Part shown: piece after piece, positions 1 to 39,971 of the stretch | How positions within the stretch are numbered: position 1 is the first letter of the stretch | How the letters are laid out: every line of letters begins with the position of its first letter | Source: Methanothrix sp. | GTDB lineage: Archaea; Halobacteriota; Methanosarcinia; Methanotrichales; Methanotrichaceae | NCBI GenBank assembly: GCA_040770465.1 | Contig: JAXGJB010000024.1 | Location: 1-39,971 of the forward strand | Direction of reading: 5' to 3' | Length of the DNA: 39,971 bases | Made by a program: the position numbers and the translations under genes | The notes under the pieces: generated by a model | Told to the model about the DNA's origin: nothing | Database searches by the model: none | What the model saw: only the letters and a program-made list of their open reading frames with translations

Positions 1-1196
1 TCCCCCCGCTCCGCCGCCTTCCTCAGGACCTTCGTCGGCTCGGCGAAGATCTTGTTGACGATGGAGTGGCTCATGTCCATCAGAACCCGCTCCTCGATCT
101 CGCCCAGGGTGTGGCGGGCCCCGAGCTTGTTCATCGCCTTGGTGCACTCCTGGGCCTTGATCTCCTCGGCCTGGAAGTAGATCCTCCCCAAAAGCTCCTC
201 CGCCCTCCTCCTCTTGTACTTGGCCCGGAGGAGGGCCAGCTCCTCGGCGATGATCAATTCAGCCTTCTCCATCTCCGCCATCCGCAGCCTCATGTTCTCG
301 GCGCTTATCTCCCGGAGGGCGTCGATGTTCCGAAGCTCCACGCCGGGGATCTCGCCAACATCCTCGTCGATGTCCCGGGGGTTTGCGATGTCGATCATTA
401 GAAGCGTCCCCTTCACCCTTCTCGCCATAACCTCCTCCAGGTCGTCCCGCCTCAGGATGTAGTGGGGGGCGGAGGTGGCGCTGATCACAAGATCCGATGT
501 CCCTATCATCTCCTTCATCCGATCGAAGGGGATCGCCTCGGCACCAAGGCCGGCGGCAAGAGAGAGGGCCCGCCCGAAGGTCCTGTTGGTGACGCGAAGC
601 TCGCCGATGTCTCGTGAGAGCAGCGCCTTCGAGATCAGCTCCCCGGTATCCCCGGCCCCGATCACCAGGACCGACTTTCCTTCAAGGCTGCCCAGAATCT
701 CCTCGGCGAGGTCGACGGCCGCAGAGCCCACCGAGATCGACCTCTCGTTGATACTCGTCTCGCGACGGACCCGTTTTCCCACCTGAATCGCCTTCTTGAA
801 GGCGACGTCCAGGGTCCAGCCGGTGGTGCCAGCCTCCTTCGCCATCGAGTAGAGGTCCTTCATCTGGCCGAGGATCTGGTCTTCGCCGATGATCATCGAC
901 TCCAGCCCCGAGGCGAGGCGGAGGAGGTGGCTGAGCGACTCGTCATGATTGTGAAAATCGATGATTCGCGAGGATATCCGCGCCTTCTTCGCCAGCTCGA
1001 AGAGGACCTTCTCGCCCCGTTGCGATACGACGTAGATCTCGACCCGGTTGCAGGTCTTGAGGACGGCGCACTCCTCCACCATCCCGTGGGACGATATCCA
1101 GGAGAGGAGCGCCTCCAGGTCGCCGTGCCAGGCCCGCTCAATCTCGTCGATCTTCGCCTTCCGGTGGGTCACCAGCATCGAGGCTATCTCGCTCAT
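1..1196 (-). CDS. hemA: Glutamyl-tRNA reductase (3' end runs off the window)
   Basis: Manual translation from ATG at 1196: MSEIASMLVTHRKAKIDEIE...LKTCNRVEIY (catalytic TCNR), GLESMIIGEDQILGQ, IGAGDTG NADPH motif, and HSIVNKIFAEPTKVLR near base 1. Not in the ORF track because the stop lies outside the window. Confidence 0.95.
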   Translation of the reverse strand, partial: MSEIASMLVTHRKAKIDEIERAWHGDLEALLSWISSHGMVEECAVLKTCNRVEIYVVSQRGEKVLFELAKKARISSRIIDFHNHDESLSHLLRLASGLESMIIGEDQILGQMKDLYSMAKEAGTTGWTLDVAFKKAIQVGKRVRRETSINERSISVGSAAVDLAEEILGSLEGKSVLVIGAGDTGELISKALLSRDIGELRVTNRTFGRALSLAAGLGAEAIPFDRMKEMIGTSDLVISATSAPHYILRRDDLEEVMARRVKGTLLMIDIANPRDIDEDVGEIPGVELRNIDALREISAENMRLRMAEMEKAELIIAEELALLRAKYKRRRAEELLGRIYFQAEEIKAQECTKAMNKLGARHTLGEIEERVLMDMSHSIVNKIFAEPTKVLRKAAERG

Positions 1197-1827
1197 CGAG
1201 AGGGAGATGTTCTCCGGCCCTCATATAGGCCTTTTCGTATGACTCCCCCAGGAGCCTCCACACCTCCTCGTCGGAGATGATCTCCTCGATAATCCTCTTC
1301 CTCTCCGCCTGGTCAGAAACCCGCTCCTTAATGACACCCCTCATCTCCCCCAAAAGGCAGGCCATCCCGGCGTACCCCTCGTCCAGAACCTCCTCGAACC
1401 GTTCGCGAAGGCGTTTGGAGAGGGCGGGGCTCTCGCCGAAGGTAGATATGGCGACGATTACGGGATCTCTTTTGATCACCGAGGGGACGACCACCTCCCC
1501 GACGCCGTCGACCCTGTTCACCAGAACCCCCATCTCTGCGGCTTTCACTTCCAGGTCGGCGTTCAGGGTCTGACTGCTGGTGGCGGGGATGGCGATGAAG
1601 GCGTCCCGGAGAAGGTCTTCGGCTCCGGAGGGGAGACCGACCTCGACCAGCTCGACGGCACCCTCCTCCGCCATCTTATGAAGGCCGGGGGTGAACTCGA
1701 GGCTTGCCACCGTCACCCTGGCATATTGAGAGAAGAGCCGCGCCTTCCTCTCGCCGACCGCCCCGCCGCCGAAGATTACCACCTTTCTCCCGGAGAGATC
1801 CAGTAGGAGGGGGAGGTGGCTCTTCAG
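1138..1827 (-). CDS. sirC: Precorrin-2 dehydrogenase (SirC / CysG N-terminal type); probable CTG start at 1827
   Basis: LPLLLDLSGRKVVIFGGGAVGERK Rossmann motif, VNRVD, IVAISTFGESPALSKRLR. The ORF-track N-terminal extension to 1926 lies inside ahbB. The 3' end overlaps hemA by 59 nt. Confidence 0.88.
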   Translation of the reverse strand: MKSHLPLLLDLSGRKVVIFGGGAVGERKARLFSQYARVTVASLEFTPGLHKMAEEGAVELVEVGLPSGAEDLLRDAFIAIPATSSQTLNADLEVKAAEMGVLVNRVDGVGEVVVPSVIKRDPVIVAISTFGESPALSKRLRERFEEVLDEGYAGMACLLGEMRGVIKERVSDQAERKRIIEEIISDEEVWRLLGESYEKAYMRAGEHLPLDERDSLDAGDPPEGEDRRD

Positions 1828-2294
1828 ATCCTTGCCCCCGTCTTCTTGAACTCCCTCTCGCTGAATAGGACCTGGTAGTCGGATATCCCCACTTTTCGGG
1901 ATATCTCGGCGGCTACCCTCCGGCACTCCTCCCGTGAGGGGGAGTGGACGACGGTATAGAGGTTGAAGGGCCAGCTCGGCCTTGAGGGGCGCTCGTAGCA
2001 GTGGGTGACCTCGTTGAAGGAGGCCATGATGGGTCCGACCCGCTCGACGTCATCCGGCGGGACGCGCCAGACGATCATGGCGTTGGCGACGATCCCAAGA
2101 GCCCTGTGGCCTATGGTGGCAGAAAACCTCCTGATCACCTCCACCTCCAGAAGGGCCGCGAGCCTCTCTATCACTTCGTCCTCTCCGATGGAGAGCCTTG
2201 TGCCCAACGCCCCGTAGGGCCTGGCGGTGAGAGAAATCCCCTCCTGGGCGGCCCTGATGAGGGCGAGGTCCAGATCGTCTATCTCCCCGGTCGT
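1824..2294 (-). CDS. ahbB: Siroheme decarboxylase beta subunit (AhbB/NirH, Lrp/AsnC-like); start uncertain
   Basis: HRALGIVANAMIVWRV, VTHCYERPSRPSWPFNLYTVVH and EFKKTG motifs. The frame continues upstream of the TTG at 2207 as EIDDLDLALIRAAQEGISLTARPYGAL (HTH), up to an ACG at 2294 behind GGAGGTGA. Confidence 0.85.
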   Translation of the reverse strand, partial: TTGEIDDLDLALIRAAQEGISLTARPYGALGTRLSIGEDEVIERLAALLEVEVIRRFSATIGHRALGIVANAMIVWRVPPDDVERVGPIMASFNEVTHCYERPSRPSWPFNLYTVVHSPSREECRRVAAEISRKVGISDYQVLFSEREFKKTGARI

Positions 2295-2340
2295 CTCATC
2301 ACCTCCTTAAATTCGCTCCCATTTTTCGGTCCGTTAAAAT

Positions 2341-4647
2341 TCACTTCCATCCGTCGGGGTCGCCGAAGGGGTACCGGTCCGTCCCCTTCGTCGGGACCGA
2401 TTTTGGATCGGACCCCGGATTCCCCTCGACCGCATGGTCGCTCCAGTAGTTTCCGCCGACCTCTGGGCCGGCATCCCACTCGTTGTTGCCGTTGTCGACG
2501 GCGTTCTGAGGCAGCATCAGGTTTCCGTTGTCGACGAAGTTGTTGTGATACACTCTCCACCCGCTAGAGTCGATGAGGCTCGCACCGCCCAGACCGTTTT
2601 GGATGAAGGAGTTTCCAGTGACCTTCCCGTCCCGTGAGAAGCTGATCCTGAGGCCGTACCGGCTGTTTCGGGTCAGTTTGTTCCCCTCGATCTTCGCCCC
2701 CTCGACGGACTGGAGGAAGAGCCCGTCCCCGTTATCCGCGGCGATGTTTCCTGCGATCGTCGGCTCCGAGAGCTGGTCCATGGCGAGGCCCGACTCCTCG
2801 TTTCCGGAAAGATTGCATCTGATCACCATAGCCCCGTCACAGCCCGAGGCGCTGATCCCCTGACGGTTATCAGCAGCCCGGTTCATGTTCAGAAGGCAGT
2901 TCGGAGATCTCGTCAGCCTGACCCCATCCTCTTTGTTCCGTCTCGCCTCGGACTGGAGGATTGAGCAGGATGAGGAGTTTGTGAGGCGTATCCCGGCCAG
3001 CCCCTCCGAGGCGTTCGACCCCTTCACCGTCGTCGCCGCCGAGTCCCGTACCTCAAAGCCCGCCTCAGAAGACCCCCGGGAAGTGCAGCCGACTAGATCG
3101 TCGCCGGTGCCCGCCTGGACCGAGAAGCCGACGGTGCAGTTTTTGGCCCTGCTCCCCTCGACCCTGCAGTCTCTGGTCAAAAGCATCCGCACGCCGACCT
3201 CGTCTCCTGAGAGGGTGAGGTTCTGGGCTGCGCAGCCCGCAGAGTTGACGATGAGGGCTCCCGCGCTGTTGTTGGAGAGGACGAGGTCTTTTGCGGTGAC
3301 GTTATCGCAGCCCACCAGGGCTAGAAAGCCGCATTCTCCCGAAACCAGGAGGTCTCGCCCGTCAGTTATGTAGCAGAAGGGCTTCTCGTCGATGGTGTTG
3401 GACGAATCGGCGTCCTGGCGGAAGGGGCCGTCGTCCGGGTAGGATGGGTCCTCCCCGTCCACCCTGACGGCTTGGTGGTTGAGATCGAACCGGTTTGCCC
3501 TGAGAACGTTCTGCCCCGATCCGAGGATCGACAGCCCCAGGTCGTTTCGAAGGAACTGGTTCTCTATGATGGAGTTTCCGGCGGAACCCGACTTCAGCGT
3601 CAGACCTCCGCCGTTCTCGACGAAGAGGTTTCCGGAGATCTCGTTATTCTCCGACCCCTCCAGCAGGATCCCGTCAGCCTCGTTTCCGTCCAGGCGGTTT
3701 TGGCCCACCAGGTCGTCGGTCGAGTCCTTCAGCCTGATTCCGATGTTGCATCCCATCACTGAATTATTGACCGCCGAGCTGTTATTCGAGCCGTGGAGGA
3801 GGATGGCAGCGATCCCCGCCCCCGAGACGACGTTATCGAGGATCTCGCCATCTTCCGACCCAGAGATGACGATCCCCATCTCCGTTGATGAGAGGTTGTT
3901 TCCTACGATGAAACTACCGTCGGAGTTTGTGATCTCGATCCCCCTCCTGGTGATGAAGCCGGTGTCGTTGACGGCGCATCCGCTGGAGTCTGAGATCAGC
4001 GCGCCGGTGTCCCCCGAGATTGTGCAGTTGGAGATGACAGACCCTGGAGACCCCACCGCTTCCACACCCAGGGTGGACCTGATCTCTGTCCCCCTGACGG
4101 CGCAGCCTGATCCGTTCTGGAGCCGAACTCCGACGGAGCACCCCTCGATCGCCGATTCGAGGACCTGGTTGTTGGAAGAGGCTGAAAGAACCCCCGTCGA
4201 AAAGTCCCTTATGGCGCAGCCCTGGATGGTGTTTCCGGAAGATTTCAGCTCGATGCCGGTTCCCTCTCCGGTGCCCCCTCCAGAGCCCCTGATCTCAAGG
4301 CCGGTGACGGCAAAGCCGGACGCCACCACCACAAACCCTCCCTCGAGGGTCACAGAGCCCTGGTCGCTGGCGATGGAGATCGGCAGCCGGATGGGGATCG
4401 CCCCCTCTCTGTAGTATCCGGGACGGACCAGGATCTCATCGCCGGTCTTTGCAGCGTTGACGGCCTTACCTATCGTCGAATAATCCCCGCTCCCGCTCTG
4501 GTCGACGACCAGCGTCTCGGCCTGGGCCCCCATGAGGAAGACGCCGAATAGAAAGAGCAGGATCAAGATCCAGAACTTCTCCGTAACGATACCCCCAATC
4601 CAGTACGGAATTCCTTTCTTATGGGGGATAGATAATTCTATCCCCAC
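2341..4647 (-). CDS. Secreted parallel beta-helix (NosD/pectin-lyase-like repeat) cell-surface protein
   Basis: Hydrophobic signal ending GAQA, TLVVDQSGSGDYSTIGKAVNAAKTGDEILVRPGYY N-terminal motif, many GIxLxxSxxNxIxxN repeats, C-terminal GGNYWSD...DRYP typical of methanogen NosD-family proteins. Confidence 0.85.
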   Translation of the reverse strand: MGIELSIPHKKGIPYWIGGIVTEKFWILILLFLFGVFLMGAQAETLVVDQSGSGDYSTIGKAVNAAKTGDEILVRPGYYREGAIPIRLPISIASDQGSVTLEGGFVVVASGFAVTGLEIRGSGGGTGEGTGIELKSSGNTIQGCAIRDFSTGVLSASSNNQVLESAIEGCSVGVRLQNGSGCAVRGTEIRSTLGVEAVGSPGSVISNCTISGDTGALISDSSGCAVNDTGFITRRGIEITNSDGSFIVGNNLSSTEMGIVISGSEDGEILDNVVSGAGIAAILLHGSNNSSAVNNSVMGCNIGIRLKDSTDDLVGQNRLDGNEADGILLEGSENNEISGNLFVENGGGLTLKSGSAGNSIIENQFLRNDLGLSILGSGQNVLRANRFDLNHQAVRVDGEDPSYPDDGPFRQDADSSNTIDEKPFCYITDGRDLLVSGECGFLALVGCDNVTAKDLVLSNNSAGALIVNSAGCAAQNLTLSGDEVGVRMLLTRDCRVEGSRAKNCTVGFSVQAGTGDDLVGCTSRGSSEAGFEVRDSAATTVKGSNASEGLAGIRLTNSSSCSILQSEARRNKEDGVRLTRSPNCLLNMNRAADNRQGISASGCDGAMVIRCNLSGNEESGLAMDQLSEPTIAGNIAADNGDGLFLQSVEGAKIEGNKLTRNSRYGLRISFSRDGKVTGNSFIQNGLGGASLIDSSGWRVYHNNFVDNGNLMLPQNAVDNGNNEWDAGPEVGGNYWSDHAVEGNPGSDPKSVPTKGTDRYPFGDPDGWK

Positions 4648-4754
4648 CGCTCAGGAAATCAGCTCTGCCAATCCTTCCTCATTTTGACGAACGGGAAGAT
4701 ACTAATCGGAGTAGATCGATAAAATTGCGAGATGATATCGATTGGTGAGCCGGG

Positions 4755-6053
4755 ATGACCGAACCTTACCGCATCCTGATCGTCGAGGACGACCCCAACG
4801 ACGTCGAGCTGATCCTCCTCGGCTTCTCGAAGCACGACGAGTTCTTCGTCGACGTCGCCTCCACCGGGGAGGAGGGGCTACAGATGGCCTCAGGAACCCG
4901 CTACGACCTGGTCTCGGTGGACTATGCCCTTCCCGGAATGAGCGGCATCGACGTCCTGGAGGAGATCCGAAAGGCAGACCAGGACGTCCCCGTGGTCATG
5001 GTCACGGGGCGCGGGACCGAGGAGCTGCAGGTGGTGGCCTTCGAGAAGGCGGCGACGAGCTACGTCATGAAGAGCGTCGACAGCTTCCGGAGCCTCCCCA
5101 CCATCTTCGAGGCGCTGATCAGCGAATCGAGGTTCAGGTCCCAGGAGCGCCGGATGAAGAGAGAGATGGAACGGTCCGAGGCGGTGAGCAGATCCATCCT
5201 GGAGAACTCGCCGACGGGGATCTACGTCCTCCAGAACGGCTGCTTCAAGATGGTCAACTCCAAGTTCGCGGAGATCTTCGGCTGCGACAAGGAAGATCTA
5301 ATCGGCGAGCACTTCTGGAGCCTGGCAGAGCCCGAGAGCTTCGAGTGCGTAAACGTCGTTGAAGAGGAGGCAGACCTCGAAGTCGAGGAGAGTCCCGGCA
5401 AAGATGAAGGCTCCGAAGGGCCGATCTTCAACGAGTTCTGGATCACCAGGAGGGACGGATCGAAACGGTGGGTCGAGGCGAGGATCGCGCCTCTGGACTA
5501 CCAGGAAGAGAGGTGGGTCCTCGGAAATCTTGTGGACGTCACCGAGAGGAAGGAGGGGGAGATGGAGCTTTTGACGGAGAAGAGGAGGCTTTTGGTCCTA
5601 CACTCCCTCGCCCTGAAGGCGATCGATTTTAGAGGGGAGACCGACGACCTCTTGAAAGAGGCCCTCTCCGAGCTCTTGGCCGGGCCTGAAGGTTTCGAGG
5701 TGGGGGGCGTCTTCCTCCTCGAAGGGGGCCGGCTGGTCCTCCGGGGCCTCTCAGGACCCCTCGAATATCTGATGAGCTTTCTAGACCAGGTCGACCCCGA
5801 GGGGCTCTTGGACGGGGCCAGAGCGAATAAAGCGATCGATTTTAGCAGACCTATCTTCTGGGCTTCGGCGCCCTTCTCTTGCGGCGATGGGAGCCGGGGG
5901 GTTCTGATTCTGGGGCGGGAGAGGGAGATCGAGCCGGATCTTCTAGAGTTCGTAAAAGAGCTAGCCCAGCACTTCGGGAAGATGGTGGAGGTCTTCGAGC
6001 GATTGAGGGCAGCCACCGAGATCGGCGAAAAGAAGTTCGAAGATCAAGACTAG
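4755..6053 (+). CDS. Response regulator: receiver + PAS + degenerate GAF-like domain
   Basis: RILIVEDD, LVSVDYALPGMSGIDVL (phospho-Asp), VVMVTG, YVMK; PAS motifs ILENSPTGIY...VNSKFAEIFG and TRRDGSKRWVE...DVTERK. No H-box or HATPase domain seen. Confidence 0.85.
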   Translation: MTEPYRILIVEDDPNDVELILLGFSKHDEFFVDVASTGEEGLQMASGTRYDLVSVDYALPGMSGIDVLEEIRKADQDVPVVMVTGRGTEELQVVAFEKAATSYVMKSVDSFRSLPTIFEALISESRFRSQERRMKREMERSEAVSRSILENSPTGIYVLQNGCFKMVNSKFAEIFGCDKEDLIGEHFWSLAEPESFECVNVVEEEADLEVEESPGKDEGSEGPIFNEFWITRRDGSKRWVEARIAPLDYQEERWVLGNLVDVTERKEGEMELLTEKRRLLVLHSLALKAIDFRGETDDLLKEALSELLAGPEGFEVGGVFLLEGGRLVLRGLSGPLEYLMSFLDQVDPEGLLDGARANKAIDFSRPIFWASAPFSCGDGSRGVLILGREREIEPDLLEFVKELAQHFGKMVEVFERLRAATEIGEKKFEDQD

Positions 6054-6658
6054 AGCCGTCTCCAGATGAGGAGGATCCTCTGGAAGGCGGTGATGTGGCT
6101 TGCCGCGGTGATGAGGACGACGGCCCACCCCAGGATCGAGAGGGTCGCCAGATCCGATGGGAAGAGGGCGGTGGCGACGGTGGCGGCTAAGATGAGGACC
6201 AGCCGGTCGGCCCGCCCCATGATCCCGCCGTAGAGGCGGCCAAGCCTCAAGGCTTGGGCCTGGGTCCCCAGGTAGCTTGTGAGGAGGACCCCCATGACGG
6301 CGAAGATCCCCACCGCCTCCGAGACGTAGCCCGCAAAGACGATCCCGGCCAGGATCGCCATGTCGGCGTACCGATCGATGACGTGATCGAGGAAGTCGCC
6401 TTTCGCCTCGGCCTGTCCCGTCATCCGGGCGAGGGTGCCGTCGACGGCGTCGAAGACGGCGTTCAAGAGGACCATCAGGGCTGCCAGGTAGAGGAGGGAT
6501 GAGTCCGCTGCCGATAGATAGTAGAACCCCCCCGCGGCGAGGGCGAAGATCATGGACAGGATGGAGATTAGGTTGGGGGACGCTCCGGCCGCCATCGCCA
6601 CCGCCGCCAGGGGCTCGGTCACCGCCAGCGACTTCGATCTCAGGTCATCGAGGGTCAA
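6050..6658 (-). CDS. CDP-alcohol phosphatidyltransferase (archaetidylinositol-phosphate synthase-like)
   Basis: SPNLIS and DAVDGTLARMTG...GDFLDHVIDRYAD signature; multiple TM segments. Confidence 0.9.
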   Translation of the reverse strand: MTLDDLRSKSLAVTEPLAAVAMAAGASPNLISILSMIFALAAGGFYYLSAADSSLLYLAALMVLLNAVFDAVDGTLARMTGQAEAKGDFLDHVIDRYADMAILAGIVFAGYVSEAVGIFAVMGVLLTSYLGTQAQALRLGRLYGGIMGRADRLVLILAATVATALFPSDLATLSILGWAVVLITAASHITAFQRILLIWRRL

Positions 6659-7169
6659 ACTCCATCTCTCCAGTCCAGTCTATATCTCCAGGCAATAGAT
6701 CGATCTCCCGCCGCAGTATCTTCGCCACCAGGTCGGCCGACTCCTGAGGCGAACGCCCGGTGGTGTCGATCTCGCTCACCCGGTCGCACCACTCGGCCGC
6801 CTCCACCAGGATGACGTCCAGGAATTCCGCCTCCAGGTTCTCCCGGATCTTCTTCTCGGTGTAGCCCCGCAGGGCGAGCCGCTCTCTGAGGACTTTTGGG
6901 CGTGTCCGGAGGACGATCGCCTCGGTGGCGAAGTGGTGGGAGAAGTGCCCTTCCAGGACGACGATCTCGTCGTCCTCCTCGGGGGCCAGATCCTCCAGCC
7001 TCTCGGCCAGGGCGTCGACGTCGGCTACCAGGCAGCCCCGATCCTCATCTCTGCCCAGGGAAAGCCCCTCGTCCCTGACGACGGCGTTTAGGTCGATGAC
7101 CCTGAAGGGGAGGAGGCCAGCGACCGCCGTCTTCCCGGTTCCGGGGGTCCCGGTCAGAGCGATCCGCAT
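6645..7169 (-). CDS. Archaeal AK6/Fap7-type adenylate kinase
   Basis: RIALTGTPGTGKT P-loop, LEGHFSH (hhhhEGH motif), RGYTEKKIRENLEAE. Confidence 0.9.
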   Translation of the reverse strand: MRIALTGTPGTGKTAVAGLLPFRVIDLNAVVRDEGLSLGRDEDRGCLVADVDALAERLEDLAPEEDDEIVVLEGHFSHHFATEAIVLRTRPKVLRERLALRGYTEKKIRENLEAEFLDVILVEAAEWCDRVSEIDTTGRSPQESADLVAKILRREIDLLPGDIDWTGEMEFDPR

Positions 7170-8218
7170 ACATCACCGTAGGCTTCGAGGAACCGGTCGT
7201 TCTCCTCAGGGGTTCCCACCGTCACCCTGACGGCGTGATCGCCTGCCCCGCGGAAGGAGAAGCAGTCCCGGATGATGACCCCCTTTCTGAGCAACCGTTC
7301 TGCGAGCTTCCCCGAGGGCTCGTCGGTCTCCAGGTAGAGGAAGTTTCCTCCCGAGGGCCGGAATGCTGGGATCGCCTCCCTCAGCCGGTCCCTCTCCTCC
7401 CGGATGGCCTTCACCGACCTTCTCATGTGCTCGATGTCGCCCAAAGCCGCGATCCCCGCCGCCACCGATGGCGTTGTGACGCCGAAGAAGGGAGGGGCCG
7501 CCCTCCTGTACTCCTTTGCGATCCAGTCGGGGGCGACTGCGTAGCCGAGCCTCATCCCGGCGAGGCCGAAGGCCTTCGAGGTCGTCCTTCCCACCACCAG
7601 GTTCTCGTACTCGGCCGCCATGGCGAGGAAGTTCTGGTCGCTGAACTCGGCGTAGGCCTCGTCGAGGAAGACGATGCCCTCGGTCGTCTCGACGATCGAT
7701 CGGAGGTCGTCCTCAGCTATCAGGTCGCCGGTGGGGTTGTTCGGCGAGCAGATGAAGACGATCTTCACCCCCTTCGGCAAATCCGTCGGCACCTCGAAGC
7801 TCTCACCCCGCCGGACGAAGATCGGGTCGGCTCCGGCCGTCACCGTCAGGATCTCGTAGTAGCTGAAGGTGGGGGTGTAGATGAGGGTTCTGTCGCCGGG
7901 GTCGAGGAATAGGCGGGTTAAGGTGTCCATGACGCCGTCCATCCCCGCCCCGATGAGGACGTTCTCCGGCCCCGTCCCGGCGTAATCCGCCAGGGCGTCG
8001 ATGAGCCGCTCGGGCTCGGGGTACCTCTCGGGCCGGACCGAACCGATCGCCTCGAAGACCTTCGGACTGGGACCGTAGGGGTTCTCGTTACTCCCAAGCT
8101 TAACGATCTCGTCGGGCAAAAGGCCGTACTTTGCCGCGATCTCACTGATCCCCTTGCCGGCGACGTAGGGCTTCAGCCGCCCCAGGCAGGCTCTAAGGTT
8201 TCTGGAGTATCTCTGCAA
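7154..8218 (-). CDS. hisC: Histidinol-phosphate aminotransferase
   Basis: KLGSNENPYG, CSPNNPTG, DEAYAEF, RTTSKAFGLAGMRLGY (PLP lysine), VRVTVGTPEEN. Confidence 0.88.
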   Translation of the reverse strand: MQRYSRNLRACLGRLKPYVAGKGISEIAAKYGLLPDEIVKLGSNENPYGPSPKVFEAIGSVRPERYPEPERLIDALADYAGTGPENVLIGAGMDGVMDTLTRLFLDPGDRTLIYTPTFSYYEILTVTAGADPIFVRRGESFEVPTDLPKGVKIVFICSPNNPTGDLIAEDDLRSIVETTEGIVFLDEAYAEFSDQNFLAMAAEYENLVVGRTTSKAFGLAGMRLGYAVAPDWIAKEYRRAAPPFFGVTTPSVAAGIAALGDIEHMRRSVKAIREERDRLREAIPAFRPSGGNFLYLETDEPSGKLAERLLRKGVIIRDCFSFRGAGDHAVRVTVGTPEENDRFLEAYGDVCGSL

Positions 8219-9407
8219 GCACCTTCACCACGCGGTCGATCTCCTCAGTTCCCACCACCAGGGGCGGGACCATCCTCAGTACGTGGTCGCTTGTGGCGTT
8301 GAGGAGGACGCCCCGCTCCCGAGCCTGGTTTACGATCTCGGGGCAGTTTGCCGCAAGCTCGACGCCGACCATCAGCCCCAGGCCCCTGACGTCCAAAGCG
8401 TCGATCTCCTCTGAAAGCCGGGACCGCAGGTACGCGCCCATCTTCTCCGAACGCTCCACGAGCTTCTCGCTTTTGATCGCCCCGATGGAGGCGAGGGCCG
8501 CCGCCGAGACCAACGGGCCGCCGCCGAAGGTGGAGGCGTGGTCGCCCTTCTGGAAGACGTCGGAGACCGACTCTGCCGCCATCATCGCGCCCATGGGGAG
8601 GCCGCCGGCGATCCCCTTGGCGAGGGTCATGACGTCGGGCATCACCCCGCTGTGCTCTTTTCCAAACCATCTGCCCGTTCGGCCGAAGCCGGTCTGAACC
8701 TCGTCGAGCACGAGCAGAGCGCCGCAGTCGTCGCAGATCTGGCGGGCCGCCCTCAGGTACTCGGGCTTGGGGACGTTGACGCCGCCCTCGCCCTGGACCG
8801 GCTCCAGTATGACGGCCGAGGTCTCTTTCGAGACCGCCGCAGCCAGCGACTCGGGGTCGTCGTAGGGAACGAACTTCGCCTCGTTGAGGGGACGGAAAGG
8901 CTCCCTGTACATCAGCTTGTAGGTCGCTCCCAACGACCCCAGGGTTCTTCCGTGGAAGGAGTGGACGGCGGCGACGATCTCCGACCTAGCCGTCGCCCGA
9001 CGGGCGAGCTTCAGGGCGGCCTCGACGCTCTCAGCACCGGAGTTGCAGAAGAAGGCTCTATCCATCCCGGTGAGGGTCTTCAGCTCCTCGGCGAGGAAGA
9101 CCTGGTTTTCGGTGTAGTAGAGGTTCGAGGTGTGGATCAATTCCTTCGCCTGCCGAGCGATCGCCTCGACGACGGCGGGGTGGCAGTGGCCTACGGTGTT
9201 GACGGCGACCCCGGCGACGAAGTCGATGTACTCCTTTCCTGCGGCGTCCCAGACCCGGGCCCCAGCTCCACGAACCAGGAGGATAGGCTGGCGGGTGTAG
9301 GTCTGGATCACCGACTCCCGCTCCAGCTCCACGATCCGGGCGGTCCTATCATTGCCCGAGAGATCGGATTCGGATCCGGACATTTTTGTCTCCATTTTCA
9401 TTTTCAT
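8193..9407 (-). CDS. argD: Acetylornithine aminotransferase (class III PLP); exact start among several ATGs uncertain
   Basis: YIDFVAGVAVNTVGHCHP, FFCNSGAESVEAALKLAR, SFHGRTLG, LEPVQGEGGV, DEVQTGFGRTG, TLAKGIAGG, HASTFGG. Confidence 0.92.
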   Translation of the reverse strand: MKMKMETKMSGSESDLSGNDRTARIVELERESVIQTYTRQPILLVRGAGARVWDAAGKEYIDFVAGVAVNTVGHCHPAVVEAIARQAKELIHTSNLYYTENQVFLAEELKTLTGMDRAFFCNSGAESVEAALKLARRATARSEIVAAVHSFHGRTLGSLGATYKLMYREPFRPLNEAKFVPYDDPESLAAAVSKETSAVILEPVQGEGGVNVPKPEYLRAARQICDDCGALLVLDEVQTGFGRTGRWFGKEHSGVMPDVMTLAKGIAGGLPMGAMMAAESVSDVFQKGDHASTFGGGPLVSAAALASIGAIKSEKLVERSEKMGAYLRSRLSEEIDALDVRGLGLMVGVELAANCPEIVNQARERGVLLNATSDHVLRMVPPLVVGTEEIDRVVKVLAEILQKP

Positions 9408-9437
9408 CTTTTCATCTTCTCATCGTCTCTTTATTGG

Positions 9438-10079
9438 TCATAGAACGCTCCGCGCAAACCGGAGGCTCGCCTGGATCTGGCGGCCCACGTCTCCGCTGAC
9501 GATCTCCATGTGGCCTGGGTAGAGGACCTCGACCTCCAGCTTCGTCAGCCTCTCGATGGAACGGATCAGGTCCTCGTTGCAGCCAGCGAATAGGTCGGTC
9601 CGCCCGATGTTCCCCTGGGGGAAGACGGTGTCCCCGGAGAAGAGGACCTTCGCCCTCGGCTCGTATAGGCAGATCCCGCCCGGCGAGTGGCCAGGCGTGT
9701 GCATCACCTCCAGCTTCCATTCACCAAGGTCGATCTTGTCCCCCTCTTTCAAGGTTCCGTCCGCATCGATCTCCGGGGCCGAGAGGCCGAAGAGGTAGGC
9801 GACCGTCGCCATGTCGTCGCCGAGAGAGCCCGCCTCATCCTCGTGGATCAGAACCCTCGCCCCCGTCGCCTCCTTAAGAAGGGGCACACCGCCGGAGTGG
9901 TCGTGATGGCTGTGGGTGAGGATGATCATCTCGATCTTTTGGGGGTCGATGTACTTTTGGATCTTTCGGAGCGTCGGCTCCGGGTCCATCCCCGCATCGA
10001 TGAGGACCGGGACCTCATCGAGGATCAGGTAGACGTTGCCGTCGAAGGGCGAGCCTGAGACCTTGTGCACTTCCACCAT
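9438..10079 (-). CDS. Metallo-beta-lactamase fold hydrolase (glyoxalase II-like), paralog 1
   Basis: THSHHDHSGG, HTPGHSPGG, FSGDTVF, LYPGH motifs. Confidence 0.92.
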   Translation of the reverse strand: MVEVHKVSGSPFDGNVYLILDEVPVLIDAGMDPEPTLRKIQKYIDPQKIEMIILTHSHHDHSGGVPLLKEATGARVLIHEDEAGSLGDDMATVAYLFGLSAPEIDADGTLKEGDKIDLGEWKLEVMHTPGHSPGGICLYEPRAKVLFSGDTVFPQGNIGRTDLFAGCNEDLIRSIERLTKLEVEVLYPGHMEIVSGDVGRQIQASLRFARSVL

Positions 10080-10156
10080 TCCAACACCTGACCCGGAGGA
10101 TGGGCTCCACCGATATATCTGTTTGGCAGCGGGTTTGCTGGAGGGAGGACGGCTCG

Positions 10157-10420
10157 ATGGCGATCCCCGTCTCGCCCGAGACGCCCGAGGTCGCCGAAGG
10201 CAAGGCGGCGGTGGAGTTGTTGCCAGAGGCAGAGGTGGCGTATCTCACGGTAAAGGGGCCCTACACCAACCTCGAAGACGCCTACACCCAGCTCTACGGC
10301 TGGATATTCGAGAAGGGGTACAGGCCCACGGACGCCGCCCGAGAGGTCTACGTCCGGTGGAGCGAATCGATGCCGCCGGAGGAGCAGGTGACGGAGATAC
10401 AGGTGCCTGTGGGGAGTTAG
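10157..10420 (+). pseudogene. 5'-truncated GyrI-like small-molecule-binding domain
   Basis: LPEAEVAYLTVKGPYTNLEDAYTQLYGWIFEKGY...REVY...TEIQVPV is the C-terminal half of a GyrI-like domain. There is no room for the N-terminal half before the divergent MBL gene's upstream region. Confidence 0.6.
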
Positions 10421-10475
10421 AGAAAGGGAGGGGGTGGTGCTGCGGCGACGATCTTATCGTCTCCTTCTTGACGGG

Positions 10476-11090
10476 CTATCCCCGCCACCGCGGCACCACC
10501 CGCCCCGTCCTCTCAGCGTACCGCCGATACTCATCGCCGAATTGATCGAGCATCATCTCCTCCTCCCTCGGGATCCGGACAACGTAAAGGGGAATGGAAG
10601 CCACCAGAAAAGCGGGGCCAGCGATCCAGTTCTGAAGGAGGAGAAGCTGAGCTGCGGCCCATAAAAGGTGGGCCGCTTACATCGGGTGGCGGACCCGCTC
10701 GTAGACGCCGGTGGTCACAAGCCTGTGGTCCTTCCTGATCTGGAGACCCGGCGAGAAGCTCTCGGCGAGGTCGGCGTGCGACCGCCACAAAAGCCAGAGG
10801 GCCTGGAGGAAGAGGGCGGCCCCGAGAGATCCAGCCACGAGGCTTGCGGTGGGCGGGAGGGTGTAGTCCGCAAAGTCGAGCTTCGTTGTGAAGAGGTAGA
10901 GGAAGGGGACGACGATCATGCCCGCGGTGGTCAGGAGCATCAGCGGCCTGTCCTGCGTTTTCTCCCGGTCCTCTTCGATCTTTCCCCGATCTCGCCACCA
11001 GTTAGGCGTCCTTTTCAGCCAGTATGCGCGTATAAGAGAGGCCGCTACAAACCCGATCAGGTAGGCGAGATCGAAGACGTCGTCGAGCAT
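10476..11090 (-). pseudogene. Isoprenylcysteine carboxyl methyltransferase (ICMT/PEMT) family membrane protein with in-frame TAA
   Basis: HRLVTTGVYERVRHPM* (TAA at 10677-10679 replaces the Tyr of RHPMY); the same frame continues AAHLLWAAAQLLLLQNWIAG...RIPREEEMMLDQFGDEYRRYAERTGRVVPRWRG* to 10476. Confidence 0.85.
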
Positions 11091-11172
11091 GATGGCCCAT
11101 ACTCAGTCGGAGGAAAAATAGGCGGCGGTCTGGGGCCGCTCGATCCGCGATCTATCCGACCCCCACCGACGA

Positions 11173-11820
11173 TCAGTGGATCGTCCTCGCAAACTCCAGG
11201 CTCGTCTTGATCTGCTCGTTGACGTTCTCGTCCGTCGGCTCCATGTGGCCGGGGTAGAGGACCAGAACGTCCAGGGCCGCCAGCCGCTCCACCGATTTTA
11301 CCAGCTCCTTCACCGCCTCGCCGGATCTGCGGGTCCTCCCGATGTTCCCGTGGGGGAGGAGGGTGTCTCCGGAGAAGAGCGCCTTCGCCCTCGGCTCGTA
11401 TAAAGAGATGGAACCCGGCGAGTGTCCCGGCGTTCCCAGGACCGAGAGGCTCCACTCACCGAGGTTTATGACGTCCCCTTCCTCCAGGGTCCCGTCAACC
11501 CCGAACTCCGCGGGGTCCTCCTCGTAGAGGTAGGAGCCGGTGGCGACGTCGTCGCCGATCTCGCAGACCTCCCCCTCGCCGATCAGGACCTTCGCCCCCG
11601 TCGCCTCCTTGATGGCCGGGACCCCTGCGGTGTGGTCGTGGTGACAGTGGGTCAGGATGATGAACTCGATCTTCCTGGGATCGATGAGTTCCTCGACGTT
11701 CTTGAGGATCGCCTCAGCGTCCCTCCCCGCATCGATGAGAGCCGGCACCTCGTCTATGATGAGATAGACGTTCCCCTCGTGGACGGGGCCGCCGCCGTTA
11801 ACCTTATGCACCTTCACCAA
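11173..11820 (-). CDS. Metallo-beta-lactamase fold hydrolase, paralog 2
   Basis: THCHHDHTAG, GTPGHSPGS, FSGDTLL, LYPGH. The TTG start at 11820 aligns with paralog 1 (MVKVHKV vs MVEVHKV) and follows GGGTGA. Confidence 0.9.
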   Translation of the reverse strand: MVKVHKVNGGGPVHEGNVYLIIDEVPALIDAGRDAEAILKNVEELIDPRKIEFIILTHCHHDHTAGVPAIKEATGAKVLIGEGEVCEIGDDVATGSYLYEEDPAEFGVDGTLEEGDVINLGEWSLSVLGTPGHSPGSISLYEPRAKALFSGDTLLPHGNIGRTRRSGEAVKELVKSVERLAALDVLVLYPGHMEPTDENVNEQIKTSLEFARTIH

Positions 11821-11876
11821 ACAAATCACCCAATAAGATAAGTGTAATTCCATCAATATATTAGTTAGTTGGTATC

Positions 11877-13205
11877 ATGACTTTGATCGAAGACGCTAAA
11901 AAGGGAAAGACACCCCCCGAGATCGAGACCGTCGCCCGGAAGGAGGGGGTCGACCCCGATAAGCTTCTCCGCCTCCTGGCCCGGGGCCGGGTTGTTATAC
12001 CGCGAAACGCCCGCCGAGAGATTGACCCCATCGGGGTCGGCGAGACCCTCACCACCAAGGTGAACCTCAATTTGGGGTCGTCACGCGGCGTCGCCGACCC
12101 CGAGGCCGAGGTGGAGAAGGCCGTGGTGGCGATGGAGGCGGGGGCAGATACCGTGATGGACCTCTCGACGGGCGGCGACCTGGACCTGATCAGGCGAAAG
12201 GTCCTCGACGCGGTCGGAATTCCCGTCGGCACAGTCCCCATATACCAGGCCGAGGTGGGGGGGAAGCTGACGAGCCAGGGGCTCTTCGACGCCCTCGAAC
12301 GGCAGGCGAAGGACGGCGTCGACTTCGTCACCGTCCACGTCGGCGTCAACCTGAACTCTTTCGAGCGGCTGAAGAATAGCCACCGGATAATGGGCGTCGT
12401 CAGCAGAGGCGGTTCTCTCACCCTCAAGTACATGAGCGAGACCGGGGAGGATAACCCCTACTACGCTGAGTACGACCACCTTCTGGACATAGCCCGTGAG
12501 CACGAGCTGACTTTGAGCCTCGGCGACGGCCTCCGCCCCGGCTGCATCGACGACGCCAGCGACCGGGCGAAGTACATGGAGTTCATAATGCTCGGCGAGC
12601 TCGTCGACCGGGCGAGGAAGGCCGGCGTCCAGGCGATGGTGGAGGGGCCCGGCCACGTCCCCGCCGACGAGATCGAGACGAGCGTCAAGGCGATGAAGTA
12701 CGTCACCGATGGAGCGCCCCTATACCTTCTGGGGCCGATCGTCACCGATGTCGCTCCCGGCTACGACCACATCACCGCCGCCATCGGCGGGACGATTGCC
12801 GGGATGAACGGCGCCGACTTCCTCTGCGCCACCACCCCCAGCGAGCACCTGGACCTCCCGACGAAAGAGGACATCTTCGAGGGGACGATAGTCACCAGGA
12901 TCGCCGCCCACGCCGCGGACCTGGCGAAGGCTGGGGTGAAAGACCGGGCCCGCCTCTGGGACCACAAAATGGCCGTCGCGCGGAGGGACCTCGACTGGCC
13001 TGCCCAGTTCGACATCGCCATAAACCCCGACATCGCAAGGCAGATCCGCCATCGGCGAGGGGTAGACGTCGACACCTGCACCATGTGCAACGAGCTATGC
13101 GCCATCAGGCTTGCCCGAGAGGCGATGGAGCGGGAGGAAGTGAAGGCAAAGACGACGAAGACGAAAAAGGCGGCGGGAAATAAAGAGGGCCGAAGTCAGA
13201 ACTGA
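11877..13205 (+). CDS. thiC: ThiC-family radical SAM enzyme (phosphomethylpyrimidine synthase or BzaF-like paralog)
   Basis: [58 protein letters not shown]-terminal CTMCNELC. Confidence 0.85.
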
Positions 13206-13223
13206 ATCCCTCGATACGGGGCT

Positions 13224-13826
13224 TCAGGTGCACTGCCCCAGCCCCTTCTCCACCACCTCGCCCCCCGGCGCCACCTCGGCGAAGACCTGACCCTCGAAGA
13301 AGAGAACCTCCGTCTCCTCATCGATCCACGAATCGGGGGGGAGGCCCGCCTTGATACAGGTCTGACAGAGGAAGTCTGCAGGCTCGAACCCCCACTCCGT
13401 CGCCACCTGGGGGAGGAGGAGCCCCGACCACATCCCCCTCCTAACGATGAGGCCGTGCTCCCCGATCTTGACGGCCCCGGGAAGATCACGGTTCCTCACG
13501 TCGTAAGGCCTCGGGGGCGTCAGGACCGTCACCTCGATCTCGATTCGGGGAAGCTCTTCAGTCCTCACTCTCGGGAACCGGGGGTCGTTTGCTCCGGCGT
13601 TGATCACCGAGTCGATTATCGCCCGCCCAAGCTCCATCACCGGCTCCGGATAGCCGATACACCCCCGAAGATCGCCGTCCTCGTGAAGGGTCACAAAGAC
13701 CCCGGCCTTCTCGCCGAAGGCGGGGGGAAGATCCTCCGGCTTTATCCTCTCCCTCCGATCGATGTAAGCCGTCAGGGCCTCTCTTGCCAGGGCGACGGCC
13801 CGCCTCCCCTCGTCGATGTCGAGCAT
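13224..13826 (-). CDS. AMMECR1 domain protein (TIGR00296-like)
   Basis: GVFVTL, LRGCIG, DPRF, IEVTVLT, GLLLPQVA, FLCQTCIKAGL. Likely start is ATG 13826 (MLDIDEG), not 13922. Confidence 0.92.
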   Translation of the reverse strand: MLDIDEGRRAVALAREALTAYIDRRERIKPEDLPPAFGEKAGVFVTLHEDGDLRGCIGYPEPVMELGRAIIDSVINAGANDPRFPRVRTEELPRIEIEVTVLTPPRPYDVRNRDLPGAVKIGEHGLIVRRGMWSGLLLPQVATEWGFEPADFLCQTCIKAGLPPDSWIDEETEVLFFEGQVFAEVAPGGEVVEKGLGQCT

Positions 13827-13860
13827 GAAGGAATGGTTTTGACTGCCGGATACTAAAAAG

Positions 13861-13896
13861 TTGTGAGCTATAGCGGATTTGTGAGCTATAGCGGAT
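13861..13896. repeat. 18-bp perfect tandem duplication TTGTGAGCTATAGCGGAT x2
   Basis: Read directly. Each unit contains the palindrome GCTATAGC; it lies in the divergent AMMECR1/rubrerythrin intergenic region. Confidence 0.9.
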
Positions 13897-14029
13897 ATTC
13901 CAATGACCGACGAGGCCGCCATCCCATTCCACCGGTGAGCTTTCGATCAACGTCCTATTGATGAGCTTGATGCTCATCCCATGGGGCCCCCACACCCTTT
14001 TTATCAAATCAGTTTGATATACTCCCCTC

Positions 14030-14530
14030 ATGTCCAAGTCAGAAGATTGCCTCAATGAGGCCTTCGCCGGGGAGTCTCAGGCAAACCGAAAGTACCTCGC
14101 CTTCGCCGAGAAGGCGGACCAGGAGGGCTACCCACAGGCTGCAAGGCTCTTTCGCGCCGCAGCCGAGGCCGAGACGGTCCATGCCATGAATCATCTGAAA
14201 GCGATGAAAGCCGTCAAATCCACCAAAGAGAACCTGAGGGAGGCGATCGCGGGAGAGACCCAGGAGTTCAAGGAGATGTACCCGACGATGATCGACGCCG
14301 CCAAAGCCGAAGGGGACAAGGCCGCAGAGAGGAGCTTCCGATACGCCAAAGACGTAGAGGAGATCCACGCCGGCCTCTACCACGATATGATGGAGAACCT
14401 GGAGGCGAAGAAGGACGAGATCTACCCATATTACGTCTGTCCGGTCTGCGGCATGACCGCAGAGAGGGAGCCGCCGGAGAAGTGCCCGGTCTGTGGGGTC
14501 AAGGGGGAGAAGTTCAAGAGGGTAGACTGA
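14030..14530 (+). CDS. Rubrerythrin
   Basis: AFAGESQANRKY, EAETVHA, GETQE, VEEIHA diiron motifs; C-terminal rubredoxin-like CPVCG...CPVCG. Confidence 0.95.
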   Translation: MSKSEDCLNEAFAGESQANRKYLAFAEKADQEGYPQAARLFRAAAEAETVHAMNHLKAMKAVKSTKENLREAIAGETQEFKEMYPTMIDAAKAEGDKAAERSFRYAKDVEEIHAGLYHDMMENLEAKKDEIYPYYVCPVCGMTAEREPPEKCPVCGVKGEKFKRVD

Positions 14531-14566
14531 AAAACGAGGCGCCGAAGCCGAATGGGGCCTTCAAGA

Positions 14567-15535
14567 TCAGAGACCGGATAGGTGGCGATCGAGCATCTCT
14601 AAGAGCCGCCAGGAGAGGAGGATCTGGGCCATCCCAGTGGAGCTGACGCGATCGTCTCCGGACCGGTCGCAGATCGGCGATGTCGAACCCGAGAGGCTGC
14701 AGAGCTTCTCTTCGAGCCCCTCGATCATGGTCCGATGAAGCTCGCCGTCGACGGTCAGAACGCTCACCGGTTTGCCGTAGTAGTCGTCCCGCTGAAAGGA
14801 GATGGAGAACTCGCTCTCGGCGAGCCGGAACAGGGAGGACAGGTCGATGGTGAGGTCCACCTCCGAAGGAGAGGCCTCCATCACCTCCTGGATCAGCCTC
14901 ACCGAGTACCTTTCGGGGGGCGTCTCCATATCGAAGGGCGGAGGAAGCCTCGAGTCCTCGATCTTGACGACGGCGTCGGCGTAGATCTTCTGGACGTCGA
15001 CGTAGAGCTTGTAGTCCGGCTCCCGCTCAAGAATCTCTTTTTTTACCGCTTCTCTTTCATAATGCCGGTCGACGCAGTCCCTCTTGATCTTCCACCGCCT
15101 CTTGACGGCTCGGCTTGGGTCGACGAAGATCTTGAAGTCCGTCTCGCGCTGGAGATCAGGGGTGTAGAAGGGATGAAGCCCCTCGATGATCAGGACCGGC
15201 GCCGACCTGAAGGGGACCGGCCCTTTAATCGTTCCATTGGAGTGGTCGTAGACGGGCTTTTTGATCTCCTCCCCCCTCCGCAAGGACCCGAGGTGCTCGG
15301 CCAGGAGGTCGAGGTGGTTTGCCTCCGGGTTCAGGGGGGTTATCCTCCGTACCCACCTCTCCTGGCGGTCTAGGCTGTGGTAGTCGTCCAAGCTGAAGGT
15401 GGAGATGAGGTCGTCTCCGAGGAGCCTTCTGATCCCCCGGGATAGAGTCGTTTTGCCCGAACCGCTGTCTCCTGCCACCGCCACCACGAAGACCCGACCC
15501 GACGACCTCAGCCGATCTTGCAGGCTGGCCGTCAC
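14567..15535 (-). CDS. prk: Phosphoribulokinase (archaeal PRK/uridine kinase family)
   Basis: VAGDSGSGKTT, LDDYHSLDR, ITPLNPEAN, KPVYDHSNG, IEGLHP, KIKRD, YVDVQK: PRK motifs. Confidence 0.82.
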   Translation of the reverse strand: MTASLQDRLRSSGRVFVVAVAGDSGSGKTTLSRGIRRLLGDDLISTFSLDDYHSLDRQERWVRRITPLNPEANHLDLLAEHLGSLRRGEEIKKPVYDHSNGTIKGPVPFRSAPVLIIEGLHPFYTPDLQRETDFKIFVDPSRAVKRRWKIKRDCVDRHYEREAVKKEILEREPDYKLYVDVQKIYADAVVKIEDSRLPPPFDMETPPERYSVRLIQEVMEASPSEVDLTIDLSSLFRLAESEFSISFQRDDYYGKPVSVLTVDGELHRTMIEGLEEKLCSLSGSTSPICDRSGDDRVSSTGMAQILLSWRLLEMLDRHLSGL

Positions 15536-15605
15536 AAAGATCTCCCCGGCGAAAAAGTCCTCAGGGAAAAAGTCCTCTGCGACCGAGAATAGGTTAGAGT
15601 GCAGA

Positions 15606-16535
15606 TCATCGGTCCTGCTTCTCCGACATCAGGTCTGCAAACTCGCTGGTCTTGTCGATGCTCTCCAGCTCCCGGCTCTCGATGACCGCCGTCTCCTCGA
15701 CCCTCTCGACCTTCGTCTCGCCGTCGACGATCACCGCCGAGAAGGTCCTGGTGACGATCGAGAGGCTGCTCATCAGCCTCGCCTTCTTGAGCAAAGTCGA
15801 TGAGAACTTCCCGAGGCCTGTGAGGACCACCATATCCTCCTTCTGGGTGATGGCGTTGAAAGGGGACTGGGCTGTGGGGAAGACGTCGAAGCCGATCGAG
15901 GCGAGGTGTCGAAGAACCTTGTCATCGATCGTCTCCACCTCTTCTGCTACAGGTTTTTTGGGATCCAGGATCTCGACGGGCTTTATCAGCTCCTGGCCGA
16001 AGAGCTCCTCAAGCCTGAGGGCGACGTCGATGGTGGTATCCATGCTCTCGATCTCGTACTTGCTGACCGTCCGACGAGAGACGGACAGCTCCGAGGCGAG
16101 GGCGCCGAGGGATATGCCGCTCTCAAGCCGGAGCTTTCTCAAGAGATGGCCGTCGATCTTGACGTAGAGCCCCCCGTGGGCGGCATAGACCAGGGGTGGG
16201 ACGTCGTCGACGATCCAGTCTGAGAGGGTGGTGAAGCTGACGGTGGGAACCCCGTACCTGAAGTAGACGACGCCGCCCTCGAGGCCGTGGTCCCTCGTCT
16301 TCTCACCGATAAGAAGGGGGTTTCCAGAAAGGTATTTAGCCAGGCGGCGAATCTCCACCGCGGTCTTCTCATTGAGACCGTCGATGTTTGAGAGGATCTT
16401 GAGAATAAGGAGGACGCCGCCTCGCCTCGCCGCCAGATCGAAACTTCTCGGCCTCACGTAACACCGGTCGGAGACGGAAAAGCCCGACCTCACCAGGAGA
16501 CCTGAGACCCGATCGGTCAGAAACTCCTTATTCAT
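15606..16535 (-). CDS. Archaeal HTH (XRE-like) transcriptional regulator, conserved neighbour of tiaS
   Basis: SFDLAARR...LKILSNID N-terminal domain, AHGGLYVKIDG, LGALASELSVSRRTVSKYE helix-turn-helix. Confidence 0.85.
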   Translation of the reverse strand: MNKEFLTDRVSGLLVRSGFSVSDRCYVRPRSFDLAARRGGVLLILKILSNIDGLNEKTAVEIRRLAKYLSGNPLLIGEKTRDHGLEGGVVYFRYGVPTVSFTTLSDWIVDDVPPLVYAAHGGLYVKIDGHLLRKLRLESGISLGALASELSVSRRTVSKYEIESMDTTIDVALRLEELFGQELIKPVEILDPKKPVAEEVETIDDKVLRHLASIGFDVFPTAQSPFNAITQKEDMVVLTGLGKFSSTLLKKARLMSSLSIVTRTFSAVIVDGETKVERVEETAVIESRELESIDKTSEFADLMSEKQDR

Positions 16536-16579
16536 CGTTATATATGTTTGGGCTCAGCCGTTATTTAAGGTTCACCATC

Positions 16580-17839
16580 ATGATCACCATAGGCGTAGAC
16601 GATACCGATTCAGAAGAGGGGCTCTGCACCACCTACCTCGCGGCGGTGATGATGGAGAAGCTCAAACGCCTCGGCGAGATCAGAGGCCTCCCAAAGCTTG
16701 TGAGGCTCAACCCATGCGTCCAGTTCAAGACCCGGGGTAACGCAGCCATCGCCTTCTCCCTGGAGACAAAACGGCCTATCGAGGCGGAAGAGGTCGCCCT
16801 GGAGACCCTGATGGAGCTATCCGACTTCTCGGGCCCCAAGACCAACCCCGGCCTGGTGGTGGCAGAAGAAGAGGTGCCGGCGGAGCTTTCAACCTTCTAC
16901 AGAAGGGCCCTATCCGAGGTTTTGGAGGTGAAAGAGGCCGAAGAGATCATCGAAAAGTACGGACTCTGGTCCCGTTCATTCAAAAACGGGCAGGGGCTCA
17001 TCGGGGCCCTTGCGGCGATCGGGGCCGAGTTTCCGGACTGCACATACGAGCTTCTCGCCTATCGGCGGCCCGAACGGTGGGGCACCCCCCGGGAGATCGA
17101 CGAGGAGTCGGTCTGGATGGCAGACGAACTTACCTACCCCGGAACCTGGGACACCGTCGACCACCACAACAGAAAGGTGGTCTTCGCCCCCCACTCAAAA
17201 GACCCCGTCCTCTTCGGGATCCGGGGCGAGGACCCGGAGCCACTCCGGTCGGCTCTGAAGACGATCAGGTCTGAGCCTCCCGAGAGGATCGTCATCTACA
17301 GGACAAACCAGGGGACGGACGCCCACATCAACCGCAGCGAGATCGACGGCGTCGCCGAGGACAGAAGCTACCGCCTCCGGGGCGTGGTGGCGAAAGAGGC
17401 AGAGGCGATCGAAGGGGGGCACCTCTTCTTCCCCCTGGCCTCTGAAGACGGAAAGGGCGCCATCGACTGCGCCGCCTTCGAGCCGACGAAGAACTTCCGG
17501 GATCGAGTTAGGGCCCTTGTCCCCGGAGATACCATCGAGGTCTACGGAGCCGTCAAGAAGAGGACCCTCAACATCGAGAAGATGGAGGTCGTCCGCCTGG
17601 CCGAGAGAAAGGCCCAGACGGCGCCCCTCTGCCCCTCCTGCGGACGGCGGATGAAGTCGGCGGGGCGGGGGCAGGGTTATCGGTGCAGGAGATGTGGCAC
17701 CAAAGCCGAGGGGAAGGTGTTGGCCGCGATCCCGCGAGAGATCGAAGAGGGGTTCTACGAAGTTCCGCCCTGCGCCAGAAGGCACCTCTCAAAACCCCTG
17801 GTCAGGATGATGGGCAGAAAGGTCCATCCGAGCAGGTAG
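16580..17839 (+). CDS. tiaS: tRNA(Ile2) 2-agmatinylcytidine synthetase
   Basis: IGVDDTDS...CTTY, LVRLNPCVQFKTRGN, GLIGALAAIG, PVLFGIRG, TNQGTDAH, OB fold, CPSCG...CRRC zinc ribbon, RRHLSKPL. The ATG at 16580 follows an AT-rich TATA-like stretch. Confidence 0.95.
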   Translation: MITIGVDDTDSEEGLCTTYLAAVMMEKLKRLGEIRGLPKLVRLNPCVQFKTRGNAAIAFSLETKRPIEAEEVALETLMELSDFSGPKTNPGLVVAEEEVPAELSTFYRRALSEVLEVKEAEEIIEKYGLWSRSFKNGQGLIGALAAIGAEFPDCTYELLAYRRPERWGTPREIDEESVWMADELTYPGTWDTVDHHNRKVVFAPHSKDPVLFGIRGEDPEPLRSALKTIRSEPPERIVIYRTNQGTDAHINRSEIDGVAEDRSYRLRGVVAKEAEAIEGGHLFFPLASEDGKGAIDCAAFEPTKNFRDRVRALVPGDTIEVYGAVKKRTLNIEKMEVVRLAERKAQTAPLCPSCGRRMKSAGRGQGYRCRRCGTKAEGKVLAAIPREIEEGFYEVPPCARRHLSKPLVRMMGRKVHPSR

Positions 17840-17867
17840 AAAATATAAAAATAGAAGAAGGCCGCCC

Positions 17868-18797
17868 TCACTTGAAGGCCGCTTCCAGCGGGGGGATGAC
17901 CTGCTTCTTCCTCGATAGGACGCCCTTCTTGTAGATGGAGCTGTTCTCGATCTTCCCATCGAAGGCCTTCTCGAACTTATCGACCGGGGTTCCCACGAAG
18001 AGGAGATCGCTCGCCTCCTTCATGACGTCGGTGAGCATGATCAGAACGAAGCTGAGACCCTCATCCTTCCGCACCTTCTCCATCTCGTCCAGGATCTCCT
18101 TCCTCCTGGGCGCGAGGACCGAGAGGTCCATGACCTCGATCTGGCCGACGCCGGCCTTCGTCCCTGCGAAGTCGAAGTGCTTGTAGTCGCCCTTGACGAT
18201 ATCCAGGGCCGTCTTCGTGGATATGTCGCTCTTGGCGGTGAGCATCGCAATCCCGTACGCCTCGTAGTCCTCGCCGATGATCTTGGCGAGCTTTGCCACC
18301 TGCTCCTTGTCCTTCTCGGTGCAGGTTGGGGACTTGAATAGGACGGTGTCGCTCAGGATCGCAGAGATCATCACGCCCGCCATCTCCTTGGTGATGGGGA
18401 CCTTGTACTGATCGTACATCGCCGAGATGATCGTCGCGGTGCTTCCGACGGGCTCGTTGTGGAAGAAGATGGGGCTTGCTGTCTGGACGTCGCCGATCTT
18501 GTGGTGATCTATGACCTCCATAAGGGTCGCCTCCTTGATGTTGTCCACCGCCTGGGCGACCTCGTTGTGATCGACGAGGACGATCTTCTTACCCTTGCCG
18601 TCGGTGATCGTCTCCGGCACCGGGACGCCGAAGTGATCGAGGACGAACTTGGTCTCGCTGTTGATCGTTCCTGCCGCCGCCGGGACGTATATTTCCGGCA
18701 GGTTCAGCTTGTTTTTCAGGTTCGCGTAGGAAATAGCCGCAGCTACTGAGTCAGTGTCTGGACTTTTGTGGCCAACCACGTAGACGTTATCAGCCAG
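17868..18797 (-). CDS. ppaC: Manganese-dependent (family II, DHH) inorganic pyrophosphatase; probable CTG start at 18797
   Basis: GHKSPDTDS, LVDHNE, IDHH, PVGSTATI, ILSDTVLFKSPT, SRKKQVIP. The track's GTG (18806) is part of the SD GGAGGTG. Confidence 0.93.
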   Translation of the reverse strand: MADNVYVVGHKSPDTDSVAAAISYANLKNKLNLPEIYVPAAAGTINSETKFVLDHFGVPVPETITDGKGKKIVLVDHNEVAQAVDNIKEATLMEVIDHHKIGDVQTASPIFFHNEPVGSTATIISAMYDQYKVPITKEMAGVMISAILSDTVLFKSPTCTEKDKEQVAKLAKIIGEDYEAYGIAMLTAKSDISTKTALDIVKGDYKHFDFAGTKAGVGQIEVMDLSVLAPRRKEILDEMEKVRKDEGLSFVLIMLTDVMKEASDLLFVGTPVDKFEKAFDGKIENSSIYKKGVLSRKKQVIPPLEAAFK

Positions 18798-18920
18798 ATG
18801 AAACACCTCCGAAGATAATCAACGCGCGACTTCGACTTAAACCTTTGCTACGCGGCGTTTATGGCCGAAATTATATTTGGATCCAGCCGGCAAGATGGGA
18901 CGAAACGATGCTGACAGGCA

Positions 18921-18930
18921 TATTTATATA
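18921..18930 (+). promoter_or_regulatory. TATA box for the putative ncRNA
   Basis: TATTTATATA about 22-30 nt upstream of the first hairpin stem. Confidence 0.6.
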
Positions 18931-18951
18931 GTACTTCGCTTATGGAGTGAA

Positions 18952-19195
18952 GGTTCCCTTCAGAGGACTGGCAGGAGCCCAGGCATCCGCCGTCGCCGTG
19001 ACTGCCGGCGCAAAGGGGGAACGACACGAAAAGCCGCGTTGATAGGTCCTTGGGGGAGATAATGACTATCGTCTGCCCATGACCTCAAGACAACCCAGAT
19101 GCGGTACATATAAGCCCGCTGCGAGGGTCACTGAGCCGACTGCGGATAGTCCAGAGGATGAGGCTTCAGAGTTAGCAGAGCATCGGGCGACATAC
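18952..19195 (+). ncRNA. Putative three-hairpin box H/ACA guide sRNA
   Basis: Three stem-loops, each followed by G-ACA (19024, 19090, 19190); hairpins 1 and 3 have an internal pocket and a GA/GA K-turn; upstream TATA; no credible ORF. Confidence 0.65.
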
Positions 19196-19301
19196 CAACA
19201 TCATCCGAACTGTTAATATCAATTTCTACATATATTAGTCGTTCCGCTCGTTTCTTCCATTGGCTTAAATATCAGCAGCTCTTGATCGTGGTCTGCAGAC
19301 T

Positions 19302-20000
19302 ATGAGGGGAATTCTGATCACCTTCGAGGGCATCGACGGGAGCGGGAAGTCTACGATCGTCTCCGAGGTCGCCCGAACCATCGCCGAAGATGGAAAGCCA
19401 CCATTCGCGGGAAGACGTTTTTTCTTCACCGCCGAGCCGACCGACGGCGAAGAGGGACGGCTATTGAGAGAGAGGCTCAAGATGGACTCAGCAGCGGAAG
19501 GGCTAGGGCCGAGGTCTATGGAGGCGGAGAAGATGGAAGAGCTCTTCTTATTCATGGCCGACCACGCCCGCCACCTGGCAGAGACGGTGATCCCATCCCT
19601 CGAAGAGGGTATGGTTGTGATCTCAGACCGATACTCCGACTCACGGGTCGCCTACCAGGGGGCCACCCTGCGCGAAGTCGTGCCCCACCCCCTGGAGCTG
19701 GTGAGAGAGATCCATCGTCCATGGAGCGTCCATCCCGACAAGACGATACTATTTTCGATAGATCCGGCCGTGGCGGTGGAGAGGTGCCTTTTGAGGCATG
19801 AAGAGGAGGCGATATCCATGACGGCGAAAGCCCCGGAGAAGTTCGAGCGGGAGGAGTTCCTCCGAATGGTATCAGAGAATTTCGAGATGATGACGAAGCA
19901 GGAGCCCGAGAGGTTCGTCATCATCGACGCCGCCCGAGAAAAGAAGGAGGTTCTGGCAGAGACCATGGAGTCCCTGGCCAAGATCCTCGAAGACGTCTGA
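19302..20000 (+). CDS. tmk: Thymidylate (dTMP) kinase
   Basis: ITFEGIDGSGKST, LFLFMADHARH, VISDRYSDSRVAYQG, FEREEFL. Confidence 0.95.
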   Translation: MRGILITFEGIDGSGKSTIVSEVARTIAEDGKPPFAGRRFFFTAEPTDGEEGRLLRERLKMDSAAEGLGPRSMEAEKMEELFLFMADHARHLAETVIPSLEEGMVVISDRYSDSRVAYQGATLREVVPHPLELVREIHRPWSVHPDKTILFSIDPAVAVERCLLRHEEEAISMTAKAPEKFEREEFLRMVSENFEMMTKQEPERFVIIDAAREKKEVLAETMESLAKILEDV

Positions 20001-20059
20001 AGACCCCGACGAGATGCGAGCAGCAAGGTTGATTCAACCCGGATTTCGAGCCGGCGCGA

Positions 20060-20752
20060 CTAATCGGAAAGAACAACCGGATCGTTCAGGGCCATCGCCA
20101 CCAGCCTTCGAGCCCATCTGAGCTTCATCTTCTTTTTCGGCGTGACGTCGGGATCATCGTAATCGAAGCCTATGATCCTGATATTTCTGGCTCCGAACCG
20201 TCGGGCGAGAAAAACGGCCCGATCCCCGTCGGAGAAGCCGCCGAAGTTGTAGACCCCTTCGATCGGCTCGGACTGGGTGGTGCCGAGGACTTTTGTGAGC
20301 TGTGGGACGTACTCATTGAGGGCCGCCATGTTGTCTCCGTGGGCGTGGACCACCACCGCCGAGCCCCCGGCATTGGCGGCGAGGATGTCGGGGAGAAAGC
20401 CGTCAAGATCGGTGACTATGACGTCCGGAAGAAGACCCGCCACGAGGACCGCCGTAGTCGCCCCGTCGGCTGCCACGATGACCATATCGTCGGGCTTCGC
20501 CCACCGAGGCGGCTCCGATGATTTGCAGCCCGCGAGGATCGACTCCAGACCTTGCGGAAGGCTCGGCCCGTTCCCACAGACGAGGACCTCGCGCCCTCGG
20601 ATCATCGGGTCGATATCCTCGATGGAGAGATCTCCCACCCGGCCCGATAAGAGGCTCTGGAGGAGCCGGGCCGCCTCCTCGTCCGCCTTTCTGGTGAAGC
20701 AAAACTCCGCCAGGATCTCCTCGTAGATCGGCTCCCAGTCCGAAAACCGCAT
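20060..20752 (-). CDS. mptE: 6-hydroxymethyl-7,8-dihydropterin pyrophosphokinase (methanopterin pathway)
   Basis: WEPIYEEIL, VCGNGPSL, AADGAT, PDVIVTDLDG, VHAHGDN, NFGGFSDGDRAVFLA, KKMKLRWA. Confidence 0.9.
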   Translation of the reverse strand: MRFSDWEPIYEEILAEFCFTRKADEEAARLLQSLLSGRVGDLSIEDIDPMIRGREVLVCGNGPSLPQGLESILAGCKSSEPPRWAKPDDMVIVAADGATTAVLVAGLLPDVIVTDLDGFLPDILAANAGGSAVVVHAHGDNMAALNEYVPQLTKVLGTTQSEPIEGVYNFGGFSDGDRAVFLARRFGARNIRIIGFDYDDPDVTPKKKMKLRWARRLVAMALNDPVVLSD

Positions 20753-20903
20753 GTTACGCCATCGGCCTATCTAAATTAAGCCTTTTCGGAGTGATATGGT
20801 GGGACACGATTGCGATGGGAGCAAAAAGACCGGTCATCATTAAGAGGACGTTGGAGAAGATGATCGAATAAAAAGAAGAAAAGAGTGGGGAAGACTTTCC
20901 CCA

Positions 20904-21941
20904 TCAGTTCCCGCAGCACCCGCCGGTTGTTGCAGGTATATCGTTGTATATATCGCTGTAGATGGCACCCGCCGTGCTCTTAGTCGCGTTGGACATGGTC
21001 ATGCCCATGCAATCGTAATTGCAGGGGTTGTAGTAAGGCCCATAGTCGCACGGGTCGCCACATCCGAGGATGCAGCAGGTGAGCCAGTCCTTCGGCGCAG
21101 ATTCTTTCTTGTAGGGCACGTCGATGCTCATGTTCTTCTCGATGTGGAAGGTTCCGACGTAGTGCTCATCGATCTCGATCATGGGATTCACCCAGGCGGA
21201 GGTGGCCCTCTTGCCTGTGTATGTACTGTTGGGATCCATGGAGTTCGGCTCTCCCTGGAGGACTCCGATGTCAACCATACCATCGGTGATGTCCTCATTG
21301 ATCTTCATGGATGTGTACCCGACTCCCTGATAGACCGGATCTTCGTATATGTATCGCTTGTCCTTGACTATGACGTCAATCTCCTTGTCGATCGCCTTCG
21401 CGTACTCCACCTGGTGGTGCATCATGGTGGCAGGCTTGTAGTTCTTGATGACGGTCTTCTCCTTCAGGAGGGAGTTGTAGACGATCGGGTTTCTGGCATA
21501 GTAGCCGTTCCCGTAGGTCATGGCCATTGGGGAGTAGACCATGGAGTTGTCCTCCCTCGCAGAGATGCAGGAGTATGCCTCACACTCTCTGAAGCAGCCC
21601 ACTGGCCGGGAGTAATCGATCTCCTCAGCGCAGATGGTGATCTCGTTGTCTATGGTGCCGCTCCCGTGGGCGTAATCCTTGTACATCGGCCCTTTCGCAT
21701 TGGTGTCCGGCGAATCGAGCTGGATGTACCTGTAGGTCATGAAGTAGCCGCTGCCCTGGACGCTCTGGTCGAAGTCGAAGGTGATATTATTAGATGTTGT
21801 CCCCGTACCGCAAAGATGTTTTCCATAACAATCGTACGTGACCGTACAAGACGAATCCGAACACGGCTCACAATTTGGCCCTGCTGACGCCATCCCCATC
21901 AGGAACGACAGGGCGAGTATAGCAAGTGTAACTTTTTTCAG
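20904..21941 (-). CDS. Secreted Cys-rich hypothetical protein; probable CTG start at 21941
   Basis: Extending the 331-aa ORF by 14 codons gives (M)KKVTLAILALSFLMGMASA, a classic signal peptide behind GGAGGGAG. Host-like codon usage; Cys clusters at both ends. Confidence 0.8.
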   Translation of the reverse strand: MKKVTLAILALSFLMGMASAGPNCEPCSDSSCTVTYDCYGKHLCGTGTTSNNITFDFDQSVQGSGYFMTYRYIQLDSPDTNAKGPMYKDYAHGSGTIDNEITICAEEIDYSRPVGCFRECEAYSCISAREDNSMVYSPMAMTYGNGYYARNPIVYNSLLKEKTVIKNYKPATMMHHQVEYAKAIDKEIDVIVKDKRYIYEDPVYQGVGYTSMKINEDITDGMVDIGVLQGEPNSMDPNSTYTGKRATSAWVNPMIEIDEHYVGTFHIEKNMSIDVPYKKESAPKDWLTCCILGCGDPCDYGPYYNPCNYDCMGMTMSNATKSTAGAIYSDIYNDIPATTGGCCGN

Positions 21942-22200
21942 ATCACTCCCTCCGTCTAAACTAAGTTCGGTAGAGACTTACATAAATCTAACGCCACCCA
22001 CCTATTTTAATCTGTTGATTGCATGAGATATTGAGCTTATGGACCAACTCCGGATTTCCAAGCATTAAGAGATATTTTGATGAAAAAAGCGATTATCGGA
22101 TATTTTGGAAGAAAAAAAATGGATTTTGGATTTGATAGTCCCAAAAAATGGAATAAAATAGAGAATAATGCCCCCCATAGGCGAAATTGCCTTCTAAGCA

Positions 22201-23052
22201 CTATTCATCACCGGATGATAGGACTCGCCTCTTGAACTCCTCGAATCCTATGGAATTGATGAACTCCCGCAACCTCATTCCGGGCTTGGCCCCCGCCCGA
22301 TAAACCTCCAGGATGCGGTCGATGAGAGGCAGGATCTCATCCCGATCCACGAAGTCGCGGAACATCCATCCCTCGTGGGGCGGCCAGCTCCCGCGCCCGC
22401 CTACAAAGAGCATATAGCCGTCCTCGGCGGTGTACCGCGCTCCCACCGGGCAGTTCACGACGCACCGGCCGCACATGACGCACTTATCGTAGTCGATGAC
22501 CGCCTTTCCGTCGACTACGGTGGCTGCTCCCACCTTGCAGACCGCAACGCACTTCTCGCATCCTGTGCACTTTTCAAGGTCCAGCTCGGGCCTGACCCGC
22601 CCCATGATCCCGATCTCGTTGAACTGGGGCCTGGTGCATGGGAAGGGACAGCCGCCGATCCCCACCTTGAGGGGGCCGGGGGTCTTCTCGCCCGTGAACC
22701 TCTCTGCGATCTCCTTTGCGAGGGAGGTCGTCTCGGCCGCGGCCTTGAAGCAGTAATCGGACCCGAGGCATGAGACGACGTTCCTGAAGGTCATGCCTGC
22801 GGACCCGGGAAGAAGCCCCACCTCTCTGAGGTCGCTGAGGGCTGCCTCCAGCTTCCCCTCAGGGACGCCAAGGATCGACAGCTCCTGCCTTACCGTTATG
22901 TGCACCTCGGCGCCGTACTTCTCGGCGACCTCTCCTATCCGCTTCACCTGGCCGGGAGCGAGCATCCCTCCGGTCACCAGGATCTTTATCTCGAACTTCC
23001 CGTCCTTCCTCTTGAATACGGCGGGCATCCCTTTGTACATTTCTGGCTTCAA
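22201..23052 (-). CDS. Small siroheme sulfite/nitrite reductase-like protein (Dsr-LP type) with 2x[4Fe-4S] ferredoxin insert
   Basis: HITVRQEL, RNVVSCLGSDYC (CX5C), KVGIGGCPFPC (CX3C), CTGCEKCVAVC and CVMCGRCVVNCP; SD GGAGGA before the TTG start. Confidence 0.88.
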   Translation of the reverse strand: MKPEMYKGMPAVFKRKDGKFEIKILVTGGMLAPGQVKRIGEVAEKYGAEVHITVRQELSILGVPEGKLEAALSDLREVGLLPGSAGMTFRNVVSCLGSDYCFKAAAETTSLAKEIAERFTGEKTPGPLKVGIGGCPFPCTRPQFNEIGIMGRVRPELDLEKCTGCEKCVAVCKVGAATVVDGKAVIDYDKCVMCGRCVVNCPVGARYTAEDGYMLFVGGRGSWPPHEGWMFRDFVDRDEILPLIDRILEVYRAGAKPGMRLREFINSIGFEEFKRRVLSSGDE

Positions 23053-23510
23053 CGCGATTCCTCCAGCGAACTTTAGAACGATGAACGGCGAGGAACTTGT
23101 AAATTGTGGTTGAAAAGATCAGAAAAGATAAAGGGGATGACTCCCCCCCGTCGCTTATCAATATCATCAAATACGCATAAACTGAGATGCCACGAGGAAG
23201 CGGTTCTAACCAAAAGGTTAATACGTAAGGGATAAAGTAGAAATCTGCCACATGCCCGTCGGCGTCGATCTTGGGAACGAGCAATATTTTGGTTCCATTA
23301 AGCTGGAAGAGCGCGATCTTTCGATGAGAAGCGTGGAAAGCCCGGCTGATACGGTCATCGGATTAGATTAAGTTCGGGATTTTATACAGATCTCCACCCG
23401 AAGAGATCGATCGAGGAAGCATGTGATGTTGATGATGCCCCACGATGGATAGTGCCGTAGGGAAGGACGAAATACCAGCCCGAGAGCTGGAAAAGGAGGA
23501 CAAAAGGGGG

Positions 23511-24371
23511 ATGCTGGCAGAACTGGAAGAAAAGAAGGCCCGGCTGAAGCAACAGGCCGTCGATTATAAGGATAGTCGCAGCCAACTGAACGCTGAAGCC
23601 AGCAAATGGGCCGCGGAGCGGAACGAACTGAACAAGAAGACGAAGGAGCTCATAGACAAGGCCCAAGAGCTCAAGACGCTCCGTGACGAGTACAACAAGA
23701 ACGTCGCCGAAGCCAAACAGAATCGGGACGAGTACAACGAGAAGACCAACGACCTATACGCTCAGATCGACGAGATCAGGAAGAAGCACAACCTGACCGG
23801 CGACCGATCCATCCGAGGTCTGCGAAGAGAGATAGACCACATGGAGTTCAAACAGCAGACCGAGGTTCTGAGCCCCGACAAGGAGAAGCAACTGGTCGAG
23901 AAGATCTCAGCGCTCCGGACCGAATTCAAGTCGAGGAAGGAGCAGATGGAGAAGAACGAGGTGCTCAGGGATCTTCTGGACGAGGCACAGAAGCTTCGGG
24001 ACCAGGCGTCCGAATACCACGATCTCGTTACTAAGTCCGCGGAGCTCGCCCAGGAATATCACGACAAGATGATCGCCACCTTCAAAGAGGCCGACCAGGT
24101 GAGAGCCCAGGCTGACTCTTCCCACCGGGAGTTCGTAAAGGCCCAGGAGGCGGCCGACAAGCAGCACCGCGAGTTCATAAGGACTCAGCGGGAGATTCGA
24201 GATTTCGACAAGATCATCACCGGACTTAGAAGGAAGAACCGGGAGAAGAGAGAGGACAAGGTCAAGGCCGAGGTCAGGAAAGAGGCCGAGGAGATCCTCA
24301 CCCAGTTCAGACAGGGTGAGAAGCTTGATACCGCCGATCTCTTGAGACTTCAGCGTTCTGGATTGGTTTAA
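23511..24371 (+). CDS. Conserved archaeal coiled-coil protein (COG1340-like)
   Basis: Long heptad E/K/L-rich sequence, EFKQQTEVLSPDKEKQLVEKI, C-terminal GEKLDTADLLRLQ. Start may be 23445 or 23511. Confidence 0.85.
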   Translation: MLAELEEKKARLKQQAVDYKDSRSQLNAEASKWAAERNELNKKTKELIDKAQELKTLRDEYNKNVAEAKQNRDEYNEKTNDLYAQIDEIRKKHNLTGDRSIRGLRREIDHMEFKQQTEVLSPDKEKQLVEKISALRTEFKSRKEQMEKNEVLRDLLDEAQKLRDQASEYHDLVTKSAELAQEYHDKMIATFKEADQVRAQADSSHREFVKAQEAADKQHREFIRTQREIRDFDKIITGLRRKNREKREDKVKAEVRKEAEEILTQFRQGEKLDTADLLRLQRSGLV

Positions 24372-24463
24372 ACCCGGGGCGGCCGACTGGCCGCTCCTCA
24401 AACCTTCAAAGATCCGACGTCCTTCCGGCTTCTCTAAACGGAGACGTCGGATACACCAGGTGA

Positions 24464-25150
24464 ATGGAGATGAGGATAACCTGGCTTTCTCATTCTTGCT
24501 TTGAACTCGTCGAGTCCATGAAGATCCTCCTGGACCCCTACATCCGGGATAACCCCATGGCACCTAGATCGGCCGGCGAGTTCGACCCGGATCTCATAGC
24601 CGTCACCCACGGCCATTCCGATCATCTCGGCGACGCTGAAGATATAGCCAGGAGGACGGGCTCGCCGGTCCTGGCCGTCGCTGAGGTGGCAAGATACCTG
24701 GCTCGTCAGGGAGTCAAATCTGAAGGAATGAACATCGGAGGCTCCTTCCGGGTGGGAGACGTCGTCTTCACCATGACCCGGGCGGTCCACTCCTCCGATA
24801 TCACCGTCACAGACCCGCCGACCTGCGGCGGCGAGGCTGCGGGCTATGTCGTCGACGATGGGATCAGGGTCTATCACGCCGGAGATACCGCCCTCTTCAG
24901 CGACATGAGGCTGATAGGAGACCTCTATCGGCCCGACGTCGCTCTCATTCCCATCGGTGGGAGGTATACCATGGGCCCCAGGGAGGCGGCGATCGCCACC
25001 AGCTGGATAAGGCCCCACCTGGTCATACCGATGCACTACAACACCTGGCCCCGGATAAGACAGGACCCGGCTCTGTTCAGGGATCTGGTGGAGACGCTCT
25101 GCGATTCCGAGGTCGTGATCTTGGACGCGGGCGACGCCATGGAATGCTGA
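24464..25150 (+). CDS. UPF0173 metal-dependent hydrolase (MBL fold)
   Basis: ITWLSHSCF, LLDPYI, VTHGHSDHLGD, MNIGG, YHAGDTALFSDM, IPIGGRYTMGP, IPMHYNTWP. Confidence 0.92.
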   Translation: MEMRITWLSHSCFELVESMKILLDPYIRDNPMAPRSAGEFDPDLIAVTHGHSDHLGDAEDIARRTGSPVLAVAEVARYLARQGVKSEGMNIGGSFRVGDVVFTMTRAVHSSDITVTDPPTCGGEAAGYVVDDGIRVYHAGDTALFSDMRLIGDLYRPDVALIPIGGRYTMGPREAAIATSWIRPHLVIPMHYNTWPRIRQDPALFRDLVETLCDSEVVILDAGDAMEC

Positions 25151-25294
25151 TCTCTTCACCATGCCTGACCAACTGCGATCTGACCCGTTTTATTTTTGGA
25201 TTTCATCTGGATTGGTCATGCCCACCCTGCATTCATTCCGATCTTTATGGTGAGAGCGACCGCAAACTTTTAAACTCCGTCGCCGAACCTCCCG

Positions 25295-25789
25295 TTGATG
25301 AGAGATCTTCGCCTGCTCTTTGGAAGGCCTAAGATAAGGGAGAAAGAGGCGTTTCTCGCGGCCTTGAGAGAGGCCCATAATGGGGACGGCTCCGTCGTCC
25401 AGGCGATGGACGCATCCCTCTTGGTGGGCGAAAGCCACGCAGCCTTCGCCGTTGAGAAGGCGATGCGGGCCTTCTCAGAGGAGAGGAACGTGGCCAAAGA
25501 CCTGGGGCTTGAAATTCTCCGTTACGCGTCAGGCCAGAGACAGATCGAGCGGGCGCTCTCCATGGGCGTATCAGAGATGACCGAACGGGTCGCCCTGATT
25601 GTTGTGAAGAACGGCGCAGCTCCGGAGATTTCCCACATCCTAGAGGTCGACGGGGGAGGGCCCTGCTGGAGCCAGGCGGCCGTCAGAGAGGCCTTCGAGA
25701 TCGGGGATGCGGAGATCGAGGCTGTGGGCGAGGAGAGGATTCCCGACCTAGTGCTGGAACGGGTAGCGCTGATAGATGCTTACCATTGA
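25295..25789 (+). CDS. cgi121: KEOPS complex subunit Cgi121
   Basis: VQAMDA...HAAFAVEKA, NVAKDLGLEILRYASGQRQIERALSMG, LVLERVAL. Confidence 0.9.
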   Translation: MMRDLRLLFGRPKIREKEAFLAALREAHNGDGSVVQAMDASLLVGESHAAFAVEKAMRAFSEERNVAKDLGLEILRYASGQRQIERALSMGVSEMTERVALIVVKNGAAPEISHILEVDGGGPCWSQAAVREAFEIGDAEIEAVGEERIPDLVLERVALIDAYH

Positions 25790-25798
25790 GAGGATCTT

Positions 25799-26404
25799 AT
25801 GAAAGAAGAGTTCTACACCCGAAGCCGCTGGCAGAACTGGATCAACAAGATAAAAGAGAGCGGGTTCACCCTCAAGGAGTCGGACGAGGATCCGTCAGCC
25901 GCGGTCTTCGTCTACGCCATGGACGACGTGGTTTTGGCGTGCCTCAAGGTAATCGCGAGATGCGAACACGGCACCATAACCAAAGAGGAGGCGATATCCA
26001 CCATAGACGAGATCAGGGAGATCGTCTCTGAGAGGGACGAGTCCCTGGGAGAGGACGCGAACTTGATGCTGGAGTCGCTGAACGCGTCCCTCTCGGCCGT
26101 ATTCCTTTCAAGCCAGCGGTACATCGAGGGCAGCTACGAAAAGAAGGCGCCCCTGGAGGAGATGGTGAGAAAGGCGGTCCTCGCCGAGGAAGATGAGAGG
26201 ATGGAGGACGCCCTGGGGGTCCTGAGCGAGATCGGGGCGAGGGTCATCGGAGGAGAGTCCCTACCCGAAGAGGCCTTCAACGATCTGCCCTACTGCATGA
26301 CGGCGGAGCTTCTCGACGGGATCGACGCCATCTCCGCAGCCCAGATCGGGGACGACAGCTACAAGGAAGACGACGGGTCCGAGGACGACGGCGAAGACTC
26401 CTGA
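25799..26404 (+). CDS. Conserved euryarchaeal protein (DUF2150-like)
   Basis: EFYTRSRWQNWINKIKE N-terminus, DDVVLACLKVI, acidic tail; host-like codon usage. Confidence 0.8.
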   Translation: MKEEFYTRSRWQNWINKIKESGFTLKESDEDPSAAVFVYAMDDVVLACLKVIARCEHGTITKEEAISTIDEIREIVSERDESLGEDANLMLESLNASLSAVFLSSQRYIEGSYEKKAPLEEMVRKAVLAEEDERMEDALGVLSEIGARVIGGESLPEEAFNDLPYCMTAELLDGIDAISAAQIGDDSYKEDDGSEDDGEDS

Positions 26405-26492
26405 CCGGCCGATATTCCAACCGTCGGCCCGGTCGAGCTGTAGCATCTTTTCGAGGGTCGGCTCGCCTCGATCGTCAACCCGTCTCGACCTT

Positions 26493-27374
26493 TCACCTCG
26501 GCCCGGTGGTCACCTCGCACCCGTTCTCCATAACGATGACGGTATGCTCCGCCTGGGAGACGAGGGCGCCCTCCGCCTCCCAGAGGAGAGGGTACCGATA
26601 AAGGACCCCGGCCCGGAGGAGCTGGGTGAGGGCGTAATCGATCCTTTCCCCCGAGAGCCAACGCCGGGCGAAGGGGAGGGTCGAGTAATTTTCCTGCACC
26701 TGTTTTAAGAGGGCCCTCGCCGGTGGCGCCCGAACCGGCCTCTTCGCGACGAAGGAGAAGATCTCGGCCTCTCGCGCCTCCGATATCCTGCCGATGCCGT
26801 CGGTGGCGAAGGGCTCGATGGCGATGACGTCTCCAGGCGAGAGGATCACCCCCTTCTCTATCGACCGGTTCGGGACCGAGGGCTCGCCGTGGGCCTGGTA
26901 CCGTGCGAGGCCGTGGCCGGTGAGGTTTGCCACCGAGTTGTAGCCGTACCCTTGGATCGCCTCCTCGATGGCCGCTCCCAGGGTCGCGGTGCTCGCCCCC
27001 GGCTCCACCAGCTCTATCGCCGCGGCAAGCCCCGCCCTCGATGCCTCGACGAGGTCGGGGTGGCCGCCGAGGTCCACGGTCACGGCGGAGTCGGCGATGT
27101 AGCCGTCGACGTGGACGCCGATGTCCAGCTTCACCATCTCCTCGCCGAAGACCGACTCGTCCTGGGGCCGGGGGGTGTCGTGGGCCGCGACCCTGTCCCG
27201 AGAGATGTTGCAGGGGAAGGCGGGCTCGCCCCCCAGATCCCGAGTCTTCTCCTCGACGAAGTTTGCCACCTCCAGGATCGAGACGCCGACGTCGATCATC
27301 GAGCTAGCTTCTTCCCGGACCCGGGCCAGGATATCTCCGGCCCTCCTGTACTTCTCAAGCTCCTGAGCGTCCAT
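26493..27374 (-). CDS. map: Methionine aminopeptidase type II
   Basis: AFPCNIS, AAHDTP, KLDIGVHVDGYIADSAVT, NLTGHGL, AIEPFAT, SQAEHTV. Confidence 0.95.
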   Translation of the reverse strand: MDAQELEKYRRAGDILARVREEASSMIDVGVSILEVANFVEEKTRDLGGEPAFPCNISRDRVAAHDTPRPQDESVFGEEMVKLDIGVHVDGYIADSAVTVDLGGHPDLVEASRAGLAAAIELVEPGASTATLGAAIEEAIQGYGYNSVANLTGHGLARYQAHGEPSVPNRSIEKGVILSPGDVIAIEPFATDGIGRISEAREAEIFSFVAKRPVRAPPARALLKQVQENYSTLPFARRWLSGERIDYALTQLLRAGVLYRYPLLWEAEGALVSQAEHTVIVMENGCEVTTGPR

Positions 27375-27391
27375 GAATCATCAGACTCCGT

Positions 27392-28546
27392 TTATAGGAT
27401 AAGCCGCTTTTCAAGGCGTGTGAGGTTCTCGCATCCGTCCTCTCTCACCACCAGCAGGTCCTCGAGCCGAACCCCGCCCAGCTCCGGGTAGTAGAGGCCT
27501 GGCTCCACGGTGACGACGTTTCCCTCGGTGAGGGTCCCGCCCACCTCGGACAGGGACGGCCTCTCGTGGATCGCGAGCCCCACCCCATGGCCGGTGGAGT
27601 GGATGAATCCCCGACCGTCCCGCTCGGGGTAGCCCCGCTCTTCGAAGACCTGGCAGACCCTGGCGTGGACCTCTCTTCCAGTCGCTCCGTCCCTGACCGC
27701 AGCGATCCCCGCCTCCTGGGCCGCCAGGACTGCTCCGTAGATCTCGACGACCTCGGGGTCCGCCTCGCCACGGAGGACGGTCCTGGTCATGTCCGCATAG
27801 TACCGCGTCCGTTTGGAGCGGGGGAAGATGTCGATGACGATCGGCGAGTTCGCCGGCAAGGGGCCAGAGCCGCAAGAGTGAGGGTCGGCCGCGTTCCTGC
27901 CGCCGGCCACTATCGTATCCTGGGCCTCGCACCCCCTCTCCAGGAGGAAGACCTCGATGGCGGACTTCACCTTCTCCGAGGTGAGGGGCTCGCCTCCAAG
28001 GGCGAGATAATCCCCTGCAAGCCGGGAGTTTGATATCATCTTTATGGCGACATTCATGGCGCCCTCGCAGGCCCTCTGGGCAGACCTTATCGCCTCGATC
28101 TCCTCTGGCGACTTCGTCTCCCTCCACCTCGATACAGGGCTCTCCAGGACCGAGATCCGGAAGTCGGCTGCCAGATCCAGGTAGACCCCGACGGGAAAGT
28201 CTCCAAAGACTCCGAGCCTTTTGACGCCGCGATCATTGAGAAACTCTTTCAGGACCGCAATGTAGGCGTCCTGGGGGCGGTCGAACCGGGCCAGCTTCTC
28301 CATAATCCCGTAGTCGGAGGTGCTGACCACCTCGTCGGCCGCAGACTCCTTTTTTGCCCTCCCTTCCTCCATACCCGAGACCAGGATGGATAGAGACGAT
28401 GCTGCCAGGAGGGCGAAGCGGTCGGGGGCTTTAAAGCTGGAGAGATAATAGATGTCCAGGTTGCAGAGGCTGTCTCCGAGGATGAGAAAGCCGTCAAGCT
28501 CGTGATCGGAGAGGAATTTTCCCGTCTTTTGAGACGAAGAGGGCAT
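27392..28546 (-). CDS. Xaa-Pro peptidase (M24B family)
   Basis: KSPEEIEAI, ADPH, IVIDIFP, YYADMTRT, HSTGHGVGLAIHERP, TVEPGLY, GGVRLED. Confidence 0.93.
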   Translation of the reverse strand: MPSSSQKTGKFLSDHELDGFLILGDSLCNLDIYYLSSFKAPDRFALLAASSLSILVSGMEEGRAKKESAADEVVSTSDYGIMEKLARFDRPQDAYIAVLKEFLNDRGVKRLGVFGDFPVGVYLDLAADFRISVLESPVSRWRETKSPEEIEAIRSAQRACEGAMNVAIKMISNSRLAGDYLALGGEPLTSEKVKSAIEVFLLERGCEAQDTIVAGGRNAADPHSCGSGPLPANSPIVIDIFPRSKRTRYYADMTRTVLRGEADPEVVEIYGAVLAAQEAGIAAVRDGATGREVHARVCQVFEERGYPERDGRGFIHSTGHGVGLAIHERPSLSEVGGTLTEGNVVTVEPGLYYPELGGVRLEDLLVVREDGCENLTRLEKRLIL

Positions 28547-28582
28547 GGGAACGGATCTGTTGAGAAGATATAAAAAGATGGA

Positions 28583-29338
28583 TCAGCAGCCCTTTATCGC
28601 CGAGGCGATCTCGCGGACGAAGGCCTCGACGTCCTCGGACCTCTCGACACCGGTCCCGGTGACGATGACGTCGGCTCCCGCCTCGACCAGGTTTCGCGCC
28701 GCATCCCCCGACCTGATACCTCCGCCGAGGATCAGAAGGACGTCGCCCCCCAGGACCCGCTTCGTCGCGGCCACCATCTTCTGCGGCACCGGCTCGTTCG
28801 CCCCCGACCCCGCCTCAAGATAGACCATCCTCATCCCTAAGTACTTCCCGGCGAGGGCGTAAGCCGCCGCCAGCTCGGGCTTTTTTCTCGGGATCAACTT
28901 CGCGTCGCCGACCCAGCCCACAGTCCCGCCGGGCTCGACGATGACGTAGGCCATGGGGATCGGCTCGATCTGGTACTTATAAACCAGCGGCGAGCCTAGG
29001 GCCTGGTTCTCGATGAGGTAGCTTGCGCTCCTGGAGTTCAACAGGCTCATGAAGAAGACGGCGTCGGCGTTGGAGCAGAGCCCCGAGACGCCGCTTGGAA
29101 AGAGGATCACCGGAAGTTTGGACTCCGCCTTGATCAACCTCACAGTATCCTCGAGGGCGCGGCCTGCCGCGCCGACCGACCCCCCCACCATGATGGCGTC
29201 GGTGCCGCCTTTGGCCGCGGCCTTGGCCATCTTTCCGGCGGCCTCGGGGCTCTGGGAGTCGGGGTCTATAAGGGTGAGATGAGCGGCTCCGGCCGTCTTC
29301 GCGACCTTTGCCAGCATCTCCTCGACGGGACCGATCAT
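28583..29338 (-). CDS. Geranylgeranylglyceryl phosphate synthase
   Basis: HLTLIDPD, TDAIMVGGS, LPVILFP, FMSLLNS, YLEAGSGA, GGGIR, GADVIVTG. Start at ATG 29338, since the track's extension overlaps rpl40e. Confidence 0.93.
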   Translation of the reverse strand: MIGPVEEMLAKVAKTAGAAHLTLIDPDSQSPEAAGKMAKAAAKGGTDAIMVGGSVGAAGRALEDTVRLIKAESKLPVILFPSGVSGLCSNADAVFFMSLLNSRSASYLIENQALGSPLVYKYQIEPIPMAYVIVEPGGTVGWVGDAKLIPRKKPELAAAYALAGKYLGMRMVYLEAGSGANEPVPQKMVAATKRVLGGDVLLILGGGIRSGDAARNLVEAGADVIVTGTGVERSEDVEAFVREIASAIKGC

Positions 29339-29361
29339 GAGAACATCAGCCCCAAAATCGT

Positions 29362-29508
29362 CTATCCTCTGCTCTCCTTGGACTTGACGCGAAGCCCCTT
29401 GTAGCCGCACTTGCGGCATCGGGTTGAACGGGAGGCGTTTCGCGCGTTGCAGCGCATGCAGATCTTCATGTTGAGAAGGCGGTTTTCAGCCTCTGGAAAT
29501 CGAGCCAT
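29362..29508 (-). CDS. rpl40e: 50S ribosomal protein L40e (48 aa; below the ORF-track cutoff)
   Basis: Manual translation: [48 protein letters not shown]. Confidence 0.96.
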
Positions 29509-29594
29509 GGAATTATCCTCTTAAGTCGCTTTTATCCGATATGCGATCACCGCAGACGGATCGCGGCGATATGAACTTTTTGGATGAAGGTTGT

Positions 29595-29747
29595 TGGCGC
29601 CGGGGTTGGGATTTTCCTGACGGGGCTTTCTCGCCCCACCATTTTGAACCCAAGCGTCCCAGAAGGGACAACAGGTCTCGAGCCTGCCGCGTTTGGACTC
29701 TTCAGACCCCTTGGAGACAGAAGATTAGTCCGCTCTGCCACCCCGGC
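29595..29747 (-). tRNA. tRNA-Ser(CGA) with two non-canonical introns (33 nt at 21/22; 31 nt at 59/60) and encoded CCA
   Basis: Acceptor GCCGGGG/CCCCGGC + G73 + CCA; anticodon arm GCAGG-CT CGA GA-CCTGT; long variable arm GTCCC/GGGAC; T arm TTGGG/CCCAA. Removing 29693-29725 and 29612-29642 gives an 89-nt cloverleaf. TATAAA lies ~30 nt upstream. Confidence 0.92.
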
Positions 29748-29818
29748 TCCGGCGGTTCTAGTTCAAGCTTCTGGTTTATATCTGTTGGCCCCGGCATCCG
29801 GGTCGATTTGAAAGCCAT

Positions 29819-29910
29819 GGGAGATCGGTTGGGGGGAGATTGGAGATCGACTGGAGTCGATGGGAGATCGATTGGTGAGGATTGGAGGGCGATCGGAGGA
29901 CGATCGGATA
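29819..29910. repeat. Degenerate ~11-nt tandem repeats (GGAGATCGATT-like)
   Basis: ggagatcggtt, ggagattgg, ggagatcgact, ggagtcgat, ggagatcgatt, ggcgatcgga, gacgatcgga in the tRNA/malic enzyme intergenic region. Confidence 0.55.
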
Positions 29911-29952
29911 GGCTTATGTGGACGGGCGGCGAAACCCCGGCGGGAGATTTTG

Positions 29953-31173
29953 ATGGCCCTTCGAGATGATGCGCTGGAGTTCCACCGGAAATCAAGGGGT
30001 AAGATCGCCATAAAGAGCAAGGTGCCCTGCAGCACCCGCGAGGACCTGAGCCTCGCCTACACCCCCGGAGTCGCCGAGCCCTGCCGCGAGATCGAGAGAG
30101 ATCCGGGGCTGGTCTACGATTACACATCCAAGGGGAACCTGGTGGCGGTCGTCACCGACGGCTCCGCGGTCTTGGGGCTCGGCGACATCGGAGCGGCGGC
30201 ATCGATGCCGGTGATGGAGGGGAAGGCGATCCTCTTCAAGGGGTTTGCCGACGTCGACGCCTTCCCCATCTGCATAGACTCTCTGGATCCAGCGGTGATC
30301 GTGGAGACGACGAAGAGGATCGCCACCGTCTTCGGCGGGATTAACCTGGAGGACATCAGCGCGCCCCGCTGCTTCGAGATCGAGGAGAGGCTGAAGCGGG
30401 AGCTGGAGATCCCCGTCTTCCACGACGACCAGCACGGGACCGCCGTGGTGACGGCGGCCGCCCTCATCAACGCCCTCAAGATCGCGAAGAGGGGTTTCGA
30501 AGACGTCTCGGTCGTCATGAGCGGGGCCGGGGCGGCCGGGGTCGCAGTATCCAAGTTTCTGATGAGCTTCGGAGTCCGCGACATCGTCCTCTGCGATAGC
30601 AAGGGCATCATTCATGCAGGGAGAGGCGACCTCAACTCCTCGAAGATGGAGATGGCCGGAATCACAAACCCGAAAGGAAAGACCGGCTCCATGGCTGACG
30701 CCATGGAGGGCGCAGACGTCTTCATCGGGGTCTCGGCTCCAGGGATCGTATCCGAGGAGATGGTGAGGTCGATGGCGAGAGATCCGATCGTCTTCGCCAT
30801 GGCAAACCCCGTCCCCGAGATCATGCCAGACCTCGCCAGGAAGGCGGGGGCGAGGGTCGTCGCCACCGGAAGGTCGGACTTTCCAAACCAGGTGAACAAC
30901 GTCCTCGGCTTCCCCGGCATATTCAGGGGTGCCCTCGACGTCAGGGCTAGCGACATCAACGAGGAGATGAAGATGGCGGCGGCGAGGGCGATCGCTGGAC
31001 TCGCGGAGCCGATATCGGAAGACCAGATCATCCCGTCGCCTCTGGACCGACGGGTTGTGCCGAAGGTTGCGGAGGCGGTGGCGAGGGCGGCCATCGAGTC
31101 GGGGGTTGCAAGGCTCGAGGTCGATCCGGCCGAGGTCGGAAGGAAAGCCGCCGAGAGGATCGGGCTTGAGTAG
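29953..31173 (+). CDS. NAD(P)-dependent malic enzyme
   Basis: LSLAYTPGVA, AVVTDGSAVLGLGDIG, PVMEGKAILFK, GGINLEDISAPRCF, FHDDQHGTA, GAGAAG, FAMANPVPEI, TGRSDFPNQVNN. Start at ATG 29953 (or the adjacent TTG 29950). Confidence 0.95.
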   Translation: MALRDDALEFHRKSRGKIAIKSKVPCSTREDLSLAYTPGVAEPCREIERDPGLVYDYTSKGNLVAVVTDGSAVLGLGDIGAAASMPVMEGKAILFKGFADVDAFPICIDSLDPAVIVETTKRIATVFGGINLEDISAPRCFEIEERLKRELEIPVFHDDQHGTAVVTAAALINALKIAKRGFEDVSVVMSGAGAAGVAVSKFLMSFGVRDIVLCDSKGIIHAGRGDLNSSKMEMAGITNPKGKTGSMADAMEGADVFIGVSAPGIVSEEMVRSMARDPIVFAMANPVPEIMPDLARKAGARVVATGRSDFPNQVNNVLGFPGIFRGALDVRASDINEEMKMAAARAIAGLAEPISEDQIIPSPLDRRVVPKVAEAVARAAIESGVARLEVDPAEVGRKAAERIGLE

Positions 31174-31300
31174 AAGGGTGCAAGACAAAAGGTCTGCCAC
31201 CCCTTTTGTCCTAATGCCATAAGCTACTATTCACAATTCGCGAATCTTCGCGCTGTGAGAGAAGGTAGAGAAGTTACTGAATTTAGCGGCAAAAGAAAAG

Positions 31301-31450
31301 TTAAAGTTCGATGCCTATATCTCTCGCAAACGCTCTGAATGGAATGGGCTCAGAGTCGTCTTTACACCCGGTGTTGATTCCATCGATTTCTTCATCACTT
31401 AGCCCATCTATAAAGCGGTCTAAGTATTTTATTTCGTCGGACACCATCAT
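31301..31450 (-). CDS. Small acidic protein, candidate antitoxin (49 aa; not in the ORF track)
   Basis: MMVSDEIKYLDRFIDGLSDEEIDGINTGCKDDSEPIPFRAFARDIGIEL*; 71 nt downstream of the RelE-like gene; the C-terminus resembles RelB-type tails. Confidence 0.55.
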   Translation of the reverse strand: MMVSDEIKYLDRFIDGLSDEEIDGINTGCKDDSEPIPFRAFARDIGIEL

Positions 31451-31521
31451 GATGTAGTTGGTTTTCTTGGTATTTAAGTGTATATAGCCTTCGGCTGTAT
31501 ATACGGACTCTCCGAGCGAAT

Positions 31522-31839
31522 TTACATTTTATAATCGGTGTTTCTGCGTTTAGTTATTTTTATTCTCGTTATTGTAACCGTTCGATCGGCGCTATTCATC
31601 GTATATTCAACTCTGGTCTGGTCGCCTATTCTAAGACGATACCTAGGGGGATTAGAATTAGTAATATGATCGATATCAGTTCCTGATCTGGGCTTATGGG
31701 GATCGGTTTCCAGTTCAAGTATGTGATCCGATATAATCTTAGCTGCTTTTTCGTCTTTTTTTTGAAGCTTTTCCAACGTTTTTCGAGGACTTTCATTTAT
31801 TAGTATTTCGTATTGCTTTCCCAACGTTACATCCTCCAC
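31522..31839 (-). CDS. RelE/ParE-family toxin
   Basis: 105 aa, basic; YEILI...KTLEKL...LETDP...YRLRIGDQTRVEY...VTITRI pattern. Confidence 0.8.
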   Translation of the reverse strand: MEDVTLGKQYEILINESPRKTLEKLQKKDEKAAKIISDHILELETDPHKPRSGTDIDHITNSNPPRYRLRIGDQTRVEYTMNSADRTVTITRIKITKRRNTDYKM

Positions 31840-32454
31840 GCACGGTGATGCTGCAATAGTATAAATATCTTTCTCATTTTATTCCTAGAAACTGATTAAT
31901 CTCTCGAATGCGTTTTAATGGCCGATCTCTCTTGAAGGCAGAGATAAGGCAGAGATAATCCCTACGGCTTGGACTCCGATCCTCGGAGAGCGGGGCGGGA
32001 TTCCCCATAGGCGAACGTTATTTTATCCATTCTCCCCCCACCAGTTGCGATAGTCACATAACTATTTTTGAGCGGCGAGGCTGGCTGGAGGGAGGAGAGT
32101 ATGAGAGGCGGTACACCTTCGAGGGATGAAAAGAGATCGACGCCGTCGCCTTGATCGGGTCTCGATCTCTCCCTCGATCCGAACTCTGAAGCTATGGAAC
32201 CGTTCTGATCGACGCGCCCCCAGGCGGCTGGGAGGGGGTTATACCGGGAGAGGCGATATACAGGACATCGATATCGTTTGCCTCCGATCTGATCGGAAGG
32301 GGCACGAGAGATCGCCGATCCGATAGATGGTACGGGGCGATCGGCGATTCATTCATGTCGAAGGGGGCCAAAAGGCGGGCAGGGAGTCCACCCAGGCTCG
32401 ATCCGCCTTTCGGCTCATAACAGTTCAATTCTCTGGAGGGCAGAAAACTCCGGG

Positions 32455-32583
32455 CGGCGGATGGTGCCGAGGGTCGCCGAGGCGGTGGCGAGGGCGGCCA
32501 TCGAATCGGGGGTCGCAAGCCTCAAGGTCGACCCCGCGGAGGTCGGCCGACGAGCCGCCGAGAGGATCGGGCTATTGGGCTAG
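32455..32583 (+). repeat. Diverged second copy of the malic enzyme 3' end (att-like gene fragment)
   Basis: Translates RRMVPRVAEAVARAAIESGVASLKVDPAEVGRRAAERIGLLG*, versus RRVVPKVAEAVARAAIESGVARLEVDPAEVGRKAAERIGLE* at 31048-31173. Confidence 0.92.
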
Positions 32584-32589
32584 GAGGTG

Positions 32590-32851
32590 GGCGAAGAGTA
32601 GCTGGCGGCGAGGGGAGGCTGCGGCGGCCAGGCTGGAGGGCGAGGCAGAGAACCTGTGGAACGCGGCGCGGTTGGAGGCGCTGGCGGGTCTACCTCGGCC
32701 CAAGTGGAGAAGATGCACCGCGAAGGGGCCGAAGACCTATGAGTATTATTTCGCATCCTGGAAGGATGGATTTCGGTCCTCAAAATACGCTTATCTGAGG
32801 GGGGCCTCTCGAAAGCTGAATTGGTGCGGGGGAACTTACCCCCGCACCTGA
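32590..32851 (+). pseudogene. Degraded mobile-element-associated hypothetical gene
   Basis: Protein-like segments ARLEGEAENLWNAARLE and KGPKTYEYYFASWKDG...YL, with no clean start. It resembles a small basic family I recall from Methanothrix integrated elements (not verified). Confidence 0.4.
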
Positions 32852-33184
32852 ATGGCTTTGACCGACTCACATGTGTTCCGATTTCTGCATAAAACGGAAA
32901 CTCGACCAGAGGGACTCTCAGTCCGGGAAGGAGGGTTTGGGGGACGCCCTTTATTCGCAATTAATTTTGTATTTTTTATATGACCCTCTATATATAGACG
33001 GTGGTCAGGGTCACATAACTAAACTAGGTTGAACCATGAACGCGGGGTTTTTGCGGGAGCAGGGGCTTCATCGATAACCAGAGATTGAAACGTGAGGTAA
33101 CTATATAGACCGATTGGATCTATCCTTTCTATAGAGACAAAATTTATAAATTCATGGACTTATCCGAAATATGTTCGCTAAAAT

Positions 33185-33244
33185 GAAGTGGTATTATGAG
33201 AAGTGGTATTATGAGAAGTGGTATTATGAGAAGTGGTATTATGA
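33185..33244 (+). repeat. Perfect 15-bp tandem repeat GAAGTGGTATTATGA x4
   Basis: Read directly; no spacers between units. Confidence 0.95.
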
Positions 33245-33359
33245 GTAGGATAATCCAAAACAAGGCAGTTCACAGAACTGGGAGCCAGCACCAAATTGTA
33301 GAACAAGCATCATGGGCAACTTGTGAAAAGTTCACGCGTTCGATGTTCAAGAGGCGAAA

Positions 33360-33813
33360 ATGAAAACAGAAGCCACAATAGTGGAACTTATAACCCGTCT
33401 TCCAAAGGGGCATATAAATCCACTTTTATGCGAATCGCATAAACTGGACATCGCGTCTTGGCCAATCATTTCTGACAGATCAGTGCGGCAAGCTGCTCGA
33501 CCCCGCAGCTTGGTGGGTATATGCATTAGCCGCATCATTTTGCTGAATTGCATGGGACATTTTGCGGAATTGCATTGACTGCGAATCGTTAGTTGATCCC
33601 ATGAATTTCAGCTTCGACTACATCTTCAACGCTTTTCGAGGGCGGCGGAAGATCGTAAAGGCGATCTCAGAACATTGCCCTGTGGTGGCGAAGATAGAAA
33701 CAGATGGTCCAGTTTGTCCCTATTGTGGGAGTAATGAGGGCGAGCAGTTCGGCTGGGCAAATGGCCTAGGATGGTATCAGTGTATGGCCTGCGGAATGGA
33801 TTACCTTTTCTGA
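33360..33813 (+). pseudogene. Two overlapping ORFs (33360-33578, 33562-33813), possibly one frameshifted zinc-ribbon gene
   Basis: The second ORF ends CPYCGS...WYQCMACG; overlap and absence of an SD at 33562 suggest a frameshift. Confidence 0.4.
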
Positions 33814-33904
33814 GGCTGTAGAACCAATCTAGCTGACGTAAGCCGAAGTTTCGCTGAAGATCGGCGGTTTTATTAAGAGACCCACAGAGATCGAGGAGGA
33901 TAAT

Positions 33905-34069
33905 ATGAAGAGATTTGTATTTATCGGAACTCAGTACAGGGGGATGTCAGAAAAATCCCCAGAGGACATCGCGAAAGAGCACAAGATGGCAGTTCAGGAT
34001 TTGTTGCCGTGGGATCACCCAACCTGGGGAAAGGTAGAGACTGTCACATTGAAACCGCGAAAGAGATGA
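33905..34069 (+). CDS. Small hypothetical protein (54 aa; not in the track)
   Basis: SD GAGGAGGA, then MKRFVFIGTQYRGMSEKSPEDIAKEHKMAVQDLLPWDHPTWGKVETVTLKPRKR*. Confidence 0.6.
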   Translation: MKRFVFIGTQYRGMSEKSPEDIAKEHKMAVQDLLPWDHPTWGKVETVTLKPRKR

Positions 34070-34155
34070 GCTGGTATGGTTCGCCTACGTGTTGGTATGC
34101 TGGGCAACGCTACTGCGAGATGTATGGATAAAAACCGCCATCTGGAGGAGATGAG

Positions 34156-34305
34156 ATGAGAAAAGTATTTAGTGAGTATCAAACCGAGAAAACTTTACAA
34201 ACACCAGGAGAGGTCTTAGAAGTTATCGGCGATATGTCGGAGAGCCAGTCCACGGAATTGTTAGCCGACGAGGAGAAGCGCCGGAGGAAGAGGGCGAGAA
34301 GATGA
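34156..34305 (+). CDS. Small hypothetical protein (49 aa; not in the track)
   Basis: SD GGAGGAG, MRKVFSEYQTEKTLQTPGEVLEVIGDMSESQSTELLADEEKRRRKRARR*, ATGA-coupled to the next gene. Confidence 0.6.
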   Translation: MRKVFSEYQTEKTLQTPGEVLEVIGDMSESQSTELLADEEKRRRKRARR

Positions 34306-34493
34306 GCCGAAGGTATCAGATGGACTGTGAGGGCTACCGTTGCGGGATTTGTGGCAATCCCATTAAGAACGGGGAGTTCTACGTAACCGATCACGGGCAA
34401 CTATATCACGCGGCTTGTGCTGAGAAGGCCCTGGCGGGGCTCCCGTCAGAGCCAGGGATGGATCCGGTCGCTAATTGGTGGGGGATGGCATGA
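34302..34493 (+). CDS. Small LIM-like zinc-finger protein
   Basis: CGICGNPI...LYHAAC (CxxC...HxxC); ATGA overlap with the upstream gene; paralog at 35687. Confidence 0.65.
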   Translation: MSRRYQMDCEGYRCGICGNPIKNGEFYVTDHGQLYHAACAEKALAGLPSEPGMDPVANWWGMA

Positions 34494-34579
34494 AGATCGC
34501 CGATAAAGCATCACAACCAGGGGGTTACTGTGGTCTTGAAGGCCGAGGTCTACCGAGCTCTATTGGAGGGTGCAGGGTC

Positions 34580-34690
34580 ATGACCTCAAAAGCGGAGGAG
34601 CTTGCTGTACTGTATGCAGAATTCGACAGGCAGTTTGCCTATCTAGAGCGGCTTATCTGGCGCATTAGAGAGCTGCAGGAGAGAGGTTGA
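34580..34690 (+). CDS. Small helical hypothetical protein
   Basis: MTSKAEELAVLYAEFDRQFAYLERLIWRIRELQERG (C-terminal part of track ORF 34475-34690), downstream of GGAGGGTG. Confidence 0.4.
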   Translation: MTSKAEELAVLYAEFDRQFAYLERLIWRIRELQERG

Positions 34691-35319
34691 ACCATTCGTT
34701 GGCCTATCACTCTGACCACGCTCCTGGAAGCCCGAGCCACTACCCGACCTTCGAGAGACGGAAACCGACTGTCTCCGGAGCATTGAAGCCCCTAAACTCT
34801 CTCTGGGGGTATTGCTGCTTGGAGCCGCGGTCATGCAGGAGCGTAAATTGCGAATCGATAGCAGAAACGCGAAAATCAGAGAACACCGACCACCTCCGGG
34901 GGTTCAATCTCCCCGCGGAGGCGGTCTAAATGACCGAGGACGGTTATAACAGCTGGCGAAATTACGCGACTCGGAACGTCTCATTATGGATCGATACTAA
35001 TCCTAATTTACTGAATACAGTCCTGGAGGTCCGCCAGTGATCAGCATTTTTCGACTGGCTGCTCTGTTGTGGGGTACGTGTCTCGTCGTGGTCGTTATCG
35101 GGTGGTGGCGAGGGTGGCCCGTAACTGGATGAGCTGGCGACGGCAAAGGCGAGAAAAGGCGGCCGGCTATGCCACTAAAAGGCGCTGGTGCCAGGTGGAG
35201 ATCTCCCTCCACCTCCACCTACCCGCGGCCGATAGTTTCCCGAGAGTGTGTTTACACTCCTCCTCCGGAAACCGGCAAGCTCGGGGCCCGGTGAGGTCCT
35301 GCAGAGGACGTTGGTGTAA

Positions 35320-35508
35320 ATGTCTAAAATCTGTTGGCTGGCGGCCCTTGATGTTGGGGACGGGGCTACGGTCCCGATGAAGAGCGGTATAATGTGCTAT
35401 ATGATGGACCGCGGCATGTCGCCGACACTGGGAGCGGTTACGCTTCACGGCTCGGCTGGAGCTGAGTTGTGCGGGTACGTTGACCATATGGGCAGGGTGA
35501 GGGGATGA
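35320..35508 (+). CDS. Small hypothetical protein
   Basis: 62-aa ORF, ATGA-coupled to 35505. Confidence 0.4.
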   Translation: MSKICWLAALDVGDGATVPMKSGIMCYMMDRGMSPTLGAVTLHGSAGAELCGYVDHMGRVRG

Positions 35509-35690
35509 GTGATAACAGTTCTGAGACGGTGGCTCGGTGTCACCGACTGCGGATAGCCAGAGACACGCTTAAACGGACCGAGTCGGGGGAGTTGATCCTC
35601 GAGGGGATGACCCGCGATGAGGCGCGGTCCATTCTGGAGGAGGAGAATAGACGCCAGGCTGGTTTGCTGCCGCGGAGGTCAAAGCGATGA
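35505..35690 (+). CDS. Small hypothetical protein
   Basis: 61 aa, GMTRDEARSILEEE helix; ATGA-coupled on both sides. Confidence 0.55.
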   Translation: MSDNSSETVARCHRLRIARDTLKRTESGELILEGMTRDEARSILEEENRRQAGLLPRRSKR

Positions 35691-35887
35691 GTCGAAAATA
35701 TCTGATGGATTGCGAAAGCCACCGTTGTGGGATCTGTGGCCGTCCTATCAATCCCAGTGAGTTCTACGTAACCGACCATGGGCTGTTGTATCACGCGGCT
35801 TTGCGGAGAAGGCTATTGAGCCTAAACTCCAGGGCAATTAATAACCATGGTCCCAAAGATAGCGAAAAAACCTCAATACCTAGTTAA
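35687..35887 (+). pseudogene. Frameshifted paralog of the 34302 zinc-finger gene
   Basis: MSRKYLMDCESHRCGICGRPINPSEFYVTDHGLLYHAA, then gcggct-ttgcggagaaggc versus gcggct-tgtgctgagaaggc: a 1-nt loss removes the fourth zinc ligand. Confidence 0.7.
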
Positions 35888-36159
35888 TACAATTATAACT
35901 ATGCATCCGGCATAATAGGCTTAATGTTATCGTATTTAGTTCGCATGCTTATTAAACTTGCGGAGTTAGGATTGAGGGGCTGGGCGTTGATCCGGACGTC
36001 GTTTGGTGGGGCTAGCATGACCGGCGAGGGCCCCAGTATCCTCGCCGACTCCAGAAGCTGGCGGGGCCGCGGTGGGGGATGATACCTCCAGTATGTCGCC
36101 TCGCATCAGGACGGCGGAGGCTTGGCCCCCTTCCTTCTGATTATTGGTGGTGGGGGTGG

Positions 36160-36343
36160 CGGGGTTTGTCCGTGCGGCATGGATGTGGATCTCGCCTTTA
36201 ACTGTGTCAACATCTTCAAGTTTGGTGCTGACCAACTCCTCGACTCGGCATCCTTTACCGAAGAGGAGCAAGATAACGATTCGGTCCAGCTTAGATCCCA
36301 CATTCCGCACCTTGAGTTCTAAAATGGATATTTTTACTGCCAT
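36160..36343 (-). pseudogene. Tyrosine recombinase/integrase fragment (box I)
   Basis: DRIVILLLFGKGCRVEELVSTKLEDVDTVKGEIHI matches the GxRxxEL box I. No HxxR or catalytic Tyr; the sequence switches to unrelated GC-rich DNA after HAART. Confidence 0.75.
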
Positions 36344-36976
36344 CGATTTGTAATATTAAATTCAATGAGTTTAATTTAATTAGATATTTAAATTTGTTTA
36401 TGTTGGCATTATGTTGATTACCCCTCGCAACGTGACGTGATTAGATACCATCTCAATAAGGAGTTGGCAGTAAGCGGACATAATATTAATTTATATGAAT
36501 AGTTAGAATTATAATTATATTAGTGGAATCGCTATCTGGCAAAATACTCGATTTAGGAAGTTAAGGTGCGGAAAGTGGGTTAGATTCCACCTTATCGAGC
36601 ATATTCCTAAAGTCATCTACACTGATCAGTTTCGTGCGGGTCATGATCGGTATGTAGCGGCTCGTTTTATTCTATAAGTGACTTCCGATAATAGCCATAT
36701 TCGGAAGTCGATACAGACTCAAATCTTTCTTGAAAAGTATTACAAACATATCTCCTGGTGGTTTGATCGACTGAACCAATCATCTTTTGGTCCTTCCCGA
36801 TGATCTGCGAGACACGATTCAAAAGACGGCAGATGAGATGGTTGTGACCATGCCCGGCCTTGAGAGGGATCTGATAGAAACAGACTTGTCCAGGGGCCCT
36901 AAAGTAAATGCGCCGCCTGCCAGAGACGAATTTTGCGAAAAGACAAAACCGGAGGACAAAAACAAAAAAAGATAGG

Positions 36977-37489
36977 TCAGAGGACGTCCTTCTGGACCTC
37001 GCTTCTTATATCCTCGAAGTCGACGAAGTGCATCCCTGCCACCTCGCGAAGCTCCCGGGCTATGAACCGCTTTGTGGACATGACCATGAACCTCTTCCCC
37101 CTCGCCCGGAGGAGCTTGAGAGGCCGCTCGAAGTCGCCGTCCCCGCTGACCAGTATCGCCATGTCGTAGTTCTCTATGGTGTTGAACATGTCCAGGACGA
37201 TCTCGATGTCCAAGTTCGCCTTCCTGATCTCCCGGCCGTCGTCGAGGACGATGATCTTCAGCTCCTTGGTGATGATCGAATAGCCGATGTCCGCGAGGGC
37301 GGTCAAGAACCCCTGCTGCCTGGTGTCTGGCGGGTTCTCCTCCCCCACGTAGTAGTAGGCGTCGATGATCTCCCCGCCGGTCCGGTTCTCGATCCACCGG
37401 AGGAGCTTCTCGAAGTTTATCCACCACTTAAGCTCATCTTTCTGCATGTAAAAGACGTTCGCGCCATCCACGAATACCGATATTTTCAA
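36977..37489 (-). CDS. NYN domain protein (LabA/DUF88, PIN-like)
   Basis: VFVDGANVFY, KANLDIEIVLD, ILVSGDGDFERPL, ELREVA...FVDF. Confidence 0.92.
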   Translation of the reverse strand: MKISVFVDGANVFYMQKDELKWWINFEKLLRWIENRTGGEIIDAYYYVGEENPPDTRQQGFLTALADIGYSIITKELKIIVLDDGREIRKANLDIEIVLDMFNTIENYDMAILVSGDGDFERPLKLLRARGKRFMVMSTKRFIARELREVAGMHFVDFEDIRSEVQKDVL

Positions 37490-37602
37490 TTATATTTCCC
37501 CTTTATTTTAAATATAATAACTACGCCAGCCCGTCCTCAGGCTGCGCATTATCATTCGGAGGAGGAGTGGATTTGAGGATACATATAGTTTCCTGAGAGA
37601 AT

Positions 37603-37694
37603 ATCGCATTTAAAGATCGCATTTAAAGACGAAAAAGGCGCTCGTTGAAGGGGATCATATTATCCGTCTTATCCGTCTTATCCGTCTATCCGTC
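37603..37694. repeat. Short tandem duplications: ATCGCATTTAAAG x2 (37603-37628) and (T)TATCCGTC x4 (37660-37694)
   Basis: Read directly in the intergenic region between fur and the NYN gene. Confidence 0.8.
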
Positions 37695-37701
37695 CTCGCG
37701 A

Positions 37702-38172
37702 TCACTCGCTGGCTGCGGCCTTGGTTGGAGCGGTTTCGCCCTTCTTTCTGCAGCCCTCACAGACGCCCTTCAGCTCAAAGACCGATTCGGTCACGACAAA
37801 ATTCGCCTCAACAGAGGCTTTTGCTATCAGTTCCGGCATCATCGGGTCCACCCAATCGCTGATGCCTCCGCATTGCTGGCAGAGCAGGTGGGCATGAGGC
37901 TCGACGAAAGGATCGAACCTCGTTTCGCCTTGCGGCAGGTTCAACTCCAGAATCAGGCCCGTTTCTTTTAATATTTTAATTGTATTATAAACAGTTGCAA
38001 GGCTTACGGTTGGGTGATCCTTCCTGACTTCCAGATATGTCTTCTTCGCTGTTGGATGCTCATGATTGCTGAGGATGTACCTGCTAATAGCGATTCTCTG
38101 AGGTGTGGCCCTGCGCCCGCTGTTGCGGAACGTCTTGATTATTGTCGCCTCCGGATCTTCCAGGTCTGGCAT
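37702..38172 (-). CDS. Fur-family regulator, PerR-like
   Basis: RATPQRIAI, HPTA, VSLATVYNTI, RFD, HAHLLCQQCG, CEGC; divergent from prx-katG. Confidence 0.92.
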   Translation of the reverse strand: MPDLEDPEATIIKTFRNSGRRATPQRIAISRYILSNHEHPTAKKTYLEVRKDHPTVSLATVYNTIKILKETGLILELNLPQGETRFDPFVEPHAHLLCQQCGGISDWVDPMMPELIAKASVEANFVVTESVFELKGVCEGCRKKGETAPTKAAASE

Positions 38173-38325
38173 AGTGGTTATCAGGTGATAATTAGTCTTA
38201 AATAAAGCTATTCATAAATAAGAATTGAAGGGCTTTGACCCTGAATCATGGCCGTGAGGAAGATTGGCATGTGCGTGACCGAAAAATCAAGCCCATCAAA
38301 TGAGAAGAAAGAGGAGATATCAAAA

Positions 38326-38994
38326 ATGACACACCATATAGAGCAGGAAGCAGCGCAGGGAATCCCTCTCCTGGGAGATAAGGTTCCTGAGATGGAGGTT
38401 GCGACCACCCACGGCAGGATGAAGATCCCCAATGACCTGAAGGGAAAGTGGTTCGTCCTCTTCAGCCATCCCGGAGACTTCACCCCGGTCTGCACCACCG
38501 AGTTCATCGCCTTCCAGAAGATGAAGAAGGATTTCGATGACCTGAACTGCGCCCTAGTCGGACTGTCCATCGACCAGGTCCACTCCCACATGAAGTGGAC
38601 TGAGTGGATCAAAGAGAAGATGAAAGTGGAGATCACCTTTCCCATCATCGCCGACACAGGCGCCGTCGCCGCAAAGCTCGGCATGATCCATCCGGGAAAG
38701 GGGACCAACACCGTCAGGGCGGTATTCGTGGTGGACCCGAACGGGGTCATGAGGCTGATGCTCTACTACCCCCAGGAGATCGGCCGGAACATGGACGAGG
38801 TTCTGAGAGTGGTCAAGGCCCTCCAGATCTCCGACAAGAACAAGGTGGCATTGCCCGCCAACTGGCCGAAGAACGACCTCTTCGGCGACGAGGTGATAAT
38901 ACCCCCGCCAGCCGACGAGAAGACCGCAGCCACGCGAAAGACCGGAGGCGGCATGGTCTGCGAAGACTGGTGGTTCTGCCACAAGAAGCTCTGA
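38326..38994 (+). CDS. Peroxiredoxin (Prx6/archaeal TDXH type)
   Basis: [51 protein letters not shown]; SD GAGGAG before ATG 38326. Confidence 0.95.
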
Positions 38995-39092
38995 ATCCCT
39001 CTCTGGGTGATCGACCAGGCAGGCCGACAGACGACTCGCTGATGGTCGGATGCAGAGGTTCCACCCTCCTGGAGAAGCCTGATGATTCGTAG

Positions 39093-39971
<879 letters not shown>

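Follow-up and report, generated by a model that had tools for sequence, protein, structure and literature searches.

Probable near-cognate start codons in four genes

The window analysed here is a 39,971-nucleotide stretch of Methanothrix sp. DNA (contig JAXGJB010000024.1). On its minus strand lie three genes that most likely begin with CTG, namely sirC, ppaC and a gene for a secreted cysteine-rich protein, and a fourth, ahbB, that we read from ACG (Table 1). The three CTGs had been singled out in an earlier note, each preceded by a Shine-Dalgarno (SD)-like motif, and their coordinates and spacings proved to be as described there. Between the end of GGAGG and the start lie 7-8 nt in ppaC, ahbB and the secreted-protein gene, and across the genome SD motifs most often stand 7-9 nt from their starts (the anti-SD sequence is the one that we presume; the 16S 3' end is absent from this assembly). 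The sirC and ahbB genes lie in tandem on the same strand with a 4-nt stop-start overlap (NTGA, 1827-1824): the TG of the sirC CTG provides the first two bases of the ahbB TGA stop (1826-1824).

Table 1. Genes, proposed start codons and Shine-Dalgarno motifs, in window coordinates.
Feature	Position	Strand	Remarks
sirC (precorrin-2 dehydrogenase / siroheme synthase N-terminal domain)	1138..1827	-	229 aa from CTG; predicted N-terminus (M)KSHLPLLLDLSGR
sirC start codon, proposed	CTG 1827-1825	-	overlaps ahbB TGA stop as CTGA
sirC Shine-Dalgarno-like GGGGG	1835..1839	-	7 nt before CTG; within ahbB coding sequence
ahbB (siroheme decarboxylase beta)	1824..2294	-	read from ACG 2294-2292; predicted N-terminus (M)TTGEIDDLDLALIR
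ahbB extended Shine-Dalgarno AGGAGGTGAT	2298..2307	-	GGAGG ends 7 nt before ACG
ppaC (manganese-dependent inorganic pyrophosphatase, family II)	17868..18797	-	309 aa from CTG; predicted N-terminus (M)ADNVYVVGHK
ppaC start codon, proposed	CTG 18797-18795	-	SD-to-CTG gap 7 nt, counted from GGAGGT 18810-18805
ppaC Shine-Dalgarno GGAGGTG	18804..18810	-	contains in-frame GTG 18806-18804, a rival start
Secreted cysteine-rich protein	20904..21941	-	345 aa; predicted signal peptide (M)KKVTLAILALSFLMGMASA
Secreted-protein start codon, proposed	CTG 21941-21939	-	21-orthologue comparison
Secreted-protein Shine-Dalgarno GGAGGG	21948..21953	-	6 nt between GGAGGG and CTG

The start of ppaC

At the proposed ppaC start codon each of the 16 g1 and g6 loci carries CTG, and the same codon is TTG (six) or ATG (one) in seven other genera of the family, behind GAGGTG. 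Read from CTG, the protein scores 391.5 bits against NCBIfam NF003877 (cut-off 283), residues 4-309 aligning with profile positions 3-307.

The N-terminal test in this gene turns on a GTG at 18806, in frame and three codons upstream, which adds only three residues. Were translation to begin there, the protein would read MFHLADNV..., its mRNA leader would be very short or absent, and the CTG would be an internal leucine codon. In all 16 g1 and g6 loci the frame is open from this GTG to the CTG; it is the start in 98 of the 120 public ppaC predictions listed; and a TTTAAG box conserved some 30-35 nt upstream of it makes an mRNA 5' end close by conceivable, on the promoter rules that we assume. 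(The upstream spacer had no match in Rfam and tRNA searches.) Set against this, the GTG belongs to the SD motif, and it cannot be the start in sister genera because one (L018) has an in-frame TGA after it and another (L021) has it in a different frame. The two codons that separate it from the CTG differ in the amino acids encoded, FH in g1 and FY in g6; the 308 positions of NF003877 match the length of the 309-residue form; and four NCBI records already annotate ppaC from CTG. A YjbQ gene of this genome has the same layout, an SD with an in-frame GTG three codons before a CTG, and its congener carries TTG at that codon. We consider initiation at the ppaC GTG unlikely, while according it a real chance.

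N-termini of the secreted protein, sirC and ahbB

The secreted protein had no match in Pfam and NCBIfam, but relatives turned up in every other family genome searched (24 of 24) and in 0 of 16 genomes from outside the family. In 21 orthologues the start codon is CTG (10), TTG (10) or ATG (1), and the starred tree branches force at least three switches between them; one of the CTG clades covers four genera, with end branches of 0.6-0.8. The SD context GGAGGGAGTGAT is present in 11 of the 13 intact orthologues of the genus, L069 and L071 having a variant. An in-frame TAA lies 12 codons upstream of the CTG, and the first canonical start downstream, ATG 21899, lies past the signal peptide's hydrophobic core, which bears out the earlier proposal that without the CTG start this peptide would be cut off.

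At the start of sirC, GATCTGA is found in 15 loci, 14 of the genus (this genome included) and one of genus g6. The CTGA had been likened to the usual ATGA coupling, and the analogy holds because the sister genus g7 (locus L053) carries ATGA at the same spot. The invariance of this CTG is weaker evidence, since the overlapping ahbB codons (ATC TGA) partly fix it; conservation of the GGGGG among genus-mates is likewise ambiguous, since the same bases encode Thr-Gly-Ala of ahbB. In locus L042 an in-frame stop lies 8 codons upstream of sirC, and there is no canonical start before the conserved LPLLLDL. Residues 5-203 of the protein match positions 1-199 of the 205 in TIGR01470 (125.8 bits, cut-off 62.3), and PF13241 covers residues 7-115.

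The neighbouring ahbB begins at ACG in 14 of the 15 genus loci and at ATG in the remaining one (L032), as it does in L053. Upstream of the ACG there is an in-frame TAA at 2309-2307, and in L044 a TAA immediately precedes it. Residues 12-156 align with the entire NF040707 profile (1-146 of 146; 185.5 bits, cut-off 125).

It could be held that these proteins simply start at the next canonical codon downstream and are shorter: the secreted protein at ATG 21899, sirC at a GTG 15 codons past its CTG, ahbB at TTG 2207. Such codons do exist, and they are the ones that standard gene finders pick. The secreted protein would then be without the charged and hydrophobic parts of the signal peptide, although all 21 orthologues retain a K/R-rich N-terminus followed by the hydrophobic stretch; sirC would be without positions 1-11 of its profile and ahbB without about 1-18; and in both of the latter the stretch between the near-cognate and the downstream canonical codon is conserved as protein. 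We think such downstream starts improbable.

Aligning orthologues, as the earlier note had proposed, does reveal canonical codons at the CTG positions: TTG or ATG in ppaC and in the secreted-protein gene, ATG in the L053 sirC.

Start-codon use across the genome

Canonical starts of a congener that were unique, SD-led and still preceded by the SD in this genome were paired with the codons found here (n=378): ATG 234, TTG 95, GTG 31, CTG 5, ATA 2, ATC 1 and other codons 10. TTG thus makes up 25% of SD-led starts here, an unusually large share. The reverse comparison (n=382) yielded CTG 6, ATA 3, ATC 2 and ACG 1. Of the switches from TTG, 16 led to ATG, 13 to GTG and 8 to CTG; none led to TCG or TTA.

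In all, about 21 genes of this genome appear to have near-cognate starts (CTG, ATC, ATA, ATT or ACG), with 12 candidates for CTG. Protein-family profiles agreed with the N-terminus set by the near-cognate codon in 10 of 16 candidates, residue 2-6 falling at profile position 1-8. These comprise, at CTG, HPT, a TrpB-like enzyme, mevalonate kinase, phosphatidylserine decarboxylase, YjbQ and a PRK00447-family protein, and, at ATC, the RFC small subunit, a MinD/CfbC-like ATPase and a HAD-IIA hydrolase; a tungstate-type permease (CTG) agrees more loosely, residue 13 falling at profile position 6. The start regions of the RFC small subunit and mevalonate kinase genes were compared in this genome and one congener. 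Initiation at CTG had been called routine in this organism. Its recurrence stands, with the 12 candidates; the word routine does not, 360 of the 378 paired starts being canonical and five CTG.

Counting motifs upstream of the first canonical start did not raise CTG above noise (CTG with SD 10/623, CTC with SD 14/924), SD matches of 5 or 6 bases having a background of about 5% and 0.9% of all codons; a stricter filter left 46 matches, among them CTG 6, CGA 5 and ATC 4, which is suggestive only. It is the orthologue comparison, and not the motif counts, that lifts the observed CTG sites above coincidence. Paired scans of the columns upstream of both first canonical starts returned mostly off-frame shadow ORFs of real genes, because the gene finder was home-made, and were used only for choosing cases that were then checked by profile. 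BLAST alignment ends, tried as N-terminal boundaries, gave 406 and 416 "orphans", mostly noise because the two genomes are so alike that alignments run into 5' leaders.

Transcripts and initiation machinery

Both ppaC and the secreted-protein gene are covered by RNA contigs, which come from four runs of a single study; these are assembled sequences that carry neither 5' ends, strand nor levels, and stretches that they leave uncovered have no meaning. Those of the secreted-protein gene extend to about 21939-21955, beyond ATG 21899. Such transcripts bear on the idea that the CTGs are start codons being lost from decaying or barely expressed genes, or are sequence errors. A single T-to-C change from TTG is just what the first step of such a loss should look like, yet the same near-cognate codons recur in up to 16 independent genomes, essential genes (RFC small subunit, mevalonate kinase) are among the candidates, and the secreted-protein frames remain open, at 311-346 aa, across genera. 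The changes at TTG, moreover, are confined to the first base. Taken with the RNA coverage of the two genes, this leaves decay or error very unlikely.

The earlier note had also suggested looking for substitutions in the initiator tRNA and in aIF1, and here nothing explanatory emerged. The initiator tRNA is standard, with A1:U72 and three G-C pairs in the anticodon stem. In the genus aIF1 has a one-residue insertion in the beta3-beta4 turn and a K-to-E change, confined to g1 and g6; these do not track CTG use, because the secreted-protein CTG start is also found in g2, g3, g5 and g10, whose aIF1 is standard. C-to-U editing of the mRNA (CUG to UUG) or a dedicated tRNA initiating at CUG, for which we found no point in favour, can be set aside almost entirely: the one covering contig (run X4, depth 6.1) has no RNA-DNA difference at 21941, minority editing being invisible in a contig, and the sole tRNA with anticodon CAG is an ordinary long-arm tRNA-Leu.

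Discussion

We put at roughly three in four the probability that the CTG and ACG codons are working near-cognate initiation codons, recurrent but not routine in this genome. The reading draws on the homology of these codons with canonical starts, the conserved SD motifs, the frames and signal peptide that stay intact across long divergence, and the agreement of family N-termini, all of them comparisons of sequence. Near-cognate starts of this sort are rare, though they have been described before.

How they might work can be sketched. The ordinary initiator Met-tRNA would decode the CUG, or ACG in ahbB, despite a single mismatch. Where a strong SD lies 7-8 nt upstream, as in ppaC, ahbB and the secreted-protein gene, it would keep the small ribosomal subunit on the codon, while in sirC a ribosome ending ahbB at UGA would restart on the overlapping CUG, a putative termination-reinitiation with CUGA replacing AUGA. 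The CTGs would derive mostly from TTG through T-to-C transition, and persist because they still initiate, probably less efficiently.

The nearest precedent is bacterial. In Deinococcus, N-terminal proteomics is reported to have placed the starts of dnaA at ATC, rpsL at CTG and infC at ATA (Baudet et al. 2010, PMC2830850). The cases reported there resemble ours in involving conserved housekeeping genes with CTG or ATC starts, in sharing the codon with relatives and in having the N-terminus misplaced by gene callers; they differ in being backed by peptides, where ours are archaeal, come from sequence comparison, involve more genes, include ACG and display frequent exchange between TTG and CTG. 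That exchange can be set beside the figures given for 36 genome triples, in which UUG accounts for 2,468 of about 69,000 ancestral starts and switched to CUG once, to AUG 43 times and to GUG 35 times (Belinky et al. 2017, PMC5622118). As with the GUG and UUG starts treated there, a first-base mismatch is tolerated behind an SD and starts switch among close relatives. Here, by comparison, TTG provides 95 of 378 SD-led starts and its exchange with CTG (8) compares with 16 for ATG and 13 for GTG, a contrast that is only indicative because CTG is seldom permitted in the annotations behind the published figures.

Coupling by termination-reinitiation at 4-nt ATGA overlaps is described in archaea and bacteria (PMC10666635); sirC has the same overlap, and its sister genus the ATGA itself, but its restart codon would be CUG and its reinitiation is putative. 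In eukaryotes eIF1 polices initiation at near-cognate CUG and ACG, and discrimination against non-canonical starts is also reported for its archaeal counterpart, aIF1 (Monestier et al. 2018, PMC6237735). The set of one-mismatch codons is the same as that described for eukaryotes, whereas scanning would play no part here, because an SD or a stop-start overlap positions the ribosome. Near-cognate initiation sites in Haloferax (PMC7261190) may bear on how widespread such starts are among archaea. Our literature search, which combined Methanothrix or Methanosaeta with start codon, returned no paper on CTG starts, as judged by title or abstract for the Methanosaeta papers listed.

The practical consequences lie first in annotation. 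Because common gene finders accept only ATG, GTG and TTG, they mostly miss such starts and clip N-termini that carry signal peptides, P-loops or catalytic motifs, as happens in HPT, the HAD hydrolase, the MinD/CfbC-like ATPase and the secreted protein. Elsewhere they over-extend genes into their neighbours, as with sirC taken from GTG 1926, and ACG, which is no start codon in NCBI table 11, is impossible to annotate under that table. The genes named here are concrete targets for N-terminal proteomics.

For the organism itself, an acetate-using methanogen of a kind widespread in biogas and wetland settings, the exchange of TTG and CTG among close relatives amounts to a natural experiment on the archaeal ribosome's tolerance of a first-base mismatch once its position is fixed by an SD. 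A bolder and distinctly speculative extension, in line with the relaxed start selection suggested in the earlier note, is that first-base discrimination at the start codon is weak throughout the family (Methanothrix/Methanocrinis and relatives). A quarter of SD-led starts would in that case be UUG, CUG would be a regular, heritable fourth NUG start, and AUC, AUA, AUU and ACG would be tolerated even in essential genes; protein output from highly transcribed genes, ppaC among them, would be set through weak starts, and the aIF1 insertion of the genus might push the tendency further.

Proposed start codons of sirC, ahbB, ppaC and the secreted-protein gene

The three CTG sites proposed as starts in the earlier note, for sirC, ppaC and a secreted cysteine-rich protein, were confirmed to be present on the minus strand. 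NCBIfam models identify sirC (TIGR01470), ppaC (NF003877) and ahbB, the gene preceding sirC (NF040707), all above cut-offs; the secreted protein matched no family in a Pfam and NCBIfam scan. The genome under study comprises 2.54 Mb in 66 contigs, at 57% G+C.

Proposed start sites and associated features (window positions)
Feature	Position	Strand	Context
sirC start CTG	1827-1825	-	GGGGG 7 bases upstream
ahbB start ACG	2294-2292	-	after AGGAGGTGAT and an in-frame TAA, at 7 nt spacing
ahbB Shine-Dalgarno (SD) motif AGGAGGTGAT	2298-2307	-	precedes ACG
ppaC start CTG	18797-18795	-	GGAGGT 7 bases upstream
Secreted-protein gene	20904-21941	-	
Secreted-protein start CTG	21941-21939	-	GGAGGG 6 bases upstream

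Reading the secreted protein from CTG gives, as had been claimed, an evident signal peptide, KKVTLAILALSFLMGMASA. Canonical starts begin only at ATG 21899, past its hydrophobic core, and an in-frame TAA stands 12 codons 5' of the CTG. Of 22 orthologous loci we excluded one, L075, as broken. In the other 21 the start codon is CTG (10), TTG (10) or ATG (1), with GGAGGG at equal distance; the maximum-likelihood tree requires four changes of this codon, at least three of them being forced by the starred branches. Four genera fall in a single CTG group whose end branches measure 0.6-0.8 changes per site, and all 21 orthologues keep a frame of 311-346 residues with an N-terminus that is charged, then hydrophobic. 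A dead start codon would not outlast such divergence with frame and signal peptide intact. Relatives were found in 24/24 other genomes of the family and in 0/16 from elsewhere. Genomes carry several paralogues each; those of the genome under study (G000) lie at C38:16949-17755, C28:9923-10699 and C51:8614-9339.

For ppaC, 40 relatives were searched and the start region compared across 26 aligned loci. The sequence GGAGGTGTTT(CAT/TAC)CTG occupies the start in all 16 loci of the genus (own genome and 14 others) and of a second genus, g6. The expectation that orthologues would show ATG at this codon was borne out in part: a canonical start does stand there, behind GAGGTG, in the family's seven other genera, mostly as TTG (6) and once as ATG. 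Within the genus, initiation might instead occur at GTG 18806, which lies inside the GGAGGT motif in a frame that runs uninterrupted to the CTG; (M/V)FHLADNV is the N-terminus in 98/120 public ppaC predictions among the matches listed. We consider this the less likely reading. Four NCBI records begin MADNVYVVGHK, so that the CTG start is already in use there, and since the GTG of the SD is unusable in L018 (in frame, then TGA) and L021 (out of frame), the ancestral start is the codon that is now CTG. Read from CTG, residue 4 meets position 3 of the 308 of NF003877. Public proteins of this clade carry the labels Methanothrix harundinacea or Methanocrinis.

The sirC start lies in a conserved context, ...AGGATCTGA..., shared by fifteen loci, of which one belongs to g6 and 14 to the genus, our own genome among them; in four of the fifteen the codon after CTG is ATG. 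The CTG shares its TG with the start of the TGA closing ahbB, and the analogy drawn earlier with ATGA coupling holds literally in L053 (genus g7), where an ordinary overlap (...ATATGA...) stands at the same place. In L042 an in-frame stop lies 8 codons upstream, with no canonical start ahead of the conserved LPLLLDL; the TIGR01470 alignment begins at residue 5. GTG 1926, 33 codons upstream, is separated from the CTG by in-frame stops in L035, L038 and L042. The sirC of the congener chromosome G001 (L047, C1:179731-180416) was matched in two segments that overlap (residues 1-66 and residues 66-229), which suggests a frameshift or sequence error in that record.

No canonical start is found at the proper place in ahbB. 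Its start codon is ACG in 14/15 loci of the genus and ATG in L032, a genus-mate, and in L053; in L044 a TAA lies immediately 5' of the ACG. NF040707 requires residues from 12 on, and the first canonical codon, a TTG, is 29 codons inside. NCBI table 11 lists CTG, ATT, ATC and ATA as starts; it is not known to permit ACG, and the ahbB start is therefore not annotatable by any standard pipeline.

Start codons across the genome

A rough gene set of our genome (2,373 ORFs) gave 1,771 orthologue pairs with G001, at a median identity of 81.5%. A site was counted if, near the alignment boundary, either genome had exactly one canonical start led by an SD and the other kept an SD at the aligned codon. 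The conserved starts of our genome (n=378) are ATG 234, TTG 95, GTG 31, CTG 5, ATA 2, ATC 1, CTT 2 and eight singletons; those of G001 (n=382) are ATG 234, TTG 99, GTG 31, CTG 6, ATA 3, ATC 2, ACG 1 and six others. Case by case, most CTG, ATA, ATC and ACG sites keep identical N-terminal residues with no canonical codon nearby, and nearly all remaining non-canonical codons lie 1-5 codons from a canonical one, a start shift. TTG has switched between the genomes to ATG (16), GTG (13) and CTG (8) and never, among these switches, to the codons that its two remaining transitions would give, TCG and TTA; selection thus preserves N-T-G. According to the available text of PMC5622118, UUG became CUG once in 36 genome triples, AUG 43 times and GUG 35 times.

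The share of TTG among the conserved SD-led starts of our genome (25%), against only 8% for GTG, is itself unusual at 57% G+C, and is ~7x the UUG share in those triples (PMC5622118, available text).

The two genomes share near-cognate codons in, among others, mevalonate kinase (CTG/CTG) and a MinD/CfbC-like ATPase (ATC/ATC), and in further pairs with ACG/ACG, ATA/ATA and ATT/ATT. The essential replication factor C (RFC) small subunit has ATC in our genome (G000:C55:2474-3448) and ATA in G001 (C1:1444225-1445187); the NF001679 match opens at residue 2, and a canonical start is first reached 17 codons in. In an NCBIfam scan of 16 near-cognate candidates, residue 2-6 meets profile position 1-8 in 10, as in HPT (residues 2-182 against 2-183 of 184), a TrpB-like enzyme (2-440 against 3-440 of 441) and the RFC subunit (2-322 against 4-318 of 322). 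A canonical codon follows only 9-33 codons further in. Our genome holds 21 candidates (CTG 12, ATC 3, ATT 2, ATA 2, ACG 2), 15 of them supported by two independent lines. Counting against them, a simple motif-count scan did not raise CTG above noise (CTG 10/623, CTC 14/924), and further paired scans upstream of first canonical starts, against G001, were equally uninformative on CTG.

Initiation machinery and transcripts

The genome encodes a standard initiator tRNA, and its sole tRNA with a CAG anticodon is an ordinary tRNA-Leu. SD spacing peaks 7-9 nt after GGAGG, where the near-cognate codons sit; the anti-SD is an assumed sequence, because the 16S 3' end is missing from the assembly.

Our aIF1 (G000:C16:30677-30895) was compared with L219-L248. 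In the genus (14 rows) the sequence reads KSELACGG, with K-to-E ahead of LACGG, and the beta3-beta4 turn carries D-to-G and an insertion of one residue before IELQGNH. In g6 the insertion at this turn is of two residues, and the remaining 15 rows show KSK(L/F) or KSRL without insertion. In eIF1 the turn corresponds to loop 2, reported to influence how accurately starts are selected in yeast (PMC6237735, available text). Four genera (g2, g3, g5, g10) have standard aIF1 yet a CTG start in the secreted-protein gene, so any tie between the aIF1 changes and CTG use appears weak.

Four metatranscriptome runs, all of one study, yielded RNA contigs over both ppaC and the secreted-protein gene, extending over the latter to about 21939-21955, with no difference from the DNA listed at 21941. 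The spacer 5' of ppaC, where Rfam and tRNA searches were empty, holds one contig, from run X1 only (19024-19198, depth 1105). It has 3 mismatches, 1 insertion and a loose end at 19198, and may originate in a related organism.

Our literature search found no paper on near-cognate starts in Methanothrix or Methanosaeta. Elsewhere, as far as the available texts go, ATC and CTG starts are backed by peptides in Deinococcus (PMC2830850), and ~30% of putative alternative initiation sites in Haloferax are near-cognate, and were set aside there (PMC7261190). Judged by sequence conservation, near-cognate initiation is the best reading of the observed CTG sites. Of the earlier proposal that CTG initiation is routine in this organism, the recurrence stands and the word routine does not: CTG makes up ~1-2% of conserved SD-led starts.

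Follow-up and report, generated by a model that had tools for sequence, protein, structure and literature searches.

A candidate three-hairpin box H/ACA guide RNA in the intergenic region between putative ppaC and tmk genes of Methanothrix, a probable orthologue of Pab40, Pf7 and Afu4

The unit architecture of archaeal box H/ACA guide RNAs, exemplified by the single-hairpin sRNAs Pab91 and Pf9 and by sR115 and sR435 of S. islandicus, comprises a lower stem, a bipartite pocket, an upper stem that carries tandem sheared G.A pairs, and an ACA box located 14-16 nt from the pocket (PMC7991803, PMC11077068). Reviews place the K-turn 5-6 bp above the pocket (PMC7991803; PMC2377435), and Muller et al. 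give an archaeal ACA spacing of 14-15, a rule by which the target of Afu4 motif 2 was moved off the A loop (PMC2377435). The Pyrococcus RNAs Pab40, Pho40 and Pf7 and their counterpart in Archaeoglobus fulgidus, Afu4, combine three H/ACA motifs, and every motif contains an ANA box and either a K-turn or a K-loop. Motif 1 of Pab40/Pf7/Afu4 is assigned to Pab 2588 and motif 3 to Pab 2016, a helix 69 position; for motif 2 of Afu4, the target is the equivalent of Pab 2647 or 2678 (PMC2377435). That paper also states that Pab35 makes the RluE, RluB and RluC sites, and an offset of 92 between P. abyssi and E. coli was adopted for this reason; the Pab sites then correspond to E. coli 2496, 1915, 2555 and 2586. 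In Haloferax, sR-h45 contains two hairpins, SL1 and SL2, of 78 and 80 nt, with GA at 22-23 and 156-157 (PMC7075261); Grosjean et al. treat the Haloferax hairpins as homologues of Pf7 stems II and III (PMC2584109).

A comparable RNA gene of about 245 bases occupies the gap between putative ppaC and tmk genes in Methanothrix sp., at approximately 18950-19195 on the plus strand of the window, that is, the entire 39,971-nt stretch of contig JAXGJB010000024.1 that was analyzed. With a probability of roughly 0.9, we interpret this region as one small-RNA gene that has a TATA-box promoter of its own and whose product is an archaeal box H/ACA guide RNA of three hairpins. A multi-hairpin guide of this class had been proposed in an earlier sequence-only reading of the window, and the proposal is supported by the architecture, the ACA boxes, the K-turns, the strand, the conservation of the guides and the complementarity of hairpins 2 and 3 to rRNA. 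Both flanking genes lie outside the RNA and bear the names given in that reading: putative ppaC (17868..18806, minus strand, 312 aa) and putative tmk (19302..20000, plus strand, 232 aa), the product of which contains a P-loop, GIDGSGKST, at the N-terminus. The candidate promoter is a TATA-box-like element, TATTTATATA at 18922-18931 (core TTTATATA, 18924..18931, plus strand), about 25 nt 5' of the base of hairpin 1. The family alignment shows a T/A box at equal spacing, and 20 of the 23 family rows, read by eye, contain TTTAT there. The interval from the RNA to tmk contains another A/T-rich box.

Between 18953 and 19192 on the plus strand, three hairpins follow each other, each built from a lower and an upper stem separated by a large internal loop, the pocket, and each having tandem G.A pairs along with a UGA-type K-turn (signature P2-GA ... 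NNU-GA-P2); ACA boxes come after the hairpins at 19024-26, 19106-08 and 19190-92. In each hairpin, 7 Watson-Crick or G.U pairs separate the pocket from the G.A pairs, or 6 if the pair beside the G.A is assigned to the K-turn. Hairpin 1 (18953..19026; identified by direct reading, covariation and RNAalifold) has a lower stem 18953-60 GTTCCCTT / 19015-22 GGGGGAAC, pocket strands at 18961-66 and 19010-14, and an upper stem CTGGCAG (18968-74) / CTGCCGG (19002-08), with an extra position, 18967/19009, that is A.C here and A-U or G.U in other genera. Its sheared G.A pairs (GA 18975-76 with GA 19000-01) are followed by a two-pair C-stem (18977-78/18995-96) and a 3-nt bulge (18997-99), the K-turn having two G-C closing pairs, and the ACA box is 14-15 nt from the top of the pocket. 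In hairpins 2 and 3, only one Watson-Crick closing pair beyond the K-turn is conserved. Hairpin 2 (19033..19108; covariation and RNAalifold) consists of a lower stem 19034-39/19099-19104, a 5' guide 19040-48 and a 3' guide 19090-98, an upper stem CUUGGGG (19049-55) / CCUCAAG (19083-89), a K-turn formed by GA 19056-57 and UGA 19080-82 (G.A pairs 19056-57 with 19081-82; C-stem pair 19058/19077; bulge 19078-80) and a distal stem 19064-66/19071-73. In hairpin 3 (19114..19192; direct reading, covariation and RNAalifold), the lower stem 19114-18/19184-88 (GCCCG.../...CGGGC) is extended by 19119-22/19175-78, with a 5-nt bulge at 19179-83 and an alternative register 19120-22/19180-82; the 5' guide (19123-30) and the 3' guide (19170-74) flank an upper stem 19131-37/19162-69 with U19165 bulged, the stem and K-turn letters being CTGAGCC-GA / GATGA-GGCTTCAG (G.A pairs 19138-39 with 19160-61; C-stem pair 19140/19156; bulge 19157-59).

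When the sequence was indexed, all elements of hairpin 1 and the stems, K-turn and ACA of hairpin 3 were located where the sequence-only reading had placed them. Hairpin 2 required redrawing: the ACA at 19090 that had been taken for its box sits within the 3' guide strand, the actual box starting at 19106, and the K-turn that had been considered unclear is present. The helix AGGUC/GACCU proposed for this hairpin pairs in 95.2% of the cells, but none of its 8 pairs changes on both sides; it may be an alternative conformer of hairpin 2.

A blastn search detected the stretch in 25 of the 41 genomes searched (the host included) and, within the family, in 22 of the 24 remaining genomes; beyond the genus, the alignment is confined to the RNA. 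In the 23 family sequences, 96.2% of the cells pair and 17 of the 52 pairs change on both sides, compared to a mean of 8.4 in shuffled alignments, none of which, out of 500, reached the observed value; slid controls gave 39-45% pairing and at most 8 pairs changed on both sides. The stems thus covary across the Methanotrichaceae, and RNAalifold, run without guidance, recovers the same stems. Both-side changes affect 8 of the 17 pairs in helices 1-3 of hairpin 1, 8 of the 17 in the redrawn helices of hairpin 2 (versus 2.4 in shuffles, with 0 of 500 reaching this number), and 4 of the 7 in helix 9 of hairpin 3. The RNA is assigned to the plus strand because of the many G.U pairs, such as columns 12/74 (UG in 15 sequences), 96/161 (GU in 21) and 111/146 (GU in 18) of the family alignment. 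Folding energy does not separate the native sequence from shuffles on either strand (z = -0.48 for plus, +0.51 for minus) and is therefore no evidence either way. The guide strands are the most conserved segments of the RNA, and those of hairpin 2 are both almost invariant among 25 sequences. The K-turn letters GA and UGA likewise vary little or not at all in any of the three hairpins (23-25 sequences): A18976, U18999, G19000, A19001 and the closing G18977 and C18996 of hairpin 1, as well as GAC 19138-40 and UGA 19159-61 of hairpin 3, are the same in 23 of 23. The ACA box of hairpin 2 never varies, and those of hairpins 1 and 3 rarely do, the variants being AUA and AAA.

The hairpin 3 model matches 66 of 151 genomes of the phylum, from 14 of its 27 families. 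Hairpin 2 is directly upstream of hairpin 3 in 17 of 18 loci, and hairpin 1 precedes hairpin 2 in 8 of 23 loci, including one Methanocella and one ANME-2 record. In the other 15 of these 23 loci, among them all 8 loci of family f3 and one Methanosarcina record, the hairpin 1 model, searched with default filters, matches nothing at E<=1, so that hairpin 1 is to be considered not found there rather than absent. A related RNA is also present in Methanosarcina, Methanocella, ANME-2 and Methanoperedens records. No Rfam family reaches its gathering score anywhere in the window, and at E<=10 the segment 18800-19310 matches only HIV_FS2 and PVX_3, both at chance level, with HgcG not matched.

The host genome encodes Cbf5, Nop10, Gar1 and L7Ae, as indicated by profile matches above curated cut-offs (TIGR00425, 453.6 bits; PF04135, 85.7; PF04410, 51.3; PF01248, 92.4). 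RNA-library contigs from three studies cover the RNA, although such contigs carry no end, strand or level information and could include DNA carry-over; three short ones, of 206, 163 and 217 nt, consist almost solely of this RNA. In runs X1 and X2, the depths of the short sRNA contigs are 1105 and 913 and those of the ppaC contigs 94 and 66-119, values that permit no ranking. The X1 and X2 contigs, which come from one study, both start at 19024, which is not readable as a processing site. The promoter region and the interval between the RNA and tmk have no contig cover, which is evidence of nothing.

The RNA most likely directs Cbf5 to uridines in the core of the large rRNA for conversion to pseudouridine. 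Each hairpin would bind one Cbf5-Nop10-Gar1-L7Ae set, with L7Ae on the K-turn above the upper stem; the pocket strands would pair with 23S rRNA on both sides of an unpaired U-N dinucleotide, and this pairing would place the U in the active site of Cbf5. We infer the binding of the proteins, the ends of the RNA and the modification of the uridines; the literature searched yielded no pseudouridine or other modification map for Methanotrichaceae. Neither LSU nor SSU rRNA was found in the host assembly (94.85% complete), and for this reason the targets were sought in the 23S and 16S rRNAs of another genome of the same genus (G001), with a genome of family f3 (G026) used in addition. E. coli numbers were obtained through a 2902-nt E. 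coli 23S copy, the raw values being 1-2 below the standard ones; the conversion relies on the landmarks A2451, U2552/G2553, U2585 and A2602. The Pab positions were converted by way of the E. coli numbers of the RluE, RluB and RluC sites.

For hairpin 1, the predicted target is UUGC-UA-CCUC (4+4 bp) at U2521 of the G001 23S rRNA, equivalent to E. coli 2496, beside the peptidyl-transferase centre; the complementarity is weak, with 18 of 300 shuffled guides scoring as well. The sequence-only reading had tentatively suggested a target in this region, and the site is indeed present in the same-genus 23S rRNA and coincides with the one published for Pab40 motif 1. The predicted sites of hairpin 2 are U2555 in the A loop, with the best pairing, and/or U2586. 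The former corresponds to GGUUGU-UC-GCCUAUUAA at U2580 of G001 (6 bp with the 3' guide and 9 bp with the 5' guide), and the latter to CUGGGUU-UA-GACC at U2611 (7+4 bp); the hairpin 2 score on the G001 23S and 16S rRNAs, 13.5, is not reached by any of 300 shuffled guides. The ACA box lies 16 nt from the pocket in the A-loop register and 14 nt in the alternative 2586 register. In the f3 genome, the 3' guide of hairpin 2, ACAACCUCA, forms 9 bp with the A loop of its own rRNA, UGAGGUUGU. Hairpin 3 is predicted to target U1915 in the loop of helix 69, through pairing with UAAC-UA-UGACCCUC (4+8 bp) at U1950 of G001 (score 11.5 on the 23S and 16S rRNAs; 0 of 300 shuffled guides reach it), and perhaps U1917 (U1952 of G001) as an additional site. 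The distance from the upper stem of hairpin 3 to its ACA box is 20 nt in linear count in this genus and 15 nt with the 19179-83 bulge looped out, compared to 15 nt in genera that lack the insertion; the spacing in this genus is the weak point of the ANA-box criterion.

Several of these features could also be read as those of a conserved RNA with K-turns that is bound by L7Ae, and possibly by Cbf5, without guiding pseudouridylation, for example, an rRNA-folding chaperone or a decayed guide in which the complementarity serves for binding only. The geometry departs from the quoted rules, with upper stems of 7 bp and ACA boxes at 16 nt (hairpin 2) and 20 nt linear (hairpin 3), the complementarity of hairpin 1 amounts to just 8 bp at a score that shuffled guides match in the proportion given above, and a hairpin bound by Cbf5 and L7Ae that is devoid of guide strands, sR666 of S. 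islandicus, is described in PMC11077068. Nevertheless, the pocket strands comprise the most conserved letters of the RNA; the pockets match U-N sites at which homologous motifs of Pyrococcus and Haloferax have been shown experimentally to direct pseudouridylation; the ACA is kept in all three hairpins; and the spacing of hairpin 3 is 15 nt in the genera without its insertion. We therefore consider a non-guiding role unlikely.

A cis-acting leader of tmk (a 5' UTR element or attenuator), or a regulatory element common to tmk and the divergent ppaC, appears still less probable, to the point of being hardly plausible. The RNA and tmk share a strand, with the RNA 110 nt ahead of the tmk start, the order ppaC-RNA-tmk is kept in most of the family, and one 1538-nt RNA-library contig joins ppaC to the RNA. 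The synteny with putative tmk is lost, however, outside most of the family, and putative ppaC does not adjoin the RNA in genus g7 or in other families: both genes are absent from the fetched flanks in g7 (loci L018 and L039-L044) and at all other-family loci checked, yet hairpins 2 and 3, and often hairpin 1, persist at these loci; in the window, moreover, the second A/T-rich box separates the RNA from tmk. As for a coding function, small ORFs overlapping the RNA exist in the window (61 aa and 45 aa on the plus strand, 59 aa and 49 aa on the minus strand), but the homologous frame contains a stop or a frame-shifting length change in 13, 15, 16 and 19 of the 23 family sequences, and the substitutions are compensatory in helices rather than codon-like, leaving this explanation with next to no credibility.

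The RNA is genuine, though ordinary in kind, and reveals no new mechanism. By architecture and targets, it is probably an orthologue of Pab40/Pf7/Afu4: three H/ACA motifs are arranged in the same target order as in those RNAs, that is, 2496, then 2586 or 2555, then U1915 in helix 69, and the ambiguity of hairpin 2 between the A-loop site and the 2586 site is the one described for Afu4 motif 2. In the absence of a match to the HgcG model, orthology is claimed on these grounds and not as membership of the Rfam family as modelled; there is no Rfam-detectable sequence match to Pab40/Pf7/Afu4, and the likeness is drawn from the published architecture and targets. In contrast to those RNAs, the upper stems here have 7 bp, the lower stem of hairpin 3 contains, in its 3' strand, 5 inserted nucleotides specific to this genus, and hairpin 2 forms 15 bp with the A loop but 11 bp with the 2586 site.

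Hairpins 2 and 3 also match SL1 and SL2 of sR-h45 in size, GA position and nearly the same geometry, and hairpin 3 shares the helix 69 target with SL2. By comparison, sR-h45 lacks hairpin 1, includes a linker of 56 nt and carries an H box (AUA), whereas the hairpins here are 4-7 nt apart, each with its own ACA. SL1 of haloarchaea has been shown to act at the 2586-equivalent site, not at the A loop. In most other families, the 5' guide of hairpin 3 ends in AA and would leave U-A-U-G unpaired, similar to the atypical 'UNUN' pocket reported for SL2, whereas the guide GAGGGUCA of this genus pairs fully, giving a typical pocket for U1915. The single-hairpin sRNAs Pab91/Pf9 and sR115/sR435 have the same unit architecture, but here three units are joined in one transcript, and the target sets differ. 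We found no paper that describes this RNA in Methanothrix or Methanosarcina, although Fig. S1 of Muller et al. and Additional file 8 of Grosjean et al., which contain homologous sequences, may list methanogen copies.

These observations add an unannotated, highly conserved RNA gene, detected by no Rfam model in these organisms, to Methanothrix-type methanogens and their relatives, and predict pseudouridylated uridines in the functional core of the ribosome (helix 69, the A loop and/or U2586, and 2496) in ecologically important methane producers. Rather than being peculiar to thermophiles and halophiles, the guide represented by Pab40, Afu4 and sR-h45 appears to be a single ancient RNA that has been widely retained among euryarchaea. 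The present RNA offers a clean natural test of motif 2 acting at the A loop versus U2586. A tentative and rather doubtful extension is that hairpin 2 could be a dual-site guide that serves both U2555 and U2586 via the same pocket, with the balance shifting between lineages, and that, as the hairpin 3 insertion would suggest, the ACA ruler follows the helical path and not the nucleotide count. If so, hairpin 2 would represent a natural guide drifting between two ribosomal sites with a common GGUU core, and the old dispute on Afu4 motif 2 would be settled. The hairpin 2 guide keeps ...CCCAG in Methanotrichaceae, favouring the 2586 site, and reads ...CC(U/C)CA in Methanosarcinaceae and others, favouring the A loop; the lower-stem insertion of hairpin 3, which is 5 nt long in this genus, measures 2-3 nt in Methanosarcinaceae.

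A conserved RNA of about 245 nt, at approximately 18950-19195 on the plus strand, lies in the 495-nt gap that separates a 312-aa ORF (putative ppaC, 17868-18806, minus strand) from a 232-aa ORF (putative tmk, 19302-20000, plus strand). The minimum free energy fold of 18940-19200 on the plus strand reproduces hairpins 1 and 3 as proposed in the sequence-only reading, and all the elements assigned there to these two hairpins were found in place. The folding energy is unremarkable (z = -0.48 for the plus strand vs +0.51 for the minus strand), so the case is built on comparison with relatives. A blastn search with 18900-19230 as the query yielded matches in 25 of 41 genomes (the host and 40 relatives), including 22 of 24 in the host family (f1), none of 3 in family f2 and 2 of 13 in family f3. 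Within the genus, identity is 87-93%; in other genera, the alignment is confined to query positions of about 50-306, that is, the RNA itself. MAFFT alignments contain three units, each followed by ACA.

The structure drawn from the window sequence was scored on 23 family sequences: across 52 pairs, 96.2% of the cells are paired, and 17 pairs changed on both sides, compared with a shuffle mean of 8.4 (0 of 500 shuffles as high), so that the stems proved supported when checked for covariation across the family, as had been suggested. In a control in which the 3' partners were shifted by 1-3 columns, 39-45% of cells pair and at most 8 pairs show both-side changes. RNAalifold without a supplied structure recovers the same lower and upper stems for all three hairpins, together with a distal stem in hairpin 2. 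G.U pairs are frequent among the 23 sequences, which assigns the RNA to the plus strand. Within the RNA, conservation is highest in the guide strands, which appear as invariant alignment columns. Taken together, the conserved structure, the K-turns, the ACA boxes and the complementarity to 23S rRNA bear out the earlier proposal of a multi-hairpin guide: a box H/ACA guide RNA with three hairpins, genuine and conserved.

Hairpin 2 had to be redrawn. The helix originally proposed, UUG..AGGUC with GACCUCAA, pairs in 95.2% of cells, yet its 5' side never varies and 0 of its 8 pairs therefore show changes in both partners; the ACA at 19090, taken for the box, is actually where the 3' guide begins. 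Covariation instead delineates, on the plus strand, a lower stem (19034-39/19099-19104), an upper stem CUUGGGG/CCUCAAG (19049-55/19083-89), a distal stem (19064-66/19071-73) that RNAalifold also finds, and, from the covarying structure, an ACA box at 19106-08. Upper-stem variants in relatives include CUUGUGG/CCACGAG, CUUAUGG/CCAUGAG and CUUGCGG/CCGCAAG, and among 25 sequences 8 of 17 pairs in the redrawn hairpin changed on both sides vs 2.4 in shuffles (0 of 500 reach this number). In the RNAalifold model, GGU of the 5' guide (19045-47), which is invariant, is paired with ACC of the 3' guide (19093-95), so that the pocket, when empty, may be closed in part. The AGGUC/GACCU helix is possibly a second, alternative conformer of hairpin 2; two possible folds have been reported for motif 2 of the Pyrococcus sRNA Pab40 by Muller et al. 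(PMC2377435).

In all three hairpins, G-A follows directly on the 5' strand of the upper stem, and the 3' strand enters the stem via N-N-U-G-A: P2-GA-GC...GC-CGU-GA-P2 in hairpin 1, P2-GA-G...C-CAU-GA-P2 in hairpin 2, for which no clear K-turn had been recognized, and P2-GA-C...G-GAU-GA-P2 in hairpin 3. Judged by its letters, this pattern is the signature of a K-turn in which the upper stem serves as the non-canonical helix and the 3' strand carries the 3-nt bulge. The closing pair, the 3'-strand UGA and the A of the 5' GA do not vary in any of the 23 sequences; the sole variable position (A in homologous locus L022 for hairpin 1; in hairpin 2, U or A in several genera) is one that tolerates variation in K-turns. 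Two G-C pairs close the K-turn of hairpin 1, and one conserved pair closes each of the others. The distance from the pocket top to ACA is 14-15 nt in hairpin 1 and 16 nt in hairpin 2; in hairpin 3, it is 20 nt in the host genus and 15 nt in family genera that lack an insertion. The 5-letter insertion of the host genus creates an alternative lower-stem register, CUGC (19119-22) with GCAG (19175-78), in which 19179-83 is looped out, and the 5-nt 3' guide AGUUA and the 15-nt helical path are preserved; in family f3, an insertion of 2-3 nt at the equivalent site comes with an analogous register, GCAC/GUGC. Each upper stem contains 7 pairs beneath the G.A pairs; the published rule is 5-6 (PMC2377435; PMC7991803). 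In the experimentally active Haloferax guide sR-h45, as described in PMC7075261, GA lies at 22-23 in SL1 and at 156-157 in SL2, which starts at 131. The distances from stem-loop start to GA are thus 21 and 25 nt, compared with 22 and 24 nt in hairpins 2 and 3, which places the geometry of the RNA within that of a proven guide.

No rRNA was found in the host assembly; the target scan therefore took in every U with canonical H/ACA geometry in the 23S and 16S rRNAs of a same-genus genome (G001) and a genome of family f3 (G026). In the G001 23S rRNA, the best site for hairpin 3 is UAAC-UA-UGACCCUC at U1950 (4+8 pairs) and that for hairpin 2 is GGUUGU-UC-GCCUAUUAA at U2580 (6+9 pairs), each with a score reached by 0 of 300 shuffled guides; hairpin 2 has a second site, CUGGGUU-UA-GACC at U2611 (7+4 pairs). 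The target near the peptidyl-transferase region suggested for hairpin 1 is indeed present, as UUGC-UA-CCUC at U2521 (4+4 pairs), and 18 of 300 shuffled guides reach its score. By alignment to one E. coli copy, the hairpin 3, hairpin 2, second hairpin 2 and hairpin 1 sites fall at record positions 1914, 2553, 2584 and 2494, which we take, by landmarks, to be the standard positions 1915, 2555, 2586 and 2496, respectively. One 23S copy of E. coli strain G1/2 (L035) is annotated at 2833 nt, 69 nt short of the 2902-nt copy (L036), with identical end letters, which suggests that internal sequence is missing through a deletion or a gap in the assembly. In the hairpin 1 model alignments, the guide core GAGG + GCA(A) is retained in copies from other families. 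In a single genus (L021, genome G024), AAAAAGA + AUAAAC, aligned to 18961-67 and 19009-14, replace the conserved GAGG + GCAA, with the stems and the K-turn kept, and in this genus hairpin 1 may have acquired another target or be in decay.

Conversion from Pyrococcus abyssi numbering leans on the E. coli counterparts of P. abyssi 2549, 2697 and 2672, presumably 2457, 2605 and 2580. The three P. abyssi sites, taken from Muller et al. (PMC2377435), give with them a constant offset of 92, so that P. abyssi 2588, 2647 and 2678 correspond to E. coli 2496, 2555 and 2586. According to the same source, Pab40, Pho40 and Pf7 of Pyrococcus and Afu4 of Archaeoglobus fulgidus have three H/ACA motifs each; motif 1 acts on position 2588 of the P. 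abyssi 23S rRNA, as observed both with CMCT and in vitro, and motif 3 on 2016, in helix 69. By this offset, the sites predicted for the present RNA, and their order, agree with those published for Pab40/Pf7/Afu4. Grosjean et al. (2008, PMC2584109) describe the two Haloferax hairpins as homologues of Pf7 stems II and III. By architecture and targets, the RNA is probably the Methanotrichaceae counterpart of Pab40/Pf7/Afu4 (Muller et al. 2008), and sR-h45 is the two-hairpin form. No Rfam family model picks it up, and we found no paper on this RNA in the Methanothrix group; what is new is the annotation for this group, the kind being already known.

For hairpin 2, the A loop and the 2586 site are both candidates. 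The family f1 5' guide UUGAUAGGUC forms 9 bp with the A-loop flank vs no more than 4 bp beside 2586, and the 3' guide ACAACCUCA of G026 forms 9 bp with its own A-loop flank vs only 5 bp with that of 2586. Two positions of the family f1 3' guide, ...CCCAG, favour 2586; the form in most other families is ...CC(C/U)CA. The published homologues argue for 2586: Haloferax SL1 makes Psi2605, equivalent to H. marismortui 2621 (PMC7075261), and for motif 2 of Afu4, Muller et al. applied the 14-15-nt rule and reassigned the target, first placed at A. fulgidus 2601 (P. abyssi 2647), to 2632 (P. abyssi 2678) (PMC2377435). Of the three readings, action at the A loop has the highest probability, about 0.45; action at both sites is a tentative second choice, and action at 2586 alone appears slightly less likely still.

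The ppaC and tmk flanks are retained across most of family f1; in genus g7 and in every other family checked, neither is found next to the RNA, and a role as a leader of tmk is therefore very unlikely. Four small ORFs overlapping the RNA are broken in 13 to 19 of 23 relatives.

The host genome encodes Cbf5, Nop10, Gar1 and L7Ae, each above the curated cut-off. Part of the stretch is present in 19 of the 21 sequencing runs listed (13 of the 19 recorded as RNA; 14 studies). The contigs examined, from four RNA-library runs of three studies, do not give RNA ends, strand or level; they span 19024-19198 (run X1, 206 nt), 19024-19185 (X2, 163 nt), 18972-19187 (X8, 217 nt) and ppaC through the RNA (X9, a single-organism transcriptome; 1538 nt with an 87-nt diverged stretch). 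The sequence is thus present in RNA libraries, and the RNA is probably expressed. The X1 and X2 contigs, from one study, share the exact start 19024, the ACA of hairpin 1, which could reflect an assembly break between strains or processing between hairpins 1 and 2, alternatives that the contigs do not distinguish.

Across the phylum, the hairpin 3 covariance model (R2), searched with stricter filters that lose weak matches, matched 66 of 151 sampled genomes in 14 of 27 families (18 of 18 in f3, 0 of 24 in f5 and 0 of 19 in f12). Hairpin 2 (model R1) lies directly upstream of hairpin 3 in 17 of 18 loci, and hairpin 1 (model R3) upstream of hairpin 2 in 8 of 23, including Methanocella sp. and Candidatus Methanogaster records. 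Upstream of hairpins 2 and 3, R3 had no match at E<=1 in eight f3 loci (L042, L047, L049, L051, L055, L059, L063 and L066) or in L084 (Methanosarcina sp. DH2); Methanosarcinaceae may have a two-hairpin form like sR-h45 or a diverged hairpin 1. Of at least 119 stretches that matched in a pattern scan of a named genome collection, 80 were listed; among these listed matches, 65 are archaeal (Methanothrix/Methanotrichaceae, Methanosarcina and relatives, Methanocella, Methanoperedenaceae, ANME-2 and Methanomicrobiales) and 15 bacterial, the latter no more than chance would yield, given that roughly a hundred random matches are estimated for this pattern. One genome of family f7 (G054) has two separate hairpin 3 matches, on contigs C24 and C9 (53.2 and 50.3 bits), which suggests duplication of the helix 69 guide.

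Follow-up and report, generated by a model that had tools for sequence, protein, structure and literature searches.

The window analysed here, a 39,971-nt stretch of DNA from Methanothrix sp., contains on its minus strand what looks like a serine tRNA gene interrupted in both the D-loop and the T-loop. Such non-canonical and multiple tRNA introns are usually associated with archaea whose endonucleases have a broad specificity. The locus therefore raises two questions, namely whether the interrupted gene yields a working tRNA-Ser(CGA) and which enzyme could remove introns of this kind in its host.

Structure and copy number of the tRNA-Ser(CGA) gene

The stretch from 29747 to 29595 on the minus strand is a 153-nt tRNA-Ser(CGA) gene with two introns (Table 1). 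The helices and bulges named in an earlier, sequence-only reading of this strand are all present. Exon 1 includes the 5' strand of the central helix H (GGAC), exon 2 ends within the T-loop at nucleotide 59, and the encoded CCA of exon 3 lies at 29597-29595. Intron 1 is placed at 21/22 in our own numbering; shifting both of its cuts by one A gives the same product. There is no intron at 37/38, as that reading had also stated.

Table 1. Coordinates of the tRNA-Ser(CGA) gene, its parts and its neighbours in the window
Feature	Coordinates	Strand	Remarks
Unspliced tRNA-Ser(CGA) gene, 153 nt	29595..29747	-	One genome match
Exon 1, 22 nt	29726..29747	-	Acceptor 5' strand, D-stem 5' strand, most of D-loop
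Intron 1, 33 nt	29693..29725	-	D-loop 3' end; HBh'-like
Exon 2, 50 nt	29643..29692	-	D-stem 3' strand, anticodon arm (CGA), long variable arm, T-stem 5' strand
Intron 2, 31 nt	29612..29642	-	T-loop 59/60; hBHBh'
Exon 3, 17 nt	29595..29611	-	T60, T-stem 3' strand, acceptor 3' strand, discriminator G, encoded CCA
A/T-rich TATA-like box, putative archaeal promoter	29775..29781	-	About 30 nt upstream of mature 5' end
Ribosomal protein L40e gene	29362..29508	-	ORF, 86 nt downstream of tRNA

When both inserts were cut out by coordinates, ARAGORN called the 89-nt product a tRNA-Ser(cga), which bears out the proposal that cutting after the second base of each bulge restores a normal tRNA. The program drew a 7-bp acceptor stem, a 5-bp T-stem, a 5-bp variable-arm helix, the anticodon cga and a G preceding CCA. 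The spliced product thus has the long variable arm, the CGA anticodon and the discriminator G of a class II tRNA-Ser. The same drawing gives the mature D-stem two standard pairs only, plus an A12-C23 mismatch, and this counts against the explanation that we favour below.

The promoter role of the TATA-like box is putative and follows from its position; no RNA contig extends across it. Downstream, the L40e ORF has a weak Pfam L40e match (20.1 bits versus a cut-off of 23). An RNA contig of 1587 nt extends from the spliced joint between exons 2 and 3 to past 29400, a hint that the L40e gene may be cotranscribed with the tRNA gene, bearing in mind that a contig over two genes proves no single transcript.

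General tRNA finders overlook the gene. ARAGORN reported no genes in the whole window and made no call on an unspliced 251-nt region. Rfam gave no matches at the gathering score and, for 29500-29850, none even at E<=10. The suspicion that standard scans could miss the gene was therefore justified for the two general scans tried (ARAGORN and the Rfam tRNA model). At the genome scale, Rfam returned 43 tRNA matches, none of them on contig C24, and the serine tRNAs listed by ARAGORN (option -i) were GCT, GGA and (mislabelled) UGA only. We found no second tRNA-Ser(CGA) in the 2.54-Mb assembly; a tRNA-Ser(UGA) is located at G000:C12. The codon UCG makes up 23.2% of Ser codons and occurs 15.7 times per 1000 codons in a crude set of 582 ORFs of at least 400 aa.

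A short-word BLAST search for further copies of the introns in the genome found none (the self hits had E values of 7e-13 and 1e-11, and every other hit had E >= 0.57), and we rejected intron mobility, as neither intron is duplicated in the genome. We also scanned the genome for hidden interrupted tRNAs by taking 680,840 candidate BHB removals, keeping the 16,852 with a T-loop motif and submitting these to ARAGORN. All 53 ARAGORN hits across a joint were at known tRNA loci. No other gene with a non-canonical intron was found by the genome scans (ARAGORN, Rfam and the BHB-removal scan). Because the BHB-removal scan takes out one intron only and needs a consensus T-loop, its result leaves room for other two-intron genes. 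tRNA-Cys and tRNA-Ala(UGC) were likewise not found in the genome by these scans.

Splicing motifs, conservation and age of the introns

Intron 2 conforms almost strictly to the hBHBh' motif, with a single A-G mismatch. Its central helix TTCA/GGAA (three pairs plus the mismatch) lies between the bulges AAA and AAT and is followed by a 9-bp inner helix, and the 5-bp T-stem adjoins the bulge as the outer helix of the strict motif. The mismatch is typical of the family: the central helix has four pairs in 9 of the 69 genes, and three pairs plus an A-G or A-A mismatch in the other 60, including the window.

Intron 1 departs from the strict motif at one end. It combines a helix GGAC/GTCC with the bulges TAA and AAA and an inner stem TCTTC/GAAGA, so that a 4-bp H between exon 1 and the intron 3' end is followed by a 5' bulge of 3 nt and an inner helix of 5 bp. 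The site of the 3' cut is within an internal loop without an adjoining outer helix, the 3' "bulge" being one side of that loop. The outer helix h that a strict hBHBh' motif has directly at the 3' bulge is therefore missing, and the whole gene cannot be classed as a pure strict-motif substrate. This pattern holds across the D-loop introns compared. H consists of four pairs in 97/97 (GGAC with GTCC, GTTC or GTCT), and the number of base pairs adjoining the 3-nt 3' bulge is zero in 95 and one in 2; a 2-bp outer helix behind a 4-nt bulge is possible in all 97. Intron 1 had earlier been described as BHL-like with no clean outer helix. The absence of the helix stands, and the label does not: with h missing the motif is HBh'-like, and "BHL" names the hBH form, at least as the term is used in PMC3239211. 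A strict motif for intron 1 with a GCG/CGC outer helix was considered and rejected, since C16 faces C57.

In the local fold of the D-arm plus intron 1, the minimum-energy structure has, in order, the D-stem, an internal loop, H, a 3-nt bulge and the inner helix. The UUCA/GGAA helix of intron 2 was absent even from the local predicted fold, and the minimum-energy fold of the whole molecule lacks both motifs (-69.9 kcal/mol, versus -59.4 kcal/mol for the proposed structure). An inner helix of at least three contiguous pairs is found in 96/97 D-loop introns and 61/69 T-loop introns, versus about 6% of shuffled interiors. For covariation, we used an alignment of 69 sequences (A1), with slid partners and 500 shuffles as controls. 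In this alignment, 96.5% of cells were paired, versus 35 to 52% with slid partners. Pairs changed on both sides numbered 10 (shuffled mean, 4.3), and none of the 500 shuffles reached the observed values. Double changes affected four of the five inner-helix pairs of intron 1 and all four of intron 2, and the inner helix h' has thus been maintained by evolution in both introns.

The architecture is widely shared. We collected orthologues at 139 loci, which reduced to 103 distinct sequences sharing all or part of this architecture, an agreement far beyond chance. Both introns were present in 69/69 distinct Methanotrichaceae genes examined, which is the locus comparison across the family that the sequence-only reading had proposed, and the gene was present in 70 of the 74 GGGPS-anchored loci with an upstream flank. 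The exons are almost invariant (exon 1 entirely so in the 69 Methanotrichaceae sequences, bulge position excepted), and intron lengths range from 17 to 47 nt in the D-loop and from 30 to 44 nt in the T-loop. ARAGORN called 43 of the 45 distinct in silico spliced products tRNA-Ser(cga); the two that it missed carry a further insert in the variable arm.

Outside Methanotrichaceae, the D-loop intron occurs alone in most of the other families of the class that were searched (f2, f3, f5 and f6) and in one family outside it (f10). Intronless orthologues were found at seven loci (families f4, f9, f11, f18, f20, f22 and f33). The six of these that we compared are contiguous over both sites and match 43 or 44 of the first 45 nt of the window's in silico spliced product, which fixes the boundaries of intron 1 independently of the motif. 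In a sister family, genera g15 (0/26) and g25 (0/6) gave no BLAST match to the gene, and an anticodon-arm pattern with <=3 mismatches, searched in five complete genomes, gave counts like those of a reversed-pattern control. Judged from this distribution, the D-loop intron is old, at the class level and beyond, with losses, and the T-loop intron dates from the common ancestor of the Methanotrichaceae examined or from an earlier one. The idea that the lineage gained these introns recently is refuted by the presence of both in every distinct Methanotrichaceae gene and of the D-loop intron in f2, f3, f5, f6 and f10. The patchy distribution (present, absent or with an extra variable-arm insert) also provides a clean case for intron gain and loss at a fixed site.

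Spliced RNA, splicing enzymes and alternative explanations

The RNA evidence consists of assembled metatranscriptome contigs from three runs of one mixed-community study. A contig piece ending at 29614 (runs X1 and X3) continues with 12 letters that match 29646-29657 exactly, and the 12 letters in front of a piece starting at 29643 (X1) are those of 29600-29611. Each of these loose ends implies the loss of 31 nt at intron 2 and the joining of exon 2 to exon 3. One of the contigs with this joint, X3 record 14, extends for 215 nt further downstream with two differences from the window, so its source is a close relative of this organism. In X2 record 13, a 63-nt contig maps to 29692-29724 and then again to 29692-29721. 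This head-to-tail 33-nt repeat represents the same circle as 29693-29725, that is, circular intron 1, and both cuts of that intron thus happen in vivo. For X1 record 8, which is also 63 nt long, only the first piece is listed. The formal joint table of the contig mapping is empty, and the splicing evidence comes from the 12-letter loose ends and the one two-piece contig. No contig from run X12 was placed on the locus.

Removal in vivo is thus documented by ligated exons at one joint and by a circular intron at the other site. The exon 1-exon 2 joint was not seen in the RNA contigs, none of which covers 29740-29747 and whose depth is about 1 at 29723-29739; exon 1 is presumably ligated to exon 2 as predicted. 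Some contigs are unspliced, namely X1 record 2, which reads through intron 2, and X1 record 7 and X2 record 11, which both cross the border between exon 2 and intron 1; they may represent precursor RNA or DNA. Depth differences between exon 2 and the introns were set aside as evidence, being per-contig figures.

The host encodes both EndA and RtcB, the pair expected for BHB introns. RtcB is located at G000:C3:98827-100119 (594.9 bits). The single EndA-family ORF in the genome (G000:C5) encodes 352 aa with two PF02778 and two PF01974 domains, and among solved structures its best relatives are two-repeat enzymes of 305 to 315 residues, 1r0v and 2gjw. By its sequence, the protein appears to have an ordinary alpha'2 two-repeat architecture. 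No separate genes for catalytic and structural EndA subunits and no three-unit protein were found in the genome.

We favour the explanation, with a probability of about 90%, that this is the sole tRNA-Ser(CGA) gene and that its two protein-spliced archaeal introns are removed by EndA and its exons joined by RtcB. Several observations stand behind it: the gene's architecture is conserved and its helices covary, intron 2 is seen removed, intron 1 is seen as a circle, and both EndA and RtcB are encoded. The transcript would be a pre-tRNA of at least 153 nt from the cell's only gene of this kind. Intron 2 and the T-stem would fold into a near-canonical BHB (T-stem, 3-nt bulge, UUCA/GGAA, 3-nt bulge and 9-bp helix). 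Intron 1 would present a 4-bp helix, a well-formed 5' bulge of 3 nt and an intron helix of 5 bp, with its 3' cut in an internal loop closed only by the D-stem of 2 to 3 bp. The single homodimer-type alpha'2 EndA would make each cut behind the second bulge nucleotide, with the D-stem and tRNA body taking the place of the outer helix that intron 1 lacks. RtcB would then join the three exons into an 89-nt class II tRNA with encoded CCA and circularise the introns.

How much of this EndA does alone is the less certain part. In the accounts given in PMC3239211 and PMC7714728, alpha4 and alpha2 enzymes need the strict 3-4-3 hBHBh' motif, and these sources together with PMC5829648 report that alpha'2 enzymes need the outer helix. 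The alpha'2 EndA of A. fulgidus did not efficiently remove a D-loop HBh' intron in vitro in the experiments described in PMC5829648. In view of the latter result and the reported need for an outer helix, that the host EndA makes all four cuts unaided, with the D-stem and tRNA body as substitutes, is something that we infer. A broader version of the idea, which we hold tentatively and at somewhat less than even odds, is that alpha'2 EndA routinely processes the HBh'-like D-loop intron in vivo and has been doing this throughout the class Methanosarcinia for a very long time, with the missing helix replaced by the D-stem and tRNA body. Reviews (PMC4090602 and PMC4033280) state that euryarchaea with alpha4 or alpha'2 EndA have only single introns at the canonical position. 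If the broader version is true, the rule that alpha'2 and alpha4 enzymes cut only strict hBHBh' motifs and that their hosts carry only canonical introns is wrong for this branch, and recognition would be assisted by the mature domain in a manner reminiscent of the eukaryotic enzyme.

The most serious alternative accepts splicing as described and differs in the enzyme: EndA may be relaxed in Methanosarcinia, the first of the two options offered by the sequence-only reading, or a helper (tRNA-body contacts, a partner protein or a second nuclease) may be needed for the D-loop 3' cut. We give it a substantial minority chance. The lack of a base pair at the 3-nt 3' bulge in 95/97 D-loop introns and the mismatched central helix in 60/69 T-loop introns speak for it. 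So does the literature cited above, in which the motif is strict and the A. fulgidus enzyme performs poorly, and yet the 33-nt intron is found as a circle in vivo. When the host EndA is aligned with its A. fulgidus relative, one loop of the N-terminal repeat is longer in the host enzyme by about 11 residues. However, this loop is in the non-catalytic repeat and, judging by sequence, matches the catalytic repeat of the same protein in length. An ordinary two-repeat enzyme is also what the domain architecture and the nearest solved structures point to, the genome holds one EndA-family gene only, and an outer helix of 2 bp behind a 4-nt bulge can form in all 97 introns, with the D-stem closing the loop in the local minimum-energy fold.

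It is very improbable that the inserts stay in the mature RNA as extra arms or that the RNA forms come from another organism without the inserts. The RNA data are community contigs that include unspliced pieces, and other families have genes that carry just the D-loop intron or no intron. However, the contig with the exon 2/exon 3 joint (X3 record 14) comes from a close relative, intron 2 is in the DNA of all 69 distinct family genes, and the head-to-tail 33-nt repeat is impossible from any genomic form seen. Still less probable is a decaying pseudogene, in which two insertions broke a former tRNA-Ser(CGA) and UCG is read by tRNA-Ser(UGA): standard finders are blind to the gene, the tRNA-Ser(UGA) could in principle read UCG by wobble and no such gene was found in two sister-family genera, but the exons are invariant family-wide, the inserts evolve freely yet keep their helices through compensatory change and lie precisely within splicing motifs, UCG is a codon in frequent use, and the pattern named beforehand as the mark of a pseudogene (no spliced RNA and an intact copy elsewhere) fails both ways, given spliced and circular forms in the RNA contigs and no second copy. 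The two-intron tRNA-Ser(CGA) gene is functional in this acetate-using methanogen, and its introns are old and conserved.

Relation to known archaeal tRNA introns

The element is of a known kind in an under-described lineage. A full-text literature search found no description of these introns in Methanosaeta/Methanothrix or other Methanosarcinia, and we do not claim that they are absent from print. Globally important acetoclastic methanogens have kept a two-intron tRNA gene throughout the family, and most of the class searched has kept the D-loop intron, one splice site of which breaks the strict-motif rule. The gene is a natural, conserved substrate for probing the strictness of alpha'2 endonucleases. 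It also matters for annotation, as scans of the ARAGORN/Rfam type list these genomes as having no tRNA-Ser(CGA), which can distort estimates of tRNA complement and completeness for metagenome-assembled genomes.

The following comparisons are with the systems as described in the sources cited. The pre-tRNA-Glu(UUC) of Methanopyrus kandleri has a canonical intron and a relaxed HBh' D-loop intron (Kaneta et al. 2018, PMC5829648). It shares with the present gene a euryarchaeal methanogen host, two introns and an HBh'-type intron in the D-loop, where the bulge at the intron helix is well formed and the other site is poorly constrained. The second intron is at 37/38 in M. kandleri and in the T-loop here. 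The enzymes also differ: M. kandleri EndA is an (alpha-beta)2 heterotetramer without the specific loop, whereas our host has a single two-repeat alpha'2 gene. The same study found an alpha'2 enzyme (A. fulgidus) poor on the D-loop intron in vitro, in contrast to the in vivo evidence for both cuts in the present case.

The T-loop site has a counterpart in ARMAN-2, in which pre-tRNA-Cys(GCA) and pre-tRNA-Pro(GGG) have introns at 59/60 (Fujishima et al. 2011, PMC3239211) and the tRNA-Pro intron is strict hBHBh', like intron 2. ARMAN-2 differs in having a three-unit epsilon2 EndA of broad specificity and 56% of its tRNA genes disrupted, whereas our scans found no further gene with a non-canonical intron. 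In 'Ca. Methanohalarchaeum thermophilum' HMET1, the tRNA-Pyl genes have one or two BHB introns (PMC9071458); this organism too belongs to the methanogen/haloarchaeal branch and has a tRNA with up to two such introns, in a different tRNA and lineage. Finally, multiple-intron tRNA genes are known from Thermoproteales (Sugahara et al. 2008 and Fujishima et al. 2010, as summarised in PMC4033280 and PMC4090602). As here, where there are two, these genes have two or three non-canonical BHB introns and are missed by ordinary finders. In contrast, Thermoproteales have an (alpha-beta)2 EndA, many interrupted genes and introns that spread between genes, whereas the present case involves one gene, no other intron copy in the genome and vertical conservation over a family or class.

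The gene, its spliced product, and its place in the genome

The sequence-only reading had described a tRNA-Ser(CGA) gene at 29747 to 29595 on the minus strand, interrupted by one intron in the D-loop and another in the T-loop; its transcription was exact, and the observation was confirmed in every detail. When both introns were excised by coordinates, the remaining 22 + 50 + 17 = 89 nt were folded by ARAGORN as tRNA-Ser(cga), with a 7-bp acceptor stem and 5 bp each in the anticodon stem, variable-arm helix, and T-stem. The D-stem consists of two G-C pairs and an A-C mismatch, and a discriminator G precedes an encoded CCA. Genes of the window's genus and of the nearest relatives also encode this CCA (29595-29597); CTA, CTT, or TTA stands in its place after most other Methanotrichaceae orthologues. 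Standard scans do miss the gene, as had been suspected: ARAGORN found no tRNA in the whole window, and the Rfam tRNA model gave no match at the gathering score, nor at an E value of ≤10 on 29500-29850 alone.

The assembly (2.54 Mb in 66 contigs, 94.85% complete; the window is contig C24) belongs within the Methanocrinis/Methanothrix harundinacea group of Methanotrichaceae, as judged from how its nearest relatives are titled. Genome-wide, with introns allowed, ARAGORN made 57 calls (several of them spurious long-intron calls) that included Ser(GCU) and Ser(GGA) and lacked Ser(CGA). The Rfam model matched 43 times in the genome and never on C24, and the locus itself was a single match. No other tRNA-Ser(CGA) was thus found by ARAGORN, Rfam, or locus matching. 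In a crude set of 582 open reading frames (ORFs) of ≥400 aa, UCG has a frequency of 15.7 per 1000 and a share of 23.2% among serine codons. The gene is therefore the sole cognate tRNA for a common codon.

Two other ARAGORN labels had to be corrected: the Ala(tgc) call on C12 is a tRNA-Ser(UGA) gene with a 37-nt canonical intron, and the "tRNA-SeC(tca)" on C35 reads as tRNA-Arg(UCG) without its 17-nt canonical intron. A scan for removable bulge-helix-bulge (BHB) introns, taking out a single intron and requiring a consensus T-loop, revealed no further interrupted tRNA genes, and neither intron of tRNA-Ser(CGA) recurs elsewhere in the genome. ARAGORN, the Rfam model, and the one-intron scan also did not find tRNA-Cys(GCA) or tRNA-Ala(UGC), which may be missing from the assembly (completeness, 94.85%) or concealed by multiple introns. 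The tRNA-Ala(UGC) gene is frequently located in rRNA operons.

Features of the tRNA-Ser(CGA) locus and related genes of the assembly (window positions unless a contig or locus is named)
Feature	Location	Strand	Remarks
Exon 1	29747-29726	-	22 nt
Intron 1 (D-loop)	29725-29693	-	33 nt
Exon 2	29692-29643	-	50 nt
Intron 2 (T-loop)	29642-29612	-	31 nt
Exon 3	29611-29595	-	17 nt
A/T-rich box	~30 nt before mature 5' end		putative promoter
48-aa ORF	downstream	same as tRNA	weak L40e match (20.1 bits; cut-off, 23)
PcrB-family GGGP synthase	downstream	same as tRNA	
Malic enzyme	upstream	divergent	
tRNA-Ser(UGA)	G000:C12:12367-12491	+	canonical-site intron 12405-12441 (37 nt); CCA encoded
tRNA-Arg(UCG)	G000:C35:11488-11578	-	read after excising canonical intron 11524-11540 (17 nt)
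EndA (splicing endonuclease)	L111:1264-2322 (G000:C5)		352 aa

Intron motifs and their conservation

In the following, nucleotide 1 is 29747, and the strict splicing motif, hBHBh', comprises an outer helix (h), a bulge (B), a 4-bp central helix (H), a second bulge, and an inner, intronic helix (h'). For intron 2, the T-stem (95-99 with 138-142) runs straight into UUCA (100-103), which pairs with GGAA (131-134) through three standard pairs and one A-G. The bulges are 3 nt each (AAA, 104-106, on the 5' strand; AAU, 135-137, on the 3' strand), and the inner helix has 9 bp (107-115 with 122-130). The motif is a full hBHBh' with one mismatch, cut between T-loop nucleotides 59 and 60.

Intron 1 has a central helix of GGAC (17-20) with GUCC (50-53), a clean 3-nt 5' bulge (UAA, 21-23), and an inner UCUUC/GAAGA helix (24-28 with 45-49). 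A GCG/CGC outer helix was ruled out, as C57, directly after the 3' AAA (54-56), faces C16. Only two closures are possible: the D-stem itself (G10-C59 and C11-G58), or two base pairs separated from H by a bulge of 4 nt. The minimum-energy local fold of nucleotides 8 to 61 runs from the D-stem through a 5x4 internal loop to H, the 3-nt bulge, and the inner helix. With an internal loop at the 3' cut, the motif is HBh'-like, i.e., without the outer helix. The lack of a clean outer helix in the sequence-only reading thus stands, and its label "BHL-like" does not, as PMC3239211 uses that name for the other relaxed form, hBH. The whole-molecule minimum-energy fold lacks both motifs (-69.9 versus -59.4 kcal/mol for the proposed structure), and the weak UUCA/GGAA helix is absent even from the local fold prediction; folding energy by itself would not make the case for the motifs.

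We compared orthologues through a search anchored on the neighboring GGGP synthase, which gave 80 named loci, 6 of them without upstream flank. The tRNA gene was present in 70 of the remaining 74 (1 broken by Ns and 2 truncated at contig ends) and absent from four: two in Methanotrichaceae, where the synteny differs, and two in Methanoperedens. Adding loci from whole-genome searches brought the set to 139 loci and 103 distinct genes. Both introns occur in 69 genes, all from Methanotrichaceae; 28 genes have only the D-loop intron, and 6 have neither. A seventh intronless gene (L145) was seen separately, the gene pattern having missed it. Over the first 45 nt of the window's spliced product, the intronless genes compared agree with it at 43 to 44 positions, which fixes the boundaries of intron 1 independently of the motif.

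In the alignment of the 69 two-intron genes, exons are nearly invariant, and introns vary in sequence and length (D-loop, 17 to 47 nt; T-loop, 30 to 44 nt). The proposed structure pairs 96.5% of cells, compared to 35 to 52% when partners are slid by 1 to 3 columns. Ten pairs change on both sides (shuffled mean, 4.3), mainly in the inner helices (4/5 pairs of intron 1 and 4/4 of intron 2). None of 500 shuffles reached any observed measure; kinship alone can beat shuffles without structure, a caveat addressed by the slid-partner control and a per-sequence test. In the latter, H was completely paired in all 97 D-loop introns, and an inner helix of at least 3 contiguous pairs was found in 96/97 D-loop and 61/69 T-loop introns, versus ~6% of interiors after shuffling. 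Only 9/69 T-loop introns had a completely paired central helix, and 95/97 D-loop introns had no pair adjoining the 3' bulge.

Distribution and age of the introns

We searched a sample of 201 genomes of the class with a 122-nt query carrying only the D-loop intron. In the window's family, 93 of 99 genomes matched, and every match listed ended at the T-loop (query positions 106 to 109). Matches were full length in genera g12, g14, g16, g17, g18, g27, and g29 of sister family f3, meaning that the D-loop intron is present and the T-loop intact. Two f3 genera, g15 (0/26) and g25 (0/6), had no match to the query (e.g., G051, G063, G071, G073, and G103), and in five complete genomes an anticodon-arm pattern did no better than its reversed control; in these larger genomes (2.9 to 4.2 Mb), tRNA-Ser(CGA) may be missing or very different. 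The D-loop intron also occurs in families f2, f5, and f6 (just 17 nt in f6), and contiguous genes occur in f4 of the same class and in f9, f11, f18, f20, f22, and f33 of the phylum. In f10, from another class, two loci (L143 in G204 and L155 in G240) carry a 17-nt D-loop intron at the site of intron 1 and an additional insert of ~37 nt inside the variable arm. ARAGORN finds no tRNA at these loci, at which the same gene is thus interrupted twice in another arrangement.

The distribution across families implies that the T-loop intron is at least as old as the sampled Methanotrichaceae and that the D-loop intron is older, with losses or repeated gains. The suggestion that the introns were gained recently is refuted by their spread over family, class, and beyond.

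Splicing in vivo and the probable enzymes

Parts of the stretch are present in eighteen sequencing runs, of which three (X1 to X3, from one anaerobic digester study) are recorded as RNA; the RNA evidence consists of that study's assembled community contigs. Run X12 had no contig on the stretch. The formal joint table for the RNA contigs was empty, and the evidence comes from loose ends of contig pieces. In X1 and X3, a piece that ends at 29614 is followed by 12 letters that match 29646-29657 perfectly. X1 also contains a piece that starts at 29643, and the 12 letters before it match 29600-29611 perfectly. As the triplets 29612-29614 and 29643-29645 are the same, both loose ends correspond to removal of the 31 nt of intron 2. 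Record 14 of X3 (1587 nt) begins 12 nt inside exon 2, reads directly from there into exon 3 over the splice junction, and extends across the spacer to the L40e gene and farther downstream. Its 215 nt downstream (29400-29614) differ from the window at two positions, indicating a very close relative. This contig hints that excision of intron 2 may precede cleavage of the 3' trailer and that the tRNA and L40e share a transcript, although a contig over two genes is not proof of a single transcript.

For intron 1, record 13 of X2 (63 nt) maps to 29692-29724 and then again to 29692-29721. At word length 31, a circle of 33 nt yields a unitig of exactly 63 nt, and 29692-29724 and 29693-29725 describe one and the same circle; the record thus matches circular intron 1 exactly. 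Record 8 of X1 is also 63 nt long and begins with the same piece; no second piece is listed for it. Circularized introns are described as a by-product of archaeal splicing (PMC7714728). The expected spliced product and circular intron were therefore found in RNA as the exon 2-exon 3 joint and head-to-tail intron 1. The exon 1-exon 2 joint was not seen in X1 to X3, where no contig covers exon 1, and unspliced pieces were also among the RNA contigs.

The genome encodes RtcB ligase and a single EndA-family protein, in which N-terminal and catalytic-type domains each occur twice. The best matches to this protein among solved structures are two-repeat enzymes of 305 to 315 residues (1r0v and 2gjw), which we take to be the Archaeoglobus fulgidus homodimer, and its architecture is alpha'2. 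Compared to the closest solved two-repeat enzyme, it has ~11 extra residues in a Gly/Lys/Pro-rich loop of the N-terminal, noncatalytic repeat, which makes this loop similar in length to its counterpart in the enzyme's catalytic repeat.

Intron sites already on record include position 59/60 and positions in the D-loop (PMC4090602), and a Methanonatronarchaeon reportedly has tRNA-Pyl genes interrupted by one or two BHB introns (PMC9071458). Database curators are probably aware of such introns, as the tRNAscan-SE 2.0 intron model is described as trained on curated noncanonical introns "from Crenarchaeota and Euryarchaeota" (PMC8450103). Full-text searches, key tRNA surveys, supplementary tables, and GtRNAdb aside, found no description of the introns for Methanosaeta/Methanothrix or other Methanosarcinia. 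We file the kind of element as well known and the tRNA-Ser(CGA) case as new or at least undiscussed; it is of interest because motif and enzyme type do not match, because its conservation runs deep, and because there is evidence for it in vivo.

As reported, alpha4 and alpha2 enzymes require a strict 3-4-3 hBHBh' (PMC3239211), and that of Haloferax volcanii cleaves no other form (PMC7714728). Euryarchaea with alpha4/alpha2-type enzymes are described as limited to a single, canonical intron in any tRNA gene (PMC4090602), and M. kandleri and M. thermautotrophicus are the only euryarchaea for which PMC4033280 lists multiple-intron tRNAs. The HBh' D-loop intron of M. kandleri pre-tRNA-Glu was poorly removed by A. 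fulgidus EndA in vitro (PMC5829648). The tRNA-Ser(CGA) gene departs from the reported alpha4/alpha2 picture, as its D-loop intron is HBh'-like and there is in vivo evidence for both cuts. The strict-motif rule may be drawn too narrowly, in which case the outer helix would be replaced by the D-stem and tRNA body, or the EndA of this lineage may have broader specificity.
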